Shown here: piece by piece, positions 1 to 64,000 of the stretch
Position numbering within the stretch: position 1 is the stretch's first letter
How the letters are laid out: the number at the start of each line of letters is the position of its first letter
Source of the DNA: Bacillota bacterium
Lineage (GTDB): Bacteria; Bacillota; Desulfotomaculia; Desulfotomaculales; Nap2-2B
Assembly (NCBI GenBank): GCA_040755215.1
Contig: JBFMBG010000002.1
Coordinates: 16,974 to 80,973, forward strand
DNA length: 64,000 nt
Direction: 5' to 3'
The notes under the pieces: model-generated
The model's database searches: none
The model's input: only the letters and a program-made list of their open reading frames with translations
What the model was told of the DNA's origin: nothing
Translations under genes and position numbers: made by a program

Positions 1-121
1 CCGGAACGCCGGGTACGAACCGGGAAAAGAAGTGGAACTGGCTTTTGACGCGGACGGAAATCTGGTCCCCTGCTGGGAATAAAAATCCCTGATTCCTGTT
101 TTCTAAAGGAGCAAGTCTAAG

Positions 122-1531
122 ATGGCGTTAATTCAAAAACTGGCCGCCGTAGTCGGCCAACAAAATGTTTTCAGCGCCCCCGAGGCGCGTTACGCCTACA
201 GTTACGACGCCACCTTCCGGCGCCGCCAGCCGGATGTGGTGGTGCGGCCGGCGAACATGGAAGAGGTTGCGGGCGTCCTGCGCCTGGCCTGGGAGACCCA
301 AACCCCGGTGGTGCCGCGGGGGGCGGGGACGGGCCTCTCCGGCGGGTCGGTGCCGGTGCAGGGGGGTATTGTGCTGGATCTTACCCGGATGAACCGCATC
401 CTGGAGATCAACACCGCCGATTTGCTGGCCGTAGTGGAGCCGGGGGTGGTAACGGACGATTTTGCCCGGGCCGTGGCTGAAAAAGGCTTTTTCTTCCCGC
501 CGGACCCCTCCAGCAGCAAATCCTCCACCATCGGCGGCAACCTGGCTGAAAATGCCGGCGGCAGCCGGGCCTTCAAATACGGCGTAATCAGGGACTACAC
601 CCTTGGGCTGGAGGTCGTTTTGGCCGACGGACGGGTCATCCGCACCGGAGGGCGAACGATCAAAAATGTTTCCGGTTACGACCTGACGCGCCTGTTCGTC
701 GGCTCCGAGGGAACGCTCGGGGTAATCACGCAGGCCATCTTGAGGTTCATCCCCCCGCCCGAGGCAACCCGAACCCTGCTCACCTTCTTCCCCCGCCTGG
801 ACGACGCGGCCCGTACCGTCAGCGCTATCATCGCCCGGGGAATTACGCCCGCCGCCCTGGAGTTCATGGACGACCAGAGCATCCGGGTGGTGGAGGAATA
901 TTTGCACCTGGGTCTGCCCCTGGACGTGGAGGCGTTGCTCCTGGTCGAGGTCGACGGGCCGGCCGCCGTGCTGGCGCAGCAAATCGCCGAAATCGCCGCC
1001 CTGTGCCGGGAAATGGGCTCCCGGGAAGTGCAGGTGGCCAGTACGGCCAAAGAAGCTGAAAACCTGTGGAGGGCGCGCAAGGCCATTTCCCCGGCGGTGG
1101 CCCGGATTAAACCCACCAAAATCTCCGAGGATGCCACCGTGCCGCGCAGCCGGATCCCCGAAATGGTCAGGCACCTGAAAGAAATCGCCGCCAAATACGA
1201 TTTACAGATCGTGATTTTCGGCCACGCCGGGGACGGCAACCTCCACCCAAACATCATGTGCGACGAGCAGGACGTCGGCGAAATGCGGCGGGTGGAACAG
1301 GCGGTGGCCGAGATTTTCCAGGCCGCCCTGGAACTGGGCGGAACCCTGTCGGGCGAACACGGCATCGGCTTTCTGAAGGCGCCCTTTATGCCCTGGGAAC
1401 ACGGCGAAAACGGGCTTTGGGCCATGCGGTCAATCAAGCAGGCCCTGGATCCCAGGGGAATCCTGAACCCGGGGAAAATCTTTCCGCCGACCCAACAAGT
1501 TAATAATAAGGTGCCAGGCACCGACTATTAA
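122..1531 (+). CDS. glcD: FAD-linked oxidase, GlcD-like flavoprotein subunit (glycolate/D-lactate oxidase family)
   Basis: 469-aa ORF with an AAGGAG SD upstream. PRGAGTGLSGG FAD-binding segment and C-terminal GHAGDGNLHPN and GEHGIG motifs are typical of GlcD/D-LDH flavoenzymes. Its Fe-S partner follows. Confidence 0.8.
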   Translation: MALIQKLAAVVGQQNVFSAPEARYAYSYDATFRRRQPDVVVRPANMEEVAGVLRLAWETQTPVVPRGAGTGLSGGSVPVQGGIVLDLTRMNRILEINTADLLAVVEPGVVTDDFARAVAEKGFFFPPDPSSSKSSTIGGNLAENAGGSRAFKYGVIRDYTLGLEVVLADGRVIRTGGRTIKNVSGYDLTRLFVGSEGTLGVITQAILRFIPPPEATRTLLTFFPRLDDAARTVSAIIARGITPAALEFMDDQSIRVVEEYLHLGLPLDVEALLLVEVDGPAAVLAQQIAEIAALCREMGSREVQVASTAKEAENLWRARKAISPAVARIKPTKISEDATVPRSRIPEMVRHLKEIAAKYDLQIVIFGHAGDGNLHPNIMCDEQDVGEMRRVEQAVAEIFQAALELGGTLSGEHGIGFLKAPFMPWEHGENGLWAMRSIKQALDPRGILNPGKIFPPTQQVNNKVPGTDY

Positions 1532-1571
1532 CTTTTTTGAGGAAGGAGCTATACTGATTAAGAAAGGTGTT

Positions 1572-2873
1572 TTGGACCCGCTGCCGGAAGAGCTCTATTT
1601 GCGGTGTGTCCACTGCGGGATGTGCGTGCGGAACTGCCCGACCTTTCAGGAAACCGGACTGGAAATGGATTCGCCCCGGGGACGGGTTCAGTTATTGCGG
1701 GGCCTTAGCCGGGGTGAACTGGCCGCCACCCCGGGCCTTTTCCGGACGGCCTGGGACTGCCTGGACTGCCGGGCCTGCGAGGCGGCCTGCCCGTCGGGGG
1801 TGCGCCCGGGGCTGCTGGTGGAGGAAGCGCGGGACCGCCTGAAGAGGTTTGAGAAGCGGCGCGGCGTGGGGATCTTTCTCCAGGAACTGGCCATGCGCTT
1901 TCTTTTCCCTTACCCCGGGCGACTGGAACTGGCGGGGCGGCTCTTGCGCTTTTACCAGCGCTCCGGCCTGCGGACCGCGGTCCGGCGGCTGGGCGTCCTG
2001 AGGCTTTTTCCGCCCGCCGTCCGGGAGATGGAACGCATTCTGCCGGAGATCCCGGCCAGAACAGCCAGGGCAATCCTGGCCGACGCAAAGGCAAATGGGG
2101 AAGGCGAAAAACACGGGAAAAGGGCGGGGGATGGGCGCACCGCCGGCCTTTTTTTGGGCTGCGTGACGGACGTCTTTTTTGCCGGCATAAACCTGGCCAC
2201 GACCCGAATTTTAGAACGCCACGGCTTTCGGGTGGCGGCCCCGGCCGGCCAGTGCTGCTGCGGCGCCCTGCACCTGCACAACGGCAGCCGCGAGCAGGCC
2301 AAACAGCTGGCCCGCCGGAATATCGACGCCTTCTTAGCAGCCGGGGTGGACCATGTGGTCACCAACGCCGGCGGCTGCGGAGCGGCTCTTCTGGAGTACC
2401 CGGAGCTTCTCGCCGGCCACCCCGTTTACGCGGACAGGGCGCGGGAATTTTCCCGGAAGGTGATCGACATCGCCCAGCTTCTGGACCAAACCGGTTTTCT
2501 CCCGCCGCGGGGCTCTTTCCCCCGCCGGGTTACTTACCAGGCCTCCTGCCACCTGAAAAACGTCATGGGGGTCGCCGACGCCCCCAAGCGCCTGCTCCGG
2601 CAGGTGCCGGAACTAACGCTGCTGGCGATGCCCGACGAAGCCCGCTGCTGCGGCAGCGCCGGCATCTACAACCTCACCCACCCGGAAATGGCCGAGGCCC
2701 TTTTGCGCCGCAAGATGGCCGACCTCCCGCCAGGCACGGAAGTAGTCGCCACCGGTAACCCCGGCTGCCTGGTGCAGCTCATGCACGGGGCGGAAAAATA
2801 CGGCCCGCCCGTGCAGGTCAAACACGTGGTCGAAATCCTGGATGAGGCCTACGCGGCGGGTGAGCGCAAATAA
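1572..2873 (+). CDS. glcF: Fe-S oxidoreductase, GlcF-like subunit
   Basis: 433-aa ORF (TTG start per ORF track). Two ferredoxin-type CxxCxxCxxxCP motifs (CVHCGMCVRNCP, CLDCRACEAACP) are followed by two Cys-rich CCG-type halves (CCGALH, CCGSAG). Confidence 0.75.
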   Translation: MDPLPEELYLRCVHCGMCVRNCPTFQETGLEMDSPRGRVQLLRGLSRGELAATPGLFRTAWDCLDCRACEAACPSGVRPGLLVEEARDRLKRFEKRRGVGIFLQELAMRFLFPYPGRLELAGRLLRFYQRSGLRTAVRRLGVLRLFPPAVREMERILPEIPARTARAILADAKANGEGEKHGKRAGDGRTAGLFLGCVTDVFFAGINLATTRILERHGFRVAAPAGQCCCGALHLHNGSREQAKQLARRNIDAFLAAGVDHVVTNAGGCGAALLEYPELLAGHPVYADRAREFSRKVIDIAQLLDQTGFLPPRGSFPRRVTYQASCHLKNVMGVADAPKRLLRQVPELTLLAMPDEARCCGSAGIYNLTHPEMAEALLRRKMADLPPGTEVVATGNPGCLVQLMHGAEKYGPPVQVKHVVEILDEAYAAGERK

Positions 2874-2879
2874 ATCGCG

Positions 2880-3308
2880 CTAACTTAATTCAAGTATGCG
2901 GAGAAATTCGGCGGGCGTGATAATTTTTATCCCTTGATACTTATTTAATTCCAAGAGATGCTTGTTTCCGCTGACGATATAATCTGCTTCCGATTCGACG
3001 GCGGCAGCAATGAACATGTCGTCATCCGGATCGGCGCTCGTTATTTTAACTTCCCTTTCCCCGGGAACAACTGTAGCCAGGCGCTTCAGACCGGCAATAA
3101 ATTTACCTGGTAAATTCTCCTCGAGATGGTGGAAATAACGCTTGATTTTTTCCCTGTGGAGGACCTCATTAATTTCGTCGATTATTTTTGGAGATAACAC
3201 CAGCTCGAACTTCCCCGTCCGCCAGGCGGCAAGTAGTTTGGCCGGCGCTCCGCGAGGACTAATCAAGCCGGAAATCAAAACATTGGTATCGAGGACCGCC
3301 TTTTTCAT
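2880..3308 (-). CDS. PIN-domain toxin (type II TA)
   Basis: The ORF track extends to 3392. I trimmed to the internal ATG (MKKAVLDTNVLISG...), which makes an ATGA overlap with the upstream antitoxin stop. The DTNVL and DPDDDMFIAAA acidic motifs fit PIN nucleases. Confidence 0.7.
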   Translation of the reverse strand: MKKAVLDTNVLISGLISPRGAPAKLLAAWRTGKFELVLSPKIIDEINEVLHREKIKRYFHHLEENLPGKFIAGLKRLATVVPGEREVKITSADPDDDMFIAAAVESEADYIVSGNKHLLELNKYQGIKIITPAEFLRILELS

Positions 3309-3604
3309 GATTTTTTCCGGCGAACTTCTTGAACTGCTTCCAGAACGTCCTTTTCTGCCTGTTCCTGATCCGCGTCCTGATTGGCCTCCCAAACCTCACC
3401 AATTAAATTAAAAAACTCCTCCCTTTCTTTCTGCCATTTTTGATACTCACTGATGGGGACAATAGCCGCCATCGGCTTTCCCCGCCGGGCAATGATAAAT
3501 TGATTTCCGCTGTAATAGGCTTCTTCAATAATTTGACCCAGCTTATCCCTCGCTTCCATGGGACTGATTACCCTTTCCAAATAAAACACCTCCAAATTTG
3601 GCAA
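3305..3604 (-). CDS. Phd/YefM-type antitoxin
   Basis: 99-aa ORF (TTG start; alternative starts at 3580 or 3559). ISPMEARDKLGQIIEE...IIARRGKPMAAIVPISEYQ matches the Phd/YefM N-domain pattern. There is a 4-nt overlap with the PIN gene. Confidence 0.65.
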   Translation of the reverse strand: MPNLEVFYLERVISPMEARDKLGQIIEEAYYSGNQFIIARRGKPMAAIVPISEYQKWQKEREEFFNLIGEVWEANQDADQEQAEKDVLEAVQEVRRKKS

Positions 3605-3788
3605 TTAAGGTACTTTCCCAAGTACGAATATATTAGCATATTGCCATGGTAATGTCAAAGTAAATTACATTTTCCATGACTGAATTGCTCCGGGCCGGCA
3701 GGAATTCCTTTCTCCGGAGCGAATTTTTGTTTAAAATGACCATGGAAAAAGCCGGGATTACCAGCCAGGCAGATAAGAGGGTCCGTTT

Positions 3789-6700
3789 ATGAGCGTAGAA
3801 ATTGAAAAAATTGCCTCGGAACAGGCTGCCGTGGTCGCCAAGGAGTTGCGGCAGGCAGCAAACCGCGGCGGAACGGAGGCGGATTTCCGACGGGAAGCCG
3901 CCCGGATTATGGAAGCGGCGGGCAGCGCAGCCGGCCTGACGATCGTTCCCCGGGACGAATTTTCCGTGGCCCGGGGTCGGGTGGATTCGGTTTATAACCG
4001 ACTTATCCTGGAATATAAAAAACCGGGCATCCTTAAACCCACAAATAAGGGACATGCCAACCAGGAAGCGATCCGGCAGGTTAAAAATTACATCCTCGAC
4101 GTAGCCGTAAGGGAACGCCGGGAAGCCCATCGTCTTTCCGGAGTGGTCACGGACGGCTTCCATTTCATTTTTGTCCGTCGCGTTGGTGAAGGATGGTCTA
4201 TCGATGACCCGGCCCCCGTCACCCCGGCCACAACGGAGCGTTTTCTACGCCTTCTCTTTTCGCTTTCCGCCGGAGCGGCACTCATCCCCGAAAATTTGAT
4301 CGAAGACTTTGGACCGCGTACACTACGTGCCCAACGGGCGGTGCGAACGCTTTACACCGCTCTTCATACCAGCAAACATCCCCTGGTGGCCAAGCTCTTT
4401 GAGCAATGGCGGCTCTTTTTTAGCGAAGCGACTGATTACAAAGAATGGGCTGAACGGATCGAAAACAAAGAAGAATTCCGTAACTTTGTCACAGGAATGG
4501 GAATCAGTCTGGAACTGCACGATCTTGAATACGAAATATCGGGAAGAAGGACCGAGGCGAGAACGCACCGCGATCCCCATTTAGCTGCCAGGGTCTTCTT
4601 CGCTCTACATACCTACTACGCGCTGCTCATCAAACTGGTGGCTTCTCTTGCGGCAGCCCGGTTCGCCGGGAACTCCTCCGCTCCCCTGGCAAACTTCCCA
4701 GTTAAAGAAGGGGATGCCTTGCGGAGAACTTTCATGGAACTGGAAAGGGGAGGTCTCTTTAGAGAATACGGAATTCGAAATTTCCTGGAGGGCGACTTTT
4801 TCGGATGGTACCTTGCCGCCTGGAACGAAGACATTGAAGAAGCAACCGGCCAGCTGGTCCAGCGCCTGGCCGAATACGATCCGGGCGCCCTGGAACTGGC
4901 CCCGGAAAACGCCCGCGACCTTTTAAAGAAGCTTTACCACTATCTTTTGCCCCGGGAGATCCGCCACGACCTCGGCGAATATTACACCCCGGACTGGTTG
5001 GCCGAGCGCCTCGTCCGGCAAACCCTCGGGCAGGCCGACCTCGGAAACGCGACCAGGCGCGTGCTCGATCCTTCTTGCGGGTCAGGTACTTTTCTGGTCA
5101 TCCTTATCAAACATATCCGCGACCGGGCAGCGCGCAAAAATCAGAACCCTTCGGAAACATTGGAACTCATTCTGAGAAACGTTGTCGGGATCGACCTGAA
5201 CCCTCTGGCGGTAATCGCTGCCCGCACAAATTATCTCCTGGCCCTGGGCGACTTGTTAAAACACAGAAAAGGTGAAATCGATATCCCCGTTTACCAGGCG
5301 GACTCAATTCTTACCCCTTCGCAGGGGACAGGCTTGTTCGACGGCGACGTTTACCCCTTAAAAACATCCGCTGGCGTTTTTCGCATCCCCGCCGTTTTTG
5401 CCGACCAGGAACGGATGGACTATCTAAGCAACGTTCTCGACGAAGCCGTCGAGGCGGGGATCGGGGAAGGCGCCTTTCTTGCCCGCCTGACAAAAGCAGC
5501 CCGGCTGGAGCCGGAGGAACTGTCGGCCGCCGAGAACGAACTGAAGGCTCTCTACCGGCAACTCCGGGAACTGCACGAACAGGGCTTAAACGGCGTCTGG
5601 GCCCGGATCATCAAAAATGCTTTTGCGCCGCTTTTCCTTGAGCCTTGTCACTATATTGTCGGCAATCCCCCTTGGGTAAATTGGGAACACTTGCCGGATG
5701 AATACCGGCAGCAAACCAAGCCTTTATGGGAGCACTACGGTCTTTTCCCCCACGGCGGGATGGACACCATCCTCGGAAAAGGAAAGAAAGACATCTCCAT
5801 GCTGATGACCTACGTGGCGGCGGACCGCTACTTGCGGCGGGGCGGCAAGCTGGGTTTCGTCCTTTCCCAAAGCCTTTTTAAAACTTCCGGGGCCGGGCAG
5901 GGTTTCCGGCGCTTTCTTTTGCCCGATAAAACCCCCTTTGGCCCCCTGGCGGTGGAGGACATGGTGGAGCTGAAGCCCTTTGAAGGAGCGACGAACCGCA
6001 CCGCCGTGGCCGTTTTTGCCAAGGGCCACCCGGTGCGCTACCCGGTATCTTACCAGTACTGGAAAAAGAGAAGCGAAGGCCGGGGGAGCGCCATCGGTTT
6101 CGATACACCGTACGAGGAAGTGACTACGGAAAAGGTTACCTTTCGCAAGTGGTTCGCCGAACCGGTGGACAGGGCGGAAGAGACCTCGGCCTGGATCACG
6201 GCCAGGGAACTGGCCCTGCGCGCCCTGCATAAAGTATTAGGCCGCTCTTTTTATTCTGCCCACGAAGGGGCAAATACAGGCGGCGCCAACGGGGTTTACT
6301 GGGTGGAAATTACGGGGCTCAGGCCCGGCGGCCTGGCCATCATCGCCAACATCACGGAAGGGGCCAGGCGGCAAATCCCCCCTACCCAGGCCGCGGTCGA
6401 ACTCGACCTCCTCTACCCCCTGCTGCGCGGCCGCGACGTCCGCCGCTGGCAGGCCGCCCCGTCGGCGCACATTTTGATGACGCAGGATCCTAATACTCGC
6501 ACGGGCATAAATGAAGAGATCATGAAACAGCAATACTTCAAAACTTATACATACCTGAAAAAGTTTGAACCCCTTCTTCGATCAAGAAAAACTCAGGCGG
6601 TCCGTCACTTAATCGAACGTGGACCATTTTATTCGATATTTGGGGTTAGTCATTATACCTTTTCCCCTTGGAAGGTCGTCTGGCGCGAGGTAGCCAATGA

Positions 6701-7109
6701 ATTAGACGCCGCGGTAGCTGGCCAGATGCCCGCCGGCGACCGCCTCAAACCGGTAATTCCGGACCATACCTGTATTCTCGTCGAATGTAAAACGCAGCAA
6801 GAGGCGCATTATCTTTGCGCCGCCATCAATTCCAGCCCGGCCCGGCTGGCCGTCCGCAATTACATTGTGCTTCATCCCGATCCCCACGTTTTAAACAACC
6901 TGAACATTCCTCGTTTTACCGCCGGGGACGAGCGGCACCGGACGCTGGCCGCCCTTTCCCGGGCGGCGCACGAAGCGGCCGCCAAAGGAGAGGCCGGGGA
7001 AATAAAGCGGATTGAAGACGAGATCGACCGGTGGGCCGCCCGGCTGTGGGGCCTGACCGGCGAGGAGCTGGCCGAAATCAAGCAATCGCTGGAGGAAAGC
7101 CTGAAATGA
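3789..7109 (+). CDS. MmeI-like (type IIL/IIG) single-chain restriction-modification enzyme, N6-adenine MTase core
   Basis: 1106 aa. The N-terminal GRVDSVYNRLILEYKK gives D66-X8-E75-X-K77, a PD-ExK-like motif. MTase motifs: YYTPDW, LDPSCGSGTFLV (motif I), GIDLNPLAV, VGNPPWVNW (motif IV, gamma class). The long C-terminal TRD ends in LWGLTGEELAEI, as in Eco57I/MmeI/PglX-family enzymes. Confidence 0.8.
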   Translation: MSVEIEKIASEQAAVVAKELRQAANRGGTEADFRREAARIMEAAGSAAGLTIVPRDEFSVARGRVDSVYNRLILEYKKPGILKPTNKGHANQEAIRQVKNYILDVAVRERREAHRLSGVVTDGFHFIFVRRVGEGWSIDDPAPVTPATTERFLRLLFSLSAGAALIPENLIEDFGPRTLRAQRAVRTLYTALHTSKHPLVAKLFEQWRLFFSEATDYKEWAERIENKEEFRNFVTGMGISLELHDLEYEISGRRTEARTHRDPHLAARVFFALHTYYALLIKLVASLAAARFAGNSSAPLANFPVKEGDALRRTFMELERGGLFREYGIRNFLEGDFFGWYLAAWNEDIEEATGQLVQRLAEYDPGALELAPENARDLLKKLYHYLLPREIRHDLGEYYTPDWLAERLVRQTLGQADLGNATRRVLDPSCGSGTFLVILIKHIRDRAARKNQNPSETLELILRNVVGIDLNPLAVIAARTNYLLALGDLLKHRKGEIDIPVYQADSILTPSQGTGLFDGDVYPLKTSAGVFRIPAVFADQERMDYLSNVLDEAVEAGIGEGAFLARLTKAARLEPEELSAAENELKALYRQLRELHEQGLNGVWARIIKNAFAPLFLEPCHYIVGNPPWVNWEHLPDEYRQQTKPLWEHYGLFPHGGMDTILGKGKKDISMLMTYVAADRYLRRGGKLGFVLSQSLFKTSGAGQGFRRFLLPDKTPFGPLAVEDMVELKPFEGATNRTAVAVFAKGHPVRYPVSYQYWKKRSEGRGSAIGFDTPYEEVTTEKVTFRKWFAEPVDRAEETSAWITARELALRALHKVLGRSFYSAHEGANTGGANGVYWVEITGLRPGGLAIIANITEGARRQIPPTQAAVELDLLYPLLRGRDVRRWQAAPSAHILMTQDPNTRTGINEEIMKQQYFKTYTYLKKFEPLLRSRKTQAVRHLIERGPFYSIFGVSHYTFSPWKVVWREVANELDAAVAGQMPAGDRLKPVIPDHTCILVECKTQQEAHYLCAAINSSPARLAVRNYIVLHPDPHVLNNLNIPRFTAGDERHRTLAALSRAAHEAAAKGEAGEIKRIEDEIDRWAARLWGLTGEELAEIKQSLEESLK

Positions 7110-8236
7110 GGAACCCTTTTGCCGGCCTCCAGCCGGCCCTCGCGGTGATCTGCCGGGAAGGCAAGGTTCTCCCGGCCACCGGGCAGGCGATGGAGGATCT
7201 GATGCGGCCGGATCACGAAGAGGTCATTGACCGTCTTCGCACGGGCGACGAAAAAGTTTTGGACGTCCTCGCGGAAGCACCAAACCGCCGGCCCTGCGTG
7301 GAGTTGACGCCCCTTCACCGGACCAGGCGGCACCTGTTCCGTTATTTCCTGGACGGGTCGGCCCGGACCTTTTTCCTGGGCGACGTGGTGGAAGGCAACC
7401 GGCGCAGCCCGGTCCACGTTGCCCAAATTGGAGCGGCGGCGGTCTTCCGGAAGGACAACGGACAGATCAATGTGGCCAGGGTAAAACACCGGATCGTGCT
7501 CATGATGGACAAAAATGCCGTCTCCTTCGGAGAAAAGGTCCAGGAACTGGTGCAAAGGGCCGGGCCCGGGTACGCCTTCCACGATACCATGGAAGAAGAC
7601 GGAGAAACGGAGCAGACCGCTCCGGGAAAAGAGCCCCGTTCCCGGGCGGCACATAAAGCACACCATCTGATGGCCAAACTCGAAGACGAACTCGGCCGCA
7701 GCCTGGAGCGCCCGGACGGGCACTGGCTGGTCCTGGACGGCAGCCTGGGCAAGGATTTGCACGCCTGGAAAAATGTCCGGCATTTTCTGGGCGTAACCAA
7801 GTCTTTCAGCCGCGAACCGGTCTTTAAGCTTCCCGGCGCCCGGGGAGGAAAAATAGTCAATCTTTACGAACTCCTGGCCGGACTCCCGTTTGCAGCGAGA
7901 ACCTGCGCCTACGCAACCCGTGCCGGCAAGGCCGCCTTCTGGTACGTCCGGATCAGAGAGCAAAGACACCTGGATTATCCACTGATGGGGGCGGTGAAGG
8001 TGGAACTCCCCAACCCGGCAGGCGAGGCGGTACCTTCCTCCCTCATCGACGAAATTTCGGCGGCGCTCGTCGCGGAACGCCAGGCAACGCCGCACGGCCG
8101 GGACAGCCGCTGGCACGCCCACCTTTATCCCGTCTATCTGGCGGAACAGGCGGTAAAAAACGGTTTTGTTACCCGGGATGTCCTGAAGGCGGGACTGAAG
8201 TGGCCGGTTGCCGCCGGCGGCCCTGCCTCACTTTGA
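7106..8236 (+). CDS. NurA-like nuclease (RNase H-fold) candidate
   Basis: The ORF track starts at 7031. I chose the ATG at 7106, which overlaps the upstream stop (ATGA). Motif order is FLDGS, KLEDEL, LVLDGSL, HLYPVYLAEQA, as in NurA-domain proteins. It sits immediately upstream of a HerA-like ATPase. Confidence 0.55.
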   Translation: MRNPFAGLQPALAVICREGKVLPATGQAMEDLMRPDHEEVIDRLRTGDEKVLDVLAEAPNRRPCVELTPLHRTRRHLFRYFLDGSARTFFLGDVVEGNRRSPVHVAQIGAAAVFRKDNGQINVARVKHRIVLMMDKNAVSFGEKVQELVQRAGPGYAFHDTMEEDGETEQTAPGKEPRSRAAHKAHHLMAKLEDELGRSLERPDGHWLVLDGSLGKDLHAWKNVRHFLGVTKSFSREPVFKLPGARGGKIVNLYELLAGLPFAARTCAYATRAGKAAFWYVRIREQRHLDYPLMGAVKVELPNPAGEAVPSSLIDEISAALVAERQATPHGRDSRWHAHLYPVYLAEQAVKNGFVTRDVLKAGLKWPVAAGGPASL

Positions 8237-8264
8237 TTGATCGCAAAGGAGGTTCACAGCAGCT

Positions 8265-10031
8265 ATGGCGGAGGAAATGGAAAAAATGGTGAACGAACCG
8301 GTGAGCGAAGCAGGCCGGATCATCGGAAAGGCTTCGGCAACCGAACGCGAACCGAACTCTTCCGAAAAGTTTTTCTTCTGGCTGGCCCCCGAAGAAATCG
8401 TCAACCCCTTCGACATCGTTGAGGTGGAGCAGATGGAGGGTACCCGCACCTTCGGCCTGGTCACCAACATCAGGCAAATTACCGATGCCCCGTCGCACCT
8501 TTCCAACTTTATCGCCAGCGATTTCGGGAGTACCGCGACAACGCCCCAGACCCCCCGCCAGGGGGCAAATGTGGCCGAGGTCAGCGTGCTGGCCAACCAC
8601 GACCCCTCCGAACCCAAGCGCTACCCCATGGGTATTTACATGCCGGTGCAGAACGAAGCGCCGGTGCGGTTCGCGGAAGAACAGGGGATCCACGTGGCCC
8701 TGGGCATCGACAAGATGTTCGAATACGAAAAAGAACACAGAGAAAAAATCACTATCCCTGCCGGACTGATCCGGATGTCCAACGGCACCCGGGTACGCGT
8801 GTACCTCGATAAGCGGTACGTCCTGGGACCGGAGGGCGCCCACGTGAACATCGCCGGAATTTCCGGCCTGGCGACCAAAACATCCTACGCCCTGTTCCTT
8901 ATCCAGTCAATCCTGCAAACCGCCGGCACCAAAGACATCGCGGTCATCCTGCTGAACGTCAAACAAAACGACCTCCTGGTTATTGACCGGCCCCGGAAAG
9001 GGATGAAGCCGGAGGAGCACGAGCTCTGGGAGTTCCTCGGCCTCAGGCCCAAGCCCTTTGAAAATGTACGCTACCTGCTTCCCTGGGGAAAGGAAACCCA
9101 AACCACGGGGCTTCCCAATTGTTTCGGCGAGCCCCCGGACCAGTTCCTGACTTACGCCTATTCCTTAGAAGATGTGATCGGCAACCGGGTGCGTCCCGGT
9201 CCCGGCCTGGGCCTGCTCATTCGCGTTCCCGACCCGTGGGATACCCTGGGCGCTTTGATCGGGGAAATTCAACACGGAATCATGAACCAAGAGCCCAGGT
9301 GGCGAAGCGTAACTGCCTGGAGCAGCCTCTTGAACGGCCCTCCCTTGATGGAGAAGGGCGTTCCCCAGGCGGTCGGCGAAGTCCGCGCCTCGTCCGTGGG
9401 GCGTTTTGTGCGCATCCTCCGCCGGGTGGTCCGCAACCGGCAGTCCGGAGTGTTCGTAGAACAGCGCTCTGCGCGCCGAGCCGCCAACCTGGGGGACGAA
9501 ATCCGCCGGATCGAGGGCGGGCAGATTATCGTTGTCGATATTGCCAAACTAACCGACGAAGAACGGGCGCTGGTTTTCGGCCACATTATCCAGGAGGTTT
9601 ACGGAATGTATGCCGAAGCCACCGTTGACGAAAGAAACGACCTCCCCAGGAGGGTGATCATTTTCGTCGACGAGCTGAACAAATACGCGCCGGCCCGCCG
9701 GGGGGAAGGAGAGTCTTCAATTCTGGAATACGTGCTGGACATTGCGGCCCGGGGCCGTTCCCTGGGGGTAGTGCTGATTTCCGCCGAACAATTTATGAGC
9801 GAGGTTCACGGACAGGTAATCGGAAATTGCGCGACAAAGGTAATCGGCCGGAGCGATTCTTCCGAACTTGCCGACGCCGCCTACCGGTTTATCGCCCAGG
9901 ACGTGAAAGCGCACCTGACGCGCCTGGACAAGGGTGAGCTCCTGCTCGCCCATCCGATTTACAGGCAGCCGGTGAAGATTGAATTTCCAAAGCCCGCTTA
10001 CCAGTTTATCGGGCATGAACGCCTGGGATGA
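8265..10031 (+). CDS. HerA/FtsK-superfamily ATPase (DUF87-like)
   Basis: 588 aa with an AGGAGG SD upstream. N-terminal barrel-like segment (GRIIGKA...FFFWL...FDIVEVE...FGLVTNI), P-loop AGISGLATKTS, Walker B RRVIIFVDELNKY, and downstream LISAEQ and GNCATKVIGR segments typical of HerA-like proteins. Confidence 0.65.
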   Translation: MAEEMEKMVNEPVSEAGRIIGKASATEREPNSSEKFFFWLAPEEIVNPFDIVEVEQMEGTRTFGLVTNIRQITDAPSHLSNFIASDFGSTATTPQTPRQGANVAEVSVLANHDPSEPKRYPMGIYMPVQNEAPVRFAEEQGIHVALGIDKMFEYEKEHREKITIPAGLIRMSNGTRVRVYLDKRYVLGPEGAHVNIAGISGLATKTSYALFLIQSILQTAGTKDIAVILLNVKQNDLLVIDRPRKGMKPEEHELWEFLGLRPKPFENVRYLLPWGKETQTTGLPNCFGEPPDQFLTYAYSLEDVIGNRVRPGPGLGLLIRVPDPWDTLGALIGEIQHGIMNQEPRWRSVTAWSSLLNGPPLMEKGVPQAVGEVRASSVGRFVRILRRVVRNRQSGVFVEQRSARRAANLGDEIRRIEGGQIIVVDIAKLTDEERALVFGHIIQEVYGMYAEATVDERNDLPRRVIIFVDELNKYAPARRGEGESSILEYVLDIAARGRSLGVVLISAEQFMSEVHGQVIGNCATKVIGRSDSSELADAAYRFIAQDVKAHLTRLDKGELLLAHPIYRQPVKIEFPKPAYQFIGHERLG

Positions 10032-11272
10032 TGCCGACGATGGCAAACTACCCAATTGAAGAAAGACGGGATTGGCGGCGGTGGGTGACTCCGAAACCCT
10101 TGCAGGACAAGCCCATCCACCGCTGGTACGTTTTCCCGCACAGCTTTACGAGCGAGCTGGTCCACGCTCTGATCGAGGAATGGGGCCTCGGGCCGGCAGA
10201 TTACCTCCTCGACCCTTTTGCCGGGGCGGGGACAACCTTACTGGCGGCAAAAGAGAGAGGGATCCCGGCCGCCGGTTACGATCTGTCTCCGCTGGCCGTG
10301 CTGGTCACCCGGGCGAAAATCGCCCATTACAGTTTGCCCGGCCTTTTCCGGACCTGGCACAGGCTGAAGGAGGACCTGGATCCCTGCCGCTGGACCGGTC
10401 CCTCCCGGAATTACCCCGACCTTGTCCGGAAAGCCCTCCCGGGCCGTTTACTGGCTGCCTTCGACGCAATTGACGGGGACATCGCCGGCCTTTCGGGCAC
10501 GGAAACGGAACGCTGCTTTTTCCGCACCGCCTTACTCGCCATTCTTCCCCGGTATAGCCGCGCCGTGGCCACCGGCGGGTGGCTGAAATGGGTCGCCAGG
10601 CAAGCCGACGTTGCCGATATCCCGGCCGCCCTGGCCGGGCGCGTGGAAACGATGCTGGCGGATCTCCAGAAAGTAAAATTCCCGCGCCGTTCCCGGTGGT
10701 GGCGCATCGGGCGGGCGGACGCCCGGCAGCTTCCCGACCCTTCGTCCGTCTATTCGGCCGTCATCACTTCCCCGCCTTACCCCAACCGCCACGACTACAC
10801 CCGGGTCTTCGGAATCGAGCTCATGTTTGGTTTCCTGGATTGGATCGAGCTCCGGAAGCTCCGGTACCAGAGCTTCCACTCCCATCCCGAGGCCCGCCCG
10901 GAGCGGCCGGCGGCAAAAGATTACGCGCCTCCGGCGGGGCTCGTCCGGGCGGTTGCGGAGATCCGCGCCAAAAGCAACGACCCCCGGGTTTCCCGGATGA
11001 TCGAGGGGTATTTTCTCGACCTGTACATCTGCCTCCGGGAACTCCGGCGGGTCTGCCGGCCCGGGGCGAAAGTGGCGCTTGTGGTAGGAAATGCCCAGTA
11101 CTGCGGAGAACCGGTGCTCGTCGACGAACTGACGGCCGAAATCGGGGAACAGGCCGGTTTAACCTGCGAGAAACTCCTGGCGGTGCGCTACCGGGGCAAC
11201 AGCGCCCAGCAAATGGGCAGCTACGGACGGAATCCTTCCCGGGAAAGCATAGTCATCTTCCGGAAGAGATGA
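10028..11272 (+). CDS. DNA methyltransferase (N6A or N4C; motif I before motif IV)
   Basis: 414 aa with an ATGA overlap on the HerA-like stop. IHRWYVFPHSFTSELV, LDPFAGAGTTLLAA (SAM motif I) and VITSPPYPNRHDY (catalytic SPPY). Confidence 0.75.
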   Translation: MMPTMANYPIEERRDWRRWVTPKPLQDKPIHRWYVFPHSFTSELVHALIEEWGLGPADYLLDPFAGAGTTLLAAKERGIPAAGYDLSPLAVLVTRAKIAHYSLPGLFRTWHRLKEDLDPCRWTGPSRNYPDLVRKALPGRLLAAFDAIDGDIAGLSGTETERCFFRTALLAILPRYSRAVATGGWLKWVARQADVADIPAALAGRVETMLADLQKVKFPRRSRWWRIGRADARQLPDPSSVYSAVITSPPYPNRHDYTRVFGIELMFGFLDWIELRKLRYQSFHSHPEARPERPAAKDYAPPAGLVRAVAEIRAKSNDPRVSRMIEGYFLDLYICLRELRRVCRPGAKVALVVGNAQYCGEPVLVDELTAEIGEQAGLTCEKLLAVRYRGNSAQQMGSYGRNPSRESIVIFRKR

Positions 11273-11275
11273 AAA

Positions 11276-12988
11276 CTAAAAGAGCAATTTTAACCTTTTT
11301 ATTTTCTCTTCTTCCTCCCTGAGCAGGGCATACGCTTCCTGCAGGGTTACCGGAGCAAACCGCACCCGGTCTCCCGGCCTTAACTGGCCCACTATCGGCA
11401 GGTCGACGGAAATTACCGTGGCCATTTCCGGATACCCGCCGACAGTCTGGGCGTCCACAAACAGAATGATCGGCCTTCCGTCACCGGGAACCTGTACCAT
11501 TCCCGGGACTGTTCCTTCGGAAATGATTTCCGGTTTCCCCGCGTGCTCAATTTGGGGGCCTTCCAGCCTTAAACCCATCCGGTCTGAATTGGCGCCGACC
11601 ACGTATTCCGCGGCAAAAAGGGTAGCCAATCCCCGGGCGGTGAAGCAATCCTCCCGGGGACCGGGAATAACCCGCAGGACGCAAGGCTGTTTCCACTCCG
11701 GAAGTATTTCCGGCGGCACTTTTCCTGGTGCACTTTTCCGCCGGCCCCTGCTCCCGGCCGGATAAGCCTTTAAAACATCCCCGGCGACCAGGGCCCGCCC
11801 CTCGTGTCCTCCGCAGGCGGCGCGCGGGTAAGTCGCCCGGCTGCCCATCACTTTCGGCACGGCAATCCCGCCGGCCACGGCGAGATAGGTCCGGCAACCG
11901 TTTTCGCTGTTGCCGGAAAAAGACAAAACGTCCCCTGTTTTGACCGGAACGGCCGACCAGCAGGGAATTTGCCTGCCGTTCAGCAGAACGGTAGCCTCCG
12001 CCCCGGCAACGGCAATTTCCGTGTCCCTTAAGAGGCGCAGAGTTGGTCCGCTGACGGTGATCTCCAGGCCGGCGGCATTTTCGTCGTTGCCCGCCAGAAT
12101 GTTCGCCAGCCGGAGAGAGAACCGGTCCGCCGCGCCCGCCGGCGGCACGCCGTATTTCCGGTAGCCGTACCTGCCCAGGTCCTGGACAACGGTGAAAAGG
12201 CCCGGGAAAAGCACTTCCAGCACCGGCTCCTCCGCTTTTTCAGCACCGGCGGCCAGTTGCGTAAATTCCCTTTCGTCAATGGGGACAAAATGCACTTGAT
12301 CACCCGGACTCAAAAGCGCCGGCGGTTCTTTTACCGGGTCAAACAACGCGAGCGGGGTCCGCCCGATGATCCGCCACCCCCCCGGACTGGCGACCGGGTA
12401 GATCCCCGTCTGGTTCCCGGCAATTCCCACGGAGCCGGCCGGGACGCTCATCCGGGGAGAGTCGAGCCGGGGGGTGGCGAGCCTCTCCGGCAAACCGCCC
12501 AGGTAGGGAAACCCGGGCAGAAACCCCAGCATATACACGTGATACGGGCTTTTTGTATGCAGGGCGACCACTTCCGCCGGTTCCAGGCCGTGGTAGCCGG
12601 CGACAAAATCCAAATCCGGTCCGTACTCCCCACCGTAGCAGACGGGTATTTCCACCGTTTTCGGGCGCGTCTTTTTTGGGGCAGCGCCGGCCGAAAGCCT
12701 TTCTTTAATCTTTTCCACCAGTTCGTAGTAAGCCGCCCTTTGGGGGTCGTAATAAACCGTTACCGTCCGGTAGGCCGGCACCAGTTCGACAATTCCGTCC
12801 AGGCCGGCAATTTTTTCCGCGGCAGTTTGGACCTGCCTGTTGATTCTTTGATTTATTTTATTCTCCCATTCGATAAGCAGGCCGCTATCGCCGGCCGTTC
12901 GAAACCGGGGCCACCGGGGAGTTTTGCCCTCTTTCACTTTCTCTTTTGCCCTCCGCATTTTTCCTTTCCCGCACGTGCCGGGGTTCAA
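11276..12988 (-). CDS. 5-oxoprolinase subunits PxpB-PxpC fused (KipI/KipA, allophanate hydrolase subunit 1+2 family)
   Basis: 570 aa. The N-terminal half (RFRTAGDSGLLIEWEN...LVPAYRTVTVYYDP) is PxpB-like. The C-terminal half (VLEVLFPGLFTVVQDLGRYGYRKYGVPPAGAAD) is PxpC-like. The start may be the second Met at 12958. Confidence 0.75.
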   Translation of the reverse strand: MNPGTCGKGKMRRAKEKVKEGKTPRWPRFRTAGDSGLLIEWENKINQRINRQVQTAAEKIAGLDGIVELVPAYRTVTVYYDPQRAAYYELVEKIKERLSAGAAPKKTRPKTVEIPVCYGGEYGPDLDFVAGYHGLEPAEVVALHTKSPYHVYMLGFLPGFPYLGGLPERLATPRLDSPRMSVPAGSVGIAGNQTGIYPVASPGGWRIIGRTPLALFDPVKEPPALLSPGDQVHFVPIDEREFTQLAAGAEKAEEPVLEVLFPGLFTVVQDLGRYGYRKYGVPPAGAADRFSLRLANILAGNDENAAGLEITVSGPTLRLLRDTEIAVAGAEATVLLNGRQIPCWSAVPVKTGDVLSFSGNSENGCRTYLAVAGGIAVPKVMGSRATYPRAACGGHEGRALVAGDVLKAYPAGSRGRRKSAPGKVPPEILPEWKQPCVLRVIPGPREDCFTARGLATLFAAEYVVGANSDRMGLRLEGPQIEHAGKPEIISEGTVPGMVQVPGDGRPIILFVDAQTVGGYPEMATVISVDLPIVGQLRPGDRVRFAPVTLQEAYALLREEEEKIKRLKLLF

Positions 12989-13156
12989 TCCCAGCGTCCA
13001 TTAAAGCCTTCCCAAAGGTAAAGCTGCACCCGGGCAAAAGGCGACCGGATCGGTGCGCCAGTACCCGGTTATTTCCGTGGTTTCCTCCACTAAAAAATCA
13101 AAGGCCGGGGCGCGCGGCAGGACCACCAGGTTGGCCTGGGCGCCCGGACAAAATTT

Positions 13157-13915
13157 TCAAGGCGGGGAAATCTTCACGCCGGCCGCCTGCAGCCGCTCCC
13201 TGATCGCCACCACCAGCGCCAGGGCGCCGGGATTATCCCCGTGGACACAGATTGTCTCCGGGTCTACGGTGATTTCCTGACCGTCGAGGGTGACCACCTT
13301 CCGGCGAATGACCATGTCCAAAACCCTCGCGACTACTTCTTCGGGATTTTCGATCACCGCGCCCGGAACGCTTCTGCTCACCAGACTGCCGTCCGCCCGG
13401 TAGGCCCGGTCGGCAAAAACTTCGTTTACCACGCGCAATCCCGTGCCTCTGGCGGCTTCCGCGAGCTGCGAACCGGGCTGGGCAAAGACCAACAGGGTTT
13501 TGTCGAAGGCGGCGACGGCTTCCGCGATGGCCTGCGCCAGCACGACGTCTTTTCCCGCCATGTTGTACAAGGCTCCGTGCGGCTTGACGTGCCGCAAGGA
13601 GACTTCCGCCGCCCGGCAAAAAGCGGCCAGCGCGCCGATCTGGTAAAGGACGTCGCTCTTCACCTCTGCGTAACTCAAGCTCATTTCGCGCCGCCCGAAA
13701 CCAACCCGGTCGGGGTAGCCCACGTGCGCGCCCACGGCCACGCCGTACTTTTTGGCCAGGGCAACCGTGCGCTCCATGACGCGGGGGTCGCCGGCGTGAA
13801 AGCCGCAGGCCACATTCGCCGACGAGATGTACCGGATTACTTCTGCGTCATTGCCAATCTCGTATGCTCCGAAACTTTCGCCCAGGTCGCAGTTAAGGTC
13901 GATTGTTACGATCAT
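13157..13915 (-). CDS. pxpA: 5-oxoprolinase subunit A (LamB/YcsF family)
   Basis: 252 aa. The N-terminus IDLNCDLGESFGAY is diagnostic of LamB/YcsF. It lies next to pxpBC. Confidence 0.85.
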   Translation of the reverse strand: MIVTIDLNCDLGESFGAYEIGNDAEVIRYISSANVACGFHAGDPRVMERTVALAKKYGVAVGAHVGYPDRVGFGRREMSLSYAEVKSDVLYQIGALAAFCRAAEVSLRHVKPHGALYNMAGKDVVLAQAIAEAVAAFDKTLLVFAQPGSQLAEAARGTGLRVVNEVFADRAYRADGSLVSRSVPGAVIENPEEVVARVLDMVIRRKVVTLDGQEITVDPETICVHGDNPGALALVVAIRERLQAAGVKISPP

Positions 13916-13989
13916 CGGTTTTCTCCCCCCCTCAAGGCCGTCCTGCCTGGCGTTCGTTTGCCGTCACGGTTTGCCGTCGCAGTAACTCC

Positions 13990-14694
13990 TTACATCCCCA
14001 GGTAAGCCCGGCGCACCAGGTCGCTGGCCAAAAGCTCTTCGCCGGTGCCCTGCGCAACGATGCGGCCCGTCTGGAGCACATAAGCCCTGTCGGCCAGCTC
14101 CAGGGCCTCCCGGACATTTTGTTCCACCAGCAGGATGGTTTTTCCTTTTTCTTTGATCCGGCGCACGAAATCAAAAATCAGGTCGACCAGCTTGGGCATT
14201 AAACCCAGGGACGGCTCGTCCAGGAGCATTAACCTGGGCGCCGACATGAGCCCCCGGGCGATGGCGAGCATCTGCTGCTCCCCGCCGCTTAACGTTCCGG
14301 CCACCTGGAACCTTCTTTCCCGCAGCCGGGGGAACAGGGTATAAACTTCTTCCAAAAGGGAATCCTTTTCTGCGGCCGACGAGATGGTGTAAGCGCCCAG
14401 GGCGAGGTTTTGCTCCACGGTCATGCGGGCAAAGGTCAGCCTCCCTTCCGGAACGTGCGCTATCCCGGCGGCGACGATCCGGTGCGGCGGCCACTGGCTG
14501 ATGTTTTGCCCCAGAAAATTGATTTCCCCCCGGGTCACCTTGACAAGGCCGGAGACGGCGCGCAAAATTGTTGATTTGCCCGCCCCGTTGGCGCCGACGA
14601 CGGCCACGATCTCCCCCTCCCGCACCTCAAAGGAGACGTCGTGAACCGCCGGCATCCCCTTGTAGCCGGCGGCGATTTCCTTAACCCGCAGCAT
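13990..14694 (-). CDS. livF: branched-chain amino acid-type ABC transporter ATPase (LivF-like)
   Basis: GANGAGKST Walker A, LSGGEQQMLAI signature, LLDEPS Walker B. Confidence 0.85.
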   Translation of the reverse strand: MLRVKEIAAGYKGMPAVHDVSFEVREGEIVAVVGANGAGKSTILRAVSGLVKVTRGEINFLGQNISQWPPHRIVAAGIAHVPEGRLTFARMTVEQNLALGAYTISSAAEKDSLLEEVYTLFPRLRERRFQVAGTLSGGEQQMLAIARGLMSAPRLMLLDEPSLGLMPKLVDLIFDFVRRIKEKGKTILLVEQNVREALELADRAYVLQTGRIVAQGTGEELLASDLVRRAYLGM

Positions 14695-15409
14695 AGTACT
14701 TTTCCCCCAAATAAGCCTTGATCACTTCCGGATTCTTCGCCACTTCCTCCGGCGGACCCTCGGCTATTTTATTTCCGCCGTCCAGCACCATTACCCGGTG
14801 AGAAATGGGCATGATCACTTCCATCACGTGCTCGACGACGAATAGAGTCACGCCCCTTTGGTTGATTGCCTGGACGAGCTCCACGGCTTCCTGCGTTTCC
14901 TTGGGATTCAGGCCGGCCATCACTTCGTCGAGCAGGAGCAGCTTCGGCCTCGTCGCCAGGGCGCGCGCCAGCTCCAGCCTTTTTTTATCCGCGATCGTCA
15001 GTTCTCCGGCCAAAACGTCCCGGCGGGCGGCCAGGCCGGTAAAGGCGAGCACTTCTTCCGCCCAGGCCGCGGCCCGCTTTTTGTTTTTATCGCGGAAAAA
15101 GGCGCCCACCAGAATATTTTCCAGCACCGTCATGCTGCCGAACGGGCGCACAATTTGAAAGGTGCGGGCAATTCCCCGCCGGCAGATCTCTTCCGGCGCC
15201 ATGCCGGTGATTTCCTCGCCGAGAAAGAATACTTTTCCCGCATCGGGCTTGTAAAAGCCCGCCACCAGGGCGAAAAAGGTGCTTTTGCCGGCTCCGTTGG
15301 GACCGATCAAACCGACAATTTCTCCTTCGTTGATTTGCAAATCAACCTTGTGGCAGGCCAACAGGCCGCCAAATTGTTTGGTTATTCCTTCCGCCGCAAA
15401 AAAGACCAC
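14681..15409 (-). CDS. livG: branched-chain amino acid-type ABC transporter ATPase (LivG-like)
   Basis: GPNGAGKST Walker A, LLLDEVMAGLNP, typical LivG C-terminus; overlaps livF. Confidence 0.85.
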   Translation of the reverse strand: MVFFAAEGITKQFGGLLACHKVDLQINEGEIVGLIGPNGAGKSTFFALVAGFYKPDAGKVFFLGEEITGMAPEEICRRGIARTFQIVRPFGSMTVLENILVGAFFRDKNKKRAAAWAEEVLAFTGLAARRDVLAGELTIADKKRLELARALATRPKLLLLDEVMAGLNPKETQEAVELVQAINQRGVTLFVVEHVMEVIMPISHRVMVLDGGNKIAEGPPEEVAKNPEVIKAYLGEKYYAAG

Positions 15410-15419
15410 TTCTCATCAC

Positions 15420-16397
15420 CTATTTCCTGGTAATTATACCCATCAAACCGGAGGGTTTGGCCACCGCGATGATCATGATTAACAAACCGTAAATGAGCAG
15501 ATCCAGGGCCGTTCCCCCTCCGCCCAGGTAGGCCCGGCTGAACTCGGAAAGGGGAATCATAATGGCGGCGCCGAGGACGGGGCCCCAAAGGGTGCCCACC
15601 CCGCCGAGGATGGCGATCAGGCAAACCTGGATGGAGAGCATCATGGGCAAAACGCTCTCCGGATCGATATAGAGAACGTACTGGGCGTAAAAAGTGCCGC
15701 CCACGGCCATGAAAAAGGCGCTCAAAGCCATGGCGACGAGCTTGTAGCGGGTAATGTTAATCCCCAGGCTCCGGGCCGCGTCGGGGTCGTCTTTGACGGC
15801 CCGGAAATAATACCCCAGGTAGCTTTTTTCCATGAGGTAGGTGCAGAGCAACTGGGCGCCCAAAAAAGCAAAGGCGATATAATAATAAGGCGCTTTCCGG
15901 GCAAACTGGAAGCTGGCCAGGCTCGCCGGCAAGATGGGCAGGTATTTGCCGACCGCCCCGCCGACCCATGCCCAGTTTACGAAGAGAACGAAGACTATTT
16001 CGCCCAGGGCGATGGTGGCGATGACAAAATAATGGCCCCTTAAACGAAAGCAGGGATACCCCAGGGCCAGGGAGACGAGGACGGCCGCCAGCCCCCCGGC
16101 AAGCATGCCCAGCCAGGGGCTCAAATTGAGCTCCAGGAGAAGCATGGTGGAGGTATAGGCGCCCAGTCCGAAGTATACGGCGTGCCCCAAAGAAACCTGC
16201 CCGGCATACCCGCCTAAAATATTCCACGCCCCGCCTAAAAGGGAGTAAAGAAAAATGAGGATCATTAAATGCAGGTAAAATGGGCTGGACACGAACGCGG
16301 GGAAAAACGCGAGAACCAGGAAGATTACTCCGAGAACCGCCCCGGTTTTTAAGTTAACGTTGGGAATTAAAGATATTTTCTGCCCAGGTTCTTGCAT
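15420..16397 (-). CDS. livM: ABC transporter permease (LivM-like)
   Basis: 325-aa polytopic membrane ORF with the GQVSLGHAVYFGLGAY motif, in the liv operon. Confidence 0.8.
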   Translation of the reverse strand: MQEPGQKISLIPNVNLKTGAVLGVIFLVLAFFPAFVSSPFYLHLMILIFLYSLLGGAWNILGGYAGQVSLGHAVYFGLGAYTSTMLLLELNLSPWLGMLAGGLAAVLVSLALGYPCFRLRGHYFVIATIALGEIVFVLFVNWAWVGGAVGKYLPILPASLASFQFARKAPYYYIAFAFLGAQLLCTYLMEKSYLGYYFRAVKDDPDAARSLGINITRYKLVAMALSAFFMAVGGTFYAQYVLYIDPESVLPMMLSIQVCLIAILGGVGTLWGPVLGAAIMIPLSEFSRAYLGGGGTALDLLIYGLLIMIIAVAKPSGLMGIITRK

Positions 16398-16415
16398 ACG
16401 CCAAAAACACCTCTT

Positions 16416-17291
16416 TTACGCAGTGCCCATCAGGCCCCGAGGCCGGATGAGCACGACCAGCAGATAAATGACAAAAACAACGGCGTACTTCAGGGAGGGA
16501 AGGATAAATACTCCGGCCAGGGATTCGGTTACGCCGATGATCAGGCCGGCAAAAAACGCCCCGGGAACGCTTCCGAACCCGCCCAGGGCAACGGTCACGA
16601 AGGCCAAAAAGCCAAAAATCGCCCCCACTTCGGGAAAAACGTAGTAAAAGTTCGCCAGGAGCGCGCCGGCAACCCCCACGCAGGCGGCCCCGATCCCCCA
16701 CGCCAGGGCAAACATCCGGTCGCTGTTGATCCCCATGAGTGCCGCCGCCTGCTTGTTTTCGGCAACGGCCTGCAGCGCCCAGCCGGTCTTGGTTTTGGTT
16801 ATAAAAAGATAGACCAGGGCAAACATAATCATCGCCCCGGCCGCGGCCACCAGCTGGGGCCTGGCCAGAAAAGCCCCCAGGACTTCGACCCGGCCGCCGA
16901 CCGCCACCGTTTCAATCATGCGGTAATCGGCGCTGAACAAAAACTGCGCCAGGCTGCGCAGAAAAACGAGCAGCCCGAAAGTGGCGAAGATCTGCGCCAG
17001 CATCGGCGCGTTCAGCACCGGCCTGATCAATACCCGGTAAGTGCCCACGCCGAAGAAAAATAGAACTATGGTGACAAGGGGGAGAGCCAGGAGCGGGTCC
17101 AGGCCCCACCAGACGTTAAACAGGTAGGCAAGAAACATGCTGGCCATCAAAAATTCGCCGTGGGCGAAATTCACTATGTCCATCACCCCGAAGATCACCG
17201 TCAGGCCCAGGGCGATTAAGGCGTAGATGCACCCCCACAGCAGGCCGGTGAAAATTGTTTGCACAATTATGGCGGAAGTTGCTTCGGACAA
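16416..17291 (-). CDS. livH: ABC transporter permease (LivH-like)
   Basis: The ORF track starts at 17339. I prefer the TTG at 17291, 9 nt after AAGGAGGTG. Polytopic protein with the FAHGEFLM motif. Confidence 0.75.
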   Translation of the reverse strand: MSEATSAIIVQTIFTGLLWGCIYALIALGLTVIFGVMDIVNFAHGEFLMASMFLAYLFNVWWGLDPLLALPLVTIVLFFFGVGTYRVLIRPVLNAPMLAQIFATFGLLVFLRSLAQFLFSADYRMIETVAVGGRVEVLGAFLARPQLVAAAGAMIMFALVYLFITKTKTGWALQAVAENKQAAALMGINSDRMFALAWGIGAACVGVAGALLANFYYVFPEVGAIFGFLAFVTVALGGFGSVPGAFFAGLIIGVTESLAGVFILPSLKYAVVFVIYLLVVLIRPRGLMGTA

Positions 17292-17303
17292 AGTTGCAAG
17301 CAC

Positions 17304-17434
17304 CTCCTTTGAAAATAGAGGCACAGAGGCAACAGGCACAAAGGCACAAAGGGAAATATGCCCGCGCTTTTAGCCTCATTTTCATTATTAATGGCGGGGA
17401 CGAACGTTCCCATGGGGAACTCCTTTGAAAATAG
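17304..17434 (-). repeat. 15-nt direct repeat carrying an SD sequence (two copies, 116 nt apart)
   Basis: Plus-strand ctcctttgaaaatag occurs at 17304-17318 and 17420-17434. On the minus strand this reads CTATTTTCAAAGGAG. Confidence 0.8.
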
Positions 17435-17445
17435 CTTTCTGCGAT

Positions 17446-17472
17446 TAAGTTAAGTGCCTGGCACTTAACTTA
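17446..17472. repeat. 27-nt near-perfect palindrome between the binding-protein and permease genes
   Basis: TAAGTTAAGTGCC-t-GGCACTTAACTTA. Confidence 0.8.
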
Positions 17473-17621
17473 CGCTCGTTACCGGCCCTTCGCATATGTT
17501 GCTCCTGGCAAAACGGACGGCAAGCCGGTGGTTTTTCATTCTTTGTGGCGGAGACGCGCAGGTTAAAAGTGGGGGGAAGAGGAAGGGGGGTTTCCCCCTC
17601 CGCTTCCCCTGTTTTTGCCGC

Positions 17622-18938
17622 TTACTTCCTGTCCTTCCACCTGGGGGTCGGCCAGATGATCTGTTTGGAAGCCAGATCCCACGGCCACACAGTTACGTAC
17701 TGGCCGTCCTGGATCTGGACGATGATCCCTGAGCCGAGCACGTTCTGGTGGGTTGCCGGGTCGAACTTGACCCCCTGCCAGGGCATGATCAATTGGTCTC
17801 CCGGTATATTCGTTTCTTCCAGGGCCTTTTTTATCGCCGCCGGGTCGGTGGAGCCCGCCCGGTTGATGGCGTCGGCCAAAACCAGGAGAGCGGTGAAGGC
17901 GCGGGCTGAATTGCCGTTCATGTTCGAGCCGTATTTTTGTTTATAGAGGTCATTTACCTTTTCGACGATTGGTTTCTTTTTACCGAAGTCCAGCGCCCAG
18001 ACTTCACGGCTGAAAACGTAATAGCCGTCTTTGCCCAACGCCTTCAGATACTCCGTGTCAATAAAGCCGGCGTCCATGGCCAGGATGGCGTCTGGATTAT
18101 AGTCCATATCCTTGTATGTCTTCATGTACAGGATGGCGTCGGAAGCGTAGGAAGCCTGCAGGACGACGTTCGCCCCGGAAGCTTTGAGCTTTTGCACCTC
18201 GCTGCCGACGTTGGTGCTTTTGGCCGGGTAGGCGATGTCGGCCACCACGTTATAGCCGAATTCCTTGGCAAATTTATTTTCCGCTTTGCCCACATCCGTG
18301 CCCCAAAGGGTATTTTCGTAGACAATGCCCAGCTTTGGATCTTTGACTGTTCCCTTTTTCTTCAAGTCCTCGAGGAACTGGAAGAAATTCTTGGCAAACA
18401 TGTCGTCATCAGGGGTGGTGCGGAAAAACCACTTAAAGTTTCGCTGCGTCAAGGTAGGAGAGGTGGACGTGCCGTTCACAAAGGGGATGCCGTAGCGCTC
18501 CGCAACCTGGCTGGCCGTCGCCGTCACCGCGCTGTGGTAACAGCCGATCAGGGCGGCAACCTTTTCCTGGTTAATCAGCCGCTCCGCCTCGCTCATTCCT
18601 TTTTCCGCCGAACCCTGGTGGTCTCCGGATACGATGGTGACGGTGGCCCCGCCCAGGTTGGGCAAGCCCTTCGTTTTCGCCAGGGGCAGGTTCAGGTCCG
18701 GGTATTCGCCGTTAATGATTTCGGCGGCCAGCTTTACTCCGTTCATCAGATCGATCCCGGTAACGGCCGCGGCGCCCGTCAGCGGATAGATGGTGCCGAT
18801 CTTAACTTCCTTGGCCGCCGGTTTTTCCTGGGCCTGTCCGGGCGGCTTTTTTTGCGAGGCGCACCCGGCGCCGGCCAGGGCCACAATCAACACCGCCGCC
18901 ACGAGCCAAAGGCTCCTCTTCATTTTCCAAAAAGACAT
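17622..18938 (-). CDS. ABC transporter substrate-binding lipoprotein (LivJ/K-like)
   Basis: Start chosen at the ATG 9 nt after GAAGGAGG. Lipobox LAGAGC, then a periplasmic-binding-protein type I pattern (KIGTIYPLTGAAA). Confidence 0.8.
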   Translation of the reverse strand: MSFWKMKRSLWLVAAVLIVALAGAGCASQKKPPGQAQEKPAAKEVKIGTIYPLTGAAAVTGIDLMNGVKLAAEIINGEYPDLNLPLAKTKGLPNLGGATVTIVSGDHQGSAEKGMSEAERLINQEKVAALIGCYHSAVTATASQVAERYGIPFVNGTSTSPTLTQRNFKWFFRTTPDDDMFAKNFFQFLEDLKKKGTVKDPKLGIVYENTLWGTDVGKAENKFAKEFGYNVVADIAYPAKSTNVGSEVQKLKASGANVVLQASYASDAILYMKTYKDMDYNPDAILAMDAGFIDTEYLKALGKDGYYVFSREVWALDFGKKKPIVEKVNDLYKQKYGSNMNGNSARAFTALLVLADAINRAGSTDPAAIKKALEETNIPGDQLIMPWQGVKFDPATHQNVLGSGIIVQIQDGQYVTVWPWDLASKQIIWPTPRWKDRK

Positions 18939-19033
18939 TAAAAGCAACCTCCTTCACGTAAAATTTTAAATTGTCAGCTTATTGGCCGGCCTGATTAAAT
19001 TGTTAAAACTTTTTTCCTTCACCTCCCCCGCAA

Positions 19034-19804
19034 TTAATCAAAATAACCGAGGCTGCGGGATATGTCCCGGGCGGTTTGCCGGAGAACGGGCAGCAGCCTC
19101 TCGACGTCCTCGTCCTGGTAGGCGTGAAGAGGCCCGGCAATGCTCAGGGCGGCAACCACCTTTTTGGCGTGGTCGCGCAGAGGAACGGCCAGCTCAGCCG
19201 AGCCGGGCTCGAGTTCTGCCCTGCTCAAAGCGTATCCCGTTTTTCTCACCTCGGCCAGAACACCGAGCAACCTGGGAACGTCCGTTATCGTCGCGGGTGT
19301 GTGCACCACGGGCGGCCGCTTTTTGAGGATGCCGGCGATCTTCTCTTCAGGCATAAAAGCCAGGAGCAGGCGCGTTGAGGCGCCGGCGTAAAGCGGCGCC
19401 CGCCGGCCGGGGCGGATATACAGCCGCACGGGCTTGATCGCTTCCACCACTTCCACGTACACGCCTTCCAGGCCGTCCACAACAACCAGCTGAACTGAAT
19501 CGCCAACCTCGTTGCGCAGTTTAATCATGTGGGGAAGGGCTACCCTGCGCACTTCCAGCTGTTCCTTCACCATGCTCCCCAGCTCTAAAAGCTTAAAACC
19601 CAGCCCGTACCGGTATTCTTTGTTATGATCCGGAATCCTGTGCAGAAAGCCGGCGTGTTCTAAGGTAGTCACCAGCCGGTAGGTGGTGGAGCGTGAAAAT
19701 TTGGTCAGGACGCAAAGTTCATCGAGGGTAAGCACCGGTTGTTCCTTGGTAAAGTAGTTGAGTAGAGAAAGGGCTTTCGCTACGCTGGAAATGTGGTGAT
19801 GCAT
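19034..19804 (-). CDS. IclR-family transcriptional regulator
   Basis: 256 aa with an N-terminal wHTH (LSLLNYF...LTLDELCVLTKFSRSTTYRLVTTLE) and a C-terminal IclR effector domain pattern. Confidence 0.85.
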   Translation of the reverse strand: MHHHISSVAKALSLLNYFTKEQPVLTLDELCVLTKFSRSTTYRLVTTLEHAGFLHRIPDHNKEYRYGLGFKLLELGSMVKEQLEVRRVALPHMIKLRNEVGDSVQLVVVDGLEGVYVEVVEAIKPVRLYIRPGRRAPLYAGASTRLLLAFMPEEKIAGILKKRPPVVHTPATITDVPRLLGVLAEVRKTGYALSRAELEPGSAELAVPLRDHAKKVVAALSIAGPLHAYQDEDVERLLPVLRQTARDISRSLGYFD

Positions 19805-20038
19805 TTCTGTTGACCGTCTTTCCTTAATTTACCTTTCACATTATGAATTGTTAATTTATCATTGAGAAATCAAAAATACCTATTCTCCCATAATTTTATA
19901 AATCCTGCTTCCAAACCGATCATTTTCGAAAAAATTTTTTGCCGGCACCTCGAAAAAAGAAAAACGCTTCCCTATAAAAGGAAACGCTTAAAATTCGCAA
20001 GAAACGGGAACAAGCCCCCGATTCAGAAAAAATTTAAA

Positions 20039-21301
20039 TCACATCACCCGCCCCGCCGCCTGGTGCAGGGCGGCGCAGTCGTCCCACGGGCCGACGCTGG
20101 CGATGGCGAAGGTTTCCGGGGTCAGCGCGGTGCGGGCAAACTCCCTGATCTGCTCTGCCGTCACCTGGTTTATTTTTTCCACCACTTCTTCCGGCGGAAC
20201 CACTTTTCCCAGGTAAAGCTGGGATTTGGCCAGCCTGCTCATCCGCGTGCTGACGTTTTCCAGGCTTAAAAACAGGTTGCCTTTCATCTGGTCTTTGGCC
20301 CGGCGCAATTCTTCTTCCGGAATGCCGTTTTTCTGGATGTTCCGGATCTCGTTGCAAACCAGCTCCATTACCGGCGCCACATTATTTTTGCTCAACCCTG
20401 CGTAAACGCAAAACAGGCCCGTATCACGGTAACTGCTGTGGTAAGAGTAAATCGAGTACGCCAGGCCGCGGTTTTCGCGGATTTCCTGGAACAGCCGGGA
20501 GCTCAAACCGCCGCCCAGGATGGTGTTGATGATCTGAAAGACGTAGATCTGCTCGTGGTCCAGGGGCAGCCCCGGCGCGCCCAGGCATAAGTGGATTTGC
20601 TCCGTTTCTTTTTGCCTGCAGGTTACCAGGTGCTGCGGCACGGGCCGGTTTTGTTCGCGGCGGGAAGCCTGCCCGTTCGCGCCTTGAAAAACCTTTTGGA
20701 TTTTTTCCACAGCCTGCTGGTGGTCGATATTTCCGGCCAGGGCCACAATGAAATTCCCCGGGCGATAATTTTTCTGAAAGTAAGCGAGGATTTGCTCCCG
20801 GCTTAAACCGCCGATGACTCCGGCGTTGCCGATGATCGGGCGCCCCAAGGAATGACCCTGCCAGATGGTGTTGGCAAAGACGTCGTGGACCAGTTCGTCA
20901 GGGGTGTCTTCGTACATCTTGATTTCTTCGATGATCACGTTTCTTTCCCGGTCGATATCCTCCGGTTTAAAAAGGGGGTTAAAAATCATGTCCGCCAGAA
21001 CATCCAGGGCAAGATCGAAGTATTCGTCCATCACCCGGGCGTAAAAACAGGTAAATTCTTTCGTGGTAAAGGCGTTTAACTGCCCGCCCACGGCGTCCAG
21101 CGCCTCGGCTATTTGCCTGGCCGTGCGCTTCCCGGTCCCCTTAAAAAGGAGGTGTTCAATAAAATGGGATACCCCCGCCAGCTCTTCCGGTTCGTCCCGC
21201 GAACCAACGTCCACCCAGACGCCCAGGGCTAGAGAGCGGACGTGGGGGATGTCTTCCGTCAAGATTTGCACTCCGTTGTCCAGCACCACTCTCTGGTACA
21301 T
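20039..21301 (-). CDS. M16-family zinc peptidase (insulinase-like)
   Basis: 420 aa with the HFIEHLLFKGT inverted zincin motif (HxxEH). It lies downstream of pnp, as is common in Firmicutes. Confidence 0.85.
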   Translation of the reverse strand: MYQRVVLDNGVQILTEDIPHVRSLALGVWVDVGSRDEPEELAGVSHFIEHLLFKGTGKRTARQIAEALDAVGGQLNAFTTKEFTCFYARVMDEYFDLALDVLADMIFNPLFKPEDIDRERNVIIEEIKMYEDTPDELVHDVFANTIWQGHSLGRPIIGNAGVIGGLSREQILAYFQKNYRPGNFIVALAGNIDHQQAVEKIQKVFQGANGQASRREQNRPVPQHLVTCRQKETEQIHLCLGAPGLPLDHEQIYVFQIINTILGGGLSSRLFQEIRENRGLAYSIYSYHSSYRDTGLFCVYAGLSKNNVAPVMELVCNEIRNIQKNGIPEEELRRAKDQMKGNLFLSLENVSTRMSRLAKSQLYLGKVVPPEEVVEKINQVTAEQIREFARTALTPETFAIASVGPWDDCAALHQAAGRVM

Positions 21302-21320
21302 AACGACTTAACTACCCCCT

Positions 21321-21450
21321 CGTAATGGTGGTTGGTGGTTAGTGGTTGGTGGTTGGGAGCGAAAGCGATCAACACGTTGTTTTAAACAGCGGATTACTGT
21401 GAAAAGAGCCCGAACGACTTCACCACCAACGGCCTCCAACCAAACGACGG
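21321..21450. repeat. GGT-rich / ACC-rich inverted-repeat intergenic element, copy A
   Basis: Left arm ggtggttggtggttagtggttggtggttggg (21327-21357). Right arm caccaccaacggcctccaaccaaac (21421-21445). gttggtggt pairs with accaccaac. It fills the pnp to M16-peptidase gap. Confidence 0.75.
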
Positions 21451-21461
21451 TTGGCAATTGG

Positions 21462-23672
21462 TTATCTGCGCGCCTCCCTGGCCCGCGCCGGACGCTTGTG
21501 GGGAGCTCCCGCGCCGGGGGTGCGTCTGGGTTCTACCGGCAGGGCGTCTTTGCGGGAAAGGCGCAACCGTCCCTGGTTGTCGTAGCCCAGAACCTTGACG
21601 ACGATAGTGTCGCCTTCTTTGACCACGTCCTCAACCCTGTTCACGCGCTGGTGCGCCAGCTGGGAGATGTGCACCAGACCTTCTTTCCCCGGCAGGCCCA
21701 GCACCCCCGGAATAATCTCCACGAAGCAGCCGAAATCGGTCACCCGGGTGACTCTTCCGGTATAGATTGCGCCGGTGACGACCTCCTTGGTCAGACTTTC
21801 GATAATTTCCATCGCCCGCTGGCCCCCCTTGGGGTCAACGGCGGCGATAAAGACCCGGCCGTCGTCTTCAATGTCGATTTCGGCGTTGGTTTCTTCAATG
21901 ATCTTTTTAATAATCCGGCCTCCGGGACCGATGACGTCCCTGATTTTATCCGGATCGATCACCATGTGCAGGATGCGCGGCGCGTACGGCGACAGTTCCG
22001 GGCGGTAGGCAGGAATGACTTCCAGCATCTTCTGCAGGATGTACATCCGCCCCGCGTGGGCCTGGGCCAGGGCCTTCGCCAGGATTTCCTTCGTCACCCC
22101 GGGGATCTTAATGTCCATTTGCAGGGCCGTTACGCCCTGGGCTGAGCCGGCCACCTTAAAATCCATGTCCCCCAGGTGGTCTTCGATCCCCTGGATGTCC
22201 GTCAACACGGCCACTTCGTCGCCCTCTTTCACCAGGCCCATGGCCACCCCGGAAACCGGGGCCTTGATCGGAACGCCCGCGTCCATCAGGCTTAAACAGC
22301 TGCCGCAAACGCTTCCCATGGATGTGGAGCCGTTGGATTCCAGGACCTCGGACACAATCCGGATGGTGTAGGGGAAGACGTCTTCCCCCGGAATAACCGC
22401 CTCCAGCGCCCGCTCGGCCAGCGCGCCGTGCCCGATCTCCCGGCGCCCGGGCGACCGGATCGGCCTTACCTCCCCGGTGCTGTACGGCGGGAAATTGTAG
22501 TGGTGCATGAACCGCTTGGTCTCCTCCACGTCCAGCCCGTCTAAAATCTGCTCGTCCGAAATGGGGCCCAGGGTCACGGTGGAAAGCACCTGCGTTTGCC
22601 CCCGCCGGAAAAGGGCCGATCCGTGGGTTCTGGGCAAAAGCCCCACCTCGATGGCCAGCGGGCGAACCTCGTCCAGGGCCCGGCCGTCGATCCGGATTTT
22701 GTGCTTCAGGATGAACTCCCGGACGACTTTCTTTTCGGTGTTTTCCAAAATCTTTAGAATGCTTTTCTCCTCTTCCGGGAAGGTTTCTAAATACGCCTGC
22801 GCCAGCTGGGTTTTTACTTCTTCGAACAATTTTTCCCTTTCTTTTTTGTCCAGCCTTTCGGCGATGCAGCGCTGCACCGCGGCCCTGATTTTTTCCTCCG
22901 CCTCGCCGGCTATGGCCTGCTCCACTTCCGGATTAATTTCTTCGATTACCGGCTCGAACTTCGGCCTGGCCAGGCCGCGGGCCAGAGCCTCTTCCCGGAA
23001 AGCTTTTATAAAATTGACAATTTCTTTAACCTTCTGGTGCCCAAAAGCAATTCCTTCTAAAATGGTTTCCTCGGGCACTTCCCGGGCGCCGGCCTCCACC
23101 ATCATCACGGCTTCCTCCGTACCCGCAACGACGAGATGCAGCTGGTTTTTTTCCGCCTGGGCCAGGGTGGGGTTGATGACCAGCCGGCCGTCCACCAGGC
23201 CCACGATAACGCCGCCGATGGGACCGCCGAAGGGAATCTCGCTCACGTGCAAAGCAGCGGAAGCGCCGATCATGGCGGTGATTTCCGGCGGATTATCCTG
23301 GTCGACGGAAAGGACGGTGGCCACCACCTGCACTTCGTTCCGGAAGCCCTTGGGAAAAAGCGGGCGGATGGGGCGGTCAATCAGGCGGGCGCTCAAAATG
23401 GCCTTTTCGCTGGGGCGGCCCTCGCGCTTAATAAACCCCCCGGGAATTCTGCCCACCGCGTAAAGCCTTTCTTCGTAATCCACCGTCAGCGGGAAAAAAT
23501 CAATTCCTTCACGTACTTCCGGCGCCATGGTGGCGGTAACCAGCACCACCGTATCGCCGTACCTGACCAGAACGGAGCCGCCGGCCTGCCTGGCCACCTT
23601 GCCCAGCTGCAGTTTCAGGGGCCGGCCCCCGATGTCGATTTCCCTTTCTAATATTCCTTGCTCTTCGGTCAT
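21462..23672 (-). CDS. pnp: polynucleotide phosphorylase
   Basis: 736 aa with two RNase PH-like halves, KH and S1 regions ([14 protein letters not shown]); follows rpsO. Confidence 0.95.
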
Positions 23673-23731
23673 GAAAAGTTAAACCTCCTGTTTTCCGTTC
23701 AATTTTAGTATCCCCCCGGCGCAATATTTTA

Positions 23732-23757
23732 GAAAAAGCGGGGGCAACCCCGCTTTC
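23732..23757 (-). terminator. rho-independent terminator/attenuator between rpsO and pnp
   Basis: Minus strand GCGGGGTTGCCCCCGC hairpin followed by TTTTTCT, located 12 nt after the rpsO stop. Confidence 0.7.
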
Positions 23758-23768
23758 CCATGGTCACG

Positions 23769-24038
<270 letters not shown>

Positions 24039-24119
24039 TCGCTCACCTCCCCGTATTCTGACCTAATCGCTGCAGACTAAGTGAACCGTCGTCAAAAGGC
24101 GCATTACCTGGTCTGCAGT

Positions 24120-24341
24120 TCATTTACCGATAATCGTGATCACCAGGCGGCCGTCCGGGATGTCCTTGGCAACCAGGTCAAACACCCGGCCCGATTTGGC
24201 CAGAAAGCCGCGAAAACGGGTGGCCGTCGGGATCCGCCCCGGAATGCTGCCGGCGGCGTTAACGATGTCCGCCACCGTTATTTTCTCCTGGCGCAGGTCG
24301 TTCAGCCTTTTGCGGGCGTGTTCGGTAATGATTACGCGCAT
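24120..24341 (-). CDS. small toxin-like protein (DUF4258/RelE-fold-like)
   Basis: 73 aa. ITEHARKRL...R near the N-terminus and LVITIIGK at the C-terminus resemble DUF4258 toxins. It abuts the upstream small ORF with no gap. Confidence 0.4.
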   Translation of the reverse strand: MRVIITEHARKRLNDLRQEKITVADIVNAAGSIPGRIPTATRFRGFLAKSGRVFDLVAKDIPDGRLVITIIGK

Positions 24342-24569
24342 TTACAAAAGGCCTCCGAGCGAAAACAGGTTGTCTGCTTCCTCCGCCAGGAAGGCGTAAA
24401 GGGCGTCCTGAAAAGCGTTAATGACCGGATCTTCCAGATTCGCCTGCCGGTAAATCTGCTCCAGTTCGTTTTTCAGCTCCTGGAATTCCTCGCTTAAACA
24501 AATGAGAGCGATTGACCGGACCCACTTTTTGATTTCCTCTTCCGAGGAATCGAACCTGGGCACCCCCAT
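24342..24569 (-). CDS. putative cognate antitoxin (unclassified, acidic helical)
   Basis: The ORF track extends to 24614. I prefer the ATG at 24569 because a -35/-10 pair sits at 24613-24641. The 75-aa ORF directly abuts the toxin-like gene. Confidence 0.35.
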   Translation of the reverse strand: MGVPRFDSSEEEIKKWVRSIALICLSEEFQELKNELEQIYRQANLEDPVINAFQDALYAFLAEEADNLFSLGGLL

Positions 24570-24612
24570 GCAGCGTCTCCTTTCCCGGGGCAGAGGGACT
24601 TTGACACCAACC

Positions 24613-24641
24613 ATTTTAGCATAATTAAAAAGAGAAGTAAA
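24613..24641 (-). promoter_or_regulatory. sigmaA-type promoter candidate for the TA-like pair
   Basis: The minus strand reads TTTACT-17 nt-TAAAAT, about 44 nt upstream of the ATG at 24569. Confidence 0.4.
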
Positions 24642-24938
24642 CTTGATTCTGTGCTACATGAGGGGTTTTCTTTAATATTGCGCCCTAATTAAAAGCATTC
24701 CCGCGTGCCATTTCAAGGGTCAGCTTAATCAATAAGAAGACCTCCTGGTACAGAAAGATAAGGACAAAACTAAAATGTACCGGATGTCGTTGTCTTTACT
24801 CATAATTTTCCTTTACTTTCGTTTATTAGTTACACCGGTCCCCCTCCGGCAACGGGCAAACGGAGTTTTATTCTCATGTGCTACACCTTGCTGCACGCGG
24901 AGCTATTATTTCCCAATTCAAAAGAGCATATTTGGAAC

Positions 24939-24964
24939 ACCCGGATTCGGTTCCGGGTTTTTTT
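24939..24964 (+). terminator. orphan plus-strand rho-independent terminator
   Basis: ACCCGGA-ttcggt-TCCGGGT stem followed by a T7 run. No annotated plus-strand gene lies upstream. Confidence 0.6.
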
Positions 24965-25047
24965 ATTGAAGAAAGTTTGCCGGCAATGCATAATTGTATT
25001 AAAGTAATAACTTAATATTATAGGCAAATTAGTACTTTACGAAATTG

Positions 25048-25067
25048 GTAATACACTTATGTATTAC
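25048..25067. promoter_or_regulatory. palindromic upstream activator site candidate (ATAC-N6-GTAT core)
   Basis: GTAATACActtaTGTATTAC, an 8-bp perfect inverted repeat. The core at 25051-25064 lies 43 nt upstream of the -24 element at 25108. Confidence 0.55.
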
Positions 25068-25107
25068 TATGTGGAAAACAATTGCTAAAAAACAATTACT
25101 TTAAAAT

Positions 25108-25123
25108 TGGCATTATTTTTGCT
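25108..25123 (+). promoter_or_regulatory. sigma54 -24/-12 promoter (P1)
   Basis: TGGCATTATTTTTGCT has GG-N10-GC spacing and matches TGGCAC-N5-TTGCW. It is 28 nt upstream of the ATG at 25151, with a GAGGTGA SD in between. Confidence 0.7.
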
Positions 25124-25150
25124 ATTTGAATTTTTTGAGGTGAGTTAAAA

Positions 25151-26638
25151 ATGCCACCTTCGTCATTGATAAATTTTCTTGAATCGAAATTTGCCCGGTC
25201 AATCCCGAACATGCAGTTGCCGATTAGGCCTGATGAGCCCTCGAGAGGGCTTCCGGACGGAGCAACGGTGGTTATTGTCGGCGGCGGCCTGGCGGGCAGT
25301 TGCTTTGCCCGGCTCCTGTTAATGCTTTGCCACAAGGAAAATAGACGCATTAACATCTATTTGGTGAATAGCACAGGCTGTAATTATTGTGGGGGCTTGG
25401 TAACTAATATTGCCCAAGAGGCAATGGAGCGTTTATATAAGCTAAACATAACAGACAATCTAGTGCTGGAAAAAATAAACTCCTTTGTTTATGTTAACAG
25501 AGAAGGTCATGTAAAAATTGAGCTGCCAACTCCGATTACCGCTACCTTGCGAACTAGTCGCTTTGGGGTAACTGGTTTTGACGATTCGATTAAGCATAGA
25601 ATACTTGAAGGAATGGAAGATTATACAAAAACATCCACCTTTACGCGCATCGAACCCACTATCGTCAAAAATATTATTCCGCCCGACGGCAAATCCAAAA
25701 AATGGCGGGTGGTTTTAAGCCGCCGCCGGCCGAACGGGTCTCCGGACGAATTATCAGCCGACCTGGTTGTCTTGGCAGCGGGATTTAATTCTTTGGACAA
25801 ACCAATGATCAACCGTTATATGCAAAGTACCGGATTTAAACCTCCGCCTGTACTCCGCGCTTGCGTTACGGAGATAGATACTTCTACTGCCAGATATAAC
25901 CGCGTAGGCCAACATGTATATATGATCGACGGAATCGTCCCGGGTTCTATTCTGGCTTTTATTCCCAAAGGTAAAAATTGGTTAACCTTGACTTCCTTGA
26001 ACAAAGTGCTGAGCTTTGAAGATCTGGAAACTTTATTTAACCATCCAGTTGTGAAGGAAATTATTGACTTGCCCAACCCGGCAGAATGCTTGCGCTGCCA
26101 TGTAATTTGCCCGTCTTTTGTTTTTACCGGTCCATCGCGGCATTTTTACGGTGATGGTTGGGTAGCCGTAGGCGATTTAGCAGGATACGGCCGGGTTTTA
26201 AAAGACGGTTACTTTGCAGCCTTTGTTGGTGCATGGTACGCGGTTCACACAGTTTTTTACCACGGGACCTCCCGCGCTCACTTTGAGCGCCACTATCATG
26301 GCCCCTTGCGCCGGTTTAATCGAGAAAACCTCCTTGGAATTAAGCTTTTCAACTTTAATATGTTTATTGGTCGGCAAAAATGGTTCAATCGTTTGCTTCT
26401 GGCCGCAGCAAAGGAGGAGCGGCAAAAAAACCCTTACGGTTGGGCTATCCACGCTGCTTTTCGGAGCCTCCAGACTGGTCTTTTACCCTATCTGCTTATA
26501 TGCTTACTTTTTGTGGTAGGTGTTTTTCGTTACGTCCTACGTCACCCTTTTCAAGCATGGAGAATTTTTTTTGCAGAGACAGGGAAAACCGCGGCAAAAG
26601 CAAAAAAATCCTTATCGGCTGCACGAAAGATTATTTAA
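25151..26638 (+). CDS. FAD-dependent oxidoreductase with C-terminal membrane helix (function unknown)
   Basis: 495 aa. VVIVGGGLAGSCFARLL dinucleotide-binding motif, GDGWVAVGDLAGY (GD motif), CNYCGG Cys pair, hydrophobic LLPYLLICLLFVVGVF near the C-terminus. The gene is visibly AT-richer than its surroundings. Confidence 0.55.
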   Translation: MPPSSLINFLESKFARSIPNMQLPIRPDEPSRGLPDGATVVIVGGGLAGSCFARLLLMLCHKENRRINIYLVNSTGCNYCGGLVTNIAQEAMERLYKLNITDNLVLEKINSFVYVNREGHVKIELPTPITATLRTSRFGVTGFDDSIKHRILEGMEDYTKTSTFTRIEPTIVKNIIPPDGKSKKWRVVLSRRRPNGSPDELSADLVVLAAGFNSLDKPMINRYMQSTGFKPPPVLRACVTEIDTSTARYNRVGQHVYMIDGIVPGSILAFIPKGKNWLTLTSLNKVLSFEDLETLFNHPVVKEIIDLPNPAECLRCHVICPSFVFTGPSRHFYGDGWVAVGDLAGYGRVLKDGYFAAFVGAWYAVHTVFYHGTSRAHFERHYHGPLRRFNRENLLGIKLFNFNMFIGRQKWFNRLLLAAAKEERQKNPYGWAIHAAFRSLQTGLLPYLLICLLFVVGVFRYVLRHPFQAWRIFFAETGKTAAKAKKSLSAARKII

Positions 26639-26710
26639 AACCTGAATCCGTGATACCATCTCACCAATAACCATTTTCAGGCATAAGATTCAGGTAAAGC
26701 TTTCGGGAGC

Positions 26711-28303
26711 TTACTCCGGAGGAACAATCAGAGCCAGGGCGAAAACAAATAAGAAAACTACAATCAAAAAGAGATTCAGGCCAAGTAATCCGAACTGAAA
26801 AAGCCAGGTGAACCCGGCGAGGACGGTAAGCATGCAAAGAAACGCGCCAGCCAGGGCGCTCAGGGCAACCACCTTTCTCCACGGGGAAAGGTTTCTCGCC
26901 GGTTGCCATTGATCGGCCCTTTCCACCAAAGTCACCGCCACCAGGGTAACAATATTCATGGACATTCCGAAAAATACCGGGTGAATGTGCAGGTAAAAAT
27001 TCGCCGGGTCCCAGCGGCCCAGGGAATACCACGTCAATCCGCCTAGAAAACCGGTAACCATCGCCGCCACCGCCGCCCGGCGGGTGGCCAGCGGCCAGAA
27101 CAGGGTGGCCACCACGGGGGCAAAGGTGGCGCCGTTCCGCAGCGTCCAGGCCAGCACGTTCCACCAGGCTGCCTGCTCGCTCCGGAGAAGGGCAAGGACG
27201 ATGACCATGGCGGTCAGCAACACCAGGGACCACCTGGTGTAGGCAACTTTTTGCGCGTCGGCCAGACCCGGTTTCACCGCTTCCGCAAAATCCCTGCCCA
27301 GGCTGGTGGAACCGGAGAACTGGCAGGGCGCCCCCCAACCCAGGGCACAGGCCCAGACGCCCATAAAAAACAATCCCACCAGGGGAGGGGGGAGAACCCG
27401 ACCCAGGTAAACCGGGACGCCGACCATCCCGCCCCGGTAACCGGGCGCTGCCGCAGCCGCCGCCAGGCCAAATAAAATGCCCAGGGAAATAAAAATTGCA
27501 TCGGCGGCAAAAGCCATCAATAAACCCCTGCGCCCCTCCTCCGGAGTCCGGCAGGACAGGGCCATCTGAAAGGCCGCCTGCGCCGCCAGCACGTTAATCA
27601 AAAAGGTGGCAAACCAGGCAATAATCAATTGCAATCCTACGCCGTCCAGGCTAAACATCTCCGGCCGGGTCCTGGCCAGGTGCGCCAGTCCGGCAGGGCC
27701 GGACCCGACGAAAAAGGCGTAGATTCCTACGCCGAACATCAGGACAAACGCAACGTTGTTGGCCGTCTGGGTGGCAACCACCGACCACATCCCCCCGACC
27801 TCAAGAAAAATCAACAAAAGCAAGGCGCTGATGGTTACCGTTACGGGCAGCGAGAAATCGGTAAAAACATCCAGGGCGACGGCGAAGGAAAGGGTATTGG
27901 CAACCGTCCACATGGGGAAGGTCAAGCCGGTAATTGCTCCGGCCACCCCTAAGGCGAGCCTGCCGAAGCGGTCACCGATCAGGCCCGAGATAGTGATCAT
28001 CAGGCGGCGGCGCAGGTTGCCGATCAGCAAAAGAGCAATAATCAGCACGTGCACCATCTCGGCCACCCCGTACCAGCCAGCGGAGATCCCTTTTGCATAG
28101 GATAGTTCAAGAATAGAAATGTAGGAAGAACCGGAAAAAAGACCGGTGGTACAGACAAAAACCATCCAGGCCCGAAAAGATCTCCCACCCACCCAAAATC
28201 CTTCCCCGTCCCGGGCCCTGCTTTTCACAATGTTGCCGAGGATAATCAGGACGGCTGTATAAAATACGGCCATTCCCAGTATCCATGCTCCGCAGGGATT
28301 CAT
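26711..28303 (-). CDS. sodium:solute symporter (SSS) family transporter
   Basis: 530-aa polytopic ORF. The N-terminal GEGFWVGGRSF motif and overall pattern are typical of the SSS family. Confidence 0.7.
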   Translation of the reverse strand: MNPCGAWILGMAVFYTAVLIILGNIVKSRARDGEGFWVGGRSFRAWMVFVCTTGLFSGSSYISILELSYAKGISAGWYGVAEMVHVLIIALLLIGNLRRRLMITISGLIGDRFGRLALGVAGAITGLTFPMWTVANTLSFAVALDVFTDFSLPVTVTISALLLLIFLEVGGMWSVVATQTANNVAFVLMFGVGIYAFFVGSGPAGLAHLARTRPEMFSLDGVGLQLIIAWFATFLINVLAAQAAFQMALSCRTPEEGRRGLLMAFAADAIFISLGILFGLAAAAAAPGYRGGMVGVPVYLGRVLPPPLVGLFFMGVWACALGWGAPCQFSGSTSLGRDFAEAVKPGLADAQKVAYTRWSLVLLTAMVIVLALLRSEQAAWWNVLAWTLRNGATFAPVVATLFWPLATRRAAVAAMVTGFLGGLTWYSLGRWDPANFYLHIHPVFFGMSMNIVTLVAVTLVERADQWQPARNLSPWRKVVALSALAGAFLCMLTVLAGFTWLFQFGLLGLNLFLIVVFLFVFALALIVPPE

Positions 28304-28389
28304 TTTTTTAACCTCCCTTCGGAGGGATCAACAATGGACTGTAAGGTTACCTGTCTTTCTCGAGCCCGTACCGGAATACCCCCGCTCTC

Positions 28390-29571
28390 CTAAACGAGAA
28401 AAAGAACCACAAAGTAAATAATCATCAAGGCCATTCCAAAGGGCACCCCCAGGCAGGCCCATTCCCGGCTGCCGATTTTCAGCTTGCTGGCGGAAACGAT
28501 ATTGGGAATGTTGCCGGGGATGAGCATCCCCCCGCTGATTAATAGCCCCATCAGGATGGCCTGGATTTGCTGGGAAGTCATTTTCGCGCTGATTTCCGCC
28601 GCCGCCAGGGTGGCGTTGTCTAAAACGGCAGAAATCATGTTTACCCAGTAAAGCAGGCGGCTGTCGAAGTAGATTACATAGGTATCGATGACCGGTTTAA
28701 AACCGGCGCCGAGCAGTTCTAAGGCCATCACAAAGACGAAAATTTTTACCGCCCGGATCACCACCCCCTGGTAAGATTCCTTTTCCACTGTTTCCTCCGC
28801 TTCTTTTACGGCGGCTCTTTCTGCGGTTGCCGCCACTGGACTGGCGAACGCCCCGCCCTGCCAAGCCGGGTCCTGATCCCTCCCTTCGTTTCTCCCGGCA
28901 ACCCTGGTAACGGTAGGGAGACTTTCCACCTGCTCCGGCGCCTTAATCACAACGTCCCCTTTCGCCGGACGCCCACGCGCTACGTAATAAGCCCCAAACA
29001 GGCCGGTGGCCAGCACGCCGGGAATAATAAACCAGCCTACCTCCCCCAGGAGGTACCAGAAGCCGGCGTTCAGCTTAGAAACGGTGATGGTGGAAAGGGG
29101 TTCCCCGATGGGCGTAAGCGCGGCCCCCAAACCAATTGAAAAACAGGCGATTATGTCCAGATTCACTTTGTCCTTGCGGGAAAGCGGCAGAACGCTGATT
29201 ATTTCCACCAGCACCAAAGAGGCGATGATGGCGGTGATGACACTAGAGAACAAACCCAGGGTAACCGTAATGAAAAAGATAAAAACTTTCAGAGGGACAT
29301 ATTTCAGGATGGCCGCAACGGCCCCCTGCACTTTTTCTTTCCAGATTTTAAACAAAAGGCCGGCAATGAGAACGGCGCCGGTAATCATATACATAAAATG
29401 GTTTTCCAAAATTTCGATGAGCAGTTCTTTCCCCAAAACGCCGGAGACGATGGTCGCCGCCAGGCCCATGATGAAAAGAAAAGGCTCCAGGTTGTGCTCA
29501 ACCTGCTTTAAAAGAAAGGGGAGGGTCAAAACCAGGAGCAAGATAATTAACAAACCAATAACCATTTTCAA
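28390..29571 (-). CDS. polytopic membrane protein, possibly DUF1646-type cation transporter
   Basis: 393 aa with many TM helices. The N-terminus LPFLLKQVEHNLEPFLFIMG resembles DUF1646, from memory only. A hydrophilic central loop is present. Confidence 0.4.
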   Translation of the reverse strand: MKMVIGLLIILLLVLTLPFLLKQVEHNLEPFLFIMGLAATIVSGVLGKELLIEILENHFMYMITGAVLIAGLLFKIWKEKVQGAVAAILKYVPLKVFIFFITVTLGLFSSVITAIIASLVLVEIISVLPLSRKDKVNLDIIACFSIGLGAALTPIGEPLSTITVSKLNAGFWYLLGEVGWFIIPGVLATGLFGAYYVARGRPAKGDVVIKAPEQVESLPTVTRVAGRNEGRDQDPAWQGGAFASPVAATAERAAVKEAEETVEKESYQGVVIRAVKIFVFVMALELLGAGFKPVIDTYVIYFDSRLLYWVNMISAVLDNATLAAAEISAKMTSQQIQAILMGLLISGGMLIPGNIPNIVSASKLKIGSREWACLGVPFGMALMIIYFVVLFLV

Positions 29572-29623
29572 GTCCTCCTGTAAATAGATTGAAACTGAGG
29601 GTGGGAAAGTTAAATCACCCTTT

Positions 29624-29653
29624 CAAAAAAATTATCCACGCCGGGTGGATAAT
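29624..29653 (-). terminator. rho-independent terminator after the anion permease gene
   Basis: 9-bp stem ATTATCCAC/GTGGATAAT with a 5-nt loop. On the minus strand it is followed by T7, 42 nt after the stop at 29695. Confidence 0.7.
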
Positions 29654-29694
29654 TTTTGCCTAACCCAATAAATTTTTATCTCTCTCGGAGAGCA

Positions 29695-31209
29695 TTATAA
29701 ATTCTGCCAGAATTGGAGATTAAAGTGCAACACAGTCCCCCAGAACAGCCACGATACAAGCCCGCACGCAAGAGCACAGAAAAAGCCGTAGAGAGGCAAG
29801 CGCCAGGAGGCCTTCCCTTCCAGAGCGATCGGAAGGGCCATCGTTCCTGTAGCTGCCGGAACCATGAAAGAAAAGTTTACTGTATATCCCATCATGAGCA
29901 GCCACGGAATTGGGTTTACCCCGGCAGCTTTTGTCGCCGCTCCCACTATCGGGGCCAGCATTCCGGCGGCACCGGTATCCGAAGCAATATTACCCATGAA
30001 TAGACAAAAGGCGACAAATATGCCCGTCCCCGTGTAAGCCGGCAAATTCCAGTATGTCCCCAGGAACTGTGCCATTAACTTGCCGGCACCCGTCATGGTA
30101 ACGAGGGCTGCAATGCTCATCGCTGTGGGCCAAAGGAGAAAGGCATGAATGGGAAAGACCTTAACGGCATTAATGCTCAGGAGTCTTTCGCCCGGCTCGT
30201 ATTCAAACGGCTTGCCTTTCGGAGCCCCTGCGTCCGGAGCAGGCAGCAAAGCGAGGATACCTGTTACAACCGCGAAAATTAAGGAAGGGCTGATGTTTAC
30301 TCCTTTAGGCAGGTAAGGCCTCCATAACGGCTCTAAAAAGGGCATGGCTACGGCCAACAGGAAAATGATAAAGCCCCACTTCTCCGAACCTGTGATCGGG
30401 CCCATCTTTTTTAGTTCTTCTTCGAAGTATTCGTGAGATCCTTCAAAATGCTTGCGATCGATCGGAAAAACGGCGGCAAATAAAATGGCCACGGGGATCA
30501 TGCTCAGAAAAACGGGAAGCACCAGTGTAGCTGTGTAACTGGCCATGGCAACAGGCCTCCCGAGAGTGTCAACCAGTTGCTGCCAGGTTATGACGGCCTG
30601 GCCGCCGGCCATCGGAGTCAAGAAGCCACCCAGGGAAGCACCAATAGCTACAGCAATAATGATGAGCATCGCACTTGCGCTGTTTTTCAATTTCTGACTG
30701 GAATCATAACCCACGTACTTGAGAATTTCGAGGGCAATCGGGGTAAGGGCAATGGCGATGACAGTATTTGCCGCTATAAAACTGATTATTGTAGAAAACA
30801 TTACCCAGACAACGGCCTGCGCCCTGACGGAAGTACCGACCCACTTCAGGCAGAACAACGCCATCCGGCGGGTCAGGCCCCACCTCGTCCACATGCAGAC
30901 GATCAGGGCCGGACCCAGTAACATCCCGAGACCCGGGTGAATAACTGTCTTGGTTATCTGTCCCCAATCCATGCCGGGAAGGAAAGCGGTTCCCAAAAGC
31001 GGAATGAAGATCGTATACCCTGTCGGTATTATCCCTGTCGCCCAGTACCAGGCACACCAGACAATAATTGCTAGCCCGCCCCGGGCAGTAACGCTTCCGA
31101 TAGGCAGCGCGAATAGAATAATGAAGTACAAAATGGGGCCGACCGCCAGGGTGATCCATTCCAGAACGGTTTTATCAAACCCCAAGATCCTTACCGTCTT
31201 TGTTCCCAA
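29695..31209 (-). CDS. ion-transporter superfamily anion permease (SLC13/DASS-like; sulfate or dicarboxylate)
   Basis: 504-aa polytopic ORF. SLGGFLTPMAGG resembles the DASS/ArsB-NhaD hairpin motif. The sulfur-gene context is noted, but the substrate is unproven. Confidence 0.55.
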   Translation of the reverse strand: MGTKTVRILGFDKTVLEWITLAVGPILYFIILFALPIGSVTARGGLAIIVWCAWYWATGIIPTGYTIFIPLLGTAFLPGMDWGQITKTVIHPGLGMLLGPALIVCMWTRWGLTRRMALFCLKWVGTSVRAQAVVWVMFSTIISFIAANTVIAIALTPIALEILKYVGYDSSQKLKNSASAMLIIIAVAIGASLGGFLTPMAGGQAVITWQQLVDTLGRPVAMASYTATLVLPVFLSMIPVAILFAAVFPIDRKHFEGSHEYFEEELKKMGPITGSEKWGFIIFLLAVAMPFLEPLWRPYLPKGVNISPSLIFAVVTGILALLPAPDAGAPKGKPFEYEPGERLLSINAVKVFPIHAFLLWPTAMSIAALVTMTGAGKLMAQFLGTYWNLPAYTGTGIFVAFCLFMGNIASDTGAAGMLAPIVGAATKAAGVNPIPWLLMMGYTVNFSFMVPAATGTMALPIALEGKASWRLPLYGFFCALACGLVSWLFWGTVLHFNLQFWQNL

Positions 31210-31727
31210 TTCCAGTCACACTCCTTTTCCCGTTTTTAAAGGTGTACAATTATTCACTTTTCTTTTTTAGCATGTACTATCATTCACTTTTTAGCCAGTA
31301 CTTATCCTTCTAAAACTCCTTCCCGCGTCATTTTAAACCATAAGCTTTTTCAAAACCCATTTGCCTGGATATTTCTTTCGGACCATTCCCACCCCGCTTT
31401 GACTTTCGACTTGTTCATTACCTTGTTTTGTTATTCTGCCTATTGCATTCTTAATCTGTACCGGGTATTGGTGGAAGGAGTTTAATTAACCCCGGGCCCC
31501 GACATGCGGATTATTTACCATCCAGGAGAGGCAATTCAATAAACTGACGGGGAAATAGATCCGGTTATGTGCCGGGGCCTCAGGATTAATATTAAAAAAG
31601 CAGCGCATTGAAACATGAGATTGAGGGAAGAGGGGATTTTTATTTGGATTTTGCGCTGCCAATACCAATTCCCAATCCGCCTTTCCTGGCCAGAGCCTGG
31701 CAAAAACGGGCAGGCGAACTTTAATTC

Positions 31728-32573
31728 CTACATGTAACCCAAAGCCCGCAGCCTGGCCATGGCTGCTTCTTTGTCCTGGCGCCGGCCGGCCCGCTCCACC
31801 GTATTTTCCAGGTCCTGCTCCCAGGCCGGGAGGTCGGACATCTTCGTAGTTGTGGTCTTGGCCCCGAGAGAACGGTAACCCTGGGCGTAAAGGGAAACAA
31901 ACGGAAGTTTGAAGTGGTGGTAAATATCCCACAGGGCCCGTTCGCTGATGTGCAGAATCGGCCGGATGCGCACCTGGGCCGGCTGCAGGTACTGCGCCGC
32001 CACTTCTTCAATATACGGATCGTCAGCCCTGACCGGCTGCTCGTCCCAGCGCAATCCCTGGACGATTACCTTCACGTTATTTTCTTCCAGGTAAACATTC
32101 AGGGCTACCGACTTCATTAAGTGGTTCCCGACAAAGGATTCGGCCTCAAACGGGAATCTTTCCAGTTCCCCGAACCCGATCCGCTTGATTTCCTCGCGGT
32201 TCCGCTCGTTGAGATCCTTAACCCAAACGTCGGCACCCAACGTATAGTTGCAGGCTCTCAACACGTCCTCGTTTTTCGCCACTTCGAGGACAACGCCCCA
32301 TTCCTTGCTCATTTTGGCCAGGAACTCTTCAGCTTCTTCAAAGGTATCTCCTTCGTCAATGGTAACAGCCTTAGGCATCTCAAAGCCGTATTCCTTGCAG
32401 GTCTCCCGCCAGATCCAGAGGGTCAGGGTGCTGTCCTTGTGGCCGGACCAGACCAGGCGGATATTCTTGGGGTCAAACTGCCGGTATGCTTCCCGCACGA
32501 TATTCTTGGAGATATGAATGTATGTTTCCAACTCCTGGATTCTTTCTTTGCTTAATGGTTTGCCGTTCGGCAT
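31728..32573 (-). CDS. PAPS reductase/CysD-superfamily ATP pyrophosphatase-like protein
   Basis: 281 aa. PP-loop variant WSGHKDST, later QGYRSLGAKTTT, and C-terminal ERAGRRQDKEAAMARLRALGYM, as in the CysD/PAPS-reductase family. Confidence 0.7.
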   Translation of the reverse strand: MPNGKPLSKERIQELETYIHISKNIVREAYRQFDPKNIRLVWSGHKDSTLTLWIWRETCKEYGFEMPKAVTIDEGDTFEEAEEFLAKMSKEWGVVLEVAKNEDVLRACNYTLGADVWVKDLNERNREEIKRIGFGELERFPFEAESFVGNHLMKSVALNVYLEENNVKVIVQGLRWDEQPVRADDPYIEEVAAQYLQPAQVRIRPILHISERALWDIYHHFKLPFVSLYAQGYRSLGAKTTTTKMSDLPAWEQDLENTVERAGRRQDKEAAMARLRALGYM

Positions 32574-32609
32574 TCTTATTGCACCTCCGTATGACTTATG
32601 CTCTTAAGG

Positions 32610-33824
32610 TTATTGCTGCTTTTCGTATCTTCTCACCCGAGGGATCACTTTTTTCATCATGTATTCGGTAACCGTTGTTTTTTCGATAAGGTTGTTTCTT
32701 TCTTCCGGATCGTCGGCGAGGTCGTACAACTCCCAGGAATCGTCCGTCTCGCGGTAGATGATTTTCAGGTCGCCTTCGCGGTAAAAGTGGACTTCTTTTT
32801 CGTCCCCTTTTTCGTGGCTCCCCTGCTTATCGATGGACTCGCCGTATACACCTTTTGGTTCGTACGCCTCCACGGGGAGCAGCGATTGCCCCTGCCAGGC
32901 CGGGGACGGTTCAACATGGAAAAGGTAAGTAATCGTCGGGGGTACGTCCAGCGTACTGACCACGGTATCGGAAACGATCCCCTCGCGCCGGGAGGAATCG
33001 TAAATCATTAAAGGCACGTTGACCAGTTCCTGGTACATCTTGCCGTCGTGGGAAAGCCCGCCGTGTTCACCGAACTCTTCACCGTGGTCGGCGGTGATAA
33101 CGACGGCGGTCTCGTCGTGAAAACCGGTTTCCCGCAGAATACCGAAGAATTCTTCGGCAGCCTCGTCAACCTCCCGGACGTGGGCCAGGTAGAGCTTGCG
33201 CAGCAACTCCACCGTTTCCCGATTGGAAACGTCTCGCTTCAAAAGCACGTTTTTAAAAAGGGCGAACATTTCATCTTCGTTCAGCGTGATTCCCGGATCA
33301 ACGGCCTCCACGTACCTGCGCTCCGGAACGTACGGTTCGTGTACGTCCATGTAGTGCACCCACAGGAAAAACGGCTTTTCGCCACCCCTTTCCCGGTACG
33401 TCCGCAGCCAGTTCGCCGCCTTCTGGTTGATGGCGCGGGCCTTAATATAGGGCGTCTTTTCATCCACCTTAGCCTCCATGGAATCGTAGAAAACGTCCCA
33501 TCCCCGGTTCCAGCCGAAAAAGGCGCAGAGGTAGGCGTTGGAGTGAAACGCCGCCGTGGTTATCCCGGCCTTTCTCAACACCTCCGAAACGAGCACCCGC
33601 TGCGGCGGGCACTTCCCCCGCTGGCGGCCGAAATCAAGGTAGTAAGAGGAGGTCAGGATGCCCGGGAACCCTGCCTGCGTGTAGGGGCCGCCGGAATAAG
33701 CGTTGTTAAAGCGGATGCACCGATCCTGCAGGGAATCGAGAAAAGGAGTCAGGTTCCCTCCACCGTAGCAACCCAACACATCTTTTCTTAACGTATCGAT
33801 CGTTAACAGCACAACGTTTTTCAT
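32610..33824 (-). CDS. sulfatase-like alkaline-phosphatase-superfamily enzyme (Thr at nucleophile position)
   Basis: 404 aa. LLTIDTLRKD metal-site motif and ADHGEEFGEHG. The position of the sulfatase CxPxR motif reads PYTQAGFPGILTS. Confidence 0.7.
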   Translation of the reverse strand: MKNVVLLTIDTLRKDVLGCYGGGNLTPFLDSLQDRCIRFNNAYSGGPYTQAGFPGILTSSYYLDFGRQRGKCPPQRVLVSEVLRKAGITTAAFHSNAYLCAFFGWNRGWDVFYDSMEAKVDEKTPYIKARAINQKAANWLRTYRERGGEKPFFLWVHYMDVHEPYVPERRYVEAVDPGITLNEDEMFALFKNVLLKRDVSNRETVELLRKLYLAHVREVDEAAEEFFGILRETGFHDETAVVITADHGEEFGEHGGLSHDGKMYQELVNVPLMIYDSSRREGIVSDTVVSTLDVPPTITYLFHVEPSPAWQGQSLLPVEAYEPKGVYGESIDKQGSHEKGDEKEVHFYREGDLKIIYRETDDSWELYDLADDPEERNNLIEKTTVTEYMMKKVIPRVRRYEKQQ

Positions 33825-33909
33825 GGGCGTACCTCTTCTCTTTTGATCAGTAACAACAAGGGGGAAGGGAGAGGAGGGAGAAAGTTTCCCCCTCCTTTTT
33901 TCCGGTTAA

Positions 33910-35256
33910 TTATTCCACGATATAGCCCAAAGCGCGCAGGCGGGCTTCGATGGCTTTCTTCTCTTCCTCCGGCATCTCCCGGCGGACAATTCCCTTGGGT
34001 TCGGCGCGGTAATAATCGTTGCATTGTTCGCGCAGCTGCTGCAACCACTTAGGCGCGTGGAACTTGAGCCGGTCGATCAGATTATTCTGCTCCAGAGGAT
34101 CTTTCTTCAAATCAAAGAACTCTTCATACATCGAAGAGGCGTACCGGATGTATTTCCAGTTTTCCTCCCGCAGGGCCTGTCTTGCCCCCATTCCATAAAC
34201 GGACCAGACCGTTTCGGCGTAGGCACGCTTGCCGTGCCCTCTTAATTTTTCCATGCACGGAACCAGGCTCTCGCCGTCCAGGGGCACTTCCACCTTATCC
34301 AAAATCCCCAGGAGATCCATGATGGTGGGCATAATATCAATAGACCTTACCTGGCCTTCGATTCTTTTCCCGATGCATTGCGGCGGCAGGTTGGGGGCTT
34401 TAATGATGAGCGGAATTTTCAAATCTACATCGTAAAGGCTGGAGTGCGTGTTCGGCAAATCGCCCAAATCGACGGGGTCGTAGATATAATCACCGAAGGG
34501 CCAGCATTCGTTCCGGAGGGTAGTCCCGTGATCGCCGGTGATGACGATCAGAGCGTCGTCGTAATAGCCGACTTCTTTGAGGGTGGCGATTACGCTGCCG
34601 ATGACTTCTTCGTCGGCCAGCTTGATTTTCGCGTCGTAATAGGCGTTTTCAGGCATTTCGCCTTCCTTGATGCGGCCGGAACGGACCAGGTATTCTTCCG
34701 AACCGGTATGGGTTTCGTAGAACTGGTTGTAAAGGTAGAAGGACTTGCCTTCGGCAGCGCATTGCTTGATAAATCTGATGTTGTCGTCAACGTATCTTTT
34801 GCCTACAGGCTTGGCGTGAAATCTTCCGTCCACGTTAACCCCCAGGGCCTGCCAGTGCTCTACGCCGTCGCCCCAGGTGTCGGGAGCGTTCGGGTCGGTG
34901 GGCTCGATGAATATATCGAAACCGTTGTTCATGCCAATCCCGGAACCGGCCACGCTCTGGCTCATGCACCCCTGGGTCGCCCAGCCCAGGTATTTTTTGA
35001 TATACTCCTGAAGCAGGGGCGGGCAGACGACGTGGAAGGGATCCCGGACGCCGGTATGCGGCCCGATCATGCCTGTCCAAAGGACCGGCGTCGCCGCTCC
35101 CGTATAAGAACTGCCGGAAATAACCGTGGCAAACACTACCCCTTCCCTGGCAAGCGCCTCAATGTTTTTTTGCCGGCGGTAGTATCCGTTCACGGAAAGG
35201 TGATCCGCCCGCACTTCGTCGAACTGAAAAACGTAGACGCATTTTGGCTTTCGCAC
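33910..35256 (-). CDS. sulfatase-like alkaline-phosphatase-superfamily enzyme (Thr at nucleophile position)
   Basis: 448 aa (GTG start). FDEVRADHL and GDHGTTL motifs. The nucleophile region reads SYTGAATPVLWTG rather than C/S-x-P-x-R. Confidence 0.7.
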   Translation of the reverse strand: MRKPKCVYVFQFDEVRADHLSVNGYYRRQKNIEALAREGVVFATVISGSSYTGAATPVLWTGMIGPHTGVRDPFHVVCPPLLQEYIKKYLGWATQGCMSQSVAGSGIGMNNGFDIFIEPTDPNAPDTWGDGVEHWQALGVNVDGRFHAKPVGKRYVDDNIRFIKQCAAEGKSFYLYNQFYETHTGSEEYLVRSGRIKEGEMPENAYYDAKIKLADEEVIGSVIATLKEVGYYDDALIVITGDHGTTLRNECWPFGDYIYDPVDLGDLPNTHSSLYDVDLKIPLIIKAPNLPPQCIGKRIEGQVRSIDIMPTIMDLLGILDKVEVPLDGESLVPCMEKLRGHGKRAYAETVWSVYGMGARQALREENWKYIRYASSMYEEFFDLKKDPLEQNNLIDRLKFHAPKWLQQLREQCNDYYRAEPKGIVRREMPEEEKKAIEARLRALGYIVE

Positions 35257-35397
35257 TTTTCGTTACCCCTTTCTTGTTATGATTTAACTCGCAAGATTTT
35301 CAAATTCAAGAACCAATGCCAAGAGCAACCGCCAACCTAATCACCTTCCTTTATTCGTTTTTTATTTCACTTTCGTTGCCTGCAATCTATTGTCAAG

Positions 35398-35413
35398 TGC
35401 AAAAAACATACCA
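35398..35413 (-). promoter_or_regulatory. sigma54 -24/-12 promoter (P2)
   Basis: The minus strand reads TGGTATGTTTTTTGCA (GG-N10-GC), 142 nt upstream of the sulfatase-like gene start at 35256. Confidence 0.65.
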
Positions 35414-35456
35414 GACATGAAAAACAATATTTTTTTAGCAATTCTATCGATGACTA

Positions 35457-35470
35457 ATACACTCTTGTAT
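35457..35470. promoter_or_regulatory. palindromic upstream activator site candidate
   Basis: ATACactcttGTAT, 43 nt upstream of the TGG of P2. Confidence 0.5.
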
Positions 35471-35544
35471 CAAAATGATTGTAATTCTCGGAGCAATATC
35501 CTTAAACACCTGGTTAGTCACAGCCAATACAACAATGCATTAGT

Positions 35545-35562
35545 CGATACTTTTTTGTATAA
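35545..35562. promoter_or_regulatory. palindromic upstream activator site candidate (distal)
   Basis: CGATACttttttGTATAA, same ATAC-N6-GTAT core, about 133 nt upstream of P2. Confidence 0.45.
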
Positions 35563-35747
35563 ATTGTTCGTTATTCTCTCTTTCTCCGGTGCCTCCCGTC
35601 CTTCCGAAATAACTTCCCATTCACGTTCTGCCTGGTGCTCATTGACGTATTACGTGGCCAAAGCTTCTCATTAACCCGCATTCCAGACGGGAAATTAGGT
35701 GACCTACTCTAGATAGTCAGCGTTTACGATACCGGGGCGCGATCCAT

Positions 35748-35802
35748 TAAAAAAGAAAAGCCCTGGTCACCGACGGAATTTGGCATTTAATGCGACCAGG
35801 GC
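35748..35802 (-). terminator. rho-independent terminator after the sat operon
   Basis: Perfect 9-bp stem GCCCTGGTC/GACCAGGGC with an internally structured 25-nt loop. On the minus strand it is followed by TTTTCTTTTTT, 70 nt after the stop at 35872. Confidence 0.65.
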
Positions 35803-35871
35803 ACCAGGGAGTAGGTAAGTTATGGCCTGAAACTTGTGGAAAGAAGCTTCCTTATAGGTTGCAAGATTATT

Positions 35872-36162
35872 TTAATAATCCTTCAGGAAATCTTCCATTA
35901 CATCCAGGCTGGCTTTTTCCACGATTTTATTAAAGATTTTGTCTTTCACGTCCCTGGGCAGCAATTCGATGCTCTTGGTGGTCGCCGAATCGTATTTCGC
36001 GGTGGGGAACACCTTCAAAACCCTGTCCTTTTGCTCTTCCGTGCAGGGAACTTTAAGCACTTTCAAGCCGGCCAGCTGCTCCTCGGCCATGTCCGCCAGA
36101 CCTACCTTCTGCAGCTTGGCGAGCCTTTCTTCGTTAATCCAGATATTGATTACGATACTCAT
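35872..36162 (-). CDS. hypothetical 96-aa protein downstream of sat
   Basis: The ORF starts 11 nt after the sat stop and ends before the terminator. I recognise no family. Confidence 0.4.
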   Translation of the reverse strand: MSIVINIWINEERLAKLQKVGLADMAEEQLAGLKVLKVPCTEEQKDRVLKVFPTAKYDSATTKSIELLPRDVKDKIFNKIVEKASLDVMEDFLKDY

Positions 36163-36173
36163 TTCGCCACCTC

Positions 36174-37436
36174 CTAAAACTTCATTTCCGGCAAGGTAAA
36201 CACAGGATTTCTATCCTGCAGGTATTTATCCGTCACGAAGGCCGAGCCGAAACCGTATTTCTCGGCACATTCCATAATCAGGTCGAACACTTCGGGTCTG
36301 AAGATCAGGCGAGGTGGCTTCACACCATCCTGGATGATGCTCCTGATCAGCGTGCCGCTGAAGTTCTGGCTCTGCGCTTTATGGCCGCACAACCCCGAAT
36401 AGGTGACTTCGGCACAAACGGGGCAGTACCACCAGGCCAGCACCCGCACCGGTTTAATCCGCAGGTCGCTTTCCGGAATCTGGTCGAAGATCCGGTGCGC
36501 ATCGTAAGGATCGTAGTACGTGCCCACGCCGGCGTGGTCCCGGCCGAACATGTGGTGCGTAAGGCCCAGATTCGTCCTCAAGATGGCGTGGAAAACGGCT
36601 TCCTTCGGCCCGGCGTAGCGCATATCCCAGAGGGTGATGGAGGTGAGGTGGACGTCCTCCCGGAAATAGCCCGCTTTGCGCAGCACGTCGTGGCACAGGA
36701 CGATGGCTTCGTCGATGTAGTCGCCCTTTCTCTTTTCGCCGATAATGGCGTTGACGAGCACGCCCGTAACCGTTTTTTCCACCGGCAGCTCGCCGTGGGC
36801 CTGCAGCCAGGAACCCTTCATCAGCCACTCGTGCCCGGTATGCGGGACGTTTCTGGTCTGGTGGGCGACAATCCGCTGCCAGCCTTTTTCGGCGAATTTT
36901 TGCCGGAGCTGTTTAGGGGTGAAGAAGAATTCGTCAAACGGAGGGTTGATTTTGGGCGGATTAACCAGGGTGACCTTCCCGCCGAGGAACTTATCCTTGT
37001 ACTTGTACGTCCTGGCCACTCCCGGGTGCTTTTCTTCCGTGGTGCCGTAAACTTTCTGGGCCATTTCCTGTTTGTCGTAGGTAAAGATTTCCTCGACTTC
37101 CAGAATGGCCATCGGCTTGTCCTGGTAGGTTAAGAGGACCTTGTCCCCTTCTTTAATTCCCTTTTCGTTGATTTCCTGATCCGACAGATCGAAAACGATC
37201 GGGATGGGCCAGAGGACGCCGTTGGCAAGGCGCATCTCCTTACAGACCCGGCCCACGTCTGCTCTGGTCATAAAACCTTCCAGGGGGGTAAAAAACCCGT
37301 ACGCAATATCGATAATTTCTCTGGCGATCTGGCCGCGGATGGGCACCGGCGTAAGTCCTTTGATTGCCCGGGCCGCCTCTTCCGGCGCCATTACTCTTTC
37401 GACAAGCTCTTTGCCGCCATGGCCGATATTACTCAT
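36174..37436 (-). CDS. sat: sulfate adenylyltransferase (ATP sulfurylase, homo-oligomeric type)
   Basis: 420 aa with QTRNVPHTGHEWL (QxRNxxHxxH) and FGRDHAGVG motifs. GGAAGGAG SD upstream. Confidence 0.9.
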   Translation of the reverse strand: MSNIGHGGKELVERVMAPEEAARAIKGLTPVPIRGQIAREIIDIAYGFFTPLEGFMTRADVGRVCKEMRLANGVLWPIPIVFDLSDQEINEKGIKEGDKVLLTYQDKPMAILEVEEIFTYDKQEMAQKVYGTTEEKHPGVARTYKYKDKFLGGKVTLVNPPKINPPFDEFFFTPKQLRQKFAEKGWQRIVAHQTRNVPHTGHEWLMKGSWLQAHGELPVEKTVTGVLVNAIIGEKRKGDYIDEAIVLCHDVLRKAGYFREDVHLTSITLWDMRYAGPKEAVFHAILRTNLGLTHHMFGRDHAGVGTYYDPYDAHRIFDQIPESDLRIKPVRVLAWWYCPVCAEVTYSGLCGHKAQSQNFSGTLIRSIIQDGVKPPRLIFRPEVFDLIMECAEKYGFGSAFVTDKYLQDRNPVFTLPEMKF

Positions 37437-37477
37437 CTCACTTCTCCTTCCCTTTCAAAATGTGCTTTTGGGGCGAA

Positions 37478-37696
37478 TCAACCGTTCGCTTCGTGCCTGA
37501 TTTTGCTTTGTTTTTTACATCCATAATCTTTTGGAGACAGCCTGTCCTGGACAGATTCATTGTCCCCTTGGGAAGAAGTTCTTTCTTTTTTCGAATTGTT
37601 TCTAAGAAGGACTTCTGCCCTATACATTTCTGCCCTAAAGAAAGGCTCTTCCAGCGCTTTCAAAAACCACGCGTGAATTTTTTTAGCGGAAACCAT
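37478..37696 (-). CDS. hypothetical 72-aa basic protein (start inferred)
   Basis: Internal ATG of ORF 37478..37747, preceded by AAGGAGA at 7-nt spacing. It fills the gap between the exported-protein gene and sat. No family recognised. Confidence 0.3.
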   Translation of the reverse strand: MVSAKKIHAWFLKALEEPFFRAEMYRAEVLLRNNSKKERTSSQGDNESVQDRLSPKDYGCKKQSKIRHEANG

Positions 37697-37716
37697 ACCA
37701 ACATCTCCTTGATAAC

Positions 37717-38532
37717 TTATTCTCTTTTTATACCTGGCAACCGGCAAATTAGCTTCTCAAAAAAGCGAAACAGGAGATCGATGAGCAAGCCGGCCAGCAA
37801 GGCAATAAAAACAGCGTAAGTACCGTATAAAGGACCATTTGTTTTCGCCATTTTGCGTATCCAGCCGGCAACCCCCGTCGGCTGGATAATCAGCGGGCTC
37901 TCGCTTTGGCCGATCACGCGGCCGTCCCTGATGGCGTAAGCGGTTATGGTCGTCTCCCCGTACGCCGCTTCCGCGGGTATTCTAATCAACGCCGAAAAGC
38001 TCTGCCCTCCTTTTTCTTCTTTTGTGAACAGGGATTTTTCCTGAACAACGTACAGGCCTTTTTTCTTATACAGGCCAACCAAAGCATCAACGTATTCTTT
38101 ACCCTCCCGGGCCGGCAAATCTTTGGTTTTTCCTCCGGTTGCAACGATAACCGTGGCCCGGTCGTGAACGGCGGCAAAATTGCCGTCCAGGCCCGTGTCT
38201 TTCCGAAGCGAAGGCGGCAACCGGTCAATTTCCGCCGAAGTGTAGATTTGATACATTTTAGGCACATTTACCACTTCCGCCTGCGCTACATTCATCCACA
38301 AAAAGCCGACTTTCCCTTTTTTATTTAACCTCTCTTTCCTCCCCGGCGATACCATCTTCAGATAAATGTCGCACTGCGCAGGAGCAGTGCCCGAAATATT
38401 AACGACAGCTCCTTTAAAACCCAGCCCCACCGCAATTACTCCGGGGTCGGGAGCCACGCGAATCTCCTGGGCAAAAGCAGCCGGCACGCCCGCCCCGAAG
38501 ATAAGACAAAATACGAGCAGCCCAACCTTCAA
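37717..38532 (-). CDS. exported protein with C-terminal membrane anchor, translationally coupled to tauE
   Basis: The ORF track runs to 38931 through tauE in another frame. I trimmed to the TTG at 38532, which overlaps the tauE stop and has GGGGGGAGG upstream. This yields signal peptide LKVGLLVFCLIFGAGVPAAFA and a C-terminal TM helix YAVFIALLAGLLIDLLF. Confidence 0.5.
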   Translation of the reverse strand: MKVGLLVFCLIFGAGVPAAFAQEIRVAPDPGVIAVGLGFKGAVVNISGTAPAQCDIYLKMVSPGRKERLNKKGKVGFLWMNVAQAEVVNVPKMYQIYTSAEIDRLPPSLRKDTGLDGNFAAVHDRATVIVATGGKTKDLPAREGKEYVDALVGLYKKKGLYVVQEKSLFTKEEKGGQSFSALIRIPAEAAYGETTITAYAIRDGRVIGQSESPLIIQPTGVAGWIRKMAKTNGPLYGTYAVFIALLAGLLIDLLFRFFEKLICRLPGIKRE

Positions 38533-39437
38533 TGGCCTCCCCCCAAAACGATCAGTGATGCGGGGGCTGCGAGTAAATTGTGAAGCATCTTGACCATTAC
38601 GCCGAGAACGATGACCGAAAAAAAGATGCGCAGCTGTTCTCCTTTCAAAAGGCGACCGAGGCGCGCCCCCACCTGGGCTCCGACCGCCGAGCCGAGGAGC
38701 AAAAGGAGAGCCAGCATAACGTCGACGGTTTCGTTGATAATCGCCTGGGCAAGAGTTACGTTTACAGCGGTAAAAATCACGGTGAAAAGACTGGTGCCTA
38801 CCGCCTTGTGCGTGGGAATTCCCAAAAGGTAGATCATTACCGGCAACATGATAAAACCGCCGCCAACGCCCATTAAAGCCGCCATGACGCCGATAAAAAA
38901 CCCGAGCGCAAATAAAACGATCACCGAACATTCAATTTTTGAAACAGGGAAGAAAAGCCTTCCCGGCAAAGATTTGGCCAGGTAGAACGGCCTGCCGGCC
39001 AAAGAGTCGGCGCTTCCTTTCCCCCGCAAGGCACGCAAGCTCTCCGCAAACATAAACGCTCCTACAAACAAAAGCATAACCACATATACCAGCGTTACGA
39101 TCAAATCAAAATTGCCCAACTGGCGCAATATCTTTACTCCTGTTGCGCCCAGCGTTCCTCCCGTCAGTCCGCCGAGGAGCATGATATAGCCGAGCTTGAA
39201 ATCAACGTTGCCTGCACGGCCGTGGGCCAGCGTACCGGACACGGAAGCAGCAACAATCTGGTTGGTATCGCTGGCCGCCGCCACCGCCGGCGGAATACCG
39301 ATCATCATTAAAAGGGGGGTGAGCAAAAACCCCCCGCCGACTCCAAATAAGCCAGACAGCATTCCTACCACGCCCCCCAGGCTAAAAATTAAATAGGTTT
39401 TGATCTGCACGCCCGCCACAGGCAAAAATATTTCCAT
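38529..39437 (-). CDS. TauE/SafE-family sulfite/organosulfonate exporter
   Basis: 302 aa with duplicated 4-TM halves, each carrying the GVGGGF(L/I) motif typical of TauE/DUF81. Confidence 0.8.
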   Translation of the reverse strand: MEIFLPVAGVQIKTYLIFSLGGVVGMLSGLFGVGGGFLLTPLLMMIGIPPAVAAASDTNQIVAASVSGTLAHGRAGNVDFKLGYIMLLGGLTGGTLGATGVKILRQLGNFDLIVTLVYVVMLLFVGAFMFAESLRALRGKGSADSLAGRPFYLAKSLPGRLFFPVSKIECSVIVLFALGFFIGVMAALMGVGGGFIMLPVMIYLLGIPTHKAVGTSLFTVIFTAVNVTLAQAIINETVDVMLALLLLLGSAVGAQVGARLGRLLKGEQLRIFFSVIVLGVMVKMLHNLLAAPASLIVLGGGH

Positions 39438-39455
39438 TTTTTTCGACTCCCCACT

Positions 39456-39899
39456 TCATGAAGCACGCTGAATCAGTTTTCCAGCAGTTTTCTTCCCGGG
39501 TTTCGGCAAGTCAATTGCCTGGTGTTGAAGGGACAGCCTAAAAACGTAATGTTCTACCAGCAGATTATAACTTTCCATGGCCAGACCCAGGACCAGCAAA
39601 AGCAAGAGCATCACTCCGTAGGGGAAAAGCTGGACATCCCGGTTATTTTTGTCGTAGAGCTTCCCGGAAACATCCGCCCAGGTGTAAATTTCCATGGTAT
39701 CCGGGTCTTGCTCCACGATGATATGGCGAGAAGGGTTAAAGTAATTTTTAAACAGACTTTCCCGCAAGCAATTAACCCCTGCCCAGAAAACCAGGAAAGC
39801 AAAAACGGCTACAGCCACAGCGACAAGTTTCGATAACGTCTTTAATTTTTTCTTTTCGTCCTGATTCAGGCTGAGGATGATTTGGTCCATGACACCCAC
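39456..39899 (-). CDS. hypothetical two-TM membrane protein
   Basis: 147 aa with two hydrophobic helices (LVAVAVAVFAFLVFWAGV, VMLLLLLVLGLAM); sits directly upstream of tauE. Confidence 0.45.
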   Translation of the reverse strand: MGVMDQIILSLNQDEKKKLKTLSKLVAVAVAVFAFLVFWAGVNCLRESLFKNYFNPSRHIIVEQDPDTMEIYTWADVSGKLYDKNNRDVQLFPYGVMLLLLLVLGLAMESYNLLVEHYVFRLSLQHQAIDLPKPGKKTAGKLIQRAS

Positions 39900-39978
39900 T
39901 CCTTTTACTTCTGTTTATTATTATTTTCATAAGTTATAATTTTCGCAAAAATCAATTTAATATAGATTAAAAGGTTTT

Positions 39979-40605
39979 TTATTTGACTCCCAATCTATTT
40001 AAAGTGTTTTTGGTGATCAAGATAAAGTTGGCGAGTTTCAAAGAGACAGAAGCGATCTCACGCCGCTCTACGACCGCAAAAGGCAAAAACAATTTAAAGC
40101 GGTATTTTCCGGTAGCTTCTACCGAAGGCAATTCACGTTCGATGACTTCGCCCAGCTCCCTTTCCATCTCTTTTTTTAAATTTAACAGGGGCAAGAAAAC
40201 CTGCCTTTTCTGGCCGTCCATGACGAGATCAATAAATAAAAGGTTTTCACCCTGAGGAACCCTTTTTCGGGGTCGGGTCCTCCCAATGCGGTAGTATATG
40301 TTTTGATTCTCAAAAACCCGGATGCATTTCCACGATTCCTTAAAGCCCATCCGCCGGTTGGGAAAAGTGTAGAGGATTTTCACCCCTAAACCGCCAAGCA
40401 AGCGTTCAGCATGGCTCAATACGCTATTCAAAAAACCATCGAAATCCCCCTGGCGGGGCGACTCTTCTTCGCCTTTCGCCCTTTCTTCCGCCAGCCAGCT
40501 CTTAAAACGACGAAACAGCTTCCAGTAGACCGACCCTTCTTTGTCTTTCTCCGAAAGCATCCCGCTGTGTTTTCCGTAACTTCCGGCAAGCTCCTGATTA
40601 GTCAC
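39979..40605 (-). CDS. hypothetical 208-aa protein, first gene behind sigma54 promoter P3
   Basis: GTG start after a GGGGGAAGGA purine tract. No family recognised. Confidence 0.45.
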   Translation of the reverse strand: MTNQELAGSYGKHSGMLSEKDKEGSVYWKLFRRFKSWLAEERAKGEEESPRQGDFDGFLNSVLSHAERLLGGLGVKILYTFPNRRMGFKESWKCIRVFENQNIYYRIGRTRPRKRVPQGENLLFIDLVMDGQKRQVFLPLLNLKKEMERELGEVIERELPSVEATGKYRFKLFLPFAVVERREIASVSLKLANFILITKNTLNRLGVK

Positions 40606-40664
40606 TTTCCTTCCCCCTGGAAAAAAGCAAAGCAGAAAGGCTTATGTTCGTTAAATTAAAACTA

Positions 40665-40680
40665 TGCAAAAAGCATGCCA
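40665..40680 (-). promoter_or_regulatory. sigma54 -24/-12 promoter (P3)
   Basis: The minus strand reads TGGCATGCTTTTTGCA (GG-N10-GC), 60 nt upstream of the start at 40605. Confidence 0.7.
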
Positions 40681-40722
40681 CAATGAAAGACCCGGAATTT
40701 CCCGGTTTTTGGGCAAGATTTA

Positions 40723-40736
40723 ATACAATAATGTAT
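40723..40736. promoter_or_regulatory. palindromic upstream activator site candidate
   Basis: ATACaataatGTAT, 42 nt upstream of the TGG of P3. Confidence 0.5.
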
Positions 40737-40787
40737 CAATAACTGCTATTTTCTCCTTATTTGACAGCAAAAATCAAAAAAAGGGGT

Positions 40788-40802
40788 GATACATAAATGT
40801 AT
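40788..40802. promoter_or_regulatory. palindromic upstream activator site candidate
   Basis: GATACataaatGTAT, in the P3/P4 divergent region. Confidence 0.45.
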
Positions 40803-40973
40803 TGGGCCAGCAAATAACCGCATCATTACCTTGCCATTCCGGCCAAGGCATTTAAAATTTCCTCCGGTTGCGTATGGAAATTAACGATACAGAAAAAATA
40901 TAGACGATGCATTTTTTTATTGAGCTTTCTTCGGCTTGTCTCCAGGCATAGTAAAGATTGTGCCAAAAAGCAC

Positions 40974-40991
40974 GATACCTTTCTGTATCGG
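40974..40991. promoter_or_regulatory. palindromic upstream activator site candidate
   Basis: CGATACctttctGTATCG, a perfect 6-bp inverted repeat. The core lies 41 nt upstream of the TGG of P4. Confidence 0.55.
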
Positions 40992-41030
40992 TCATTTAAA
41001 AAAATAAAGGATTATTCTTGCCTTTTCCCC

Positions 41031-41046
41031 TGGTACATTTCTTGCA
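41031..41046 (+). promoter_or_regulatory. sigma54 -24/-12 promoter (P4)
   Basis: TGGTACATTTCTTGCA (GG-N10-GC), 47 nt upstream of the TTG at 41093, with an AAGGAGG SD at 41077-41083. Confidence 0.65.
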
Positions 41047-41092
41047 AAAACGGATTTAAAGTGAAAAATAGCACATAAGGAGGTAATTTTCA

Positions 41093-41287
41093 TTGGGTGG
41101 TATTATCGGGCTGATCGGCGGCTACGGGGCAGTTTTGCTTTGTCTTGCGATCATAGTGCTGATGGACAATGTTTACCATAACATGTGGGCGGCGGGAATT
41201 GTCGGCTCCCTCGCCAGTCTCTTGGTGTGGGGAATCACGATGTGGATTATTTTCTCATCGGCGAAAAAGAAGGAAAAAACTTTATAA
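41093..41287 (+). CDS. 64-aa two-TM micro-membrane protein
   Basis: TTG start 9 nt after AAGGAGG. Two hydrophobic helices and a KKKEKTL tail. It has its own sigma54 promoter and terminator. Confidence 0.5.
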   Translation: MGGIIGLIGGYGAVLLCLAIIVLMDNVYHNMWAAGIVGSLASLLVWGITMWIIFSSAKKKEKTL

Positions 41288-41305
41288 TAACTTACCTTAT
41301 GGAAT

Positions 41306-41399
41306 CAATAGAGTAAGCAATCTGCCCTCCTCGGGACATATCGAGGGAAAAAACGAAACCGGCAAAAACAGCTTGCTTACTCTATTGTTCTTTTTGTTT
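41306..41399 (+). terminator. long stem-loop terminator after the 64-aa gene
   Basis: Perfect 15-bp arms CAATAGAGTAAGCAA (41306-41320) and TTGCTTACTCTATTG (41373-41387), followed by TTCTTTTTGTTT. The right arm overlaps the 3' end of the convergent activator gene. Confidence 0.55.
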
Positions 41400-43169
41400 A
41401 AGTTCTTCCGTTTTGATCCCGTATTTATGTGCCTTGCGCACCACGGTCGGCTGGGTGATCCCCAGGGCGCGCGCTGCCTTATGTGTGCTTCCGTATTCTT
41501 TCAGTGCCTGCAGAATAAGCTCTTTTTCAAAATGTTCAACGGCTTTTTTAAAGGATTTCGGCTTCTCATTTTTTTGCATTCCGGAATCTAAATGCTCCAG
41601 CTCAATCTGCTCACCAGGAGTCATTACAACCATTCTTTCGATCAGGTTTTCAAGTTCGCGAACGTTTCCCGGCCAATCGTAAGCAAGCAATCCTTTAATA
41701 AAATCCGCAGAAAATCTCTTCGTTAAATTGTATTTTTGATTAAATTGCCTCAGAAAATGAAAAGCCAGCGGAATAATGTCTTCCCTTCTTTCCCTGAGCG
41801 GCGGGACATATAGGGGTATGATATTGATCCGGTAAAACAGATCTTTGCGAAATCTGTTTTCGGCCACCATTTTCGCGAGGTCGCGATTGGTCGCTGCAAT
41901 GATGCGCACGTCCAGTTTGATGGGGTTTGTTCCCCCAACGCGCATAATCTGGCGATCCTGCAAGGCATGCAGGAGCTTGGGCTGAAGTTCTAAAGGCATC
42001 TCACCGATCTCGTCCAAAAAAAGAGTCCCCTTATTGGCAAGTTCAAACATACCCATTTTGCCGCGTTTTCGCGCCCCGGTAAAAGAACCCTCCTCAAAAC
42101 CAAACAGTTCCGATTCTAAGAGGGTTGAAGGAATGCCGCTGCAATTAATCTTGATAAAAGGGCCTTTCTGGCGGGAGCTTAAGTCATGGATCAGCCGGGC
42201 AAGCACTTCTTTCCCTACTCCCGTTTCCCCGAGAATTAAAACGGTTGATTCCGATCTTGCCGCAAGCTGGATCTTATTGATCAATTTCCGCATACATTCG
42301 CTGCGAACGATCAAGGAACCGCTATCGCTATTTATCTCTTGAATCAGTCGCAATTCTTTTTGGTAATGATCAGCAATATTGCGCGTTTTTTCCAGCTCCT
42401 TCCGCAAGATGTCCAGCTCAGTTATATCGCGGACATTCGAAACAATCCGCCATATCTTCCCATCGCCTGTAAATATTGGGACGCCTGTCACCAGGGCTTT
42501 CTGACCCGTACTTGTTTCGTAAATAATTGTACTTGGTTTCTTGGTGGCGAGAACGTGAATCGCGGCGGAATCCGAATAATACCCTTTATCGACAATCTCA
42601 TAAACAGTCTTTCCAATCACTTCCTCCCGCTTAATCCCGGAAAACTCTTCCCACGATTTGTTAACTCGCAAGGTAACCCCTTCTCCGTTCATCACCCAGA
42701 TACCATCGTGAGAATGCTCAAAGACGGCTTCCAGCTCGCGCACTTTTTCAAGCGCCAGCTCAAGTTCTGTTCCCAGTTCCTCCCCCAGCTTTTCCTTCGT
42801 TGTGATGTCTTGATACCAGGCGATCACCGAGACAACTTTTTGTTCACGAAAAACCGGCAAATAACAAGCTGAATAAATTTTTGGCCCCTTTATGAACAAT
42901 TCGCCTTTTACGGGAATACCATCAGCAAATACTTGTTTAATTAAAGAGAGCCGGTTTTCATTAAGAAAAGAATGGTTTTCAGCATCATTGGAAGAAGCCG
43001 CCTGCATAATTTCTCTGCCTAAAACATTGCACTCTATTATTTGGCAGTTTTCGTCTATAACCAAGATACCATCCTCTGGAGCATCAATTAATTTTAAAAT
43101 CGGATGTTCATTACCCCGCCTGCTCTTCACCTGTCCCCAGACTCCCCTCAAAAAGTGAGGCAACCGCAA
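41382..43169 (-). CDS. sigma54-dependent transcriptional activator (PAS-PAS-AAA+-HTH, Fis-type)
   Basis: 595 aa with two PAS-like segments. AAA+ core has GETGVGKE Walker A, the ESELFGFEEGSFTGA (GAFTGA-type) loop and LFLDEIGE Walker B. The C-terminal HTH reads AARALGITQPTVVRK. Confidence 0.9.
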   Translation of the reverse strand: MRLPHFLRGVWGQVKSRRGNEHPILKLIDAPEDGILVIDENCQIIECNVLGREIMQAASSNDAENHSFLNENRLSLIKQVFADGIPVKGELFIKGPKIYSACYLPVFREQKVVSVIAWYQDITTKEKLGEELGTELELALEKVRELEAVFEHSHDGIWVMNGEGVTLRVNKSWEEFSGIKREEVIGKTVYEIVDKGYYSDSAAIHVLATKKPSTIIYETSTGQKALVTGVPIFTGDGKIWRIVSNVRDITELDILRKELEKTRNIADHYQKELRLIQEINSDSGSLIVRSECMRKLINKIQLAARSESTVLILGETGVGKEVLARLIHDLSSRQKGPFIKINCSGIPSTLLESELFGFEEGSFTGARKRGKMGMFELANKGTLFLDEIGEMPLELQPKLLHALQDRQIMRVGGTNPIKLDVRIIAATNRDLAKMVAENRFRKDLFYRINIIPLYVPPLRERREDIIPLAFHFLRQFNQKYNLTKRFSADFIKGLLAYDWPGNVRELENLIERMVVMTPGEQIELEHLDSGMQKNEKPKSFKKAVEHFEKELILQALKEYGSTHKAARALGITQPTVVRKAHKYGIKTEELKQKEQ

Positions 43170-43199
43170 ATAAATATCTGCTCAGCAACCTGAAAGTAA

Positions 43200-44126
43200 T
43201 TAAGTAATTCCCCGCGCCTTTAAAATATCCTGCTTAATCTGGGCGACCAAATCCTGGGGGGAAGCAAAACGTTTTTCCCCGCGGAGGCGCCGGATAAAAT
43301 GGACCTGAATGGATTTCCCGTAAAGATCCCCTTGAAAGTCGAGGAGGTGCACTTCGATGTTCGGCCGGGCGTTCTGTCCGTAAAAGGTCGGCCGCACGCC
43401 GACGTTGGCCACGCCCAGGAAAGTATCCCCGTTGAGCGGCACCCGCACGGAATAAACGCCGTTGGCCGGGATAAGCACAGGCGCGTCCGGCTCCAGGTTG
43501 GCCGTCGGGAAGCCCAGCGTGCTCCCCCGCCTGTCGCCGGCCACCACGACGCCTTCCACGAAGGGAAAATAACCCAGGTACCGGGCGGCCTCCGCCACTT
43601 CTCCATCTTTAAGCAGTTGCCTGATCAGCGTGCTGCTGACCACCTGGCCGTCGACGACCACCGGAGGGATGACGTGCAGGGTATAATTGCACTTTTCGCT
43701 GTACTCCCGGAGAAGGGCGGGTGTCCCTCTTCCCTGGTAACCGAAAGTATAGTTGTAACCAACAAAAACAGCCCGGGCACCCAGGTTTTGCCAGAGAATT
43801 TTGGTAATAAAATCCTCCGGGGTGGTGCGGGCGAAATCGGCAGTAAAAGGAACCCGTAAAAGAACGTCCACGCCCAGACGGGCGATCATGTTCTCTTTGG
43901 CCTCGCGGGTCAAAAGCAGGGGAGGGGCGTTTTCGGGATGGAGAACGGCCGCCGGATGGGGATGGAAGGTAAAGATCAGGGAGCAACCGCGCATTTTTTT
44001 TGCGTGTGCGACCAGCTCGCGAATCAATTTCTGGTGGCCGAGGTGCACCCCGTCAAAGTTGCCCAGGCCGACGGCAAGCCGCGGATATTTTTCTTTGATG
44101 TTGTGCCAGGTCTCGTACACTTCCAC
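43200..44126 (-). CDS. ribF: bifunctional riboflavin kinase / FMN adenylyltransferase
   Basis: 308 aa. GNFDGVHLGHQ N-terminal motif and C-terminal riboflavin kinase pattern (GFPTANL...GVYSV...GVANVG). Located next to truB. Confidence 0.9.
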   Translation of the reverse strand: MEVYETWHNIKEKYPRLAVGLGNFDGVHLGHQKLIRELVAHAKKMRGCSLIFTFHPHPAAVLHPENAPPLLLTREAKENMIARLGVDVLLRVPFTADFARTTPEDFITKILWQNLGARAVFVGYNYTFGYQGRGTPALLREYSEKCNYTLHVIPPVVVDGQVVSSTLIRQLLKDGEVAEAARYLGYFPFVEGVVVAGDRRGSTLGFPTANLEPDAPVLIPANGVYSVRVPLNGDTFLGVANVGVRPTFYGQNARPNIEVHLLDFQGDLYGKSIQVHFIRRLRGEKRFASPQDLVAQIKQDILKARGIT

Positions 44127-44214
44127 TTGTTCCTTAAACCCCCAAAGTTTTGCCTAAACTTAACCACAGGGAGCACAGAGAGCACAGAACATGTAAGGGA
44201 TCTGCAATATGGAT

Positions 44215-44421
44215 TTAAATTGCTACCTCCATGCTCCCTTTTAACGAAGCCTTAATTACTTCCGCCAAAAATTCGCTTGCCTCGAGGATTTCAACAAGCA
44301 CAGGCTCCCCTTCTTCGGTGAAATGAATGATCATCGATCCCGCTTCCTCGGCATAGTCGATTTTTTTATCGGAAAGCTCAATTAATAATATATCAACTTG
44401 TTTGTCATACTTTACTTTCAT
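44215..44421 (-). CDS. DUF2283-like small protein (antitoxin-like)
   Basis: 68 aa. MKVKYDKQVDILLIELSD...VLVEILEAS fits the DUF2283 pattern. Confidence 0.6.
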   Translation of the reverse strand: MKVKYDKQVDILLIELSDKKIDYAEEAGSMIIHFTEEGEPVLVEILEASEFLAEVIKASLKGSMEVAI

Positions 44422-44467
44422 ATCTTTTCCTCCTTGCCGGATAAAAGGTTACCACCAAAGGCAAGAA

Positions 44468-45403
44468 CTACAAAACTGTTTCCGGTTGAAAATAAGGTTT
44501 CCCCGTTGAGTCTTCCCGCTTGCGGGCGACGGCCAGCAGATCGCCGCCGGCAAGCAATCTGACCGGCTGGCCGTTTTCCCAGCAATCTATCTCTTCGCCG
44601 GACCCGCTGATGCCCGCCGGGTACAGCCGGTTGCCGGATTTTACGGCCGGGACGGCCGTAGGTTTCACGTGCACGGCCGGCAGGTGGGCCAGCGCTTCGG
44701 CCGGGCTCACCAGCACGCCCGGCAGGCCGCCCCGCCGGTGCAGCGCGGCGATTTCCTCCAGCGGCAAAGCGTTTTCTAAGGTAAAGGGGCCGGCCCTGGT
44801 TCGCACCAGCGCGCTCATATGGGCGCCGCAGCCCAGCTTTTCGCCCAGGTCAATACATAAAGAACGGACGTAAGTCCCCGCCGAGCAGGCAAGTTCGATG
44901 ACGGCGCGCGGCGTCCCGCTCCCCAAACCGGAAACGTTCACCAGCCGGAGGTCGTAGATAACCACCCGGCGGGCTTTTCGCTCGACCTCCAGGCCCTGCC
45001 GGGCCAGTTCGTAGAGCCTTTTCCCCTGGTGCCGCACCGCCGACGTCATCGGCGGGATCTGTTCGATTTTTCCTTTAAAGTGCTGCAGGGCTGCGGCCAC
45101 CTTCTCCCGGGTCAGGCCCGCAGCATCGCCGCGGCGGATCACTTCTCCGTAACCGTCTCCCGTGTTCGTGGCGATGCCGAAAGTTACTTCCGCCCGGTAG
45201 GCTTTGTCGTCCGGCAGGTAACGGATGATGCGGGTGGCCTTCCCCAGGCAGACCGGGAGCACCCCGGTCGCTCCCGGGTCCAACGTGCCCGTGTGGCCGG
45301 CCCTCACTACCCCGGTTAAGCGGCGAAGGTAGTCGATCACGTCGTGGGAGGTCATCCCGGAGGGCTTAGCCACATTTAAAATACCGTCCAGAGCCACGGC
45401 CAT
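44468..45403 (-). CDS. truB: tRNA pseudouridine-55 synthase
   Basis: The ORF track starts at 45487. I trimmed to [22 protein letters not shown], the canonical TruB N-terminus, whose ATG shares one base with the nrnA stop. The catalytic GTLDP motif is present. Confidence 0.9.
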   Translation of the reverse strand: MAVALDGILNVAKPSGMTSHDVIDYLRRLTGVVRAGHTGTLDPGATGVLPVCLGKATRIIRYLPDDKAYRAEVTFGIATNTGDGYGEVIRRGDAAGLTREKVAAALQHFKGKIEQIPPMTSAVRHQGKRLYELARQGLEVERKARRVVIYDLRLVNVSGLGSGTPRAVIELACSAGTYVRSLCIDLGEKLGCGAHMSALVRTRAGPFTLENALPLEEIAALHRRGGLPGVLVSPAEALAHLPAVHVKPTAVPAVKSGNRLYPAGISGSGEEIDCWENGQPVRLLAGGDLLAVARKREDSTGKPYFQPETVL

Positions 45404-46383
45404 CAGGCCCCGCTCACCCTGATCTCTTCCAGCGCCGCTTCCACCACCCGGGACTGCAGAAAAGGAAGGTCGCCCTCCAGCACGCAACCGGCCGCCCGCA
45501 CGTGCCCTCCGCCCCCGAAGCGGCCGGCCAGGCGGTTCACGTCCACCACTTCTTTCGAGCGGAAGCTGATCTTATAGCGCCCGGGCGCCATTTCCCGGAA
45601 TAACAGGGCCACTTCCACCCCCCGCACGGAGCGGGCGTAATTAATCAACCCGTTCACATGCTCGTCTTTTGCCTGCAAATTATTGAGCAGCTCTTTGGTA
45701 ACACTCATCCAGGCCACCCGCCCGCAGGGGCTCAACCGCAGCGTGGGTAAAACCGCCTCCAGCACCCTTAATTGGGCCAGCGGTTTCTGTTCGTAGATCT
45801 GGATATTAATCACATGCGCCGGCGCGCCTTTTTCAATCAGCTGCGCCGCCCGGCGGTGGGTATCCGGCGTAGTATTTTCGTATTGAAAAGAACCCGTATC
45901 GGTAATGATTCCCGTGTATAAACAGGCGGCTATATCGGGGGTAATCCTCGCCCCCAGCAGGGCGCACAGGTCCTGCACTATTTCCGCCGTTGCCGCCGCC
46001 CGCGGATCGATGTAATTATAATCGGCAAAATTATGGGAACTGACGTGGTGGTCGATGTTGCAAACGGTGAGGCGGCGGCGCTCCAGGAGGGGGCGCAGCG
46101 CCCCCAGGCGCTCGGGAACGGAGCAGTCCAGCACCATAAAGGTGTCGTAATCCCCGCTCAAGGCGTTCTCGCCGGCCAAAAAAGCCGCCGTCCCCGGCAA
46201 AAAGCGAAAAATTTCCGGGACCGGGTCGGGCATGGCCATAGTTGCGTCCTTGCCTAACTGCGTGAGCGCCAGACCCAGCGCCGCCACCGAACCGACGCAA
46301 TCGCCGTCGGGCATAATGTGCCCGCCGATAATGATTTTCCGGGATCTTTGCAGCACTCCGGCAATCGCCTGCAGGTCATTCAT
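45403..46383 (-). CDS. nrnA: DHH-family phosphoesterase (NrnA-like oligoribonuclease/pAp phosphatase)
   Basis: 326 aa with [14 protein letters not shown] (NIDHH) and GGGH motifs. It lies between rbfA and truB. Confidence 0.8.
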
Positions 46384-46741
46384 GAATCTTTCCTTCCCTG
46401 CCCTTAATTTCCTCCAGCAGCTCCATTACCCGGGCGCCGCGGCGAATCGAGGGATCCAGCTTAAAAGTGATCTCGGGTGTGTGCCGCAGCCTGATCCGCT
46501 TCCCCAGTTCGCTGCGGATAAAACCCTGGGCGCGTTGCAGGGCCGCCAGGGTAGCCCTTTGTTCTTCGGCGGAGCCGTAAACGCTGGCGTAAATTTTGGC
46601 CGTCCGCAAATCGGGTGATACGTCTACCGCCGTAATGGTCACAAAGCCGATGCGCGGGTCCTTCAGCTCGTTAAAGAGCAGATCCGAGATTTCTTTTTTA
46701 ATTGCCTCCGCCAATCTCTCCGGACGGTAAGACATGGACAT
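46376..46741 (-). CDS. rbfA: ribosome-binding factor A
   Basis: 121 aa. [14 protein letters not shown]...[24 protein letters not shown] is canonical RbfA. Confidence 0.9.
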
Positions 46742-46750
46742 CCCCCCATT

Positions 46751-46895
46751 TGGTCGTGGGTCGTTGGTGGTTGGTCGTTGGGGGTGCTAATCCGAGAAGG
46801 TGCTGCCCAACACGAAACACCACCAAAAACCGACATAAAAAACTTTTTAATCACCCTAAATAAACCCACCACCAACCACTAACCACTAACGACTA
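46751..46895. repeat. GGT-rich / ACC-rich inverted-repeat intergenic element, copy B
   Basis: Left arm tggtcgtgggtcgttggtggttggtcgttggggg (46751-46784). Right arm cccaccaccaaccactaaccactaacgacta (46865-46895). It fills the infB to rbfA gap. The reverse complement of 46865-46882 matches 21339-21357 except for 1 indel. Confidence 0.75.
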
Positions 46896-46896
46896 T

Positions 46897-49758
46897 TTAC
46901 GCCAGTTCCCGTTTTATCGTTTCGGTAGTGAGGGCTTCGATAACGTCGCCCTCCTGGATGTCGTTGAAGTTTTCCAGCGCCAGGCCGCACTCGTAACCTT
47001 CCTGTACTTCCCGGACGTCGTCCTTGAAGCGCTTAAGTGAATCCAGTTTTCCTTCGTAGACTACGTTTCCGTCGCGGAGCAGCTTTACCCTGGCGTCCCG
47101 GGTAAGCTTGCCTTCTTTGACGTAGCAGCCGGCAATCGTCCCTATTTTGGAAATCTTAAAGATCTTGCGCACTTCGGCCTGGCCAATCACTACCTCGCGG
47201 TACTCCGGCTCCAGCAGGCCGCTCATGGCCGCCTTAACATCGTTGAGGGCATCGTAAATCACCCGGTAGGTGCGGATGTCTACTTTTTCCGCTTCGGCGG
47301 CCCGGCGGGCGTTAATGTCGGGCTTGACGTTAAAGCCCAGGACGATGGCGTTGGACGCGGAAGCAAGGAGAATGTCCGTTTCGCTGATTAACCCCACGCC
47401 GCTGTGAATGATGTTTACCCTGACTTCGTCCGTCGAAAGACCCTCCAGGGCCTTCCGCAAAGCTTCCACGGAACCCTGGACGTCTGCCTTCAGGATAATA
47501 TTCAGCTCTTTTACCTGGCCTTCTTTGATCTGCTTAAACAGGTCGTCCAGAGAAACCTTCGGCGCCGCGGCCTTGATTTCCTCTTCCCGCTTACGCAAGA
47601 TCCGCTTGGCGGCAATTTGCCGGGCCAGTTTTTCATCGGCCACCACGTACAGGATGTCCCCCGCCTGGGGAACGTCCGAAAAGCCCAGCACTTCCACGGG
47701 CGTGGACGGCCCCGCGCTCTTCACGCGCCGGCCCAGGTGATCGGTCATCGCCCTTACCCGGCCGGCGGCAGTTCCGGCCAGCACGTTGTCGCCCACCCGC
47801 AGGGTGCCGTTCTGCACCAGGACGGTGGCCACCGGACCACGCCCTTTATCCAGTTCCGCTTCGATGATTGTGCCGCGCGCCGGCCGGTCCGGGTTGGCCT
47901 TTAAGTCGCCGATTTCGGCCACCAGCAGAATCATCTCCAGCAGGTCTCCCAGCCCCTGCCTGGTTTTTGCGCTCACCGGCACACAAATGGTTTGGCCGCC
48001 CCACTCTTCGGGCACCAGTTCGTACTCGGTCAACTGCCGTTTTACCCTGTCCACGTCGGCTTCCGGCTTATCAATTTTATTGATCGCCACAATAATCGGC
48101 GTATTGGCCGCTTTGGCGTGGTTGATTGCCTCCACCGTCTGCGGCATCACTCCGTCGTCGGCGGCCACCACCAGCACGGCAATATCGGTGACCGAGGCCC
48201 CCCGGGCGCGCATGGCGGTGAATGCTTCGTGACCGGGTGTATCGATAAAAGTTATTTTTTTGTTATTATGCTCAACCTGATAGGCGCCTATATGCTGGGT
48301 TATTCCACCCACTTCGGTAGCCGTTACGTTGGTTTCCCGGATGGCGTCCAAAAGTGACGTTTTCCCGTGGTCGACGTGCCCCATCACCGTGACCACGCAC
48401 GGCCGCGGCTGCAGCCGGGCGGGGTCCTCCGCGGGCTCCTGGCTGAGCAGGGCTTCTTCATCCAGCGCAAACTTGACCTGCACCTCGTAGCCGAACTCTC
48501 CGGCGACGATGGTCGCCGTTTCGTGATCGACTTCCTGGTTGATGGTGGCCAGAACGCCCAGCAGCATCAATTTTTTAATTACCTCCGCTGGACTCTTCTT
48601 CATTTTGCCGGCCAGTTCCTGGACCGTGATTGTTTCGCCGATCACGATCGGTTTTTTCTCCGCTGCCGGAGGAAGCTCTCTGTGCCTGATCTCTTCTTTT
48701 TTCCGTTTTCCGCCGGGGATAAAGCGCAGCTTGCGCTCCACCTGACGGTCTTCAACGTCCCGCCAGTCTTCCCGGGTCCGCTCGTAGCGCCCCTTATCCC
48801 TTTTCGCCTTTTCCTGGGGCTTGATCTCTTCGGGCACCCGCGGCACTTTCAGTTGCTCGGCCCGCTGTTCTTTTTCCGGCAAGCCTTTTTTGCCGGGCAC
48901 CGGCTCGCGGGCAACCTGCCTTAAGCCGGCCGGCGGCCTGCCGTGGGGGGCCTGTTTTTTGTAAGCAGGCTCCGCCTTTTGAAAATGCTCCCGGCCGCGC
49001 TGTTCGCGCCCGCGCTCTCCTTTTGGAACGGCGGCCGGCCTGGGCTCGGCCTGCCTTGGCTCAGGCCGCCCGGGCCCGGCCGCTTTTTGTTCGGCCGGCC
49101 TTTGTTCAACGGGCCTGGGCTCAACCGGTTTCGGCCGGGCCTCCGGGGCGGCACCGGGAGCTTTGGCCAGCACGCCGGGGAAAAAGTCGCCTTTCGTAAA
49201 AGGGCGCTCCAGAAAGCGGCGGTCCGGGGGGCGGGAAGGCACCCGGTCCACCAGGCCGGGGCCGCGGTCGGCTCCTTTGCCCGGTCCGGGCTCTTTCGGC
49301 CGGGTTATCTCGGGGGGTGCGGGCCTCTTTTCGGATATTTTTTTCGCCGGTGGTTCGGCCCCCTTTTTTTCAGGTTTTACAGGTTGTTCAGGCGGCTTTG
49401 CCGCCGGGGCGGCCGGAGACGGTGCCGGGGATGCCGCCGGCGCCGCCGGGGCGGCCGGGGCGGCCGGAGACGGTGCCGGGGATGCCGCCCGGGGCGTTGC
49501 CGGCGGCGTTGCCGGAGAAGTTCCTGGAGACGCTGCCGGGGTTGCTGCCGGGGATGACACCCGGGGTGCCGCCCCCGTTGTTTTCGTTTCTTTTGTCTTC
49601 TCTTTCTTGAGTTCCGCCAGCAAACGCCGGACGTCCTGCTCTTCCACCGTGCTCATGTGTGTCTTCACCGCCACACCGAGCGCCGCCAGCCTTTTAATCA
49701 CTTCTTTGCTTTCTATATTGAGTTCTTTCGCCAGTTCATGCACCCGTTTTTTGACCAT
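46897..49758 (-). CDS. infB: translation initiation factor IF-2
   Basis: Start set at the ATG 5 nt after GGAGGTG ([14 protein letters not shown]). Pro/Ala-rich N-terminal region. The G-domain has [17 protein letters not shown] and NKID. Confidence 0.95.
49404..49489 (-). repeat. 35-bp perfect direct repeat with 51-bp period inside infB
   Basis: ccggggcggccggagacggtgccggggatgccgcc occurs at 49404-49438 and 49455-49489. It encodes a duplicated 17-aa Pro/Ala unit in the IF-2 N-terminal region. Confidence 0.9.
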
Positions 49759-49775
49759 GAATTCACCTCCAAAAA

Positions 49776-50051
49776 TCATGCTTCACCTTCCAGTCCGCTC
49801 AGCAAGTCCGCGATTACCTCCTTTGCCAGGGCACATTTTAACGCTCTTTCGATGCTGCGCGCCTTGACGGCCTTTTGCACGCAGGCCCGGTTAGGGCATA
49901 CGTAGGCGCCCCGCCCCGAGCGCTTCCCGGTAGGATCGACGGCAATTTTTTCTTCCGGGGTGCGGACAATTCTGATCAGCTCTTTCTTGGGCTTCATTTC
50001 CCGGCATCCCACACACATGCGTAAAGGGATTTTCTTCATCCTGGCCATCAA
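49776..50051 (-). CDS. ylxR: YlxR/RnpM-family RNA-binding protein (DUF448)
   Basis: 91 aa. [19 protein letters not shown]...GRGAYVC matches the family pattern. It lies between nusA and infB. Confidence 0.8.
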
Positions 50052-51136
50052 AGATCACCCTGGGCGTCGGCATAATATTCGGCATACTCTTGCCGGTAGA
50101 TTTCCTGCATCTGCGTTTCACTCTTGATGTCGATTTTCCAGCCCGTAAGCTTGGCCGCCAGGCGGGCGTTCTGGCCGTCTTTGCCAATCGCCAGCGAAAG
50201 CTGGTAGTCGGGCACAATCACCCGGGCTATTTTTTCCTGTTCCCAGATTTCCACCGCGATAACCTTCGCCGGACTTAAAGAAGCCGCTATATACTTGGAA
50301 TAATCGGGATTCCACTTGATTACGTCAATCTTCTCGCCGTTTAACTCGTTCACGATATTCTGAATGCGCACCCCTTTTGGCCCGACGCATGCTCCCACCG
50401 GGTCCACATTCTCATCGGTGGAGTAAACGGCAATTTTGGAGCGATAACCTGCCTCCCGGGCGATCGCCTTTAATTCCACAACCCCTTCGAAAAGCTCCGG
50501 AACTTCCAGCTCCAAAAGCCGCTTTAAAAGACCGGGGTGCGTCCGGGAAACAAGGATTTGCGGCCCTTTCGTGGTTTTTCTAACCTCCAGGATGTAGGCT
50601 TTCAGGCGGTCCCCTTGGCGGTACGTCTCTCCGGGCATTTGCTCTCCGGGCGTTAAGATGGCTTCCGCTTTCCCCAGTTCCAGGAAAACGTTTTTTTGCT
50701 CGCTGCGCTGCACCACCCCGGTAACAATATCCCCTTCACGGTTAGCATATTCTTCATAAATAATGTTCCGTTCCGCTTCCCGGATGCGCTGCATCACCAC
50801 CTGCTTGGCCGTCTGGGCGGCAATGCGCCCGAAATCCCGGGGGGTTATTTCGGTTTCGACCACCTCCCCCGCCTGGTAGCGGGGGTCGATTTGCCGGGCC
50901 TCGGCCAGGGAAATCTGCAGCCGGGGGTCTTCCACCTTCTCCACCACGGTCCGCTGGCTGAAAACCTGGAAATCACCGGTTTCCCGGTTTATATGCACGC
51001 GCGCGTTTTGGGCCGTACCGAAATTGCGTTTATAGGCGGAAAGCAGCGCGGCCTCGATAGCCTCGACCAATATGTCAACGGAAACGCCCTTCTCTTTTTC
51101 TAAGGCGTAAAGGGCTTCCAGAAATTCGTGATTCAT
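50048..51136 (-). CDS. nusA: transcription termination/antitermination factor NusA
   Basis: 362 aa with N-terminal, S1 and tandem KH domain patterns ([35 protein letters not shown]). Confidence 0.95.
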
Positions 51137-51162
51137 TTTTGCGAATCCCCCCTTTTCTCTCC

Positions 51163-51621
51163 CTAAAATTCTGCAACCAGGCGGGCCGAAGCGATTCTTT
51201 CCAGGGCAATGGCCACTTCCCGGCCGTCAATCGCCAGCTTTACCTCTTCATCGGAAGCCCCGATAAGCCGGCCGGTAAACTGTTTTCTGCCCGCGATGGG
51301 CGCGTATGTCTTGATCCTGGCCAGGCGGCCGGCAAAGCGCTGAAAGTCGCCGGCTTTTTTTAAGGGCCGCTCAATCCCGGGCGAAGACACTTCCAGGACG
51401 TAGGCATGCGGAATGGGGTCTTTCTCGTCCAGCAGCACGTCCAGCTTTTCCGAAAGCGCCTGGCAGTCGTCCAAAGTAACCCCGCCCGGCTTGTCGATAA
51501 AAACCCGCAGGTAGTAGCGGCCCGCCTCTTTGGCGTATTCCACGTCCACCAGTTCCAGGTGCAGTTCCTCGGCCAGCGGCAGGACCAGCTCCGTGACCTG
51601 CGCCGTCACCTTTTTGCTCAT
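51163..51621 (-). CDS. rimP: ribosome maturation factor RimP
   Basis: 152 aa. LELVDVEYAKEAGRYYLRVFIDKPGGVTLDDC is the canonical RimP pattern. Located upstream of nusA. Confidence 0.9.
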   Translation of the reverse strand: MSKKVTAQVTELVLPLAEELHLELVDVEYAKEAGRYYLRVFIDKPGGVTLDDCQALSEKLDVLLDEKDPIPHAYVLEVSSPGIERPLKKAGDFQRFAGRLARIKTYAPIAGRKQFTGRLIGASDEEVKLAIDGREVAIALERIASARLVAEF

Positions 51622-51663
51622 AAGCCGGGGTACCCCTTCCTTTATTATCTTTAATTTAAGACG

Positions 51664-51685
51664 AAAGAGTGGGCGTTACCCACTC
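51664..51685 (-). terminator. possible terminator after ald / structure in the rimP leader
   Basis: 7-bp GC-rich stem GAGTGGG/CCCACTC with a 5-nt loop, followed on the minus strand by TTTCGTCTT. Confidence 0.35.
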
Positions 51686-51834
51686 CTTTCTTCCAACAAC
51701 TCGCTCGCAAAACCATCCTTAGTATAACACAGATATTTTTCGTTGACAAGAATATGCCGCGAATAATTTTGTAAAGAATCAATTCACGATTATTCCCAAC
51801 AAGATATTCCTGACAAACTACTTTTAACTTAAAT

Positions 51835-52962
51835 TTAAGAATAACTCACTCCCTGTAAAACACTAACTAAATTTGAATGTTGCAACCCCAAAGATTCGGC
51901 CACCGCCGGATGGGTAACAGTTCCCTGCAGAACGTTTACCCCTTTCGCCAGACCGCTATCATCCTTAACGGCAGACAACCAGCCTTTATTGGCAACATTA
52001 ATAACAAAGGGCAAGGTGGCGTTAGTCAAGGCCAGGGTTGCCGTCCTGGCCACTGCGCCAGGAATGTTCGCCACGCTGTAGTGAATAACTCCGTAAGCTT
52101 CATATACAGGGTCACTGTGGGTGGTCACCCGGTCGATTGTCTCCACGCAGGCGCCCTGATCGACGGCCACATCGACGATAACCGATCCCGGCCGCATCCT
52201 TTGCACCATTTCTTTGGTTACCAGCTTGGGCGCCCTGGCGCCTGGAATAAGAACCGCCCCAATGAGGAGATCCGCTTCTTCCACTGCTTCCGCAATATTA
52301 CAGGCATTGGACATTAAAGTTTGCACCCGGCCGCCGAAGATGTCGTCCAGGTAGCGCAACCTGGATTCACTCTTCTCGAGAATGGTCACTTTCGCCCCCA
52401 TCCCCAGGGCTATCCTCGCCGCATTAATCCCAACCGTGCCACCCCCAATAATAGTAACGCCGGCCGGTTTAACTCCCGGGACACCGCCCAACAAGATTCC
52501 TCTACCCCACGGACGTTCCAGAAAATGCGCGCCGATCTGGACGGACATCCTGCCCGCAATTTCACTCATTGGAATAAGCAGCGGTAACATTCCATCTCTT
52601 TCTACCGTTTCATAGGCAATACCGATAATTTTTTTCTGAAGAAGCACCCTCACTAACTTTGGCTCCGCCGCCAGGTGAAGATAAGTGAAAAGGATTTGGC
52701 CTTCCTTGAGAAGATTATATTCCTGTTCTAAGGGTTCCTTTACTTTCACAATCATGTCCGCAGCTTCAAATATATCCCCCGGCTTGTCTAAAATCCCGGC
52801 GCCAACCGAGGTATAATCCTCATCTGGAAAGCCGCTGCCAACACCTGCTCCTTTCTGCACGTAAACCCGGTGTCCCGACTTTACCAACTCATACACTCCG
52901 GCTGGGGTAAGCGCAACCCTGTTCTCATTATCTTTTATCTCTTTTGGCACACCTATGATCAC
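51835..52962 (-). CDS. ald: alanine dehydrogenase
   Basis: 375 aa. MIIGVPKEIKDNENRVALTPAGV N-terminus and the VTIIGGGTVGINAA NAD motif. Confidence 0.9.
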   Translation of the reverse strand: MIIGVPKEIKDNENRVALTPAGVYELVKSGHRVYVQKGAGVGSGFPDEDYTSVGAGILDKPGDIFEAADMIVKVKEPLEQEYNLLKEGQILFTYLHLAAEPKLVRVLLQKKIIGIAYETVERDGMLPLLIPMSEIAGRMSVQIGAHFLERPWGRGILLGGVPGVKPAGVTIIGGGTVGINAARIALGMGAKVTILEKSESRLRYLDDIFGGRVQTLMSNACNIAEAVEEADLLIGAVLIPGARAPKLVTKEMVQRMRPGSVIVDVAVDQGACVETIDRVTTHSDPVYEAYGVIHYSVANIPGAVARTATLALTNATLPFVINVANKGWLSAVKDDSGLAKGVNVLQGTVTHPAVAESLGLQHSNLVSVLQGVSYS

Positions 52963-53011
52963 GTTTTACTGCACCTCCAGGCAGTATCCGTCAAAACTTG
53001 CCAACCTTTTG

Positions 53012-53419
53012 TTACAGTCCAAGCTGTTTGAATACAGATGCCGTATCCCAGTATAAAGTTTCTTTGCAAAACTTGTCTCCTCTGAGTTCGTAGACGGAAG
53101 CCGCCATAACCTTAAAAAAGCGGTTGGTGGGAGCCAGATCGCCCATGGGCCCCTGCTGGGTTCCCTGGAGGGAATATTCGGCAAGCGCCACTTTCCCTTC
53201 CGGATCGCTAAAAATTCTGGTGATCTCGATATGCATGTCCGGAAAGGCGGTAAAAAAAGCGCGCATCGCTTCCTTAAAAGCCGCCATGCCGACGGCCGGC
53301 TGATCGGGCGCCGAAATATCCAAAAACACAACGTCATCGGTGTAGTAGCCGCAAACCGCTTCCAGGTCCCCTTTGTTAATGGCGTCAATCTCTTCGCGGA
53401 TCAATTTTTCGATCAGCAT
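53012..53419 (-). CDS. NTF2-fold SnoaL-like/ester cyclase family protein
   Basis: 135 aa. INKGDLEAVCGYYTDDVVF...FPDMHIEI is the typical SnoaL-like pattern. Chosen over the overlapping ORF 52966..53388. Confidence 0.6.
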   Translation of the reverse strand: MLIEKLIREEIDAINKGDLEAVCGYYTDDVVFLDISAPDQPAVGMAAFKEAMRAFFTAFPDMHIEITRIFSDPEGKVALAEYSLQGTQQGPMGDLAPTNRFFKVMAASVYELRGDKFCKETLYWDTASVFKQLGL

Positions 53420-53486
53420 ATAAAAACCCCCTGTTCAAGAGAAATTAAATTCAAGACAATCATTTAAACATAACCATAAAAGTGCT

Positions 53487-54896
53487 TTACCCATTCCCAA
53501 GAACCTCTTCCACCCACGCCTGGTCCTTTTTCACTTCCTGCGCCAGATAAATCAGGTCTTCCGGGGTTAAGTCCGCGGGCCGCACCGAATTTCTTTGCAA
53601 AACATTCTTCAGGTACGACCTTCTAATCCTGTCCAAGTCCACTTCTTCCACATGCAATTGTTCCGGCTCCCGGGGAATAACAATGTTCTGTCCCGGAATA
53701 TTTTCCCGGGGGTCGCCTCTCCTGATCTCGATGCCCTGGCTGCGCGCAAAAGTAAGCTGGGCCGTAGGGTGTTTCCCGGCTCCTGTATATTCCGTTTCCT
53801 GCACGACAAGAAGCGCATCCCGGTCCATTTCCCTGGCCAGCGCAAGAGCTGCCGCCAGCGAGGTATTTCCGGCCGGGCCCCTTTCCAGACCTTCCAGCTT
53901 GGCCAGGGCTTCCGTCGCGTAAAAGACCTCCCCCTGGCTGACGGTCACGTACCGATCCAGGTACCGCAGCGCCCGGGCGGCGTTGCGGGGCACGTCGGTA
54001 CGGTCGGGATTGACCAAAAACGGCACTCCGAAACCGGTATGACCGGTTGTAAAGGACTTCCGGTTAAAATCGCGATCGCTGGCCATGTGCAACCCCCGCA
54101 AATCAACACTGGCCCCGATAATCCGGGTAGTGTTGCACCCGGCCTTGAGCAGGCCGCGCGCCGTCCCCGTCACATTTCCGCCGCCGGCATGGGTAATCAC
54201 GACCGCATCAGGCCCCCTGCCGAACCTGGCCAGACATTCGCTGCCAATCTCGTAACCCAGGGTTTCGATCCCCAAAATAGAATAGGGTGTGTACAGGGAA
54301 GCATTAAAGTAACCGGTCTGCTCCAGCAGCAATAAATTAATATAAAATAATTCGGGGCCGACGGTAAGTTTCCAGACTTCCGCACCATAGGCTTCACATG
54401 CCCGGCTCTTTTCCAGAATTTCCGGTTGGCCAAAACCCCTCGAGTCATAGACCTCTTGAAGAATAATGCACTTTAGCCCTTGCATGGCGGCTTGCGAAGC
54501 AACCGCCGCGCCGTAATTGCCGGACGTGCCGGCAATTACCCCCGGGTAACCTCTTTTCCTGGCTTCGTAAACAACCAGGGAGGCCCGGCGGGCCTTGAAG
54601 CTGCCGCTGGCGTTCGCCGCCTCGTCTTTAACGAAAATTCTGGCCCCTTTGCCGGGGGCGGAAATGCTCCGCACCAGGGCAGTCAATTTGGTCAGCTCAA
54701 GAAGAGGGGTATTTCCCGTTTTCCCGGCCAACTGAATCTCGCGCACCTGTTCTAAAGTGTAACCGGTGCTGGCCATCATGCCTTCGTAATCAAATCCGAC
54801 TTTACCGAATTCAAACTGATCATAATCCGGACCGCCGGCGTTTTTGATAATTTGGGCCTGCCTTGCCATCACCGCCGCGTAAGAAAGGTCAGCCAC
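53487..54896 (-). CDS. ortB: fold-type II PLP enzyme, OrtB-like (2-amino-4-oxopentanoate thiolase beta subunit)
   Basis: 469 aa. PLP-lysine motif NASGSFKARRA and GTSGNYGAAVA, a roughly 100-aa N-terminal extension, and pairing with a 104-aa upstream gene as in ortA-ortB. Confidence 0.6.
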   Translation of the reverse strand: MADLSYAAVMARQAQIIKNAGGPDYDQFEFGKVGFDYEGMMASTGYTLEQVREIQLAGKTGNTPLLELTKLTALVRSISAPGKGARIFVKDEAANASGSFKARRASLVVYEARKRGYPGVIAGTSGNYGAAVASQAAMQGLKCIILQEVYDSRGFGQPEILEKSRACEAYGAEVWKLTVGPELFYINLLLLEQTGYFNASLYTPYSILGIETLGYEIGSECLARFGRGPDAVVITHAGGGNVTGTARGLLKAGCNTTRIIGASVDLRGLHMASDRDFNRKSFTTGHTGFGVPFLVNPDRTDVPRNAARALRYLDRYVTVSQGEVFYATEALAKLEGLERGPAGNTSLAAALALAREMDRDALLVVQETEYTGAGKHPTAQLTFARSQGIEIRRGDPRENIPGQNIVIPREPEQLHVEEVDLDRIRRSYLKNVLQRNSVRPADLTPEDLIYLAQEVKKDQAWVEEVLGNG

Positions 54897-54901
54897 CGCA
54901 C

Positions 54902-55216
54902 CTATCCCTCCCCGCCGGTTTTTTCCAGCCTGGACTTTAATTCCATACCGATCGTCAATAATTCCGGCACGGGCGCCCCGAAGTGATGCGCGTAAGGCGG
55001 GTTAACGGCAAGCAACTGGCCTTGTATCACTCTTTCGGCGGGTGTGAGGATGGTAACCGTTGTTCCCACCGCCGCCTCCTCCTCCAGGAGAAAGCCGCCG
55101 ATCCTCGCCACGTAAGGCAACCGTCTGGTATCATCGGGTACATTGCTGCTCCGGTTCGCGGGCTCAAGAATAACTCGTTTTATTTCTACGTATTCTCCTT
55201 TGTGTGCTGTGATCAA
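54902..55216 (-). CDS. ortA: OrtA-like small subunit (2-amino-4-oxopentanoate thiolase alpha)
   Basis: 104 aa. KGEYVEIKRVILEPANRSSNVPDDTRRLPY resembles the OrtA N-terminus as I recall it. It ends 5 nt before the ortB-like start. Confidence 0.55.
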   Translation of the reverse strand: MITAHKGEYVEIKRVILEPANRSSNVPDDTRRLPYVARIGGFLLEEEAAVGTTVTILTPAERVIQGQLLAVNPPYAHHFGAPVPELLTIGMELKSRLEKTGGEG

Positions 55217-55351
55217 CCAGACCTCTCCTTTCTGCTTTGCAAATATTGCCCCTAACTAGGGAGGGCGGGGAAAATGCCCGCCATTCTAGATTTTCCTTAA
55301 AAAAGATGTGTATTTTGTTTTCCCCGCCCAAAACGAAGTGAGCGGCCTTAA

Positions 55352-55936
55352 CTAAAAATTAGTCGGCACCTCTTCGCAGGAATTTTTCCGCTTTTTAAAG
55401 ACCACCCGGCAAACGTCGTCGCCCAGGCACATACATTTATCCTGAGTAGCATAGATTTCGTCCCATTTACCCAAGGCCTTGATAATGGCCTGGTAATAAT
55501 TGGCAGTAGTTGCTCCCATTCCTTTTTTACAGCAGTCCCTGGCCCTTTCTTCCCCAAAAATCTCTTTCAGACTTTCCCAGTACGGACAGATCGTAATTTC
55601 GCCGACATGGATATCGTCGGTTTCTTCGACCACTGTATAGGGACAGTTGATGCTTTCCCAGTATACTTTGGAAATCTGACCAATTGTTTTGATATTGATG
55701 TTGTCCCTAACTCCCAGAGCATCCAGCACATGATCCAGGTTCCCGAGGGCCAGCTTTTCCCAAACTTTCGAATAGATCCGGTGGGCGGTGCGGGCTCCAA
55801 AAGCTTCCTCAAGTGTTTCCCAGTATAGTAAATCCAGGGCGGCCGCCGCGCCCACCCAGGCAACCAACGCCTCCTCTACCGATTGGCCAGTTTTTTCCAG
55901 AGCTGTAAAAATCGCGTGTCTTTTATCTGCCATCAC
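55352..55936 (-). CDS. unknown-function protein, possibly ATC-hydrolase-like (PF14196-type)
   Basis: 194 aa. CPY...CPYWESLKE...C-terminal CMCLGDDVCRVVF Cys pattern. Paralog of the next gene. Confidence 0.4.
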   Translation of the reverse strand: MMADKRHAIFTALEKTGQSVEEALVAWVGAAAALDLLYWETLEEAFGARTAHRIYSKVWEKLALGNLDHVLDALGVRDNINIKTIGQISKVYWESINCPYTVVEETDDIHVGEITICPYWESLKEIFGEERARDCCKKGMGATTANYYQAIIKALGKWDEIYATQDKCMCLGDDVCRVVFKKRKNSCEEVPTNF

Positions 55937-56064
55937 TAACCCCCCTGTAAAAACAGTTAGTTGGTAAGTCCCTTTGCAGGCAAGGAACGGCTACAAAATA
56001 AGTTCCTTGCCCGCACTAAAGGACCGTTTCCCGAACCGTTGACCCAACGTCAGCAAACGACTTC

Positions 56065-56700
56065 TCATCCTTCGGATTGTTTTTTGGTAAAAGTAAAGGT
56101 GCAGTGCTTGGCGCCCCGGCAGAGTTGCGCCGGAAAGCCAAATAACCATTCTTTATCCAACCCGGCAAGCTTTAAAAACGTTTCGAAAATGGCGTGGTTG
56201 CAAGCAATCTGTACACTGTCGTTGAAGTGATCTGCTTTTTCCTTGGGAAATGTGTTCCAGACAACCTCCGTAGTATACGGGCAGTCAACGGCGTGGCCTT
56301 CGATGTAGTCATCGGTTTGTTTGGCAATGATAAACGGATTTCCAAAATCATCGAAATACTTCTTGATCATCTTAAGCAGTGTCGGCATATCTACCGGATC
56401 TTCTTCCTTTAAGCCAAAGTGCGCTTTGAGATCCTTGAATTCATAAAGGGCCCTTTTTGACCATAACCTGGCGTATAGCTCAACAGCCTTCGGCGTCCCG
56501 AATTCTTCTTCGAGCATTTCAAAGAGAAGGACATCATGAAGTGTAAAGGTAGTTAATAATGTTTTCAACCCGTATTCGGGCGTCTGGTATTGGTTGTCTT
56601 TCCGTAGCTGTTTATAGTTCTCCACAACAGAATTGGTACGTTGATACACGATAAGTTCCTCCTTTAATTTATTTTTTGTTGGATAAAAAATCTTGTTCAA
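56065..56700 (-). CDS. paralog of 55352..55936 (possibly ATC-hydrolase-like)
   Basis: 211 aa with the same layout (DCPYTTEV..., C-terminal CRGAKHCTFTF). Confidence 0.4.
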   Translation of the reverse strand: MNKIFYPTKNKLKEELIVYQRTNSVVENYKQLRKDNQYQTPEYGLKTLLTTFTLHDVLLFEMLEEEFGTPKAVELYARLWSKRALYEFKDLKAHFGLKEEDPVDMPTLLKMIKKYFDDFGNPFIIAKQTDDYIEGHAVDCPYTTEVVWNTFPKEKADHFNDSVQIACNHAIFETFLKLAGLDKEWLFGFPAQLCRGAKHCTFTFTKKQSEG

Positions 56701-56830
56701 AAGCGCTTACAAATCACTCAACATCAAAAACTTGCCCCTTCTTGCTTCCGTATTCTTTTATACATTCAGCGCTAAGCTTTTTTCCCTAACCACCACTCCT
56801 TTCCACGAACTTTTTTACAACCATTCCCGC

Positions 56831-57289
56831 CTATTTCGCCCAGCCTACTTGTTGCGCCATAGTGTTATAATCCCAATGATCCCTGATATACTTGATCTTG
56901 CCTTTTTCAACCACAGCCACCTGGCAATACATACAATCGAAATTTTTGTTCGTGGCCGGTAATCCAAAATACTCCCCGGTAATGGTCCCGGAAATCCTGC
57001 CGACGTTGACCACGTAATTCCCTTTAACGATAAACTTTTCAATAAAAACCGTAAAGTTTGGAGCCGCTTTTAACCAGCCCTCGCCGAATTCCCGCAGGCC
57101 CTGATGGCCTTTTGCCGGTGGCAAGGTGATGTCGTGGTAAATGATGTCTTCGTGCATAACCGAAATAACCCGGTCCAGATCCTGAGTGTCCCACCCCTTC
57201 AGCTCCTCCATTACAATGCGCAGGTTCTCCCGTTCTTCCTCGGTTAAGTCGGCAAATTCACGGGGATCCTTGTAAAGCAGGTTTTCCAT
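56831..57289 (-). CDS. NTF2-fold SnoaL-like/ester cyclase family protein
   Basis: The ORF track starts at 57391. I trimmed to the ATG after AAGGAGG (MENLLYKDP...). It has the SnoaL-like pattern with the C-terminal DHWDYNTM. Confidence 0.55.
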   Translation of the reverse strand: MENLLYKDPREFADLTEEERENLRIVMEELKGWDTQDLDRVISVMHEDIIYHDITLPPAKGHQGLREFGEGWLKAAPNFTVFIEKFIVKGNYVVNVGRISGTITGEYFGLPATNKNFDCMYCQVAVVEKGKIKYIRDHWDYNTMAQQVGWAK

Positions 57290-57456
57290 TTTTTCGCCTC
57301 CTTGTTTGTTGGTTTGTTGAAAACTATACTCTGGTTTACAACAATTACCCTCAAACAAATTTTCCACATCTTCCCCCCTTCTTGATTTCATTAGATGGTT
57401 GAAATAGTGGATACCCTCCAGGAAAGACCGGGGTAAGTAACCTTACCGAATATGCC

Positions 57457-59100
57457 TTATTGTCTTCTCAATACCTTCCCGGTGCGCACGCTTTTATTTA
57501 CTTTCCCCTGCTCTACCACTAGTTGACCGTTCACCAGCACGTACTCGATACCGTCCGGCTCTCTGTCCGGTTCCAGGTAAGTTGCGTTGTCCCTGATCGT
57601 TTGTTCGTTGAAAATAGTAATATCCGCCCACATTCCAGGCTTGATTAAGCCCCTGTCGTGGATCCCAAACCTTTGCGCCGAAAGAGAGGTCATTTTGCGA
57701 ATTGCCTGTTCCAAAGAAAGCAGTTTTTGCTCCCTGACGTATCGCCCCAGCACCCGCGGGAATGAACCGTAAGCCGCCGGGTGGGGCATCCCCCGGCCGG
57801 TCAAAATGGCGTCCGTATTGATGGCCCCGTTTGGATGCGCCAGAAATTTTTTCAGGCCTTCCTCGTTCTCCAGGTCGCCGCTCACCCCGACATACAGCGC
57901 CAGGGCGGCGCCTCTTTCTTCGATCAGGAGATCGGCCGCTGCGTCAAAAGGGGTTTTTCCCTGCATTCTTCCGATTTCGGCGAAGCTTTTGCCAATGAAG
58001 CCGGCATTTTTCTCGCTGGCCACCCAGATCAACCAGATGTTTTGCCAGCCCGTGGCGCGGACCAGGTTATGGGGCCACGTACCCGGCCGCCAGGTGGGCC
58101 ATTCAGAACGCATATTTTCGACATCGTGCCTAATCCTTTCCCTTTCAGCGGGATCCTTTAGCCGGGCAATAAACATGTCCAGACCCCCCTCAAAGGCGTA
58201 GGAGGGAAAGCAGGCAGTCAGGGTGGTATTGGCCGCCGTGTACGGAATGACGTCGAAGGTTACGTCAAGACCTTCGGCACGGGCGCTCTCGTGGAGCGCG
58301 ATCACTTCGTCGATGCGGTGCCAGTATTGCTCCCCAAAAGCCTCGATGTGGGAATGTTCCACCGGAATCCGGTTGACCCGGGCGATTTCAATGATTTCCC
58401 TGGTTGCCTCCAGAACTGTTTCACTGGAGCCCCTTACGTGGCAGGTAAAAACCCCGCGGTAAGGAATCAACGGCCTGGTGACCTCGATTAGCTCGGCAGT
58501 AGAAGCAAACATTCCGGGAGCGTAAATGAGACCTGCCGAAAGACCAAAAGCCCCGTCCGCCATTGCCTGCGCCACCAACTTCTTCATTTCCTCCAGCTGC
58601 TGCAGGGTAGGGGTGTCGCCGGCAAACCCCATGACGGCAATCCTCACTGCCCCGTGCGAAACCAGGGGAATCACGTTAAATGAAGTGCCTGAAGAATCTA
58701 ACCGGTCCAGAAAGTCTTCCGTGGTCAGCCAATCCCAGGTCAACTCCCCGCCCTGAAAGAACTCCGTGTAGCCCTTAAGCAACCCAAGGCTCTCCGGGTT
58801 AACGGGAAACGGCGACAGGCCGCAATTGCCTGTTACCAGGGTGGTAATTCCCTGCTTGAGAAAACTTTCCAGGATATCCAGGTGATTTTCTAGTGGCAAA
58901 ATAAAGTCCGCGTGGCTGTGGATGTCAATAAAGCCAGGGGAAACAACCAGCCCCTCGACGTTGATCGTGGTTTTGCCCTGGTCACCCGGAATAAGGCCGA
59001 TTTTGGCAATTCTACCCTCCCTTATCCCGACGTCGCCGGTATACCATGGGTTGCCGGTGCCGTCGACAATCTTTCCACCCTTGAGCACAAGATCAAACAC
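57457..59100 (-). CDS. N-acyl-D-amino-acid deacylase (D-aminoacylase) family amidohydrolase
   Basis: 547 aa. LKGGKIVDGTGNPWYTGDVGIREGRIAKIG and the SPGFIDIHSHAD metal motif are typical of D-aminoacylases. Confidence 0.8.
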   Translation of the reverse strand: MFDLVLKGGKIVDGTGNPWYTGDVGIREGRIAKIGLIPGDQGKTTINVEGLVVSPGFIDIHSHADFILPLENHLDILESFLKQGITTLVTGNCGLSPFPVNPESLGLLKGYTEFFQGGELTWDWLTTEDFLDRLDSSGTSFNVIPLVSHGAVRIAVMGFAGDTPTLQQLEEMKKLVAQAMADGAFGLSAGLIYAPGMFASTAELIEVTRPLIPYRGVFTCHVRGSSETVLEATREIIEIARVNRIPVEHSHIEAFGEQYWHRIDEVIALHESARAEGLDVTFDVIPYTAANTTLTACFPSYAFEGGLDMFIARLKDPAERERIRHDVENMRSEWPTWRPGTWPHNLVRATGWQNIWLIWVASEKNAGFIGKSFAEIGRMQGKTPFDAAADLLIEERGAALALYVGVSGDLENEEGLKKFLAHPNGAINTDAILTGRGMPHPAAYGSFPRVLGRYVREQKLLSLEQAIRKMTSLSAQRFGIHDRGLIKPGMWADITIFNEQTIRDNATYLEPDREPDGIEYVLVNGQLVVEQGKVNKSVRTGKVLRRQ

Positions 59101-59140
59101 CGGGCTTCCTCCTTTCGTTAGTGAACTTTGGCCAAACCGC

Positions 59141-59854
59141 CTACCCCGACGCCCCCAGACATTTTGTCTTGATTTCCTCGTTCGCTTGAAACTCTTTGGG
59201 TGTAGACTCGAAAACGATCTCGCCCTTGTTGATGACGTAAACGTAATCCGCCACCGACAAGGCCAGGGAAAAGTTCTGCTCGACCAAAAGGATCGCCAAA
59301 CCGCTTCTTTTCAACCGGCCGATGATCCAGCCGACATCCCGCACGATCATCGGCGCCAGTCCTTCGGAAGGCTCGTCCATTAGAAGCAAATCCGGGTTGG
59401 TCAGCAGAGCTCTCCCGATGGTCAACATCTGTTGCTCTCCACCGCTTAAGGAAGTACCCTTCACGTTCGCCCGCTCTTTCAGGATGGGAAAAAGATAGTA
59501 GATTTTCTCCAGCGTCCAGGGATCAGATTTACCCCTGGTTCTCGCCGACATAACCAGGTTTTCCCGAACACTTAAAGAAGGAAAAATGCGCCGGCCCTGG
59601 GGCACCAGACCCAAGCCAAGTTTCGCGATCTGGTATGGCGGAAGATTGGTAATGTCTTTTCCCCGGAAACGGATAGCTCCGCGGCGCGGCGGAGTAAACC
59701 CGATAATGGAACGAATCGTCGTCGTCTTTCCCATCCCGTTGCGGCCTAAAAGCGCTACCACCGAACCCTCCCTTACTTTTAAGGAAATTCCCTGGAGGAT
59801 ATAACTTTCCCCGTAGTAGGTGTGGATATCATCTAGTTCAAGCACTTTCGGCAC
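59141..59854 (-). CDS. livF: Liv-type ABC transporter ATPase (LivF-like), second system
   Basis: GRNGMGKTT Walker A, LSGGEQQMLTI signature, LLMDEPS Walker B. Confidence 0.85.
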   Translation of the reverse strand: MPKVLELDDIHTYYGESYILQGISLKVREGSVVALLGRNGMGKTTTIRSIIGFTPPRRGAIRFRGKDITNLPPYQIAKLGLGLVPQGRRIFPSLSVRENLVMSARTRGKSDPWTLEKIYYLFPILKERANVKGTSLSGGEQQMLTIGRALLTNPDLLLMDEPSEGLAPMIVRDVGWIIGRLKRSGLAILLVEQNFSLALSVADYVYVINKGEIVFESTPKEFQANEEIKTKCLGASG

Positions 59855-60599
59855 CCTCCCCGATCCCCATATAGATCTCCTTTACCCGGGGGTCCGCCTG
59901 AATTTCTTCAGGCCGCCCAATAGAGATGATCTGTCCGTAATGAAGGACAATAATCCGCTCCGCCACTCCGAAGACCAGATCCATGTCGTGGGCCACAATA
60001 AGAACCGTCATCTTTTTCCCCAGTTGGTTAATCATCTTCACGATCCCGGCGCTTTCGGCGCTTGTCAGGCCGTTGCTCGGCTCATCCAGCAAGAGCAGCT
60101 TTGGACCCGCGGCCAGGGTAAGGCCGATCTCCAATCTGCGCTGCTCTCCGTAAGAGATGTTTTTTACCGGCCAATCTCTTTTTTCCCACAATAAGGTTTC
60201 TTCTATAACTTCCCGGGCTTTCGCCAGGATCTGCCGATCGGCGTAAATTGACCGCAACATCTGGTAACGGGAGGGTCTTGTCCCGTAAAGTGTCAAGAGG
60301 GTATTTTCAAGCACCGAAAGATTTAAAAACAGGCTGGTGATCTGGAAAGACCGGGCCAGCCCAAGGTGGGCCCGGCGGTAAACAGCCAGATTGGTAATCT
60401 CCCGTCCAAAAAAATAGATTCTCCCGGCTGTTACCGGTAACTGTCCGCTGATTAAATTGAACAGGGTGGTCTTGCCCGCTCCGTTAGGACCGATAATCGC
60501 CAGGCGTTCGCCGGTTTGCACGCAAAAGGAAACCTCGCTTAGTGCCTGTACACCCCCAAATCTTTTCGACAGTCCCTCAACTCTTAATGCTTCCCCCAA
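59838..60599 (-). CDS. livG: Liv-type ABC transporter ATPase (LivG-like), second system
   Basis: GPNGAGKTT Walker A, SYGEQRRLEI signature, LLLDEPSNGL Walker B. Confidence 0.85.
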   Translation of the reverse strand: MGEALRVEGLSKRFGGVQALSEVSFCVQTGERLAIIGPNGAGKTTLFNLISGQLPVTAGRIYFFGREITNLAVYRRAHLGLARSFQITSLFLNLSVLENTLLTLYGTRPSRYQMLRSIYADRQILAKAREVIEETLLWEKRDWPVKNISYGEQRRLEIGLTLAAGPKLLLLDEPSNGLTSAESAGIVKMINQLGKKMTVLIVAHDMDLVFGVAERIIVLHYGQIISIGRPEEIQADPRVKEIYMGIGEGAESA

Positions 60600-61588
60600 A
60601 GATAGCTCACCTTCTTCCCCAGCCTGGACAGGTACACGCCAATCCCGTCCCGTACGTACATGATAGAGAGGACAAAAATACTCCCCAGGATTAAGGGCCA
60701 GCGGTCCGGAGTTACGATACTGGCAAAATATTCTACGAAAACGATCATGGCAGCCCCGATTACAGGCCCGAAAAGGGTTCCGCTCCCGCCGATAATCGCC
60801 ATGGCCATGGGCAAAAAAGAAGTGGTTACCCCGAAGTGCCCGGGGGCGATCATCCTGTTGTGGTAGGCAAAGAAGATCCCGGCCAGCCCGGCAAACGTTC
60901 CGGCAATGACGAAGGCTAGATATTTATACAGCCAGGTGTGGTAACCCAGCGATTGCATCCGTGCTTCACCCTCGCGGATCCCTACCAGGGCGTGCCCAAA
61001 GGGCGAATTGGTAATCTTGCGCAAGATGAAATAAGAAAGAGCAAAAAACAGTAATACAAAATAATAGAAATTTAGGTTGTTCCAGGAAACCGGAAGAAAA
61101 CCGAGATCCGGGAAGGACAGGCCGGCAATGCCCTGCATTCCCGGACTATTGAGCCATTTCCAGTTCCAGGCCACACTGTAAAGCAATTGTCCCAGCGCAA
61201 AAGTAAGCAACAAGAAGTAGAGGCCCGAAACTCTCAAGACGATCAGCCCAAATAAGGCGGCAACCAGCGCAGCACTGAAAAGGCCCAGGAGGACGCCGAT
61301 CCAGAAAGAATTAATATCGTAACGGAGCATCAGAACGGCCACGGTGTAGCCTCCCGCGCCAAAGTACGCCGCGTGCCCCAGGGAAAGAAGCCCGGCGTAG
61401 CCGAAAATAAGATCAAAACTGATGGCAAAGAGGGCAAAAATGAGAAACTTCGTCATCACAATCTGAAGGTGCGAGGGCAAGAAAACGGGAAGAACAATCA
61501 ACACTATTCCGGCCGACAAAAGGGGAATAAATTGAATCAGTTGCCCATGCCTGAACCAACGGCGGGGTTCCGGCCTGCTCTCCGCCAT
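60584..61588 (-). CDS. livM: Liv-type ABC permease (LivM-like), second system
   Basis: 334-aa polytopic ORF with the GLLSLGHAAYFGAGGY motif. Confidence 0.8.
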   Translation of the reverse strand: MAESRPEPRRWFRHGQLIQFIPLLSAGIVLIVLPVFLPSHLQIVMTKFLIFALFAISFDLIFGYAGLLSLGHAAYFGAGGYTVAVLMLRYDINSFWIGVLLGLFSAALVAALFGLIVLRVSGLYFLLLTFALGQLLYSVAWNWKWLNSPGMQGIAGLSFPDLGFLPVSWNNLNFYYFVLLFFALSYFILRKITNSPFGHALVGIREGEARMQSLGYHTWLYKYLAFVIAGTFAGLAGIFFAYHNRMIAPGHFGVTTSFLPMAMAIIGGSGTLFGPVIGAAMIVFVEYFASIVTPDRWPLILGSIFVLSIMYVRDGIGVYLSRLGKKVSYLWGKH

Positions 61589-61590
61589 TC

Positions 61591-62451
61591 CTAGAGTTCC
61601 CTCCCCATCAAACCACTGGGTTTTACGAGCAAGATAATGATCATGGCCAGGTACATGGTAAACATGGCCAGACCCGGGAAAAAAGCCTTCCCCAGGGCGT
61701 CCACCACGCCGATTAAAATGCCCCCGAAAAGGGCTCCCTGAATAGAACCCACCCCGCCCACGATAATGACAATTAAAGCCAGCAACAACATGTCGGTCCC
61801 CATCATACTGTTTACACCCAACAACTGGGCCCCGATCACGCCGGCAAAGCCGGCGATGAAGGAAGCCAGAAAAAACACCAGCATGGCCACCCGCTCCAGG
61901 TTGATCCCCAATCCCATCGTCATTTCCTTATCGTCCATTCCTGCCCGGACGATGGCCCCGATCCGCGTTTTTTCCTGCAGCCACCATAAACCGGCGGCCA
62001 GAACCAACCCGATCAAAATGATTTCCACCCGGGCCGCCGGGTAGGACAGGCCGGCAAAATTAACAAAACCCGCCAGGGCCGGATCGGTAAACTGGGTCCT
62101 GAAGCGGCCGCCCCAAACCCAAATGCACAAATTAGTCAAGACGTAAACAAAACCAAAAGTCAGGAGCACCTGCTCGTTCGGTTGCTTATAAAGATGACGC
62201 AAGAACCCCCGCTCGATGAGGAATCCAACCAGGCCGGCGCCCAGCCCGCCCAAAAGAGCGGCCAGCCAAAAGCTCAAATCGTATTGCACCGCAATCGTCC
62301 AGCCCACGTAAGCGCCCACCATGTAAAGGGCTCCGTGCGCCAGGTTGGTGATCCCCATGATCCCCATGACAATCGACATGCCCGAGGCAATGAGAAACAA
62401 AACCATTCCGTAGGAAATCCCGTTCAGCAAGTTTAATAGAATGGCCTCCAC
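61591..62451 (-). CDS. livH: Liv-type ABC permease (LivH-like), second system
   Basis: The ORF track starts at 62532. I trimmed to the GTG at 62451 (MEAILLNLLNGISYG), preceded by a GGGGGG purine tract. NLAHGALYM motif present. Confidence 0.75.
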   Translation of the reverse strand: MEAILLNLLNGISYGMVLFLIASGMSIVMGIMGITNLAHGALYMVGAYVGWTIAVQYDLSFWLAALLGGLGAGLVGFLIERGFLRHLYKQPNEQVLLTFGFVYVLTNLCIWVWGGRFRTQFTDPALAGFVNFAGLSYPAARVEIILIGLVLAAGLWWLQEKTRIGAIVRAGMDDKEMTMGLGINLERVAMLVFFLASFIAGFAGVIGAQLLGVNSMMGTDMLLLALIVIIVGGVGSIQGALFGGILIGVVDALGKAFFPGLAMFTMYLAMIIILLVKPSGLMGREL

Positions 62452-62553
62452 GAGATAAGCCCCCCGCACTTTTTTAAGCACAACCGATCTGCTCCGGGGG
62501 TCAGGCCGGAAAATGCGCCGGCCTGACCCCAAAGAACCAAACAGCTAGCTGAG

Positions 62554-63754
62554 CTATTTCAACCTGGGGTCGCGCACCGCCTTGGTGACATCCAGCGGTT
62601 TCGATAGGACATACTGGCCGTCCACCTTTTCCGCTTCCGTGACGTACACATCGGTAATGGCCACCCCTTCGGGCGTAAAGGACAGCGGGCCTTGCGGCGT
62701 ATCCATTTTCAGAGACGTTACGGCCGGCCATAGCTTCTCGAAGTTATCGTCGCCACCCGTTTTCTCCAGGCCGGCCAGGATAACCTTGGTTAGAGTATAA
62801 GCGTTTTGCTCGGAACAACTGGGAACCTTCCCAGTTTTCGCCTTGATCGCATCTACAAATTTGTTGTTCACCGGGTCGTCCCGGCGCCAGACGTAAGAAG
62901 ATTCGCCCTTGATCCCCAGGGCAAGGTCACCGAGTTCCTTTAAGGCTTCCGGAGTATAATCCCCGTCCTGGGTGATGGTGACCAGGGGCATTTTCAAACC
63001 GGCCTGCTTGTATTGGGTAATGAAACGGCTTACCGGCCCAGGACCCTCCAGGGCATACAGAACGACATCGGCTTTCTTGAACGAAGAAATGTACGGGCTG
63101 TAATCCGCCGTGCCGACCGGGGGCCACAACTGCTGAACGACGGTTCCCCCCCCTGTCCTGGAATCCTTTCGCCGCTCCGGCGACGTAACCGCGCTTCCCG
63201 GCATAATCGGCTCCGATGGTAATCATCGTCCGGTAACCCAGTTTGTCATATACGTACTGGCCGAAGGGGTAAGTCTGGGCGTCAACGGTGGTAGGATAGA
63301 TCAGGTAGGTCTTATATTTGATTACGTCATACATCCCGTTAATCAAAGATGTCACCAGAACCTTCTTTTCCGCGGCGTACGGCGCAATGGCCAGGTGCGC
63401 GTCGCCCATCAGCGGCCCGATCACGATCTTGACGCCGTCCTTTTCGACCAGCTTTTTAAACTTTTCAAGTGCGGTGGTAACGTCCGTGGCGCTGTCTTCG
63501 ACGATCAGCTCCACCGGCCTGCCGGCAACTTTATTGTCGGCTTCGGCCAACGCCAACTCAATCCCCGCCTTGAACTTAGGCCCTAAATCGGCAACGGGCC
63601 CGGTAAAGTCCAAAAGGGCGCCAATTTTTACCGGTTTCGCCTGTTCTTTAGGCGCTTCCTTGGGTGCCTGGGCTGCCTTTTGTCCGCAACCCGCCAGGAC
63701 CAGCAGGCCTAAAACCGCAACCCCCAGCAACACGATTAGGGATTTTCTCATCAT
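62554..63754 (-). pseudogene. Liv-type substrate-binding lipoprotein gene interrupted by a +1 frameshift in a G8 run
   Basis: The N-terminal part (frame of ORF 62927..63835, lipobox LAGCG) and the C-terminal part (ORF 62554..63204) are two halves of one PBP-type protein. The frames meet at the minus-strand G8 tract (plus-strand C8 at 63146-63153). Removing one G gives ...GFQDRGGTVVQQLWPP.... Confidence 0.7.
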
Positions 63755-64000
63755 TTTTTCACCCTTTCCTGGATTTTTAAAATTTCCCTTGATAAAGTTC
63801 AAGAAAAACTCCCCTACTTGCCCTTTTTTCCGCAAGCGCCGCTTCCATAAGGAAATTCTTTTTTTTCGAGCGTTTGATCCCCCCGTTCAATTTTTTTTCA
63901 ATCGCCGGTTTACCTGTTTAAAACCCGTGCCGCCGCCACTGCCGTTAAATCTCCGACCGCCTTTAACGCGTTTCCGTCAATTTTGTCGGCCGTATCGTGC

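Follow-up and report, generated by a model that had tools for sequence, protein, structure and literature searches.

The DNA analysed here (a stretch of 64,000 nucleotides from a Bacillota bacterium, the window) holds, between ribF and rpsO, a block of accessory genes that is quite likely an old, lineage-specific insertion, vertically inherited, repeatedly lost and organised as one sigma-54 regulon of sulfur function. ribF and rpsO are housekeeping genes and are usually adjacent. In the window rpsO (ribosomal protein S15; positions 23769–24038, minus strand; Pfam Ribosomal_S15, E 4.6e-39), beyond which lies pnp, is the core flank on one side, and ribF (FAD synthetase/riboflavin kinase; 43200–44126, minus strand; Pfam FAD_syn and Flavokinase), followed outwards by truB, nrnA, rbfA and infB, is the core flank on the other. 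The separation of 19 kb given in a preliminary description of this DNA was confirmed, and so was its inventory of the interval: a toxin-antitoxin (TA)-like pair, a low-GC flavoprotein gene on the plus strand, three transporters (SSF, DUF1646 and DASS, to which a fourth one, TauE, is added), sulfur genes (Sat, a PAPS_reduct-family protein and two sulfatase-family proteins), membrane proteins without known function and a PAS-domain sigma-54 activator. The edge had been placed at 24039 and has to be moved, as the alignable sequence shared with relatives gives out near 24644 and near 43192; the block proper, delimited by the breakpoints against relatives L001, L002 and L003, spans positions 24645–43191 (18,547 bp, 49.9% GC, 85% coding).

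The TA-like pair, counted as an island member in the preliminary description, lies with its promoter (24120–24644) outside these breakpoints. It consists of a 73-aa toxin-like ORF (24120–24341, minus strand; weak DUF4258 match, 16.7 bits where 25 is the cutoff), and a 75-aa antitoxin-like ORF (24342–24569, minus strand; no family match) whose stop abuts the start of the former, and it stands 81 bp from the rpsO start codon. A sigma-70-like promoter (24613–24641, minus strand; TTTACT-17-TAAAAT with a TG extension) precedes the pair, and homology with relatives stops just upstream of it, at about 24644. The start of the antitoxin-like ORF, ATGGGGGTGCC, and the upstream promoter are kept in L001–L003, and the toxin-like ORF was found in the block-less L001, L002, L003 and L027. 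Its presence in relatives that lack the block marks the TA-like pair as a separate, older insert and not a part of the block.

The activator, a sigma-54 enhancer-binding protein with PAS, AAA+ (with GSFTGA) and HTH domains (41382–43169, minus strand; Pfam Sigma54_activat, E 9e-70), is encoded 30–70 nt behind ribF and is 75% identical to its ortholog at the same position in L023. Its gene sits directly behind ribF with no terminator between, and therefore probably receives low, constitutive read-through transcription. Functionally the block would be one sigma-54 regulon: the predicted binding site of the activator is the 14-bp palindrome ATACA-N4-TGTAT, which lies some 44 and some 110 nt ahead of four -24/-12 promoters (P1–P4). 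All eight copies of this palindrome in the 64-kb window (0.38 expected) fall in intergenic regions of the block, and the five matches to the sigma-54 consensus with at most one mismatch are all inside it. The proximal palindrome is placed about 44 nt from all four promoters and the distal one about 110 nt from P1–P3; the same spacing is seen at the L023 orthologs of P2 and P3, despite otherwise diverged intergenic DNA, and L023 keeps the promoter/operator arrangement at the three promoters covered by its contig. The suggestion that the island has its own regulator is thus upheld by four sigma-54 promoters with a common palindromic operator, and comparison with relatives shows the putative promoter and operator architecture.

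Promoter P1 (TGGCATTATTTTTGCT; 25108–25123, plus strand), identical in sequence in the independent assembly L018, lies 43 nt ahead of the flavoprotein ATG, counted from the start of the box, with operator palindromes at 24986–24999 and 25051–25064 (109 and 44 nt upstream). It would drive a membrane-anchored FAD protein with a geranylgeranyl-reductase (GGR)-like fold (25151–26638, plus strand; AlphaFold pLDDT 92) and an invariant CNYCGG motif, whose best Foldseek matches are GGRs (E 3e-19) and whose family comprises 48 members only, all from Clostridia. The flavoprotein of D. copahuensis is grouped with TauE, Alph_Pro_TM, the 208-aa protein described below and a sigma-54 regulator. Neither the palindrome nor a -24/-12 box is present upstream of the D. 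copahuensis flavoprotein gene.

Promoter P2 (TGGTATGTTTTTTGCA; 35398–35413, minus strand; TGGCATGCTTTTTGCA in L023), preceded by palindromes at 35457–35470, 35527–35540 and 35547–35560, lies upstream of sulfatase-family gene 2. Transcription from it would cover two Thr-type sulfatase-family enzymes and a Cys-less PAPS-reductase-fold protein and probably continues into the DASS, DUF1646 and SSF transporters. Both sulfatase-family enzymes are devoid of the defining formylglycine motif, with a Thr at the formylglycine position. Enzyme 2 (33910–35256, minus strand) is 96% identical in amino acids to its L023 ortholog. In enzyme 1 (32610–33824, minus strand; Pfam Sulfatase; no signal peptide) Thr49 takes the place of the Ser/Cys of SGPSR when aligned to 5g2v, and the residues Y48-T49, D10, D246 and H247 are invariant. 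The PAPS-reductase-fold PP-loop protein, here called CysD-like (31728–32573, minus strand; Pfam PAPS_reduct), has an invariant SGxKDS, no invariant Cys and no conserved catalytic Cys; its fold is equidistant from FMNAT, CysH and CysD. Its gene immediately follows the one for the 400-aa sulfatase-family protein in seven of seven contexts, and the pair is often accompanied by Sat, DUF6955, TauE, DASS, SSF and sulfotransferases. The three transporters, all on the minus strand, are a DASS/Na-sulfate-symporter-family protein (29695–31209; Pfam CitMHS and Na_sulph_symp, TIGR00785), a DUF1646 membrane protein of the CitMHS-like ion-transporter superfamily (28390–29571; Pfam DUF1646, E 3e-130) and a sodium:solute symporter (26711–28303; Pfam SSF).

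Promoter P3 (TGGCATGCTTTTTGCA; 40665–40680, minus strand), which has an ortholog in L023, is assigned palindromes 40723–40736 and 40789–40802 by palindrome search and spacing, and would serve seven genes of the minus strand. The first two encode proteins of unknown function: a 208-aa soluble protein (39979–40605), 63% identical to that of L023 and 49% to that of D. copahuensis L019, and a 147-aa protein (39456–39899; no family match), 50% identical to its L023 ortholog. These are followed by a TauE/SafE (TSUP) anion permease (38529–39437; Pfam E 2e-48); an Alph_Pro_TM/TIGR02186-like exported membrane protein (37717–38532; Pfam E 1e-42; signal peptide), whose TTG start overlaps the TauE stop; a conserved 72-aa ORF (MVSAKKIHAWFLKALEEPFFRAEMYRAE...; 37478–37696) with a 67-aa ortholog in L023 (80% DNA identity over 98 bp); sulfate adenylyltransferase (Sat; 36174–37436; NF003166, 514 bits against a cutoff of 387), with M. 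thermolithotrophicus ATP sulfurylase as best PDB match; and a DUF6955 protein (35872–36162; Pfam E 9e-34), which L010 and L014 carry along with sat and the CysD-like gene. Both sat and DUF6955 are absent from the L023 contig, which covers 10 kb of the block. Promoter P4 (TGGTACATTTCTTGCA; 41031–41046, plus strand; TGGCACGTTTTTTGCA in L023), with one palindrome (40975–40988) assigned in the same manner, would drive a 64-aa membrane protein (41093–41287, plus strand; AAGGAGG ribosome-binding site), 72% identical to its L023 ortholog and with a weak holin-like Pfam match below the gathering score. A 19-nt inverted repeat (41306–41387) between this gene and the activator gene is likely a bidirectional terminator.

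This set of genes is most likely devoted to the inducible uptake and ATP-dependent activation of sulfate or of a sulfated or sulfonated substrate: the transporters would import the substrate, Sat would make APS and the sulfatase-like/CysD-like pair would act further. The block contains no APS kinase, APS reductase or sulfite reductase. The link of the GGR-like flavoprotein to sulfur metabolism is left unexplained by the proposed role.

The AT-rich patches described as non-coding proved AT-rich (36–42% GC in the intergenic patches) and are putative promoter and operator regions. However, the third of them (39.9–41.1 kb) is largely coding, as it contains the conserved 208-aa gene and the small membrane-protein gene begins at its upper edge; only 40606–41092 is intergenic. 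The GC of the block is lower than that of the rest of the window (56.7%). Codon usage follows the backbone in more than half of the block: GC3 is a mosaic, with values of 0.60–0.73, within the backbone range, from the SSF gene to sat, and low values (0.45–0.55) only in the flavoprotein, activator (0.45–0.48 in these two) and unknown genes. Where codon usage is backbone-like, the block gives no donor signal.

A comparison of the site among relatives, all of them MAG or metagenome contigs in which mis-assembly or mixed strains are possible, above all for the L003 scar, shows the history of the block. The tree derived from flank identities is ((window, L003), (L001, L002)), L023, then L027, L024 and L004/5. 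ribF adjoins rpsO in L004, L005 and L024–26, and only the TA pair separates them in L002 and L027; the nearest outgroups thus comprise three lineages with ribF next to rpsO, the TA pair being present or absent. In L023 (about 80% DNA identity) the same block occupies this site in the same orientation, with 10 kb visible before the L023 contig ends inside the block. DNA identity between the window and L023 is 69–81% in the block versus 77–83% in the flanks. L003, the closest relative (98% protein identity in flanking genes, otherwise 97–99% identical to the window), keeps five colinear block fragments, corresponding to window positions 43104–42602, 40634–40600, 40242–40317 (inverted), 27987–27940 and 24644 onward, which we read as a deletion scar; in it survive the 5' 503 bp of the activator gene and an SSF fragment of 73 bp (48 bp by a second alignment). 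Since the L023 block is as diverged as its flanks and L003 retains a scar, the block predates these lineages and is being lost, not gained. Of the two origins offered earlier, horizontal or lineage-specific insertion, the lineage-specific one is supported by the outgroups (L004, L005, L024–26, L002 and L027) and a recent horizontal acquisition is contradicted by L023 and L003.

The block would have been inserted once, in the ancestor of a roughly genus-level Desulfotomaculum/Desulfofundulus-like Bacillota clade, into the ribF-rpsO intergenic region and more exactly between ribF and the TA-like pair, and passed on vertically since then. Ordinary deletion, together with homologous recombination acting through the conserved flanks, would be eroding or replacing it in sister lineages, with no dedicated mobility machinery involved. 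No block scars were found in the gaps of L001, L002 and L027, and loss in these lineages is argued from parsimony on a tree blurred by recombination. That recombination could instead have moved the block between the diverged lineages (window/L003 and L023) via the truB-ribF and rpsO-pnp flanks, L001 and L002 never having had it, is unlikely. The mosaic tracts in ribF, truB and pnp, which denote frequent homologous recombination in the neighbourhood, lie exactly in these flanks (L003 ribF is 86% identical to that of the window and its neighbours 98%; a divergent pnp tract covers 22.6–23.0 kb), the scarless gaps of L001 and L002 fit such a transfer, and the sulfatase-family proteins are 86–96% identical between the window and L023 versus 69–84% for the flank proteins. 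At the DNA level, however, the sulfatase module shows 81% identity, just like the flanks, so that its well-conserved proteins point to purifying selection and not to recent transfer. The other block genes (46–75% amino acid identity) have diverged at least as much as the flanks.

That this genome, or its immediate lineage, acquired the block horizontally in recent times is less probable still; L023 and L003 have largely refuted it. The reduced GC of the block, the low GC3 of the flavoprotein and activator genes and the missing block in L001, L002, L024, L027 and L004/5 would agree with it, as would the recurrence of the cargo modules in unrelated contexts, at times beside transposases (L015–17). 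Against this, L023 has the block at the identical site, where its DNA has diverged just as much as the flanks, remnants persist in a relative as close as L003, and GC3 is mostly backbone-like. Moreover, as already stated in the preliminary description, no integrase was found in the block (where the coding density leaves no space for one), no tRNA in the 64-kb window and no direct repeats pairing the two block ends in the repeat search. A decayed ICE, transposon or prophage that had lost its integrase and ends is very improbable, in spite of the alternative cargo in L001, the adjoining TA-like pair, the holin-like match and the related module lying between transposases in L015–17: recombinase, conjugation and phage genes are absent from the block, 85% of which is taken up by genes of metabolism, transport and regulation, no terminal repeats were found, and the visible 10 kb in L023 are equally devoid of such features. 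A chimeric contig produced by assembly or binning, with unrelated DNA joined in between ribF and rpsO, is hardly credible, even though the source seems to be a MAG (the annotation of an identical CysD-like protein reads 'MAG: Bacillota bacterium'), as the rpsO-TA-flavoprotein-SSF junction recurs unchanged in L018, an independent Logan assembly, L023 has the same ribF-activator junction, and the L003 scar joins both block ends on one contig.

The insertion, quite likely inherited vertically and lost repeatedly, occupies a site that behaves as a hotspot, because in another lineage (L001) different cargo, a CO-dehydrogenase cassette (FAD oxidoreductase, CooS and a CooF-like protein), sits at the same breakpoints. 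The block represents a clear but fairly ordinary genomic hotspot.

The genes infB, rbfA, nrnA, truB, ribF (43200–44126), rpsO (23769–24038), pnp and a peptidase M16 gene follow one another on the minus strand throughout, so that ribF and rpsO are separated by 19.2 kb. Gene calls and family matches place in this interval a two-gene toxin-antitoxin (TA)-like pair (24120–24569), a flavoprotein gene on the plus strand (25151–26638), transporters of the SSF, DUF1646 and DASS families, a PAPS_reduct-family protein (hereafter CysD-like) and two sulfatase-family proteins, DUF6955 and Sat, a TIGR02186-like membrane protein, TauE and two unknown proteins, a small membrane protein of 64 aa with a strong ribosome-binding site (41093–41287) and a sigma-54 activator of PAS-AAA+-HTH architecture (41382–43169), which confirms the split and its gene content as first described. 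The insert does lie between ribF and rpsO; its limits, originally set at 24039–43199, had to be redrawn. In protein and DNA comparisons with relatives (a RibF scan with one genome per species, which returned five close relatives), homology ends within about 10 nt past the ribF stop codon (window ~43192) and restarts at window ~24644, a little upstream of the conserved TA-pair promoter. On these alignments the block proper is 24645–43191, or 18,547 bp.

The TA pair occurs in two of the compared contigs, L002 and L027, both lacking the rest of the interval, and is therefore a separate insert, probably older than the block. Upstream of rpsO, 81 bp separate its end from the start codon, and ~86 bp homologous to the ancestral spacer remain there. 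Its toxin-like ORF matches DUF4258 with 16.7 bits, under the cutoff of 25, so the fit to a type II TA system lies in the two-gene organisation only; the pair had no credible match in PADLOC or PDB.

The junction between ribF and rpsO was seen in several states among the relatives. In the contigs L004 and L005 (RibF 70% identical to that of the window) and L024–L026 (78%) rpsO comes directly after ribF. L027 (73%) shows ribF, the TA pair and rpsO, and L002 (91%) ribF and the TA pair, at which its contig ends. L001 (93%) carries a 4.2-kb cassette (CODH cassette) whose breakpoints are exactly those of the block and which encodes an FAD/NAD oxidoreductase, CooS (TIGR01702, 745 bits) and a CooF-like ferredoxin. 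In L023 (GCA_020725585.1, RibF 79%) the block genes follow ribF in the same order as in the window, namely the activator, the small membrane protein, the two unknowns, TauE, the TIGR02186-like protein, a small ORF, both sulfatase-family genes and the PAPS_reduct-family gene, after which the contig ends; sat and DUF6955 are missing from this block.

The closest relative, L003, has flanks that are 96–98% identical to the window in protein and 97–99% in DNA, and only ~740 bp separate its ribF from the TA promoter. This stretch consists of five colinear pieces of the window's block, among them 503 bp from the 5' end of the activator gene (start missing), 35 bp from upstream of a gene for a 208-aa protein, 76 bp from inside that gene, inverted, and ~50–70 bp from inside the SSF gene, next to which the TA promoter is found. 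Judged by this alignment, the arrangement is a deletion scar. No block scars were found in the corresponding gaps of L001, L002 and L027. The spread of the block is sporadic, as expected of an island: it is present in the window and L023, reduced to a scar in L003 and absent from L001, L002, L024, L027 and L004/L005. A lineage-specific insertion, one of the two origins proposed initially, is borne out by the outgroups L004, L005 and L024–L026, in which ribF adjoins rpsO, and the synteny comparison did not find the same genes between ribF and rpsO in all relatives. A metagenome scan with the activator as query gave no matches; a second scan, with RibF, gave one relevant contig only, of 1.9 kb and terminating at ribF. 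Exact-sequence look-ups with the window's Sat and the protein P0001 returned no contig on record.

An assembly chimera can be rejected: the stretch from rpsO through the TA pair and the flavoprotein gene to SSF recurs unchanged in L018, an independent Logan assembly, L023 matches the ribF-side junction and L003 matches both junctions. A prophage or ICE remnant was also considered and rejected, there being no recombinase and no end repeats. No recombinase or integrase was seen among the ORFs of at least 60 aa taken as genes, and, with 85% of the block coding, the interval could not accommodate an integrase; the 64 kb gave no tRNA or tmRNA with ARAGORN, and a repeat search of the ends gave no direct repeats pairing 24.6 kb with 43.2 kb. 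The preliminary description had likewise reported none of these features. The block behaves like an accessory cluster at a core-gene hotspot and fails the classical tests for a mobile island (integrase, tRNA, att repeats). Oliveira and colleagues are said to have described, in 2017, hotspots or 'islets' between core genes with accessory turnover in the absence of mobility genes. The present site shares with such hotspots the fixed breakpoints between two core genes, a cargo that varies by lineage (sulfur block, CODH cassette or nothing), the lack of integrase, tRNA and repeats, and recombination tracts in the flanks. It differs from them in its old, co-diverging cargo, in the five-fragment scar of one lineage and in the TA-like pair at one edge.

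Recent acquisition of the block, one form of the horizontal origin initially considered, was weighed against composition and divergence. The overall GC content is low, as anticipated (49.9% versus 56.7% in the rest of the window, 6.8 points lower). However, the composition is a mosaic: GC3 is 0.45–0.55 in the flavoprotein gene, the activator gene and two unknown genes, and 0.60–0.73 from SSF through sat, which is backbone-like (backbone range 0.54–0.80, the backbone itself being heterogeneous). Four intergenic regions at 36–42% GC account for much of the block's low GC. Between the window and L023, DNA identity is 69–81% in the block and 77–83% in the flanks, a comparable divergence which argues that the block diverged together with the chromosome. 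The sulfatase-family and PAPS_reduct-family genes are 96, 86 and 92% identical in protein at 81% DNA identity, pointing to purifying selection and not to recent transfer. With an L023 block as diverged as its flanks and remnants kept in L003, recent transfer is rejected, and these comparisons indicate that the block is ancient and eroding.

Flank identity groups the contigs as ((window, L003), (L001, L002)), then L023, then L027, L024 and L004/L005. The simplest history would comprise a single gain in the ancestor of these lineages, a loss in L003, shown by its scar, a presumed loss in the (L001, L002) lineage, whose gaps are scar-free, and, in L001, the subsequent arrival of the CODH cassette. 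Positions 9328–10282 of L003, covering ribF and the truB–ribF spacer, are only ~75–88% identical to window 43192–44146, against 97–99% in their surroundings, and a divergent 400-bp tract in pnp (window 22632–23031) shows the same behaviour. Both tracts are clearly recombination mosaics among these lineages and show that homologous recombination through the conserved flanks is frequent. Such recombination would be the likely vehicle of gain, loss and replacement at the site.

Other features of the region were also noticed. About 4 kb from the block, a second variable segment (11272–20039) encodes an allophanate-hydrolase-like carboxyltransferase, a livFGMH-J-type ABC transporter and an IclR regulator. 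It is present in L003 and absent in L001, where the peptidase M16 gene lies right next to the counterpart of window 11272; in L027 a HepT/MNT toxin-antitoxin pair follows the peptidase gene in its place. Between pnp and the peptidase gene of L003 (14559–14697) there is a 140-nt stretch resembling the infB–rbfA intergenic region (window 46739–46886, 75% identity), which may be a repeated intergenic element. The L001 MAG is labelled Armatimonadota; its truB-ribF-rpsO-pnp proteins are 82–96% identical to those of the window, which suggests that this contig is mislabelled or mis-binned.

A dedicated regulator, as proposed in the preliminary description, could be recognised together with its predicted targets. 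The activator contains PAS, AAA+ (PF00158, E 9e-70) and HTH domains with a GSFTGA loop at residue 361, and its gene lies 30–70 nt behind ribF, with no terminator-like site detected between the two. The sigma-54 consensus, allowing one mismatch, has five matches in the 64 kb, all of them inside the block and three just upstream of start codons; to these we add P2, which has two mismatches and keeps GG-N10-GC. Since two-mismatch matches in the window are not above chance (14 against 29 expected), the weight of the sites comes from their placement, quality and conservation in L023 only. The four predicted −24/−12 promoters precede the flavoprotein gene (P1, 25108–25123, plus strand), sulfatase-family gene 2 (P2, 35413–35398, minus strand), the 208-aa gene (P3, 40680–40665, minus strand) and the 64-aa membrane-protein gene (P4, 41031–41046, plus strand), at 43–157 nt from box start to start codon.

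A 14-bp palindrome, ATACA-N4-TGTAT, has eight copies in the window when one mismatch is allowed (0.38 expected; never above two in shuffles), and all eight are upstream of P1–P4. Their distances are constant: the proximal palindrome ends ~44 nt before the −24 box at P1–P4 and the distal one lies ~110 nt before it at P1–P3. The L023 orthologs of P2 and P3 retain the same boxes, palindromes and spacing, although the intergenic DNA barely aligns with the window; its P4 ortholog keeps the −24/−12 box, with the palindromes farther away, and the contig stops short of P1. No such palindromes were found in the 8 kb of flanking genes of L023. We conclude that the block is one putative sigma-54 regulon, with an arrangement that L023 keeps. 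Palindrome-like matches upstream of sulfatase genes in L011, another compared contig, could not be aligned to the operator region of the window and were left out of the count.

By the predicted sites, the AT-rich patches correspond to the promoter/operator regions of P1–P4. The third of them, initially described as non-coding like the others, is partly coding: it includes the 208-aa gene, conserved at 63% in L023 and at 49% in Desulfotomaculum copahuensis, and the 64-aa membrane-protein gene starts at its upper edge. An Rfam search of 20–47 kb with E up to 1 gave no match, which excludes both a riboswitch and a known S15 leader from these patches. The system shares with NtrC-family regulons the PAS/AAA+(GSFTGA)/HTH activator, the GG-N10-GC promoters and the upstream palindromic sites. 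Among named models PrdR of Clostridia comes closest, and the score of 443 bits against a cutoff of 795 indicates that the activator is not PrdR. It has no receiver domain, and the genes predicted to be its targets serve sulfur metabolism and transport and do not include proline reductase. No description of the ATACA-N4-TGTAT operator was found in the literature.

Several smaller elements were also seen in the non-coding DNA. A 23-nt A/T-rich element, AATTGCTAAAAAACAATTACTTT, lies directly 5' of the −24 box at P1 (25080–25102) and P2 (35421–35443), in the same orientation relative to the promoter, and may represent an extended promoter element or one of IHF type. A strong plus-strand terminator-like hairpin followed by T7 (24939–24958) separates the TA promoter from the P1 operators, with no convincing gene upstream; the stretch 24650–24960 may hold a small-RNA or gene remnant at the block edge. 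Two tandem 30-nt copies (31233–31291; AAAAGTGAAT[G/A]AT[A/T]GTACA... on the gene strand) are placed immediately upstream of the DASS ribosome-binding site and may be an internal promoter or operator in the 518-nt spacer between the CysD-like and DASS genes, whose folding is no better than shuffled (z = 0.17).

A closer inspection of the sulfur cargo separates Sat from the other enzymes. Its profile scores (NF003166, 514 bits, cutoff 387; TIGR00339, 381, cutoff 323) identify it as a canonical, bona fide Sat, and the best match among solved structures is the Methanothermococcus ATP sulfurylase. For the others, the CysH, CysD and type I sulfatase identities were rejected on their defining tests (catalytic Cys, CysN and formylglycine motif). 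Both sulfatase-family proteins share the Pfam Sulfatase and SGSH_C domains with type I (S1) sulfatases and phosphonate monoester hydrolases and keep the invariant alkaline-phosphatase-superfamily metal ligands D10, D246 and H247, equivalent to D20, D311 and H312 of EfAS (PMC12421950). In type I sulfatases the motif C/S-x-P/A-x-R gives formylglycine (PMC12421950), whereas in the block's proteins it is replaced by YT(Q/G)A, invariant in 11 homologs, with Thr49 aligned to the motif Ser/Cys and thus at the nucleophile position. They have no signal peptide and the block contains no maturase gene. The invariant Tyr-Thr in place of the motif argues that they are not canonical sulfatases.

In the PAPS_reduct-family protein the PP-loop, SGxKDS, is intact and many residues are invariant, with no Cys among these across 45 homologs, the C-terminal catalytic Cys of CysH included. 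All NCBIfam CysH models score far under their cutoffs, the CysD model gives 63 bits against a cutoff of 195, and no CysN gene is present in the block or in six other contexts of the gene. The predicted fold (pLDDT 91) is equally near FMN adenylyltransferase, APS/PAPS reductases and CysD. The intact PP-loop, the lack of an invariant Cys and this equidistant fold make it a putative nucleotide alpha-hydrolase, not a reductase. With known sulfate activation pathways (Sat or CysDN, then APS kinase or APS/PAPS reductase) the block shares Sat, a PP-loop protein of PAPS-reductase fold and DASS and TauE-type anion transporters, but it lacks CysN, CysC, the CysH-type catalytic Cys, AprAB and sulfite reductase. 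Sulfatase-family protein 2 (window 33910–33951) ends ...EARLRALGYIVE and the PAPS-reductase-fold protein (31728–31763) ends ...AMARLRALGYM; this common C-terminal motif, kept in homologs, hints at a shared binding partner or mutual docking.

The CysD-like protein has about 2,200 homologs, the best 120 of which are 61–100% identical. In 7/7 contexts a 400-aa sulfatase-family gene is followed directly by the CysD-like gene; Sat, DUF6955, TauE, a DASS or SSF transporter and a second sulfatase-family gene are often found with them, and aryl-sulfotransferase or sulfotransferase genes are also frequent. One such module has thrS and infC on either side, and transposases border another. In the compared contig L010 (JGI 3300013877, 8793–14052) the sulfatase-like and CysD-like genes accompany TauE, a 146-aa protein, Sat, DUF6955 and a GerE regulator just upstream of infC-rpmI-rplT, with thrS ~6 kb further up and several other genes between.

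The flavoprotein belongs to a family of 48 members, found in Clostridia only. It scores 23 bits against TIGR02032 (cutoff 159), its best fold matches are GGRs (E 3e-19, TM 0.54–0.59) and C80-G81-G82 are invariant or nearly so; the model predicts a geranylgeranyl-reductase-like fold with a C-terminal helical membrane anchor. In D. copahuensis (LYVF01000047, L019) a 66% identical flavoprotein is accompanied by TauE, an Alph_Pro_TM (TIGR02186-like) protein, the 208-aa protein homolog and a sigma-54 regulator. This locus occupies a different chromosomal site, beside rpsB-tsf, and its regulator is a two-component response regulator. Sulfatase-like, CysD-like and Sat genes are absent from the 21 kb seen, and neither the ATACA-N4-TGTAT palindrome nor a −24/−12 box is present upstream of its flavoprotein gene. 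Taken with the seven contexts, this locus indicates that the block joins two recurrent modules under one activator.

The best reading of the block's role, as far as gene content can tell, would be the inducible uptake and ATP-dependent activation of sulfate or of a sulfated or sulfonated compound. It is a tentative proposal, which we think rather unlikely to hold, that a Thr-nucleophile cytoplasmic sulfatase-family enzyme and the Cys-less PP-loop protein of PAPS-reductase fold that always follows it form the core of an uncharacterised, widespread sulfur-activation system, here controlled by its own sigma-54 switch through a new operator. This putative core is usually accompanied by Sat, DUF6955, TauE and anion symporters. 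APS-dependent, PAPS-independent sulfuryl transfer is one possibility for its chemistry; another is formylglycine-independent sulfate-ester turnover feeding Sat. Full-text searches for ribF–rpsO islands, DUF6955, TIGR02186/Alph_Pro_TM and the sulfatase-like/CysD-like pair or its cluster with Sat gave nothing relevant.

A single core-gene junction thus displays all stages, empty, TA-only, full block, block without sat, scar and CODH cargo. As a case of genome architecture it is instructive, not surprising, and it illustrates that an island may be 'foreign-looking' and yet be ancient and passed on by vertical descent. The regulon is directly testable through its activator, 14-bp operator and four promoters. 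The biochemistry is the more interesting lead, the block's most conserved genes reaching 96% protein identity at 81% DNA identity. That the sulfatase-like/PP-loop pair, with Sat and DUF6955, represents undescribed sulfur-activation chemistry is a view held with low confidence. The pair has no assigned function and travels with sulfate-activation and sulfotransferase genes in anaerobes; its chemistry, if worked out, could add a step to anaerobic sulfur metabolism.

Follow-up and report, generated by a model that had tools for sequence, protein, structure and literature searches.

The analysed window is a stretch of DNA of 64,000 nucleotides. Within it lies an island of approximately 18 kb with genes for sulfate uptake, sulfate activation and enzymes of uncharacterised role, and all island open reading frames in the window are intact. 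The gene content of the operons was as claimed in the earlier note. P1–P4 are the promoters described below:

25151–26638, plus: FAD protein with a geranylgeranyl-reductase-like fold and an invariant CxxCGG motif, P1 target
26711–28303, minus: sodium:solute symporter family (SSF) carrier, place in the P2 transcript uncertain
28390–29571, minus: DUF1646 membrane protein, with a paralogue downstream of qmo in contig L017
29695–31209, minus: DASS/CitMHS anion:Na+ symporter, after a 520-nt gap
31728–32573, minus: PP-loop (SGHKDS) protein, PAPS_reduct family, last gene clearly in the P2 operon
32610–33824, minus: sulfatase-fold protein, 404 aa, T-Q-A-G-F replacing C/S-x-P-x-R
33910–35256, minus: sulfatase-fold protein, 448 aa, T-G-A-A-T replacing C/S-x-P-x-R, first P2-operon gene
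35872–36162, minus: DUF6955 protein, conserved sat partner, last P3-operon gene
36174–37436, minus: Sat (ATP sulfurylase), paralogue of the sat of the dissimilatory operon
37478–37696, minus: conserved 72-aa gene, MVSAKKIHAWFLKALEEPFF...
37717–38532, minus: Alph_Pro_TM exported/membrane protein, likely start TTG at 38532, 271 aa
38529–39437, minus: TauE/TSUP-family permease
39456–39899, minus: 147-aa membrane protein without family match
39979–40605, minus: 208-aa protein of a very rare family, first P3-operon gene
41093–41287, plus: 64-aa two-helix membrane protein, weak holin-like match below the Pfam cutoff, P4 target
41306–41387, unstranded: inverted repeat, arms of 19 nt, where the 64-aa and activator genes converge
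41382–43130, minus: enhancer-binding protein (activator), (PAS)-PAS-AAA+(GSFTGA)-HTH, directly downstream of ribF

The P1 flavoprotein has a C-terminal helical region (residues ~353–494) that includes a hydrophobic segment around residue 455. A 29-nt tandem repeat (31233–31291) lies within the gap preceding the DASS/CitMHS symporter gene, and the P2 transcript possibly extends into the DASS, DUF1646 and SSF carrier genes.

Four sites with GG-N10-GC spacing had been reported as sigma-54 promoters, and their coordinates and sequences were confirmed on re-reading the window:

25108–25123, plus: P1 sigma-54-type -24/-12 promoter, TGGCATTATTTTTGCT
35398–35413, minus: P2 sigma-54-type promoter, TGGTATGTTTTTTGCA
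40665–40680, minus: P3 sigma-54-type promoter, TGGCATGCTTTTTGCA
41031–41046, plus: P4 sigma-54-type promoter, TGGTACATTTCTTGCA

Each is oriented toward a gene, with 28–141 nt between the last promoter base and the start codon (28 nt to the ATG at P1), and ribosome-binding sites were found for the genes they face. The pattern TGGYAY-N5-TTGCW, built from the four promoter sites themselves, matches only P1–P4 in the 64-kb window (4 matches, 0.17 expected; at least 4 in 0/100 shuffles), and the matches are confined to three intergenic regions of the island. Compared to the canonical TGGCAC-N5-TTGCW, three of the promoters have one mismatch and the fourth has two. No rpoN gene was found in the 64-kb window.

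Upstream of the promoters lie palindromes with the core ATAC-N6-GTAT, the candidate sites of the activator (gaps are to the TGG of the promoter):

24986–24999, unstranded: distal candidate site for P1, ATGCATAATTGTAT, one mismatch (ATGC arm), gap 108 nt
25051–25064, unstranded: P1 proximal palindrome, ATACACTTATGTAT, gap 43 nt
35457–35470, unstranded: P2 proximal palindrome, gap 43 nt
35527–35540, unstranded: P2 distal candidate site, one mismatch (ATGC arm), gap 113 nt
35547–35560, unstranded: P2 distal palindrome, gap 133 nt
40723–40736, unstranded: P3 proximal palindrome, gap 42 nt
40789–40802, unstranded: P3 distal palindrome, gap 108 nt
40975–40988, unstranded: P4 proximal palindrome, gap 42 nt

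All four proximal palindromes are perfect. The fixed gap claimed for them in the earlier note is near-constant, with values of 42–43 nt and not 41–43 nt, and the P4 palindrome, placed there at 40976–40989, had been read one position off. The two extra copies that it listed, 35547–35560 and 40789–40802, are present. Distal sites, including the two with one mismatch, have gaps of 108–133 nt; the mismatched P1 site has an 18-nt similarity to the P3 proximal site, and the counterpart of the mismatched P2 site in the variant contig L005 is a perfect palindrome. ATAC-N6-GTAT occurs exactly six times in the window (0.14 expected), in each case at most 150 nt upstream of P1–P4 and within the three island intergenic regions. 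It was found neither in the 45 kb of the window outside the island nor in 141 kb of related loci without an activator orthologue. AT-richness, a background the earlier note had raised, is no explanation, as shuffling of the three AT-rich intergenic regions gave 0.05 palindromes and 0/5000 shuffles reached the count of six; the observed palindrome and promoter counts were likewise reached in 0/100 whole-window shuffles.

The activator (likely start GTG at 43130, 582 aa) has full-length Sigma54_activat, AAA_lid_14 and HTH_50/HTH_8 domains, with the GSFTGA loop present and the HTH at the C-terminus. Of the PAS-PAS-AAA+-HTH architecture proposed before, the second PAS, the AAA+ and the HTH domains were recovered, and the first PAS is a weak PAS_4 match (E = 0.029) below the Pfam threshold. 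The inverted repeat at 41306–41387 is probably a bidirectional terminator. No copies of the activator's own palindromes were found upstream of its gene, so it is probably not autoregulated.

For comparative analysis, orthologous and related loci were examined. Activator orthologues in L001 and L002–L004 are 74–75% identical, with an identical HTH recognition helix. At these loci and in L005, the GG/GC and palindrome arms are kept while spacers and flanks have diverged. Of the four orthologous promoters, three keep the proximal gap of 42–43 nt in L001/L002, and one of these three does so via a one-mismatch site. Because the site at 42–43 nt of the P3-equivalent in L002 is imperfect (ATGC arm) and that of the P4-equivalent in L001 is displaced (nearest at 55 and 122 nt), this spacing is preferred but not absolute. 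Where homologous targets lie beside other regulators, of the GerE, LacI, GntR or two-component type (L011, L012, L014 and L015), neither the palindrome nor a -24/-12 element (strict pattern) was found. The sequence comparison thus supports that the palindrome tracks the activator and not the target genes. It also argues that the locally confined PAS/AAA+/HTH regulon is real, since its sites are kept with activator orthologues and missing beside other regulators. Genes for sat, sulfatase-fold, PP-loop, DUF6955, TauE-family and DASS carrier proteins are clustered again in L011, L012 and L014, which points to an uncharacterised conserved module; the TauE-family genes there belong to another subfamily, with no tblastn match to the island TauE. 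In Desulfotomaculum copahuensis, TauE, Alph_Pro_TM, the 208-aa protein and the flavoprotein occur together beside a two-component sigma-54 activator.

The island sat-DUF6955 pair has 82.5% nucleotide identity, over precisely these two genes, to the first two genes of the dissimilatory operon sat-DUF6955-aprBA-qmoAB found in L017/L018, metagenome contigs from other samples. The island Sat has 90% protein identity to the operon Sat (90–98% across the Sat cluster), and the island DUF1646 gene has 72% nucleotide identity to the one downstream of qmo in L017. Database names, together with a contig of another sample, make a sulfate reducer of the Desulfotomaculales the most likely host. Both sulfatase-fold proteins have Thr at the formylglycine Cys/Ser position and have lost the Pro and Arg, the same across genomes; the Thr at the nucleophile position excludes an identity as formylglycine sulfatases. 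An identity of the PP-loop protein as a PAPS reductase is not supported, as the catalytic Cys is missing at its C-terminus and eukaryotic FMN adenylyltransferases give the best profile score. Describing the module as unusual for sulfur assimilation, as had been done before, is therefore doubtful.

Taken together, we read the island as a self-contained sigma-54 regulon, including the mechanism, co-induced units and physiology proposed here, with a probability of about 0.8. The suggestion that a single island activator drives P1–P4 via the palindromes is supported at the sequence level by its domains, by sites kept at 74–75% activator identity and by their activator-linked occurrence. Dimers of this one-component protein (weak PAS, PAS, AAA+ with GSFTGA, Fis/TyrR-type HTH) would bind (T/G)ATAC-N6-GTAT(C/T) at a proximal palindrome whose centre is near -76 relative to the predicted start, ~50 bp upstream of the -24 element, and at one or two more at about -140 to -167. 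The PAS region would sense a cytoplasmic signal, upon which the activator would form a hexamer and, with ATP, open closed complexes of RNA polymerase and sigma-54 at the four promoters. The units predicted to be co-induced are the geranylgeranyl-reductase-fold flavoprotein with its CxxC motif (P1), the two Thr-type sulfatase-fold enzymes and the FMNAT-like PP-loop enzyme, possibly with the DASS/DUF1646/SSF carriers (P2), the 208-aa, 147-aa, TauE, Alph_Pro_TM, 72-aa, Sat and DUF6955 proteins (P3) and the 64-aa membrane protein (P4). Switches of this kind are textbook material; the genes under control of this one are little understood. Our guess at its role is a conditional accessory route for uptake of sulfate (or a related oxyanion) and its activation to APS, with the further enzymes acting on APS or on a sulfo- or phospho-ester derived from it.

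The same genes could instead scavenge and assimilate organosulfates (sulfate esters), with sulfatases releasing sulfate, Sat activating it and a PAPS-reductase-like enzyme reducing the activated sulfate to sulfite for use in biosynthesis. The proteins do fall into the Sulfatase, PAPS_reduct and ATP-sulfurylase families of Pfam and NCBIfam, the surroundings of the homologous cluster include an arylsulfotransferase-like gene in L011 and a sulfotransferase-family gene in L014, and elsewhere the module adjoins small-molecule-type regulators (LacI, GntR). This is nevertheless unlikely given the Thr-type sulfatase folds without C/S-x-P-x-R across genomes, the PP-loop protein without the conserved Cys and nearest in profile to FMN adenylyltransferase, and the dissimilatory-operon type of the island sat; the island has no gene for a sulfatase-maturating enzyme, and sulfite reductase and APS kinase genes are not present.

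A second alternative accepts the -24/-12 promoters and takes the palindromes as operators of another DNA-binding protein, with the 208-aa protein and a repressor or DNA-bending protein encoded elsewhere as candidates; the activator would use another sequence or act from solution. The palindromes are unusually close to the promoters, the 208-aa protein, which has no assigned function, co-occurs with the activator in L001–L005, and a 23-nt element common to P1 and P2 between palindrome and promoter reveals further conserved sequences in these regions. We regard it as very unlikely, since the number of sites, their dyad symmetry, upstream position and presence in twos or threes per promoter suit enhancers of an AAA+ activator, D. 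copahuensis has a 208-aa homologue but no palindromes, and besides the palindrome and the -24/-12 element no motif common to all four promoters was found. That the sites are a chance or relic pattern, non-functional in the AT-rich spacers of a decaying island, is close to excluded by the statistics (0/100 and 0/5000 shuffles) and the conservation of sites amid diverged DNA at 74–75% activator identity, and by the intact island reading frames, even though the island appears dispensable from its loss in L006 (a 95–97% identical relative keeping a 200-codon activator stump) and the loss of sat-DUF6955 in L005.

The proposed sigma-54 regulon and its enzymes were compared to known systems. Like S1 sulfatases, the sulfatase-fold proteins keep the Pfam Sulfatase and SGSH_C domains and the metal-ligand DHG motif, but Thr replaces Cys/Ser; the PP-loop protein keeps the PAPS_reduct fold and SGxxDS of CysH-type PAPS/APS reductases, without the C-terminal redox Cys. 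With the dissimilatory sat-aprBA-qmoAB operon of Gram-positive sulfate reducers the island has in common a sat-DUF6955 match and a DUF1646 paralogue. It differs in having no aprBA or qmo and in its sat ending a sigma-54-driven transporter operon; L005, a 96%-identical variant of the island, has no sat-DUF6955, which makes sat dispensable for the regulon.

Desulfovibrio vulgaris Hildenborough is likewise a sulfate reducer with many enhancer-binding proteins (EBPs), but from another phylum. In its sigma-54 sigmulon (Kazakov et al. 2015, PMC4641369), operons for TSUP (TauE-family) permeases recur among the sigma-54-dependent units and most promoters are within 100 nt of the nearest EBP site, a range that includes the upstream activating site (UAS) near -76; the searched text of that paper contains no 'sat' and shows no sulfate-activation gene among the sigma-54 targets.

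Among the clostridial one-component PAS-type sigma-54 activators (PrdR, AdhR, AcoR; Nie et al. 2019, PMC6615313), PrdR is the best NCBIfam match of the island activator; the score of 442.8 bits falls short of the cutoff of 795, so the island protein is not PrdR. None of the 39 described clostridial groups controls sat or sulfatase-fold genes (PMC6615313), while the island targets are sulfur genes. The motif ATAC(A)-N4-6-(T)GTAT differs from the TGT-N10-12-ACA common to 15 of these groups, and with the proximal site ~50 bp from -24, the UAS near -76 is nearer than the 100–250 bp typical of Clostridiales (PMC6615313). The island otherwise has the same PAS - AAA+ - Fis-type HTH order, the same placement of the regulator gene next to its targets, the same local scale of the regulon (one to six operons), and the same multiple palindromic upstream sites before a TTGGCAT-N5-TTGCT-like promoter (PMC6615313).

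Four sigma-54-type (-24/-12) promoters and six ATAC-N6-GTAT palindromes had been claimed in an earlier note for the ~18-kb sulfate-gene island, and all four GG-N10-GC sites and all six palindromes were present in the window sequence. GG and GC lie exactly 10 nt apart at all four promoters, as in -24/-12 elements, and each promoter faces its downstream gene, with 28-141 nt between the last promoter base and the start codon. The promoters and their proximal palindromes (those nearer the TGG) were recovered as described, except that the palindrome of P4 lies at 40975-40988, one base to the left of its original placement. The features are as follows:

25108-25123, plus strand: promoter P1, serving a 495-aa FAD protein
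35398-35413, minus strand: promoter P2, serving two sulfatase-fold proteins (448 and 404 aa) and a PAPS_reduct-family PP-loop protein; past a 520-nt gap follow DASS/CitMHS, DUF1646 and SSF carriers
40665-40680, minus strand: promoter P3, serving a 208-aa protein, a 147-aa membrane protein, TauE, Alph_Pro_TM, a conserved 72-aa protein, Sat and DUF6955
41031-41046, plus strand: promoter P4, serving a 64-aa membrane protein
41382-43130, minus strand: gene of the activator, a PAS/AAA+/HTH enhancer-binding protein (EBP), downstream of ribF, probable start GTG 43130
24986-24999: one-mismatch palindrome with an ATGC arm, 108 nt from P1
35527-35540: one-mismatch palindrome with an ATGC arm, 113 nt from P2

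The gap from palindrome end to TGG is 43, 43, 42 and 42 nt for P1-P4, so that each promoter has a proximal site at 42-43 nt. Farther upstream, P1 and P3 each have a distal site at 108 nt and P2 has two, at 113 and 133 nt, and the distal region of P4 holds only a degenerate half-site near 130 nt. Across the 64-kb window, TGGYAY-N5-TTGCW, a pattern fitted to the four sites themselves, gave 4 matches against 0.17 expected, a count never reached in shuffles; compared with the textbook TGGCAC-N5-TTGCW, three promoters have one mismatch and one has two. ATAC-N6-GTAT gave 6 matches against 0.14 expected, and no shuffle attained 6. AT-richness, against which the earlier note had wanted the palindrome frequency checked, was excluded as a source of the palindromes, since shuffling the three promoter-bearing intergenic regions (36-40% G+C) yielded 0.05 palindromes against the 6 observed. 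No palindrome was found in the remaining 45 kb of the window, nor in 141 kb of related loci without an activator orthologue. Allowing one mismatch added the two ATGC-arm sites; the other eight such matches are remote from promoters, mostly have G+C-rich spacers and were taken as chance. The eight dyad-symmetric sites for four promoters occur only in loci with an orthologous EBP, and the pattern of promoters and palindromes goes far beyond chance. An origin of the palindromes from mobile repeats (MITEs) was rejected, as the promoter regions have no long stretch in common apart from the motifs and a 23-nt element that occurs at P1 and P2. Sigma-70-like matches were at chance level only, and a scan of the 20 larger window ORFs outside the island core detected no rpoN.

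The activator has the features that define an EBP: a Sigma54_activat AAA+ domain (PF00158, E = 8.9e-70), a GAFTGA-type loop (GSFTGA, the same in homologues), a C-terminal HTH (matches to HTH_50 and HTH_8) and an N-terminal sensory part, with a PAS domain at residues 145-252 and a weak match to a first, N-terminal PAS (E = 0.029). Assignment to PrdR (NCBIfam NF041552) was rejected, with a score of 442.8 bits against a curated cutoff of 795 and no prd genes nearby. There is no palindrome upstream of the activator gene itself. An exact-sequence look-up of the 595-aa activator ORF gave no match because the true start is probably the GTG at 43130, which corresponds to 582 aa. Only three close relatives were found in the databases (99, 75 and 74% identity); all further matches have 63% identity or less, and the closer among them align over only about three-quarters of the query. 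The search of genome contigs returned only an island-less relative (L006) and an unrelated Tissierella EBP.

In contigs with relatives of the activator, the order activator, small membrane gene, divergent promoters, 208-aa gene, TauE, Alph_Pro_TM, 72-aa gene and sat is kept. The activator again follows ribF in L001, and the island has therefore been at its present chromosomal position for some time. GG and GC are invariant and the palindrome arms retained in L001, L002 and L005, all carrying an activator orthologue or island variant, while spacers and flanks have diverged. The proximal gap of 42-43 nt is kept at the P3-equivalent of L001, the P4-equivalent of L002 and all promoters of L005. 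In the P2 region of L005 all three palindromes are perfect, with gaps of 42, 113 and 133 nt. At the P3-equivalent of L002 the proximal site is a one-mismatch (ATGC) palindrome at 42 nt, and at the P4-equivalent of L001 the nearest sites lie at 55 nt (one mismatch) and 122 nt. A gap of 42-43 nt is thus a strong preference rather than a fixed rule. All the activator orthologues have one and the same HTH recognition helix, ITQPTVVRKAHKYG.

Neither a palindrome nor a strict -24/-12 site was found where homologues of the target genes stand beside other regulators, namely a GerE-type regulator (L011), LacI (L012), GntR (L014) or a histidine kinase with a response-regulator EBP (L015, Desulfotomaculum copahuensis). 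The palindrome therefore tracks the activator and not the cargo, the pattern that would be expected of the activator's binding site. On this comparative evidence the reading of the island as an activator-driven sigma-54 regulon appears well supported, and we put the probability of the regulatory part of the proposal at roughly 0.8.

Two related contigs differ from the window in gene content. L006 (MAG124, JBFLZY010000027.1), compared at 10001-10760 with window 24645-42598, has flanks 95-97% identical and the whole island gone. What remains is the first ~200 codons of the activator after ribF and three short, rearranged pieces of island DNA, from the 208-aa and SSF genes; the island was thus ancestral there and later deleted. 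L005 (5640-5716 against window 37604-35575) is without sat and DUF6955, its 72-aa gene abutting the P2 regulatory region; elsewhere it is 96% identical to the window.

The island is flanked by rpsO-pnp and ribF-truB-nrnA-infB, contains no integrase or transposase, and has a G+C content of 49.9% against 56.7% in the flanks. For its 208-aa protein, the single-sequence AlphaFold model reached a pLDDT of 34, and a metagenome scan with the protein alignment found three contigs only, all from one sample, which makes the family too rare for wide footprinting. Elsewhere in the window, at 3789-11272, there is a restriction-modification-like cluster encoding a 1106-aa N6_Mtase/MmeI/Eco57I-type protein, a 588-aa family-less protein and a 414-aa protein with an N6_N4 methylase domain.

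The intergenic regions hold further elements. The 23-nt element common to P1 and P2 (AATTGCTAAAAAA-CAAT...; 25080-25102 and 35421-35443, same orientation) stands downstream of the proximal palindrome and ahead of the -24 element. A-tracts occur between proximal site and promoter at P1-P4 and likewise in orthologous promoters. The 23-nt element and the A-tracts could represent an intrinsic bend or a second binding site. At P3, a near-perfect palindrome, CCGGAATTTCCCGG (40692-40705), lies between the proximal site and the -24 element and has one mismatch in L005. The 520-nt gene-free gap ends in a tandem pair of 29-nt direct repeats (31233-31291; TTTTTAAAGGTGTACAATTATTCACTTTT and a 79% copy), 24-82 nt ahead of the DASS/CitMHS start. 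This pair may indicate that the transporter genes have a control region of their own instead of depending on read-through from P2. This gap contained no convincing extra -24/-12 site or palindrome, and Rfam had no match in the island, gap included. Between the convergent 64-aa and activator genes is an inverted repeat (41306-41387) with a 44-nt loop and 19-nt arms that are 95% complementary. It probably terminates transcription in both directions; a leaky terminator would let the P4 transcript continue antisense into the activator gene.

Judged by their motifs, the family names of the sulfatase-fold and PP-loop proteins are misleading. Both sulfatase-fold proteins were rejected as formylglycine-dependent (S1) sulfatases for want of the C/S-x-P-x-R motif. 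The 404-aa protein has T-Q-A-G-F and the 448-aa protein T-G-A-A-T aligned to S-G-P-S-R (5g2v) and C-S-P-S-R (6pt4), with Thr at the formylglycine Cys/Ser position and the Pro and Arg absent. This Thr is conserved in every sulfatase-fold homologue examined (L011, L012, L014), and the DHG metal motif is retained in both proteins. The PP-loop protein, with the motif SGHKDS, was rejected as a CysH-type (P)APS reductase because the C-terminal catalytic Cys (ECGLH-type motif) is missing: an alignment of 23 sequences has no invariant Cys and an invariant C-terminus, ...R-x-LGYM. Its profile matched FMN adenylyltransferases best among PDB entries (E = 5e-13), ahead of CysH and CysD, and a search with the protein gave >2000 matches at E <= 1e-10, with 61-100% identity among the best 120 listed. 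A common C-terminal peptide, (A/E)RLRxLGY(M/I/V), is found in the PP-loop protein (31728-31770) and the 448-aa sulfatase-fold protein (33910-33960); it is invariant across distant genomes (L014, L011, L012) and suggests a docking partner in common or a mutual interaction. The model of the P1 flavoprotein is confident (pLDDT 92), with geranylgeranyl reductases as the nearest relatives; the C-x-x-C-G-G of this protein is invariant.

The framing as sulfur assimilation in the earlier note needs revision, sat being of dissimilatory type and the sulfatase and PAPS-reductase motifs missing. Proteins of the Sat 90% cluster carry the organism name Desulfotomaculales bacterium, and close relatives of the island Sat belong to sat-aprBA-qmo operons, as a dissimilatory-type Sat should. 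A 90%-identical Sat heads a sat-DUF6955-aprB-aprA-qmoA-qmoB-HdrC-like operon on a 96-kb contig from a different metagenome, with DUF1646 downstream. The related metagenome contigs L017 (10001-18893) and L018 have DUF6955 between sat and aprB, in the order sat-DUF6955-aprBA-qmoAB-(CCG protein) with DUF1646 downstream; their Sat is 90% identical and is followed by DUF6955, aprB, aprA, qmoA and qmoB. DUF6955 would appear to be an accessory of dissimilatory sulfate activation that has gone unrecognised. The window sat-DUF6955 pair matches the operon of the 96-kb contig at 82.5% nucleotide identity over exactly the two genes and L005 is without the pair, so that the island sat is an added copy of a respiratory gene. 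The contig that holds the window is 105,680 bp long and encodes proteins MEW6273646-MEW6273658. A second Sat, MEW6274346.1 (94% identical), has an accession near those of the window's own proteins and, judging from these numbers, is probably from the same MAG.

The P2 and P3 operons encode one linked function. The module of Sat, Thr-type sulfatase-fold and PP-loop proteins, with or without DUF6955 and TauE-family/DASS carriers, was found at three loci besides the island:

L014: sulfatase-449, Sat, sulfatase-400, PP-loop protein, DUF6955, TauE, small membrane protein, sulfotransferase-family protein and DASS, consecutive
L011: sulfatase, PP-loop protein, TauE, small protein, Sat, DUF6955
L012: minimal trio of Sat, sulfatase and PP-loop protein

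The island TauE had no tblastn match at E <= 1e-5 to the TauE genes of L011 and L014, which belong to a different subfamily. A second sub-module of TauE, Alph_Pro_TM, 208-aa protein and flavoprotein recurs in D. copahuensis. There (L015, LYVF01000047.1, 15930-21443) the operon of TauE, Alph_Pro_TM and the 208-aa homologue adjoins a histidine kinase and a response-regulator-type sigma-54 activator, with a candidate -24/-12 site, TGGCATGGAAACTGCA, at 18830-18845 on the minus strand; the flavoprotein homologue (66% identity) is 5 kb from the TauE operon. No description of the module was found in literature on DUF6955, Alph_Pro_TM or a sulfatase/PAPS-reductase/sat cluster. That the module is a previously undescribed APS-linked anaerobe pathway, whose substrate the PAS activator senses in this lineage, seems unlikely to us. 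Its chemistry could be, for example, transfer of a sulfuryl or adenylyl group between APS and an organic acceptor, or conservation of energy from aryl sulfates via APS and reverse Sat; if such a pathway exists, the island would be a ready inducible handle for finding it.

In the proposed mechanism, the PAS-sensor activator would bind the proximal and distal palindromes as dimers and, on signal, would oligomerise and remodel the sigma-54 closed complexes at P1-P4. Speculatively, the A-tracts may bend the DNA for the short proximal loop, Bacillota being to our knowledge a phylum without IHF. The output would be joint induction of the carriers, the extra Sat and the uncharacterised enzymes, and this physiological reading is offered tentatively, as somewhat doubtful. 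How Gram-positive sulfate reducers regulate sulfate uptake and activation is, as far as we know, almost unexplored, and the island is a compact, tractable system with one activator, a 14-bp site and four promoters. It joins a second dissimilatory-type sat copy, transporters of disputed substrate (TSUP, DASS, DUF1646) and a conserved uncharacterised enzyme trio. The inducing signal, once identified, would point directly to the substrate of these enzymes and carriers, and the palindrome with its spacing rule could be used to find further regulon members genome-wide.

The published clostridial and cross-phylum sigma-54 surveys consulted contained no Bacillota sat or sulfate-activation regulon; the cross-phylum survey does not mention sulfate metabolism among Bacillota sigma-54 functions, and no described Clostridiales EBP group controls sat or sulfatase-fold genes (PMC6615313). 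The one-component PAS EBP regulons of Clostridiales work in the same way as the island regulon, but 65% of these EBPs control a single adjacent operon and their sites are mostly 100-250 bp upstream, whereas the island regulon has four units, a closer proximal site and a motif other than their common TGT-N10-12-ACA (PMC6615313). The sigma-54 targets of Desulfovibrio vulgaris often include TSUP carriers, and the distance between a promoter and a site is mostly within 100 nt there (PMC4641369); neither feature of the island regulon is therefore unprecedented. As regulation, the regulon belongs to an already known type, and the more novel element is the conserved Sat/Thr-type sulfatase-fold/PP-loop module under activator control.

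Follow-up and report, generated by a model that had tools for sequence, protein, structure and literature searches.

Threonine-type sulfatase-fold proteins coupled to a CysD-like PP-loop protein point to a possible undescribed handling of activated sulfate

Analysis of a 64,000-nucleotide stretch of Bacillota DNA (hereafter the window) identified three closely packed minus-strand genes, sulfA, sulfB and PAPSr, that are this genome's version of a larger, widespread and undescribed module. The module points to an undescribed handling of activated sulfate and not to an ordinary sulfatase locus. Under the names "sulfatase" and "PAPS reductase family protein," which annotation pipelines give them, these genes are counted in metagenome surveys as sulfate ester hydrolysis plus assimilatory sulfate reduction. 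Judged from the sequences, both labels fail their own defining-feature tests here. Our search for literature or a curated family describing the module returned none.

Organization of the cluster and its neighbors

The three open reading frames match exactly the coordinates listed here with those of their neighbors.

26711..28303, minus strand: sodium:solute symporter family transporter (PF00474)
28390..29571, minus strand: DUF1646 membrane protein, putative transporter (PF07854 at 3e-130)
29695..31209, minus strand: DASS/CitMHS-type anion symporter, downstream of PAPSr (PF03600 and PF00939)
31728..32573, minus strand: PAPSr, 281 aa, PAPS-reductase fold, CysD-like (PF01507 PAPS_reduct at 1.1e-20, Pfam)
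32610..33824, minus strand: sulfB, 404 aa, predicted cytoplasmic sulfatase-fold protein (PF00884 at 2.6e-42, Pfam)
33910..35256, minus strand: sulfA, 448 aa, predicted cytoplasmic sulfatase-fold protein (PF00884 at 2.8e-26, Pfam)
35398..35413, minus strand: sigma-54-type promoter-like motif TGGTATGTTTTTTGCA, ~140 nt upstream of the sulfA start
35872..36162, minus strand: small DUF6955 protein that accompanies this type of Sat (PF22271 at 9e-34)
36174..37436, minus strand: sat, homo-oligomeric-type ATP sulfurylase, upstream of the trio (PF01747 and PF14306)
38529..39437, minus strand: TauE/TSUP anion permease (PF01925 at 2e-48)
41382..43169, minus strand: PAS/sigma-54 enhancer-binding activator, candidate regulator at the island edge (PF00158 at 9e-70, with PAS and HTH domains)

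The intergenic gaps are 85 bp between sulfA and sulfB and 36 bp between sulfB and PAPSr. Sat scores above the NCBIfam cutoffs (514 versus 387 bits for NF003166; 381 versus 323 for TIGR00339), and its pairing with the DUF6955 protein is seen again in loci L004, L006, L082, L094, L096 and L168. The equivalent cluster of L168 likewise closes with a Na_sulph_symp gene, and an SSF-like gene upstream of sulfB in L087 offers a comparison for the sodium:solute symporter of the window. The TGGTATGTTTTTTGCA motif has two mismatches and, taken alone, is not significant; better sigma-54-type sites, with one mismatch each, are present in the same island.

Sulfatase-like proteins and their CysD-like partner

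HMMER pairwise alignments to solved sulfatases, with high posterior confidence across both motifs, place a Thr at the nucleophile position of both sulfatase-like proteins. T49 of sulfB (GPYTQAGFP) aligns with the signature Ser (S-x-P-S-R) of 5g2v, and the Thr of SSYTGAATP in sulfA with the signature Cys (C-x-P-S-R) of 6pt4. Where the signature has Pro and Arg, sulfB has A and F (T-Q-A-G-F) and sulfA has A and T (T-G-A-A-T). The initial annotation had proposed precisely this arrangement from motif spacing, and the alignments bear it out, with Thr, and not a Cys or Ser accompanied by Pro and Arg, at the active site of each protein. The formylglycine-forming C/S-x-P/A-x-R signature was rejected for both, since Thr replaces the Cys/Ser. 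T49 is invariant among 20 aligned sulfB orthologues, and all relatives of sulfB and sulfA that were recovered, from ~150 loci, retain the Thr, which argues that it is a conserved feature and not a chance occurrence. The early observation that a maturase is missing also stands: no radical-SAM or FGE gene was found among the window open reading frames scanned, and none is co-conserved over 111 module loci, where just three open reading frames carry a CxxxCxxC motif near the N terminus and none of these is recurrent.

The nearest sequence and Foldseek neighbors of these proteins are type I sulfatases and phosphonate monoester hydrolases (PMH) of the same PF00884 fold (BetC, 6G5Z/6FNY; SpAS1, 4UPI; PMH, 2VQR), which have in common with sulfB the candidate metal ligands (N-terminal Asp and DHG) and equivalents of the H-x-P His and the Lys. 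An AF2 model of sulfB, of low confidence in the active-site loops, retrieved choline sulfatase, S1 sulfatases and PMH as top Foldseek matches (query-normalized TM of ~0.65 to 0.70). D10, D246, H247, H94, H162 and K262 are invariant in the 20 aligned orthologues, the modeled loops that form the active site being of low confidence, and the first three are candidate metal ligands. Retention of these candidate ligands and of the H162/K262 equivalents, with true sulfatases as fold neighbors, makes a sulfate-ester-type pocket plausible. Unlike in type I sulfatases, however, the predicted nucleophile is Thr and not a formylglycine-converted Cys/Ser, the signature Pro, Arg and Lys123 equivalent are lost (equivalents of both Arg73 and Lys123 are absent), no maturase accompanies the genes, and the proteins are linked, or even fused, to a partner of the PAPS-reductase fold.

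Sequence inspection revealed no membrane anchor, signal peptide or hydrophobic N-terminal segment in sulfA or sulfB, both of which start straight at the first β strand (MKNVVLLTIDT and MRKPKCVYVFQFDE). The two are predicted to be cytoplasmic enzymes of the type I sulfatase fold, as is the cytoplasmic BetC, and are not formylglycine sulfatases. The sulfB orthologues span many phyla at 51 to 96% identity, the best 120 matches all being at least 63% identical. SulfA, named "sulfatase-like hydrolase/transferase" by NCBI, has ~60 close homologues (60 to 100% identity) and ends in an RLRALGYIVE tail, which its family preserves together with the Thr; sulfB has no such LGY tail.

The initial annotation had also likened these proteins to LtaS and EptA, a comparison that survives in part. 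LtaS, EptA and MCR-1 are PF00884 proteins with a Thr nucleophile, to which the Thr of sulfA and sulfB is equivalent in position by alignment only, and the chemistry they might share would proceed through a covalent intermediate that an acceptor, instead of water, resolves. Structurally, closer relatives exist: by both sequence and fold sulfB groups with type I sulfatases and PMH, and the matches of LtaP and VP1736 to sulfA and sulfB are weak. LtaS, EptA and MCR-1 are moreover membrane-anchored, extracytoplasmic enzymes with lipid donors, whereas sulfA and sulfB have neither transmembrane segment nor signal peptide; as sulfB lacks a membrane anchor, the analogy is one of chemistry only.

PAPSr shares with CysD (1ZUN) the PAPS-reductase fold, an SGGKDS-type PP-loop (WSGHKDST in the window protein, SGGKDS in most orthologues), the GLR.DE Arg loop and the C-terminal ER.GR..D....M.....GY tail, which is invariant in PAPSr as ERAGRRQDKE..M.RLRALGYM. 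It differs from CysD in scoring well under the cutoffs of the CysD models PRK05253, PRK12563 and TIGR02039 (63, 36 and 27 bits versus 195, 413 and 397), as it falls below all NCBIfam cutoffs, in having GAKTT instead of GC.P.T, and in its partners, which are an alkaline phosphatase (AP)-superfamily enzyme and a separate Sat in place of CysN. With the CysH APS/PAPS reductases it shares the fold and a flexible C-terminal tail after the ER.GR motif, but it lacks their catalytic Cys (ECGLH; ECG[LI]H) and Fe-S Cys motif and, unlike CysH, has an intact PP-loop. No Cys occurs within the last 50 residues of PAPSr in alignments of 23 and 40 family members, and in view of this missing conserved C-terminal Cys, PAPSr is not a CysH-type reductase. 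Its AF2 model (pLDDT 90) and profile searches matched FMN adenylyltransferase (FMNAT), APS/PAPS reductases and CysD 1ZUN. The best matches in both were the eukaryotic-type FMNATs (FAD synthase PAPS domain; 3G6K, 8ROM), which have the PP-loop and GYxSLG motifs in common with PAPSr; identity, however, is just 16 to 19%, and the context of PAPSr is sulfate related and not flavin related. Among solved proteins, the adenylyltransferases FMNAT and CysD are closest to PAPSr, which we class with them as a PP-loop protein that lacks a redox Cys.

Conservation and genomic associations of the module

We recovered ~2,200 PAPSr homologues and examined the neighborhoods (6 kb for Sat, sulfB and ASST-like counts) of 23 well-flanked loci. 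Of these, 20 (87%) have Sat near PAPSr, so that the link to sat suggested at the outset is real, and 21 have sulfB or an ASST-like β-propeller there. The proposal that the trio forms a unit requires revision: sulfB lies immediately upstream of PAPSr in 36 of 52 PAPSr-centered metagenome loci that extend at least 1.5 kb upstream, this adjacency spans many phyla, and the two are fused in several lineages (e.g., P0077 and P0088), whereas sulfA was found in only 7 of the 23 loci with good flanks. SulfB and PAPSr (with Sat and TauE) make up the conserved core, with sulfA as an optional accessory. In additional, independent fusions, a PAPS_reduct domain forms the C-terminal part and an AP-superfamily domain, either sulfatase-like or NPP-like, precedes it. 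Conserved adjacency across phyla, together with repeated natural fusions, indicates that the sulfatase-like and CysD-like genes are functionally linked.

The NPP-like fusion partners, together with the FMNATs being the best PDB sequence and fold matches of PAPSr, would accommodate a nucleotide-activated phospho-group transfer unrelated to sulfate. Here an FMNAT-like PAPSr would adenylylate a phosphate monoester, and the AP-type enzyme, likened to LtaS, EptA or NPP, would move a phospho-alcohol or AMP. As this does not account for how closely Sat, TauE and ASST-like proteins are associated with the module, we regard it as highly improbable.

TauE is found beside Sat or PAPSr again in L082, L085, L086, L156 and L168, and binding-protein importers recur near the module. 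The ASST-like β-propeller is a partner that the initial annotation could not have seen, for no ASST-like gene is present in the window, whereas such genes are common elsewhere. ASSTs (3ELQ, 9KF4) are PAPS-independent arylsulfate sulfotransferases; the proteins of the module are distant from the characterized periplasmic enzymes and appear cytoplasmic, but alignment shows that they keep the candidate catalytic His, which we take to correspond to His436 of E. coli AssT, assuming mature-chain numbering. An operon type of the form GntR-TctCBA-[ASST-like]-PAPSr-Sat-TauE occurs without sulfB; a known sulfuryl-transfer family thus fills the place of sulfB next to PAPSr.

No CysN adjoins PAPSr in loci with annotated neighbors; the sole CysNC seen is a fragment in L085, beside a separate 293-aa PAPS_reduct gene (a canonical CysD) and ~11 kb from the module. 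This distribution bears on the idea of a GTP-independent sulfate activation, in which PAPSr would be a CysD-type ATP sulfurylase and a (pyro)phosphatase of the AP superfamily (sulfB, sulfA or NPP-like) would replace the GTPase CysN, destroying PPi and thereby pulling unfavorable sulfate activation forward. The CysD-like N terminus, PP-loop and tail of PAPSr, its fusion to sulfatase-like and NPP-like AP domains alike, a Thr/Ser nucleophile typical for phosphoryl transfer, the adjacent anion transporters and the existence of modules without Sat (L083, L169) all agree with it. Nevertheless, Sat would be redundant wherever it accompanies PAPSr, the ASST-like proteins, binding-protein importers and MttB would be left without a role, no downstream APS consumer is encoded, and the fold neighbors of sulfB are single-metal sulfatases and not bimetallic phosphatases. 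On balance, we consider this explanation doubtful.

APS kinase was found in one of 169 loci, ~110 of which are module loci. Since the PAPS-reductase fold binds (P)APS and Thr chemistry fits phosphoryl transfer, this near absence could reflect a noncanonical supply or recycling of PAPS, with the Thr enzyme acting as a phosphotransferase or phosphatase at the 3' position of APS, PAPS or PAP (e.g., PPi-dependent 3'-phosphorylation of PAPSr-held APS) and the product feeding sulfotransferases. L168, a close relative of the window cluster, does encode a Sulfotransfer_3 protein, but no more than one locus showed a canonical sulfotransferase; the common partner family, ASST, is PAPS independent, and nothing points to 3'-phosphate recognition. 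These points render such a role decidedly unlikely.

The family has members in Bacillota, Dehalococcoidia, Planctomycetota, Spirochaetota, Desulfatiglandales, Binatia, Cloacimonadota, Synergistota and Bathyarchaeia, lineages that, from MAG titles and sample names, look mostly anaerobic. Reduced sulfur would not normally be growth limiting in such settings, which weighs against ordinary sulfur scavenging, whereby the sulfatase-like enzymes would hydrolyze sulfate esters and Sat and a CysH-like reductase would assimilate the sulfate. The database names (sulfatase, PAPS reductase family protein, sulfate adenylyltransferase) and adjacent importers conform to this picture. It is very unlikely given the lack of formylglycine signature, maturase and catalytic C-terminal Cys in PAPSr, and the annotated parts of the loci showed no sulfite reductase.

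Candidate reactions and their implications

The explanation that we prefer, tentatively and as a possibility short of a probability, is PAPS-independent, APS-linked sulfuryl transfer operating without APS kinase or a CysH-type reductase. Sat would interconvert sulfate and ATP with APS and PPi, PAPSr would bind adenylyl-sulfate or AMP, and the metal-activated Thr of the sulfatase-like enzyme would carry the sulfuryl group as a covalent ester, with the His of the ASST-like enzyme taking the role of the Thr in other versions of the module. Since a Thr ester, in contrast to a formylglycine adduct, has no way to collapse into free sulfate, the sulfuryl group would be transferred and not hydrolyzed, giving the net reaction APS + R-OH <-> AMP + R-O-SO3-. 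In one direction, which thermodynamics favors, this would amount to PAPS-independent sulfation; in the other, favored by the binding-protein importers and GntR/LysR regulators, sulfuryl groups of imported sulfate esters would be passed to APS and from there to ATP via Sat, or to APS reductase.

Several points count against APS-linked transfer. To our knowledge, Thr nucleophiles of the AP superfamily serve phosphoryl and not sulfuryl transfer, and the NPP-like domains that can stand in for the sulfatase-like domain in PAPSr fusions attack phosphorus. The intact PP-loop implies ATP/PPi chemistry, so that PAPSr looks redundant with Sat, and CysD has the same C-terminal tail with no known covalent role. 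The absence of an ASST-like gene from the window and the low-confidence active-site loops of the sulfB model likewise weigh against it.

A more specific version, which we think rather unlikely, is that the module taps the group-transfer potential that imported sulfate esters carry. The ASST-like His or sulfatase-like Thr would accept the sulfuryl group and deliver it to AMP on PAPSr to form APS, perhaps relayed as a protein-bound aryl sulfate by the Tyr of the flexible LGY tail at the C terminus of PAPSr; this Tyr is invariant and sits on the same kind of mobile arm as the catalytic Cys of CysH. Sat would then turn APS and PPi into ATP and sulfate, with TauE exporting the latter; in sulfate reducers, APS could reach APS reductase directly, with no ATP spent. 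If true, this would constitute a new substrate-level energy conservation and the first sulfotransferase on the sulfatase fold.

If the module moves sulfuryl groups via APS, it could provide a PAPS-independent sulfation route. Alternatively, the energy of organosulfates could be conserved, or organosulfates could be fed directly into sulfate respiration. A module of this kind would also offer biocatalysis a sulfation system free of PAPS. Either outcome, if true, would alter the genome-based reading of organic sulfate cycling in anoxic habitats.

Threonine at the formylglycine position of two sulfatase-fold proteins

The sulfate-related gene cluster lies inside an approximately 19-kb island (window 24100-43200) with a G+C content of 0.44 to 0.55, versus 0.56 to 0.63 in its flanks. 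The island breaks the string nusA-infB-nrnA-truB-ribF-rpsO-pnp, which is usually contiguous in Firmicutes. Together with the >50% identity across phyla of sulfB, one of two sulfatase-fold proteins (sulfA and sulfB), and of the adjoining CysD-like protein PAPSr, the composition and position of the island suggest horizontal acquisition.

Features of the island and its borders
21462-23672, pnp, border
23769-24038, rpsO, border
25108-25123, plus strand, candidate sigma-54-type -24/-12 motif TGGCATTATTTTTGCT ahead of a 495-aa ORF
31728-32573, minus strand, PAPSr, ORF of 281 aa with PF01507 (PAPS_reduct)
32610-33824, minus strand, sulfB, ORF of 404 aa with PF00884 and SGSH_C
33910-35256, minus strand, sulfA, ORF of 448 aa with PF00884 and SGSH_C
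35398-35413, minus strand, candidate sigma-54-type -24/-12 motif TGGTATGTTTTTTGCA ahead of sulfA
36174-37436, sat, upstream of the trio, passing NF003166
40665-40680, minus strand, candidate sigma-54-type -24/-12 motif TGGCATGCTTTTTGCA ahead of a 208-aa ORF leading to TauE and sat
41382-43169, minus strand, PAS/sigma-54 activator gene adjoining sigma-54-type motifs
43200-44126, ribF, border
Upstream of the trio: DUF6955 gene and TauE permease
Downstream of the trio: DASS/CitMHS symporter, DUF1646 membrane protein and SSF symporter

The sulfA-sulfB-PAPSr trio has intergenic gaps of 85 and 36 bp. Three transcription units of the island are closely preceded by sigma-54-type motifs; one-mismatch sites of this type number five against 2.1 expected, a weak statistic, with 5 of 100 shuffles reaching five. 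Just past the DUF6955 stop codon, an inverted repeat read by eye, CCTGGTC ... GACCAGG, with a T-run after it (35749-35800, minus strand) suggests separate transcription of sat-DUF6955 and of sulfA-sulfB-PAPSr; its long loop kept this repeat out of the terminator scan's output. For riboswitches and other RNA elements, 24000-43500 yielded two Rfam matches only, both at chance level. Unrelated to the trio, a large MmeI/Eco57I-type N6-adenine methylase of 1106 aa and another DNA methylase (3789-7109, 10028-11272) point to a restriction-modification locus in the window.

Each protein of the trio falls below the cutoff of every NCBIfam model. The best sub-cutoff matches are arylsulfatase and choline sulfatase for the sulfatase-like pair, over the C-terminal halves only, and CysD for PAPSr, over the N-terminal 100 residues only. 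NCBI labels them in the Bacillota MAG as "sulfatase-like hydrolase/transferase," "sulfatase," and "phosphoadenosine phosphosulfate reductase family protein." Desulfotomaculales MAGs are among the members of the 90%-identity Sat cluster. Two Sat proteins of one such cluster, MEW6273658.1 (105,680-bp contig) and MEW6274346.1 (49,808-bp contig), have nearby accession numbers, on the basis of which they could belong to one assembly, i.e., one MAG with two near-identical sat genes.

The initial annotation had placed Thr at the nucleophile position of both sulfatase-like proteins and reported the signature Pro and Arg as missing. HMMER alignment to solved sulfatases bears this out: with high posterior confidence over the motif, T49 of sulfB aligns with the Ser of S-G-P-S-R in 5g2v and the sulfA Thr with Cys84 of C-S-P-S-R in 6pt4, and in place of Pro and Arg, sulfB has Ala/Phe and sulfA has Ala/Thr. 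T49 is invariant in 20 sulfB orthologues at 63-86% identity, as are D10, D246, and H247 at the metal-ligand positions and H94, H162, and K262. The Thr is also kept in nine sulfA-like sequences and at the equivalent position of every sulfB relative recovered from genomes, the usual motif in relatives at 28-41% identity being W-T-x-P-S, so that soluble sulfatase-fold proteins of the Thr type make up a large clade. The reported lack of a maturase in the window likewise held, with no FGE or radical-SAM enzyme among the scanned window ORFs, and none recurs in 111 loci with the module (sulfB and PAPSr, with Sat, TauE, and optionally sulfA). The data establish that sulfA and sulfB are not formylglycine sulfatases.

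Both proteins begin at the first β-strand, with neither a signal peptide nor a membrane segment. The AF2 model of sulfB (pLDDT 69.8, with poor active-site loops) best matches choline sulfatase, other S1 sulfatases, and phosphonate monoester hydrolases rather than LtaS/EptA. Membership in the LtaS/EptA group was rejected on the missing membrane domain and these different structural neighbours.

The CysD-like partner, its fusions, and the LGY tail

Across two alignments, one of 23 and one of 40 family members, PAPSr has an intact PP-loop, W[ST]G[GH]KDS, no conserved Cys in its C-terminal region, and a tail, ERAGRRQDKE..M.R[LM]R.LGYM, that is invariant through the final residue. Searches with the family profile rank FAD-synthase PAPS domains first, followed by CysD (1ZUN) and then APS/PAPS reductases, and align this tail with ER.GR..D....ME....GY of 1ZUN CysD; the AF2 model (pLDDT 90, tail 44-57) has the same structural neighbours. 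The lack of a conserved Cys rules out a CysH-type reductase, an exclusion that the data fix. Given the intact PP-loop, the Cys-free tail, and the FAD-synthase/CysD matches, PAPSr therefore looks like an adenylyltransferase-type member of its family, kin to CysD and FMNAT.

At E <= 1e-30, an exhaustive PAPSr search recovered only 42 clusters (50% identity). Many fusions of 640-850 aa also came up, in which a PAPS_reduct domain with LGY[MF] at its end comes after either a sulfatase-like domain bearing the Thr motif or an NPP-like domain. Two proteins, P0077 and P0088, are true in-frame sulfB-PAPSr fusions, and further fusions of an alkaline phosphatase (AP)-superfamily domain to a C-terminal CysD-like PAPS_reduct domain are P0394, P0395, P0417, P0448, P0458, P0489, P0490, and P0496; a DUF4214 insert and a GC.PCT motif are present in some such proteins. 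The fusions indicate that AP-superfamily and CysD-like enzymes form a functional unit, and that sulfB and PAPSr act together is fixed by the data.

A related tail, L-x-x-LGY[IVL][DE], closes sulfA (window 33910-33960) and at least 20 of the 28 sulfatase-like ORFs tested from the wider Thr-type clade (genome loci L022-L080), of which it is a hallmark. It is absent from sulfB; ...LGYM is found instead in PAPSr and the sulfB-PAPSr fusions, and CysD has a similar C-terminal ...GYF. In PAPSr, the tail is flexible in the AF2 model, is located where CysH bears its catalytic Cys, and is about 10 residues longer than that of Escherichia coli CysH. The invariant Tyr on this mobile arm might serve for docking; a more speculative idea is that it carries the sulfuryl group, a protein aryl sulfate being the type of donor on which arylsulfotransferase (ASST) enzymes draw.

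Genomic neighbours of the module

The sulfB-centred set comprises 26 loci drawn from genomes and long contigs. PAPSr follows sulfB in 17/24 loci, the exceptions being mostly truncated contigs; Sat occurs in 13 loci and ASST-like β-propellers (PF05935/PF14269) in 9. Other repeated neighbours are TauE, sulfA-like proteins, NPP-like PF01663 proteins, MttB-family methyltransferases, and TRAP-, TTT-, and ABC-type binding-protein importers. The hosts span Binatia, Cloacimonadota, Dehalococcoidia, Spirochaetota, Planctomycetota, Desulfatiglandales, Acetomicrobium, Bathyarchaeia, and Bacillota. The PAPSr-centred survey took in 80 metagenome loci, 23 of them with enough flank for counting: Sat lies within 6 kb of PAPSr in 20, sulfB is nearby in 15, an ASST-like gene in 14, either one in 21, and an importer in 12. 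The window itself has no ASST-like gene; a weak tblastn match in the ORF at 25151-26638 is unsupported by BLASTP or Pfam.

The trio noticed in the window is not unique to it, the exact order sulfA-sulfB-PAPSr being found again in L083, L084, and L169. A 444-aa protein after PAPSr (L169, L083) proved unrelated to the window's 495-aa ORF. The order sulfA-Sat-sulfB-PAPSr-DUF6955-TauE occurs in L094 and L168, and a second operon type without sulfB reads GntR-TctCBA-[distant ASST-like propeller]-PAPSr-Sat-TauE. The L168 cluster, closely related to that of the window, additionally encodes a Sulfotransfer_3 protein together with a Na_sulph_symp transporter (13277-14431).

Canonical sulfotransferases are confined to L168 among about 170 loci. 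A search for APS kinase with a CysC sequence gave one match in 169 loci, about 110 of which carry the module; this match lies on the opposite strand. No CysN adjoins PAPSr in loci with annotated neighbours, and no sulfite reductase is found among annotated module neighbours. In a Dehalococcoidia MAG (L017:4953-8130), ASST-like-sulfB-PAPSr is followed by an AprA-like flavoprotein (PF00890 + PF02910) and a QmoA/HdrA-like gene, an arrangement that would suit APS being passed straight on to the dissimilatory APS reductase. In several phyla, non-pyrrolysine MttB-family methyltransferases sit in among the module genes (L010, L012, L085, L107, L134, L150), in L085 alongside a B12-binding corrinoid protein. 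Their best solved relative is the glycine betaine methyltransferase MtgB (219 bits), and these neighbours hint at sulfated quaternary amines, e.g., choline-O-sulfate, as module substrates.

A possible APS-linked sulfuryl relay

By these data, sulfB and PAPSr work in connection with Sat, hence with APS, and with ASST-family enzymes of sulfuryl transfer. The view that this is not a simple sulfatase locus stands as far as the missing formylglycine signature and maturase go. An APS-linked sulfuryl relay would accommodate all parts: the sulfuryl group might be held covalently by the Thr of sulfB/sulfA or by the His of ASST-like proteins, and Thr in place of formylglycine would forfeit the elimination step behind sulfatase hydrolysis. 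LtaS and EptA have an analogous Thr arrangement for phospho-groups.

Two features count against such a relay: the NPP-like fusion partners attack phosphorus, and PAPSr, with its intact PP-loop, resembles a second ATP sulfurylase. A complex of a CysD-type PAPSr with an AP-type pyrophosphatase and a noncanonical PAPS route are accordingly both kept as serious rivals.

If the sulfuryl relay operates, its direction may be read in two ways. The importers, the GntR/LysR regulators, the MttB demethylases in among the module genes, and the sigma-54-type control speak for a catabolic role, with imported sulfate esters as substrates. On energetic grounds, sulfation is favoured. Formation of PAPS from aryl sulfate and PAP is uphill by ~5 kcal/mol (Keq about 4.5e3, estrogen sulfotransferase), and the Sat reaction lies ~1e8 towards ATP; from these equilibria, the conversion of aryl sulfate, AMP, and PPi to ATP and sulfate is therefore feasible.

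No curated family, solved structure, or publication dealing with the module came to light; the published Mn-arylsulfatase is a normal formylglycine enzyme. Each component comes from a known superfamily, and there is a real, if unproven, chance that the system that they form is categorically new.
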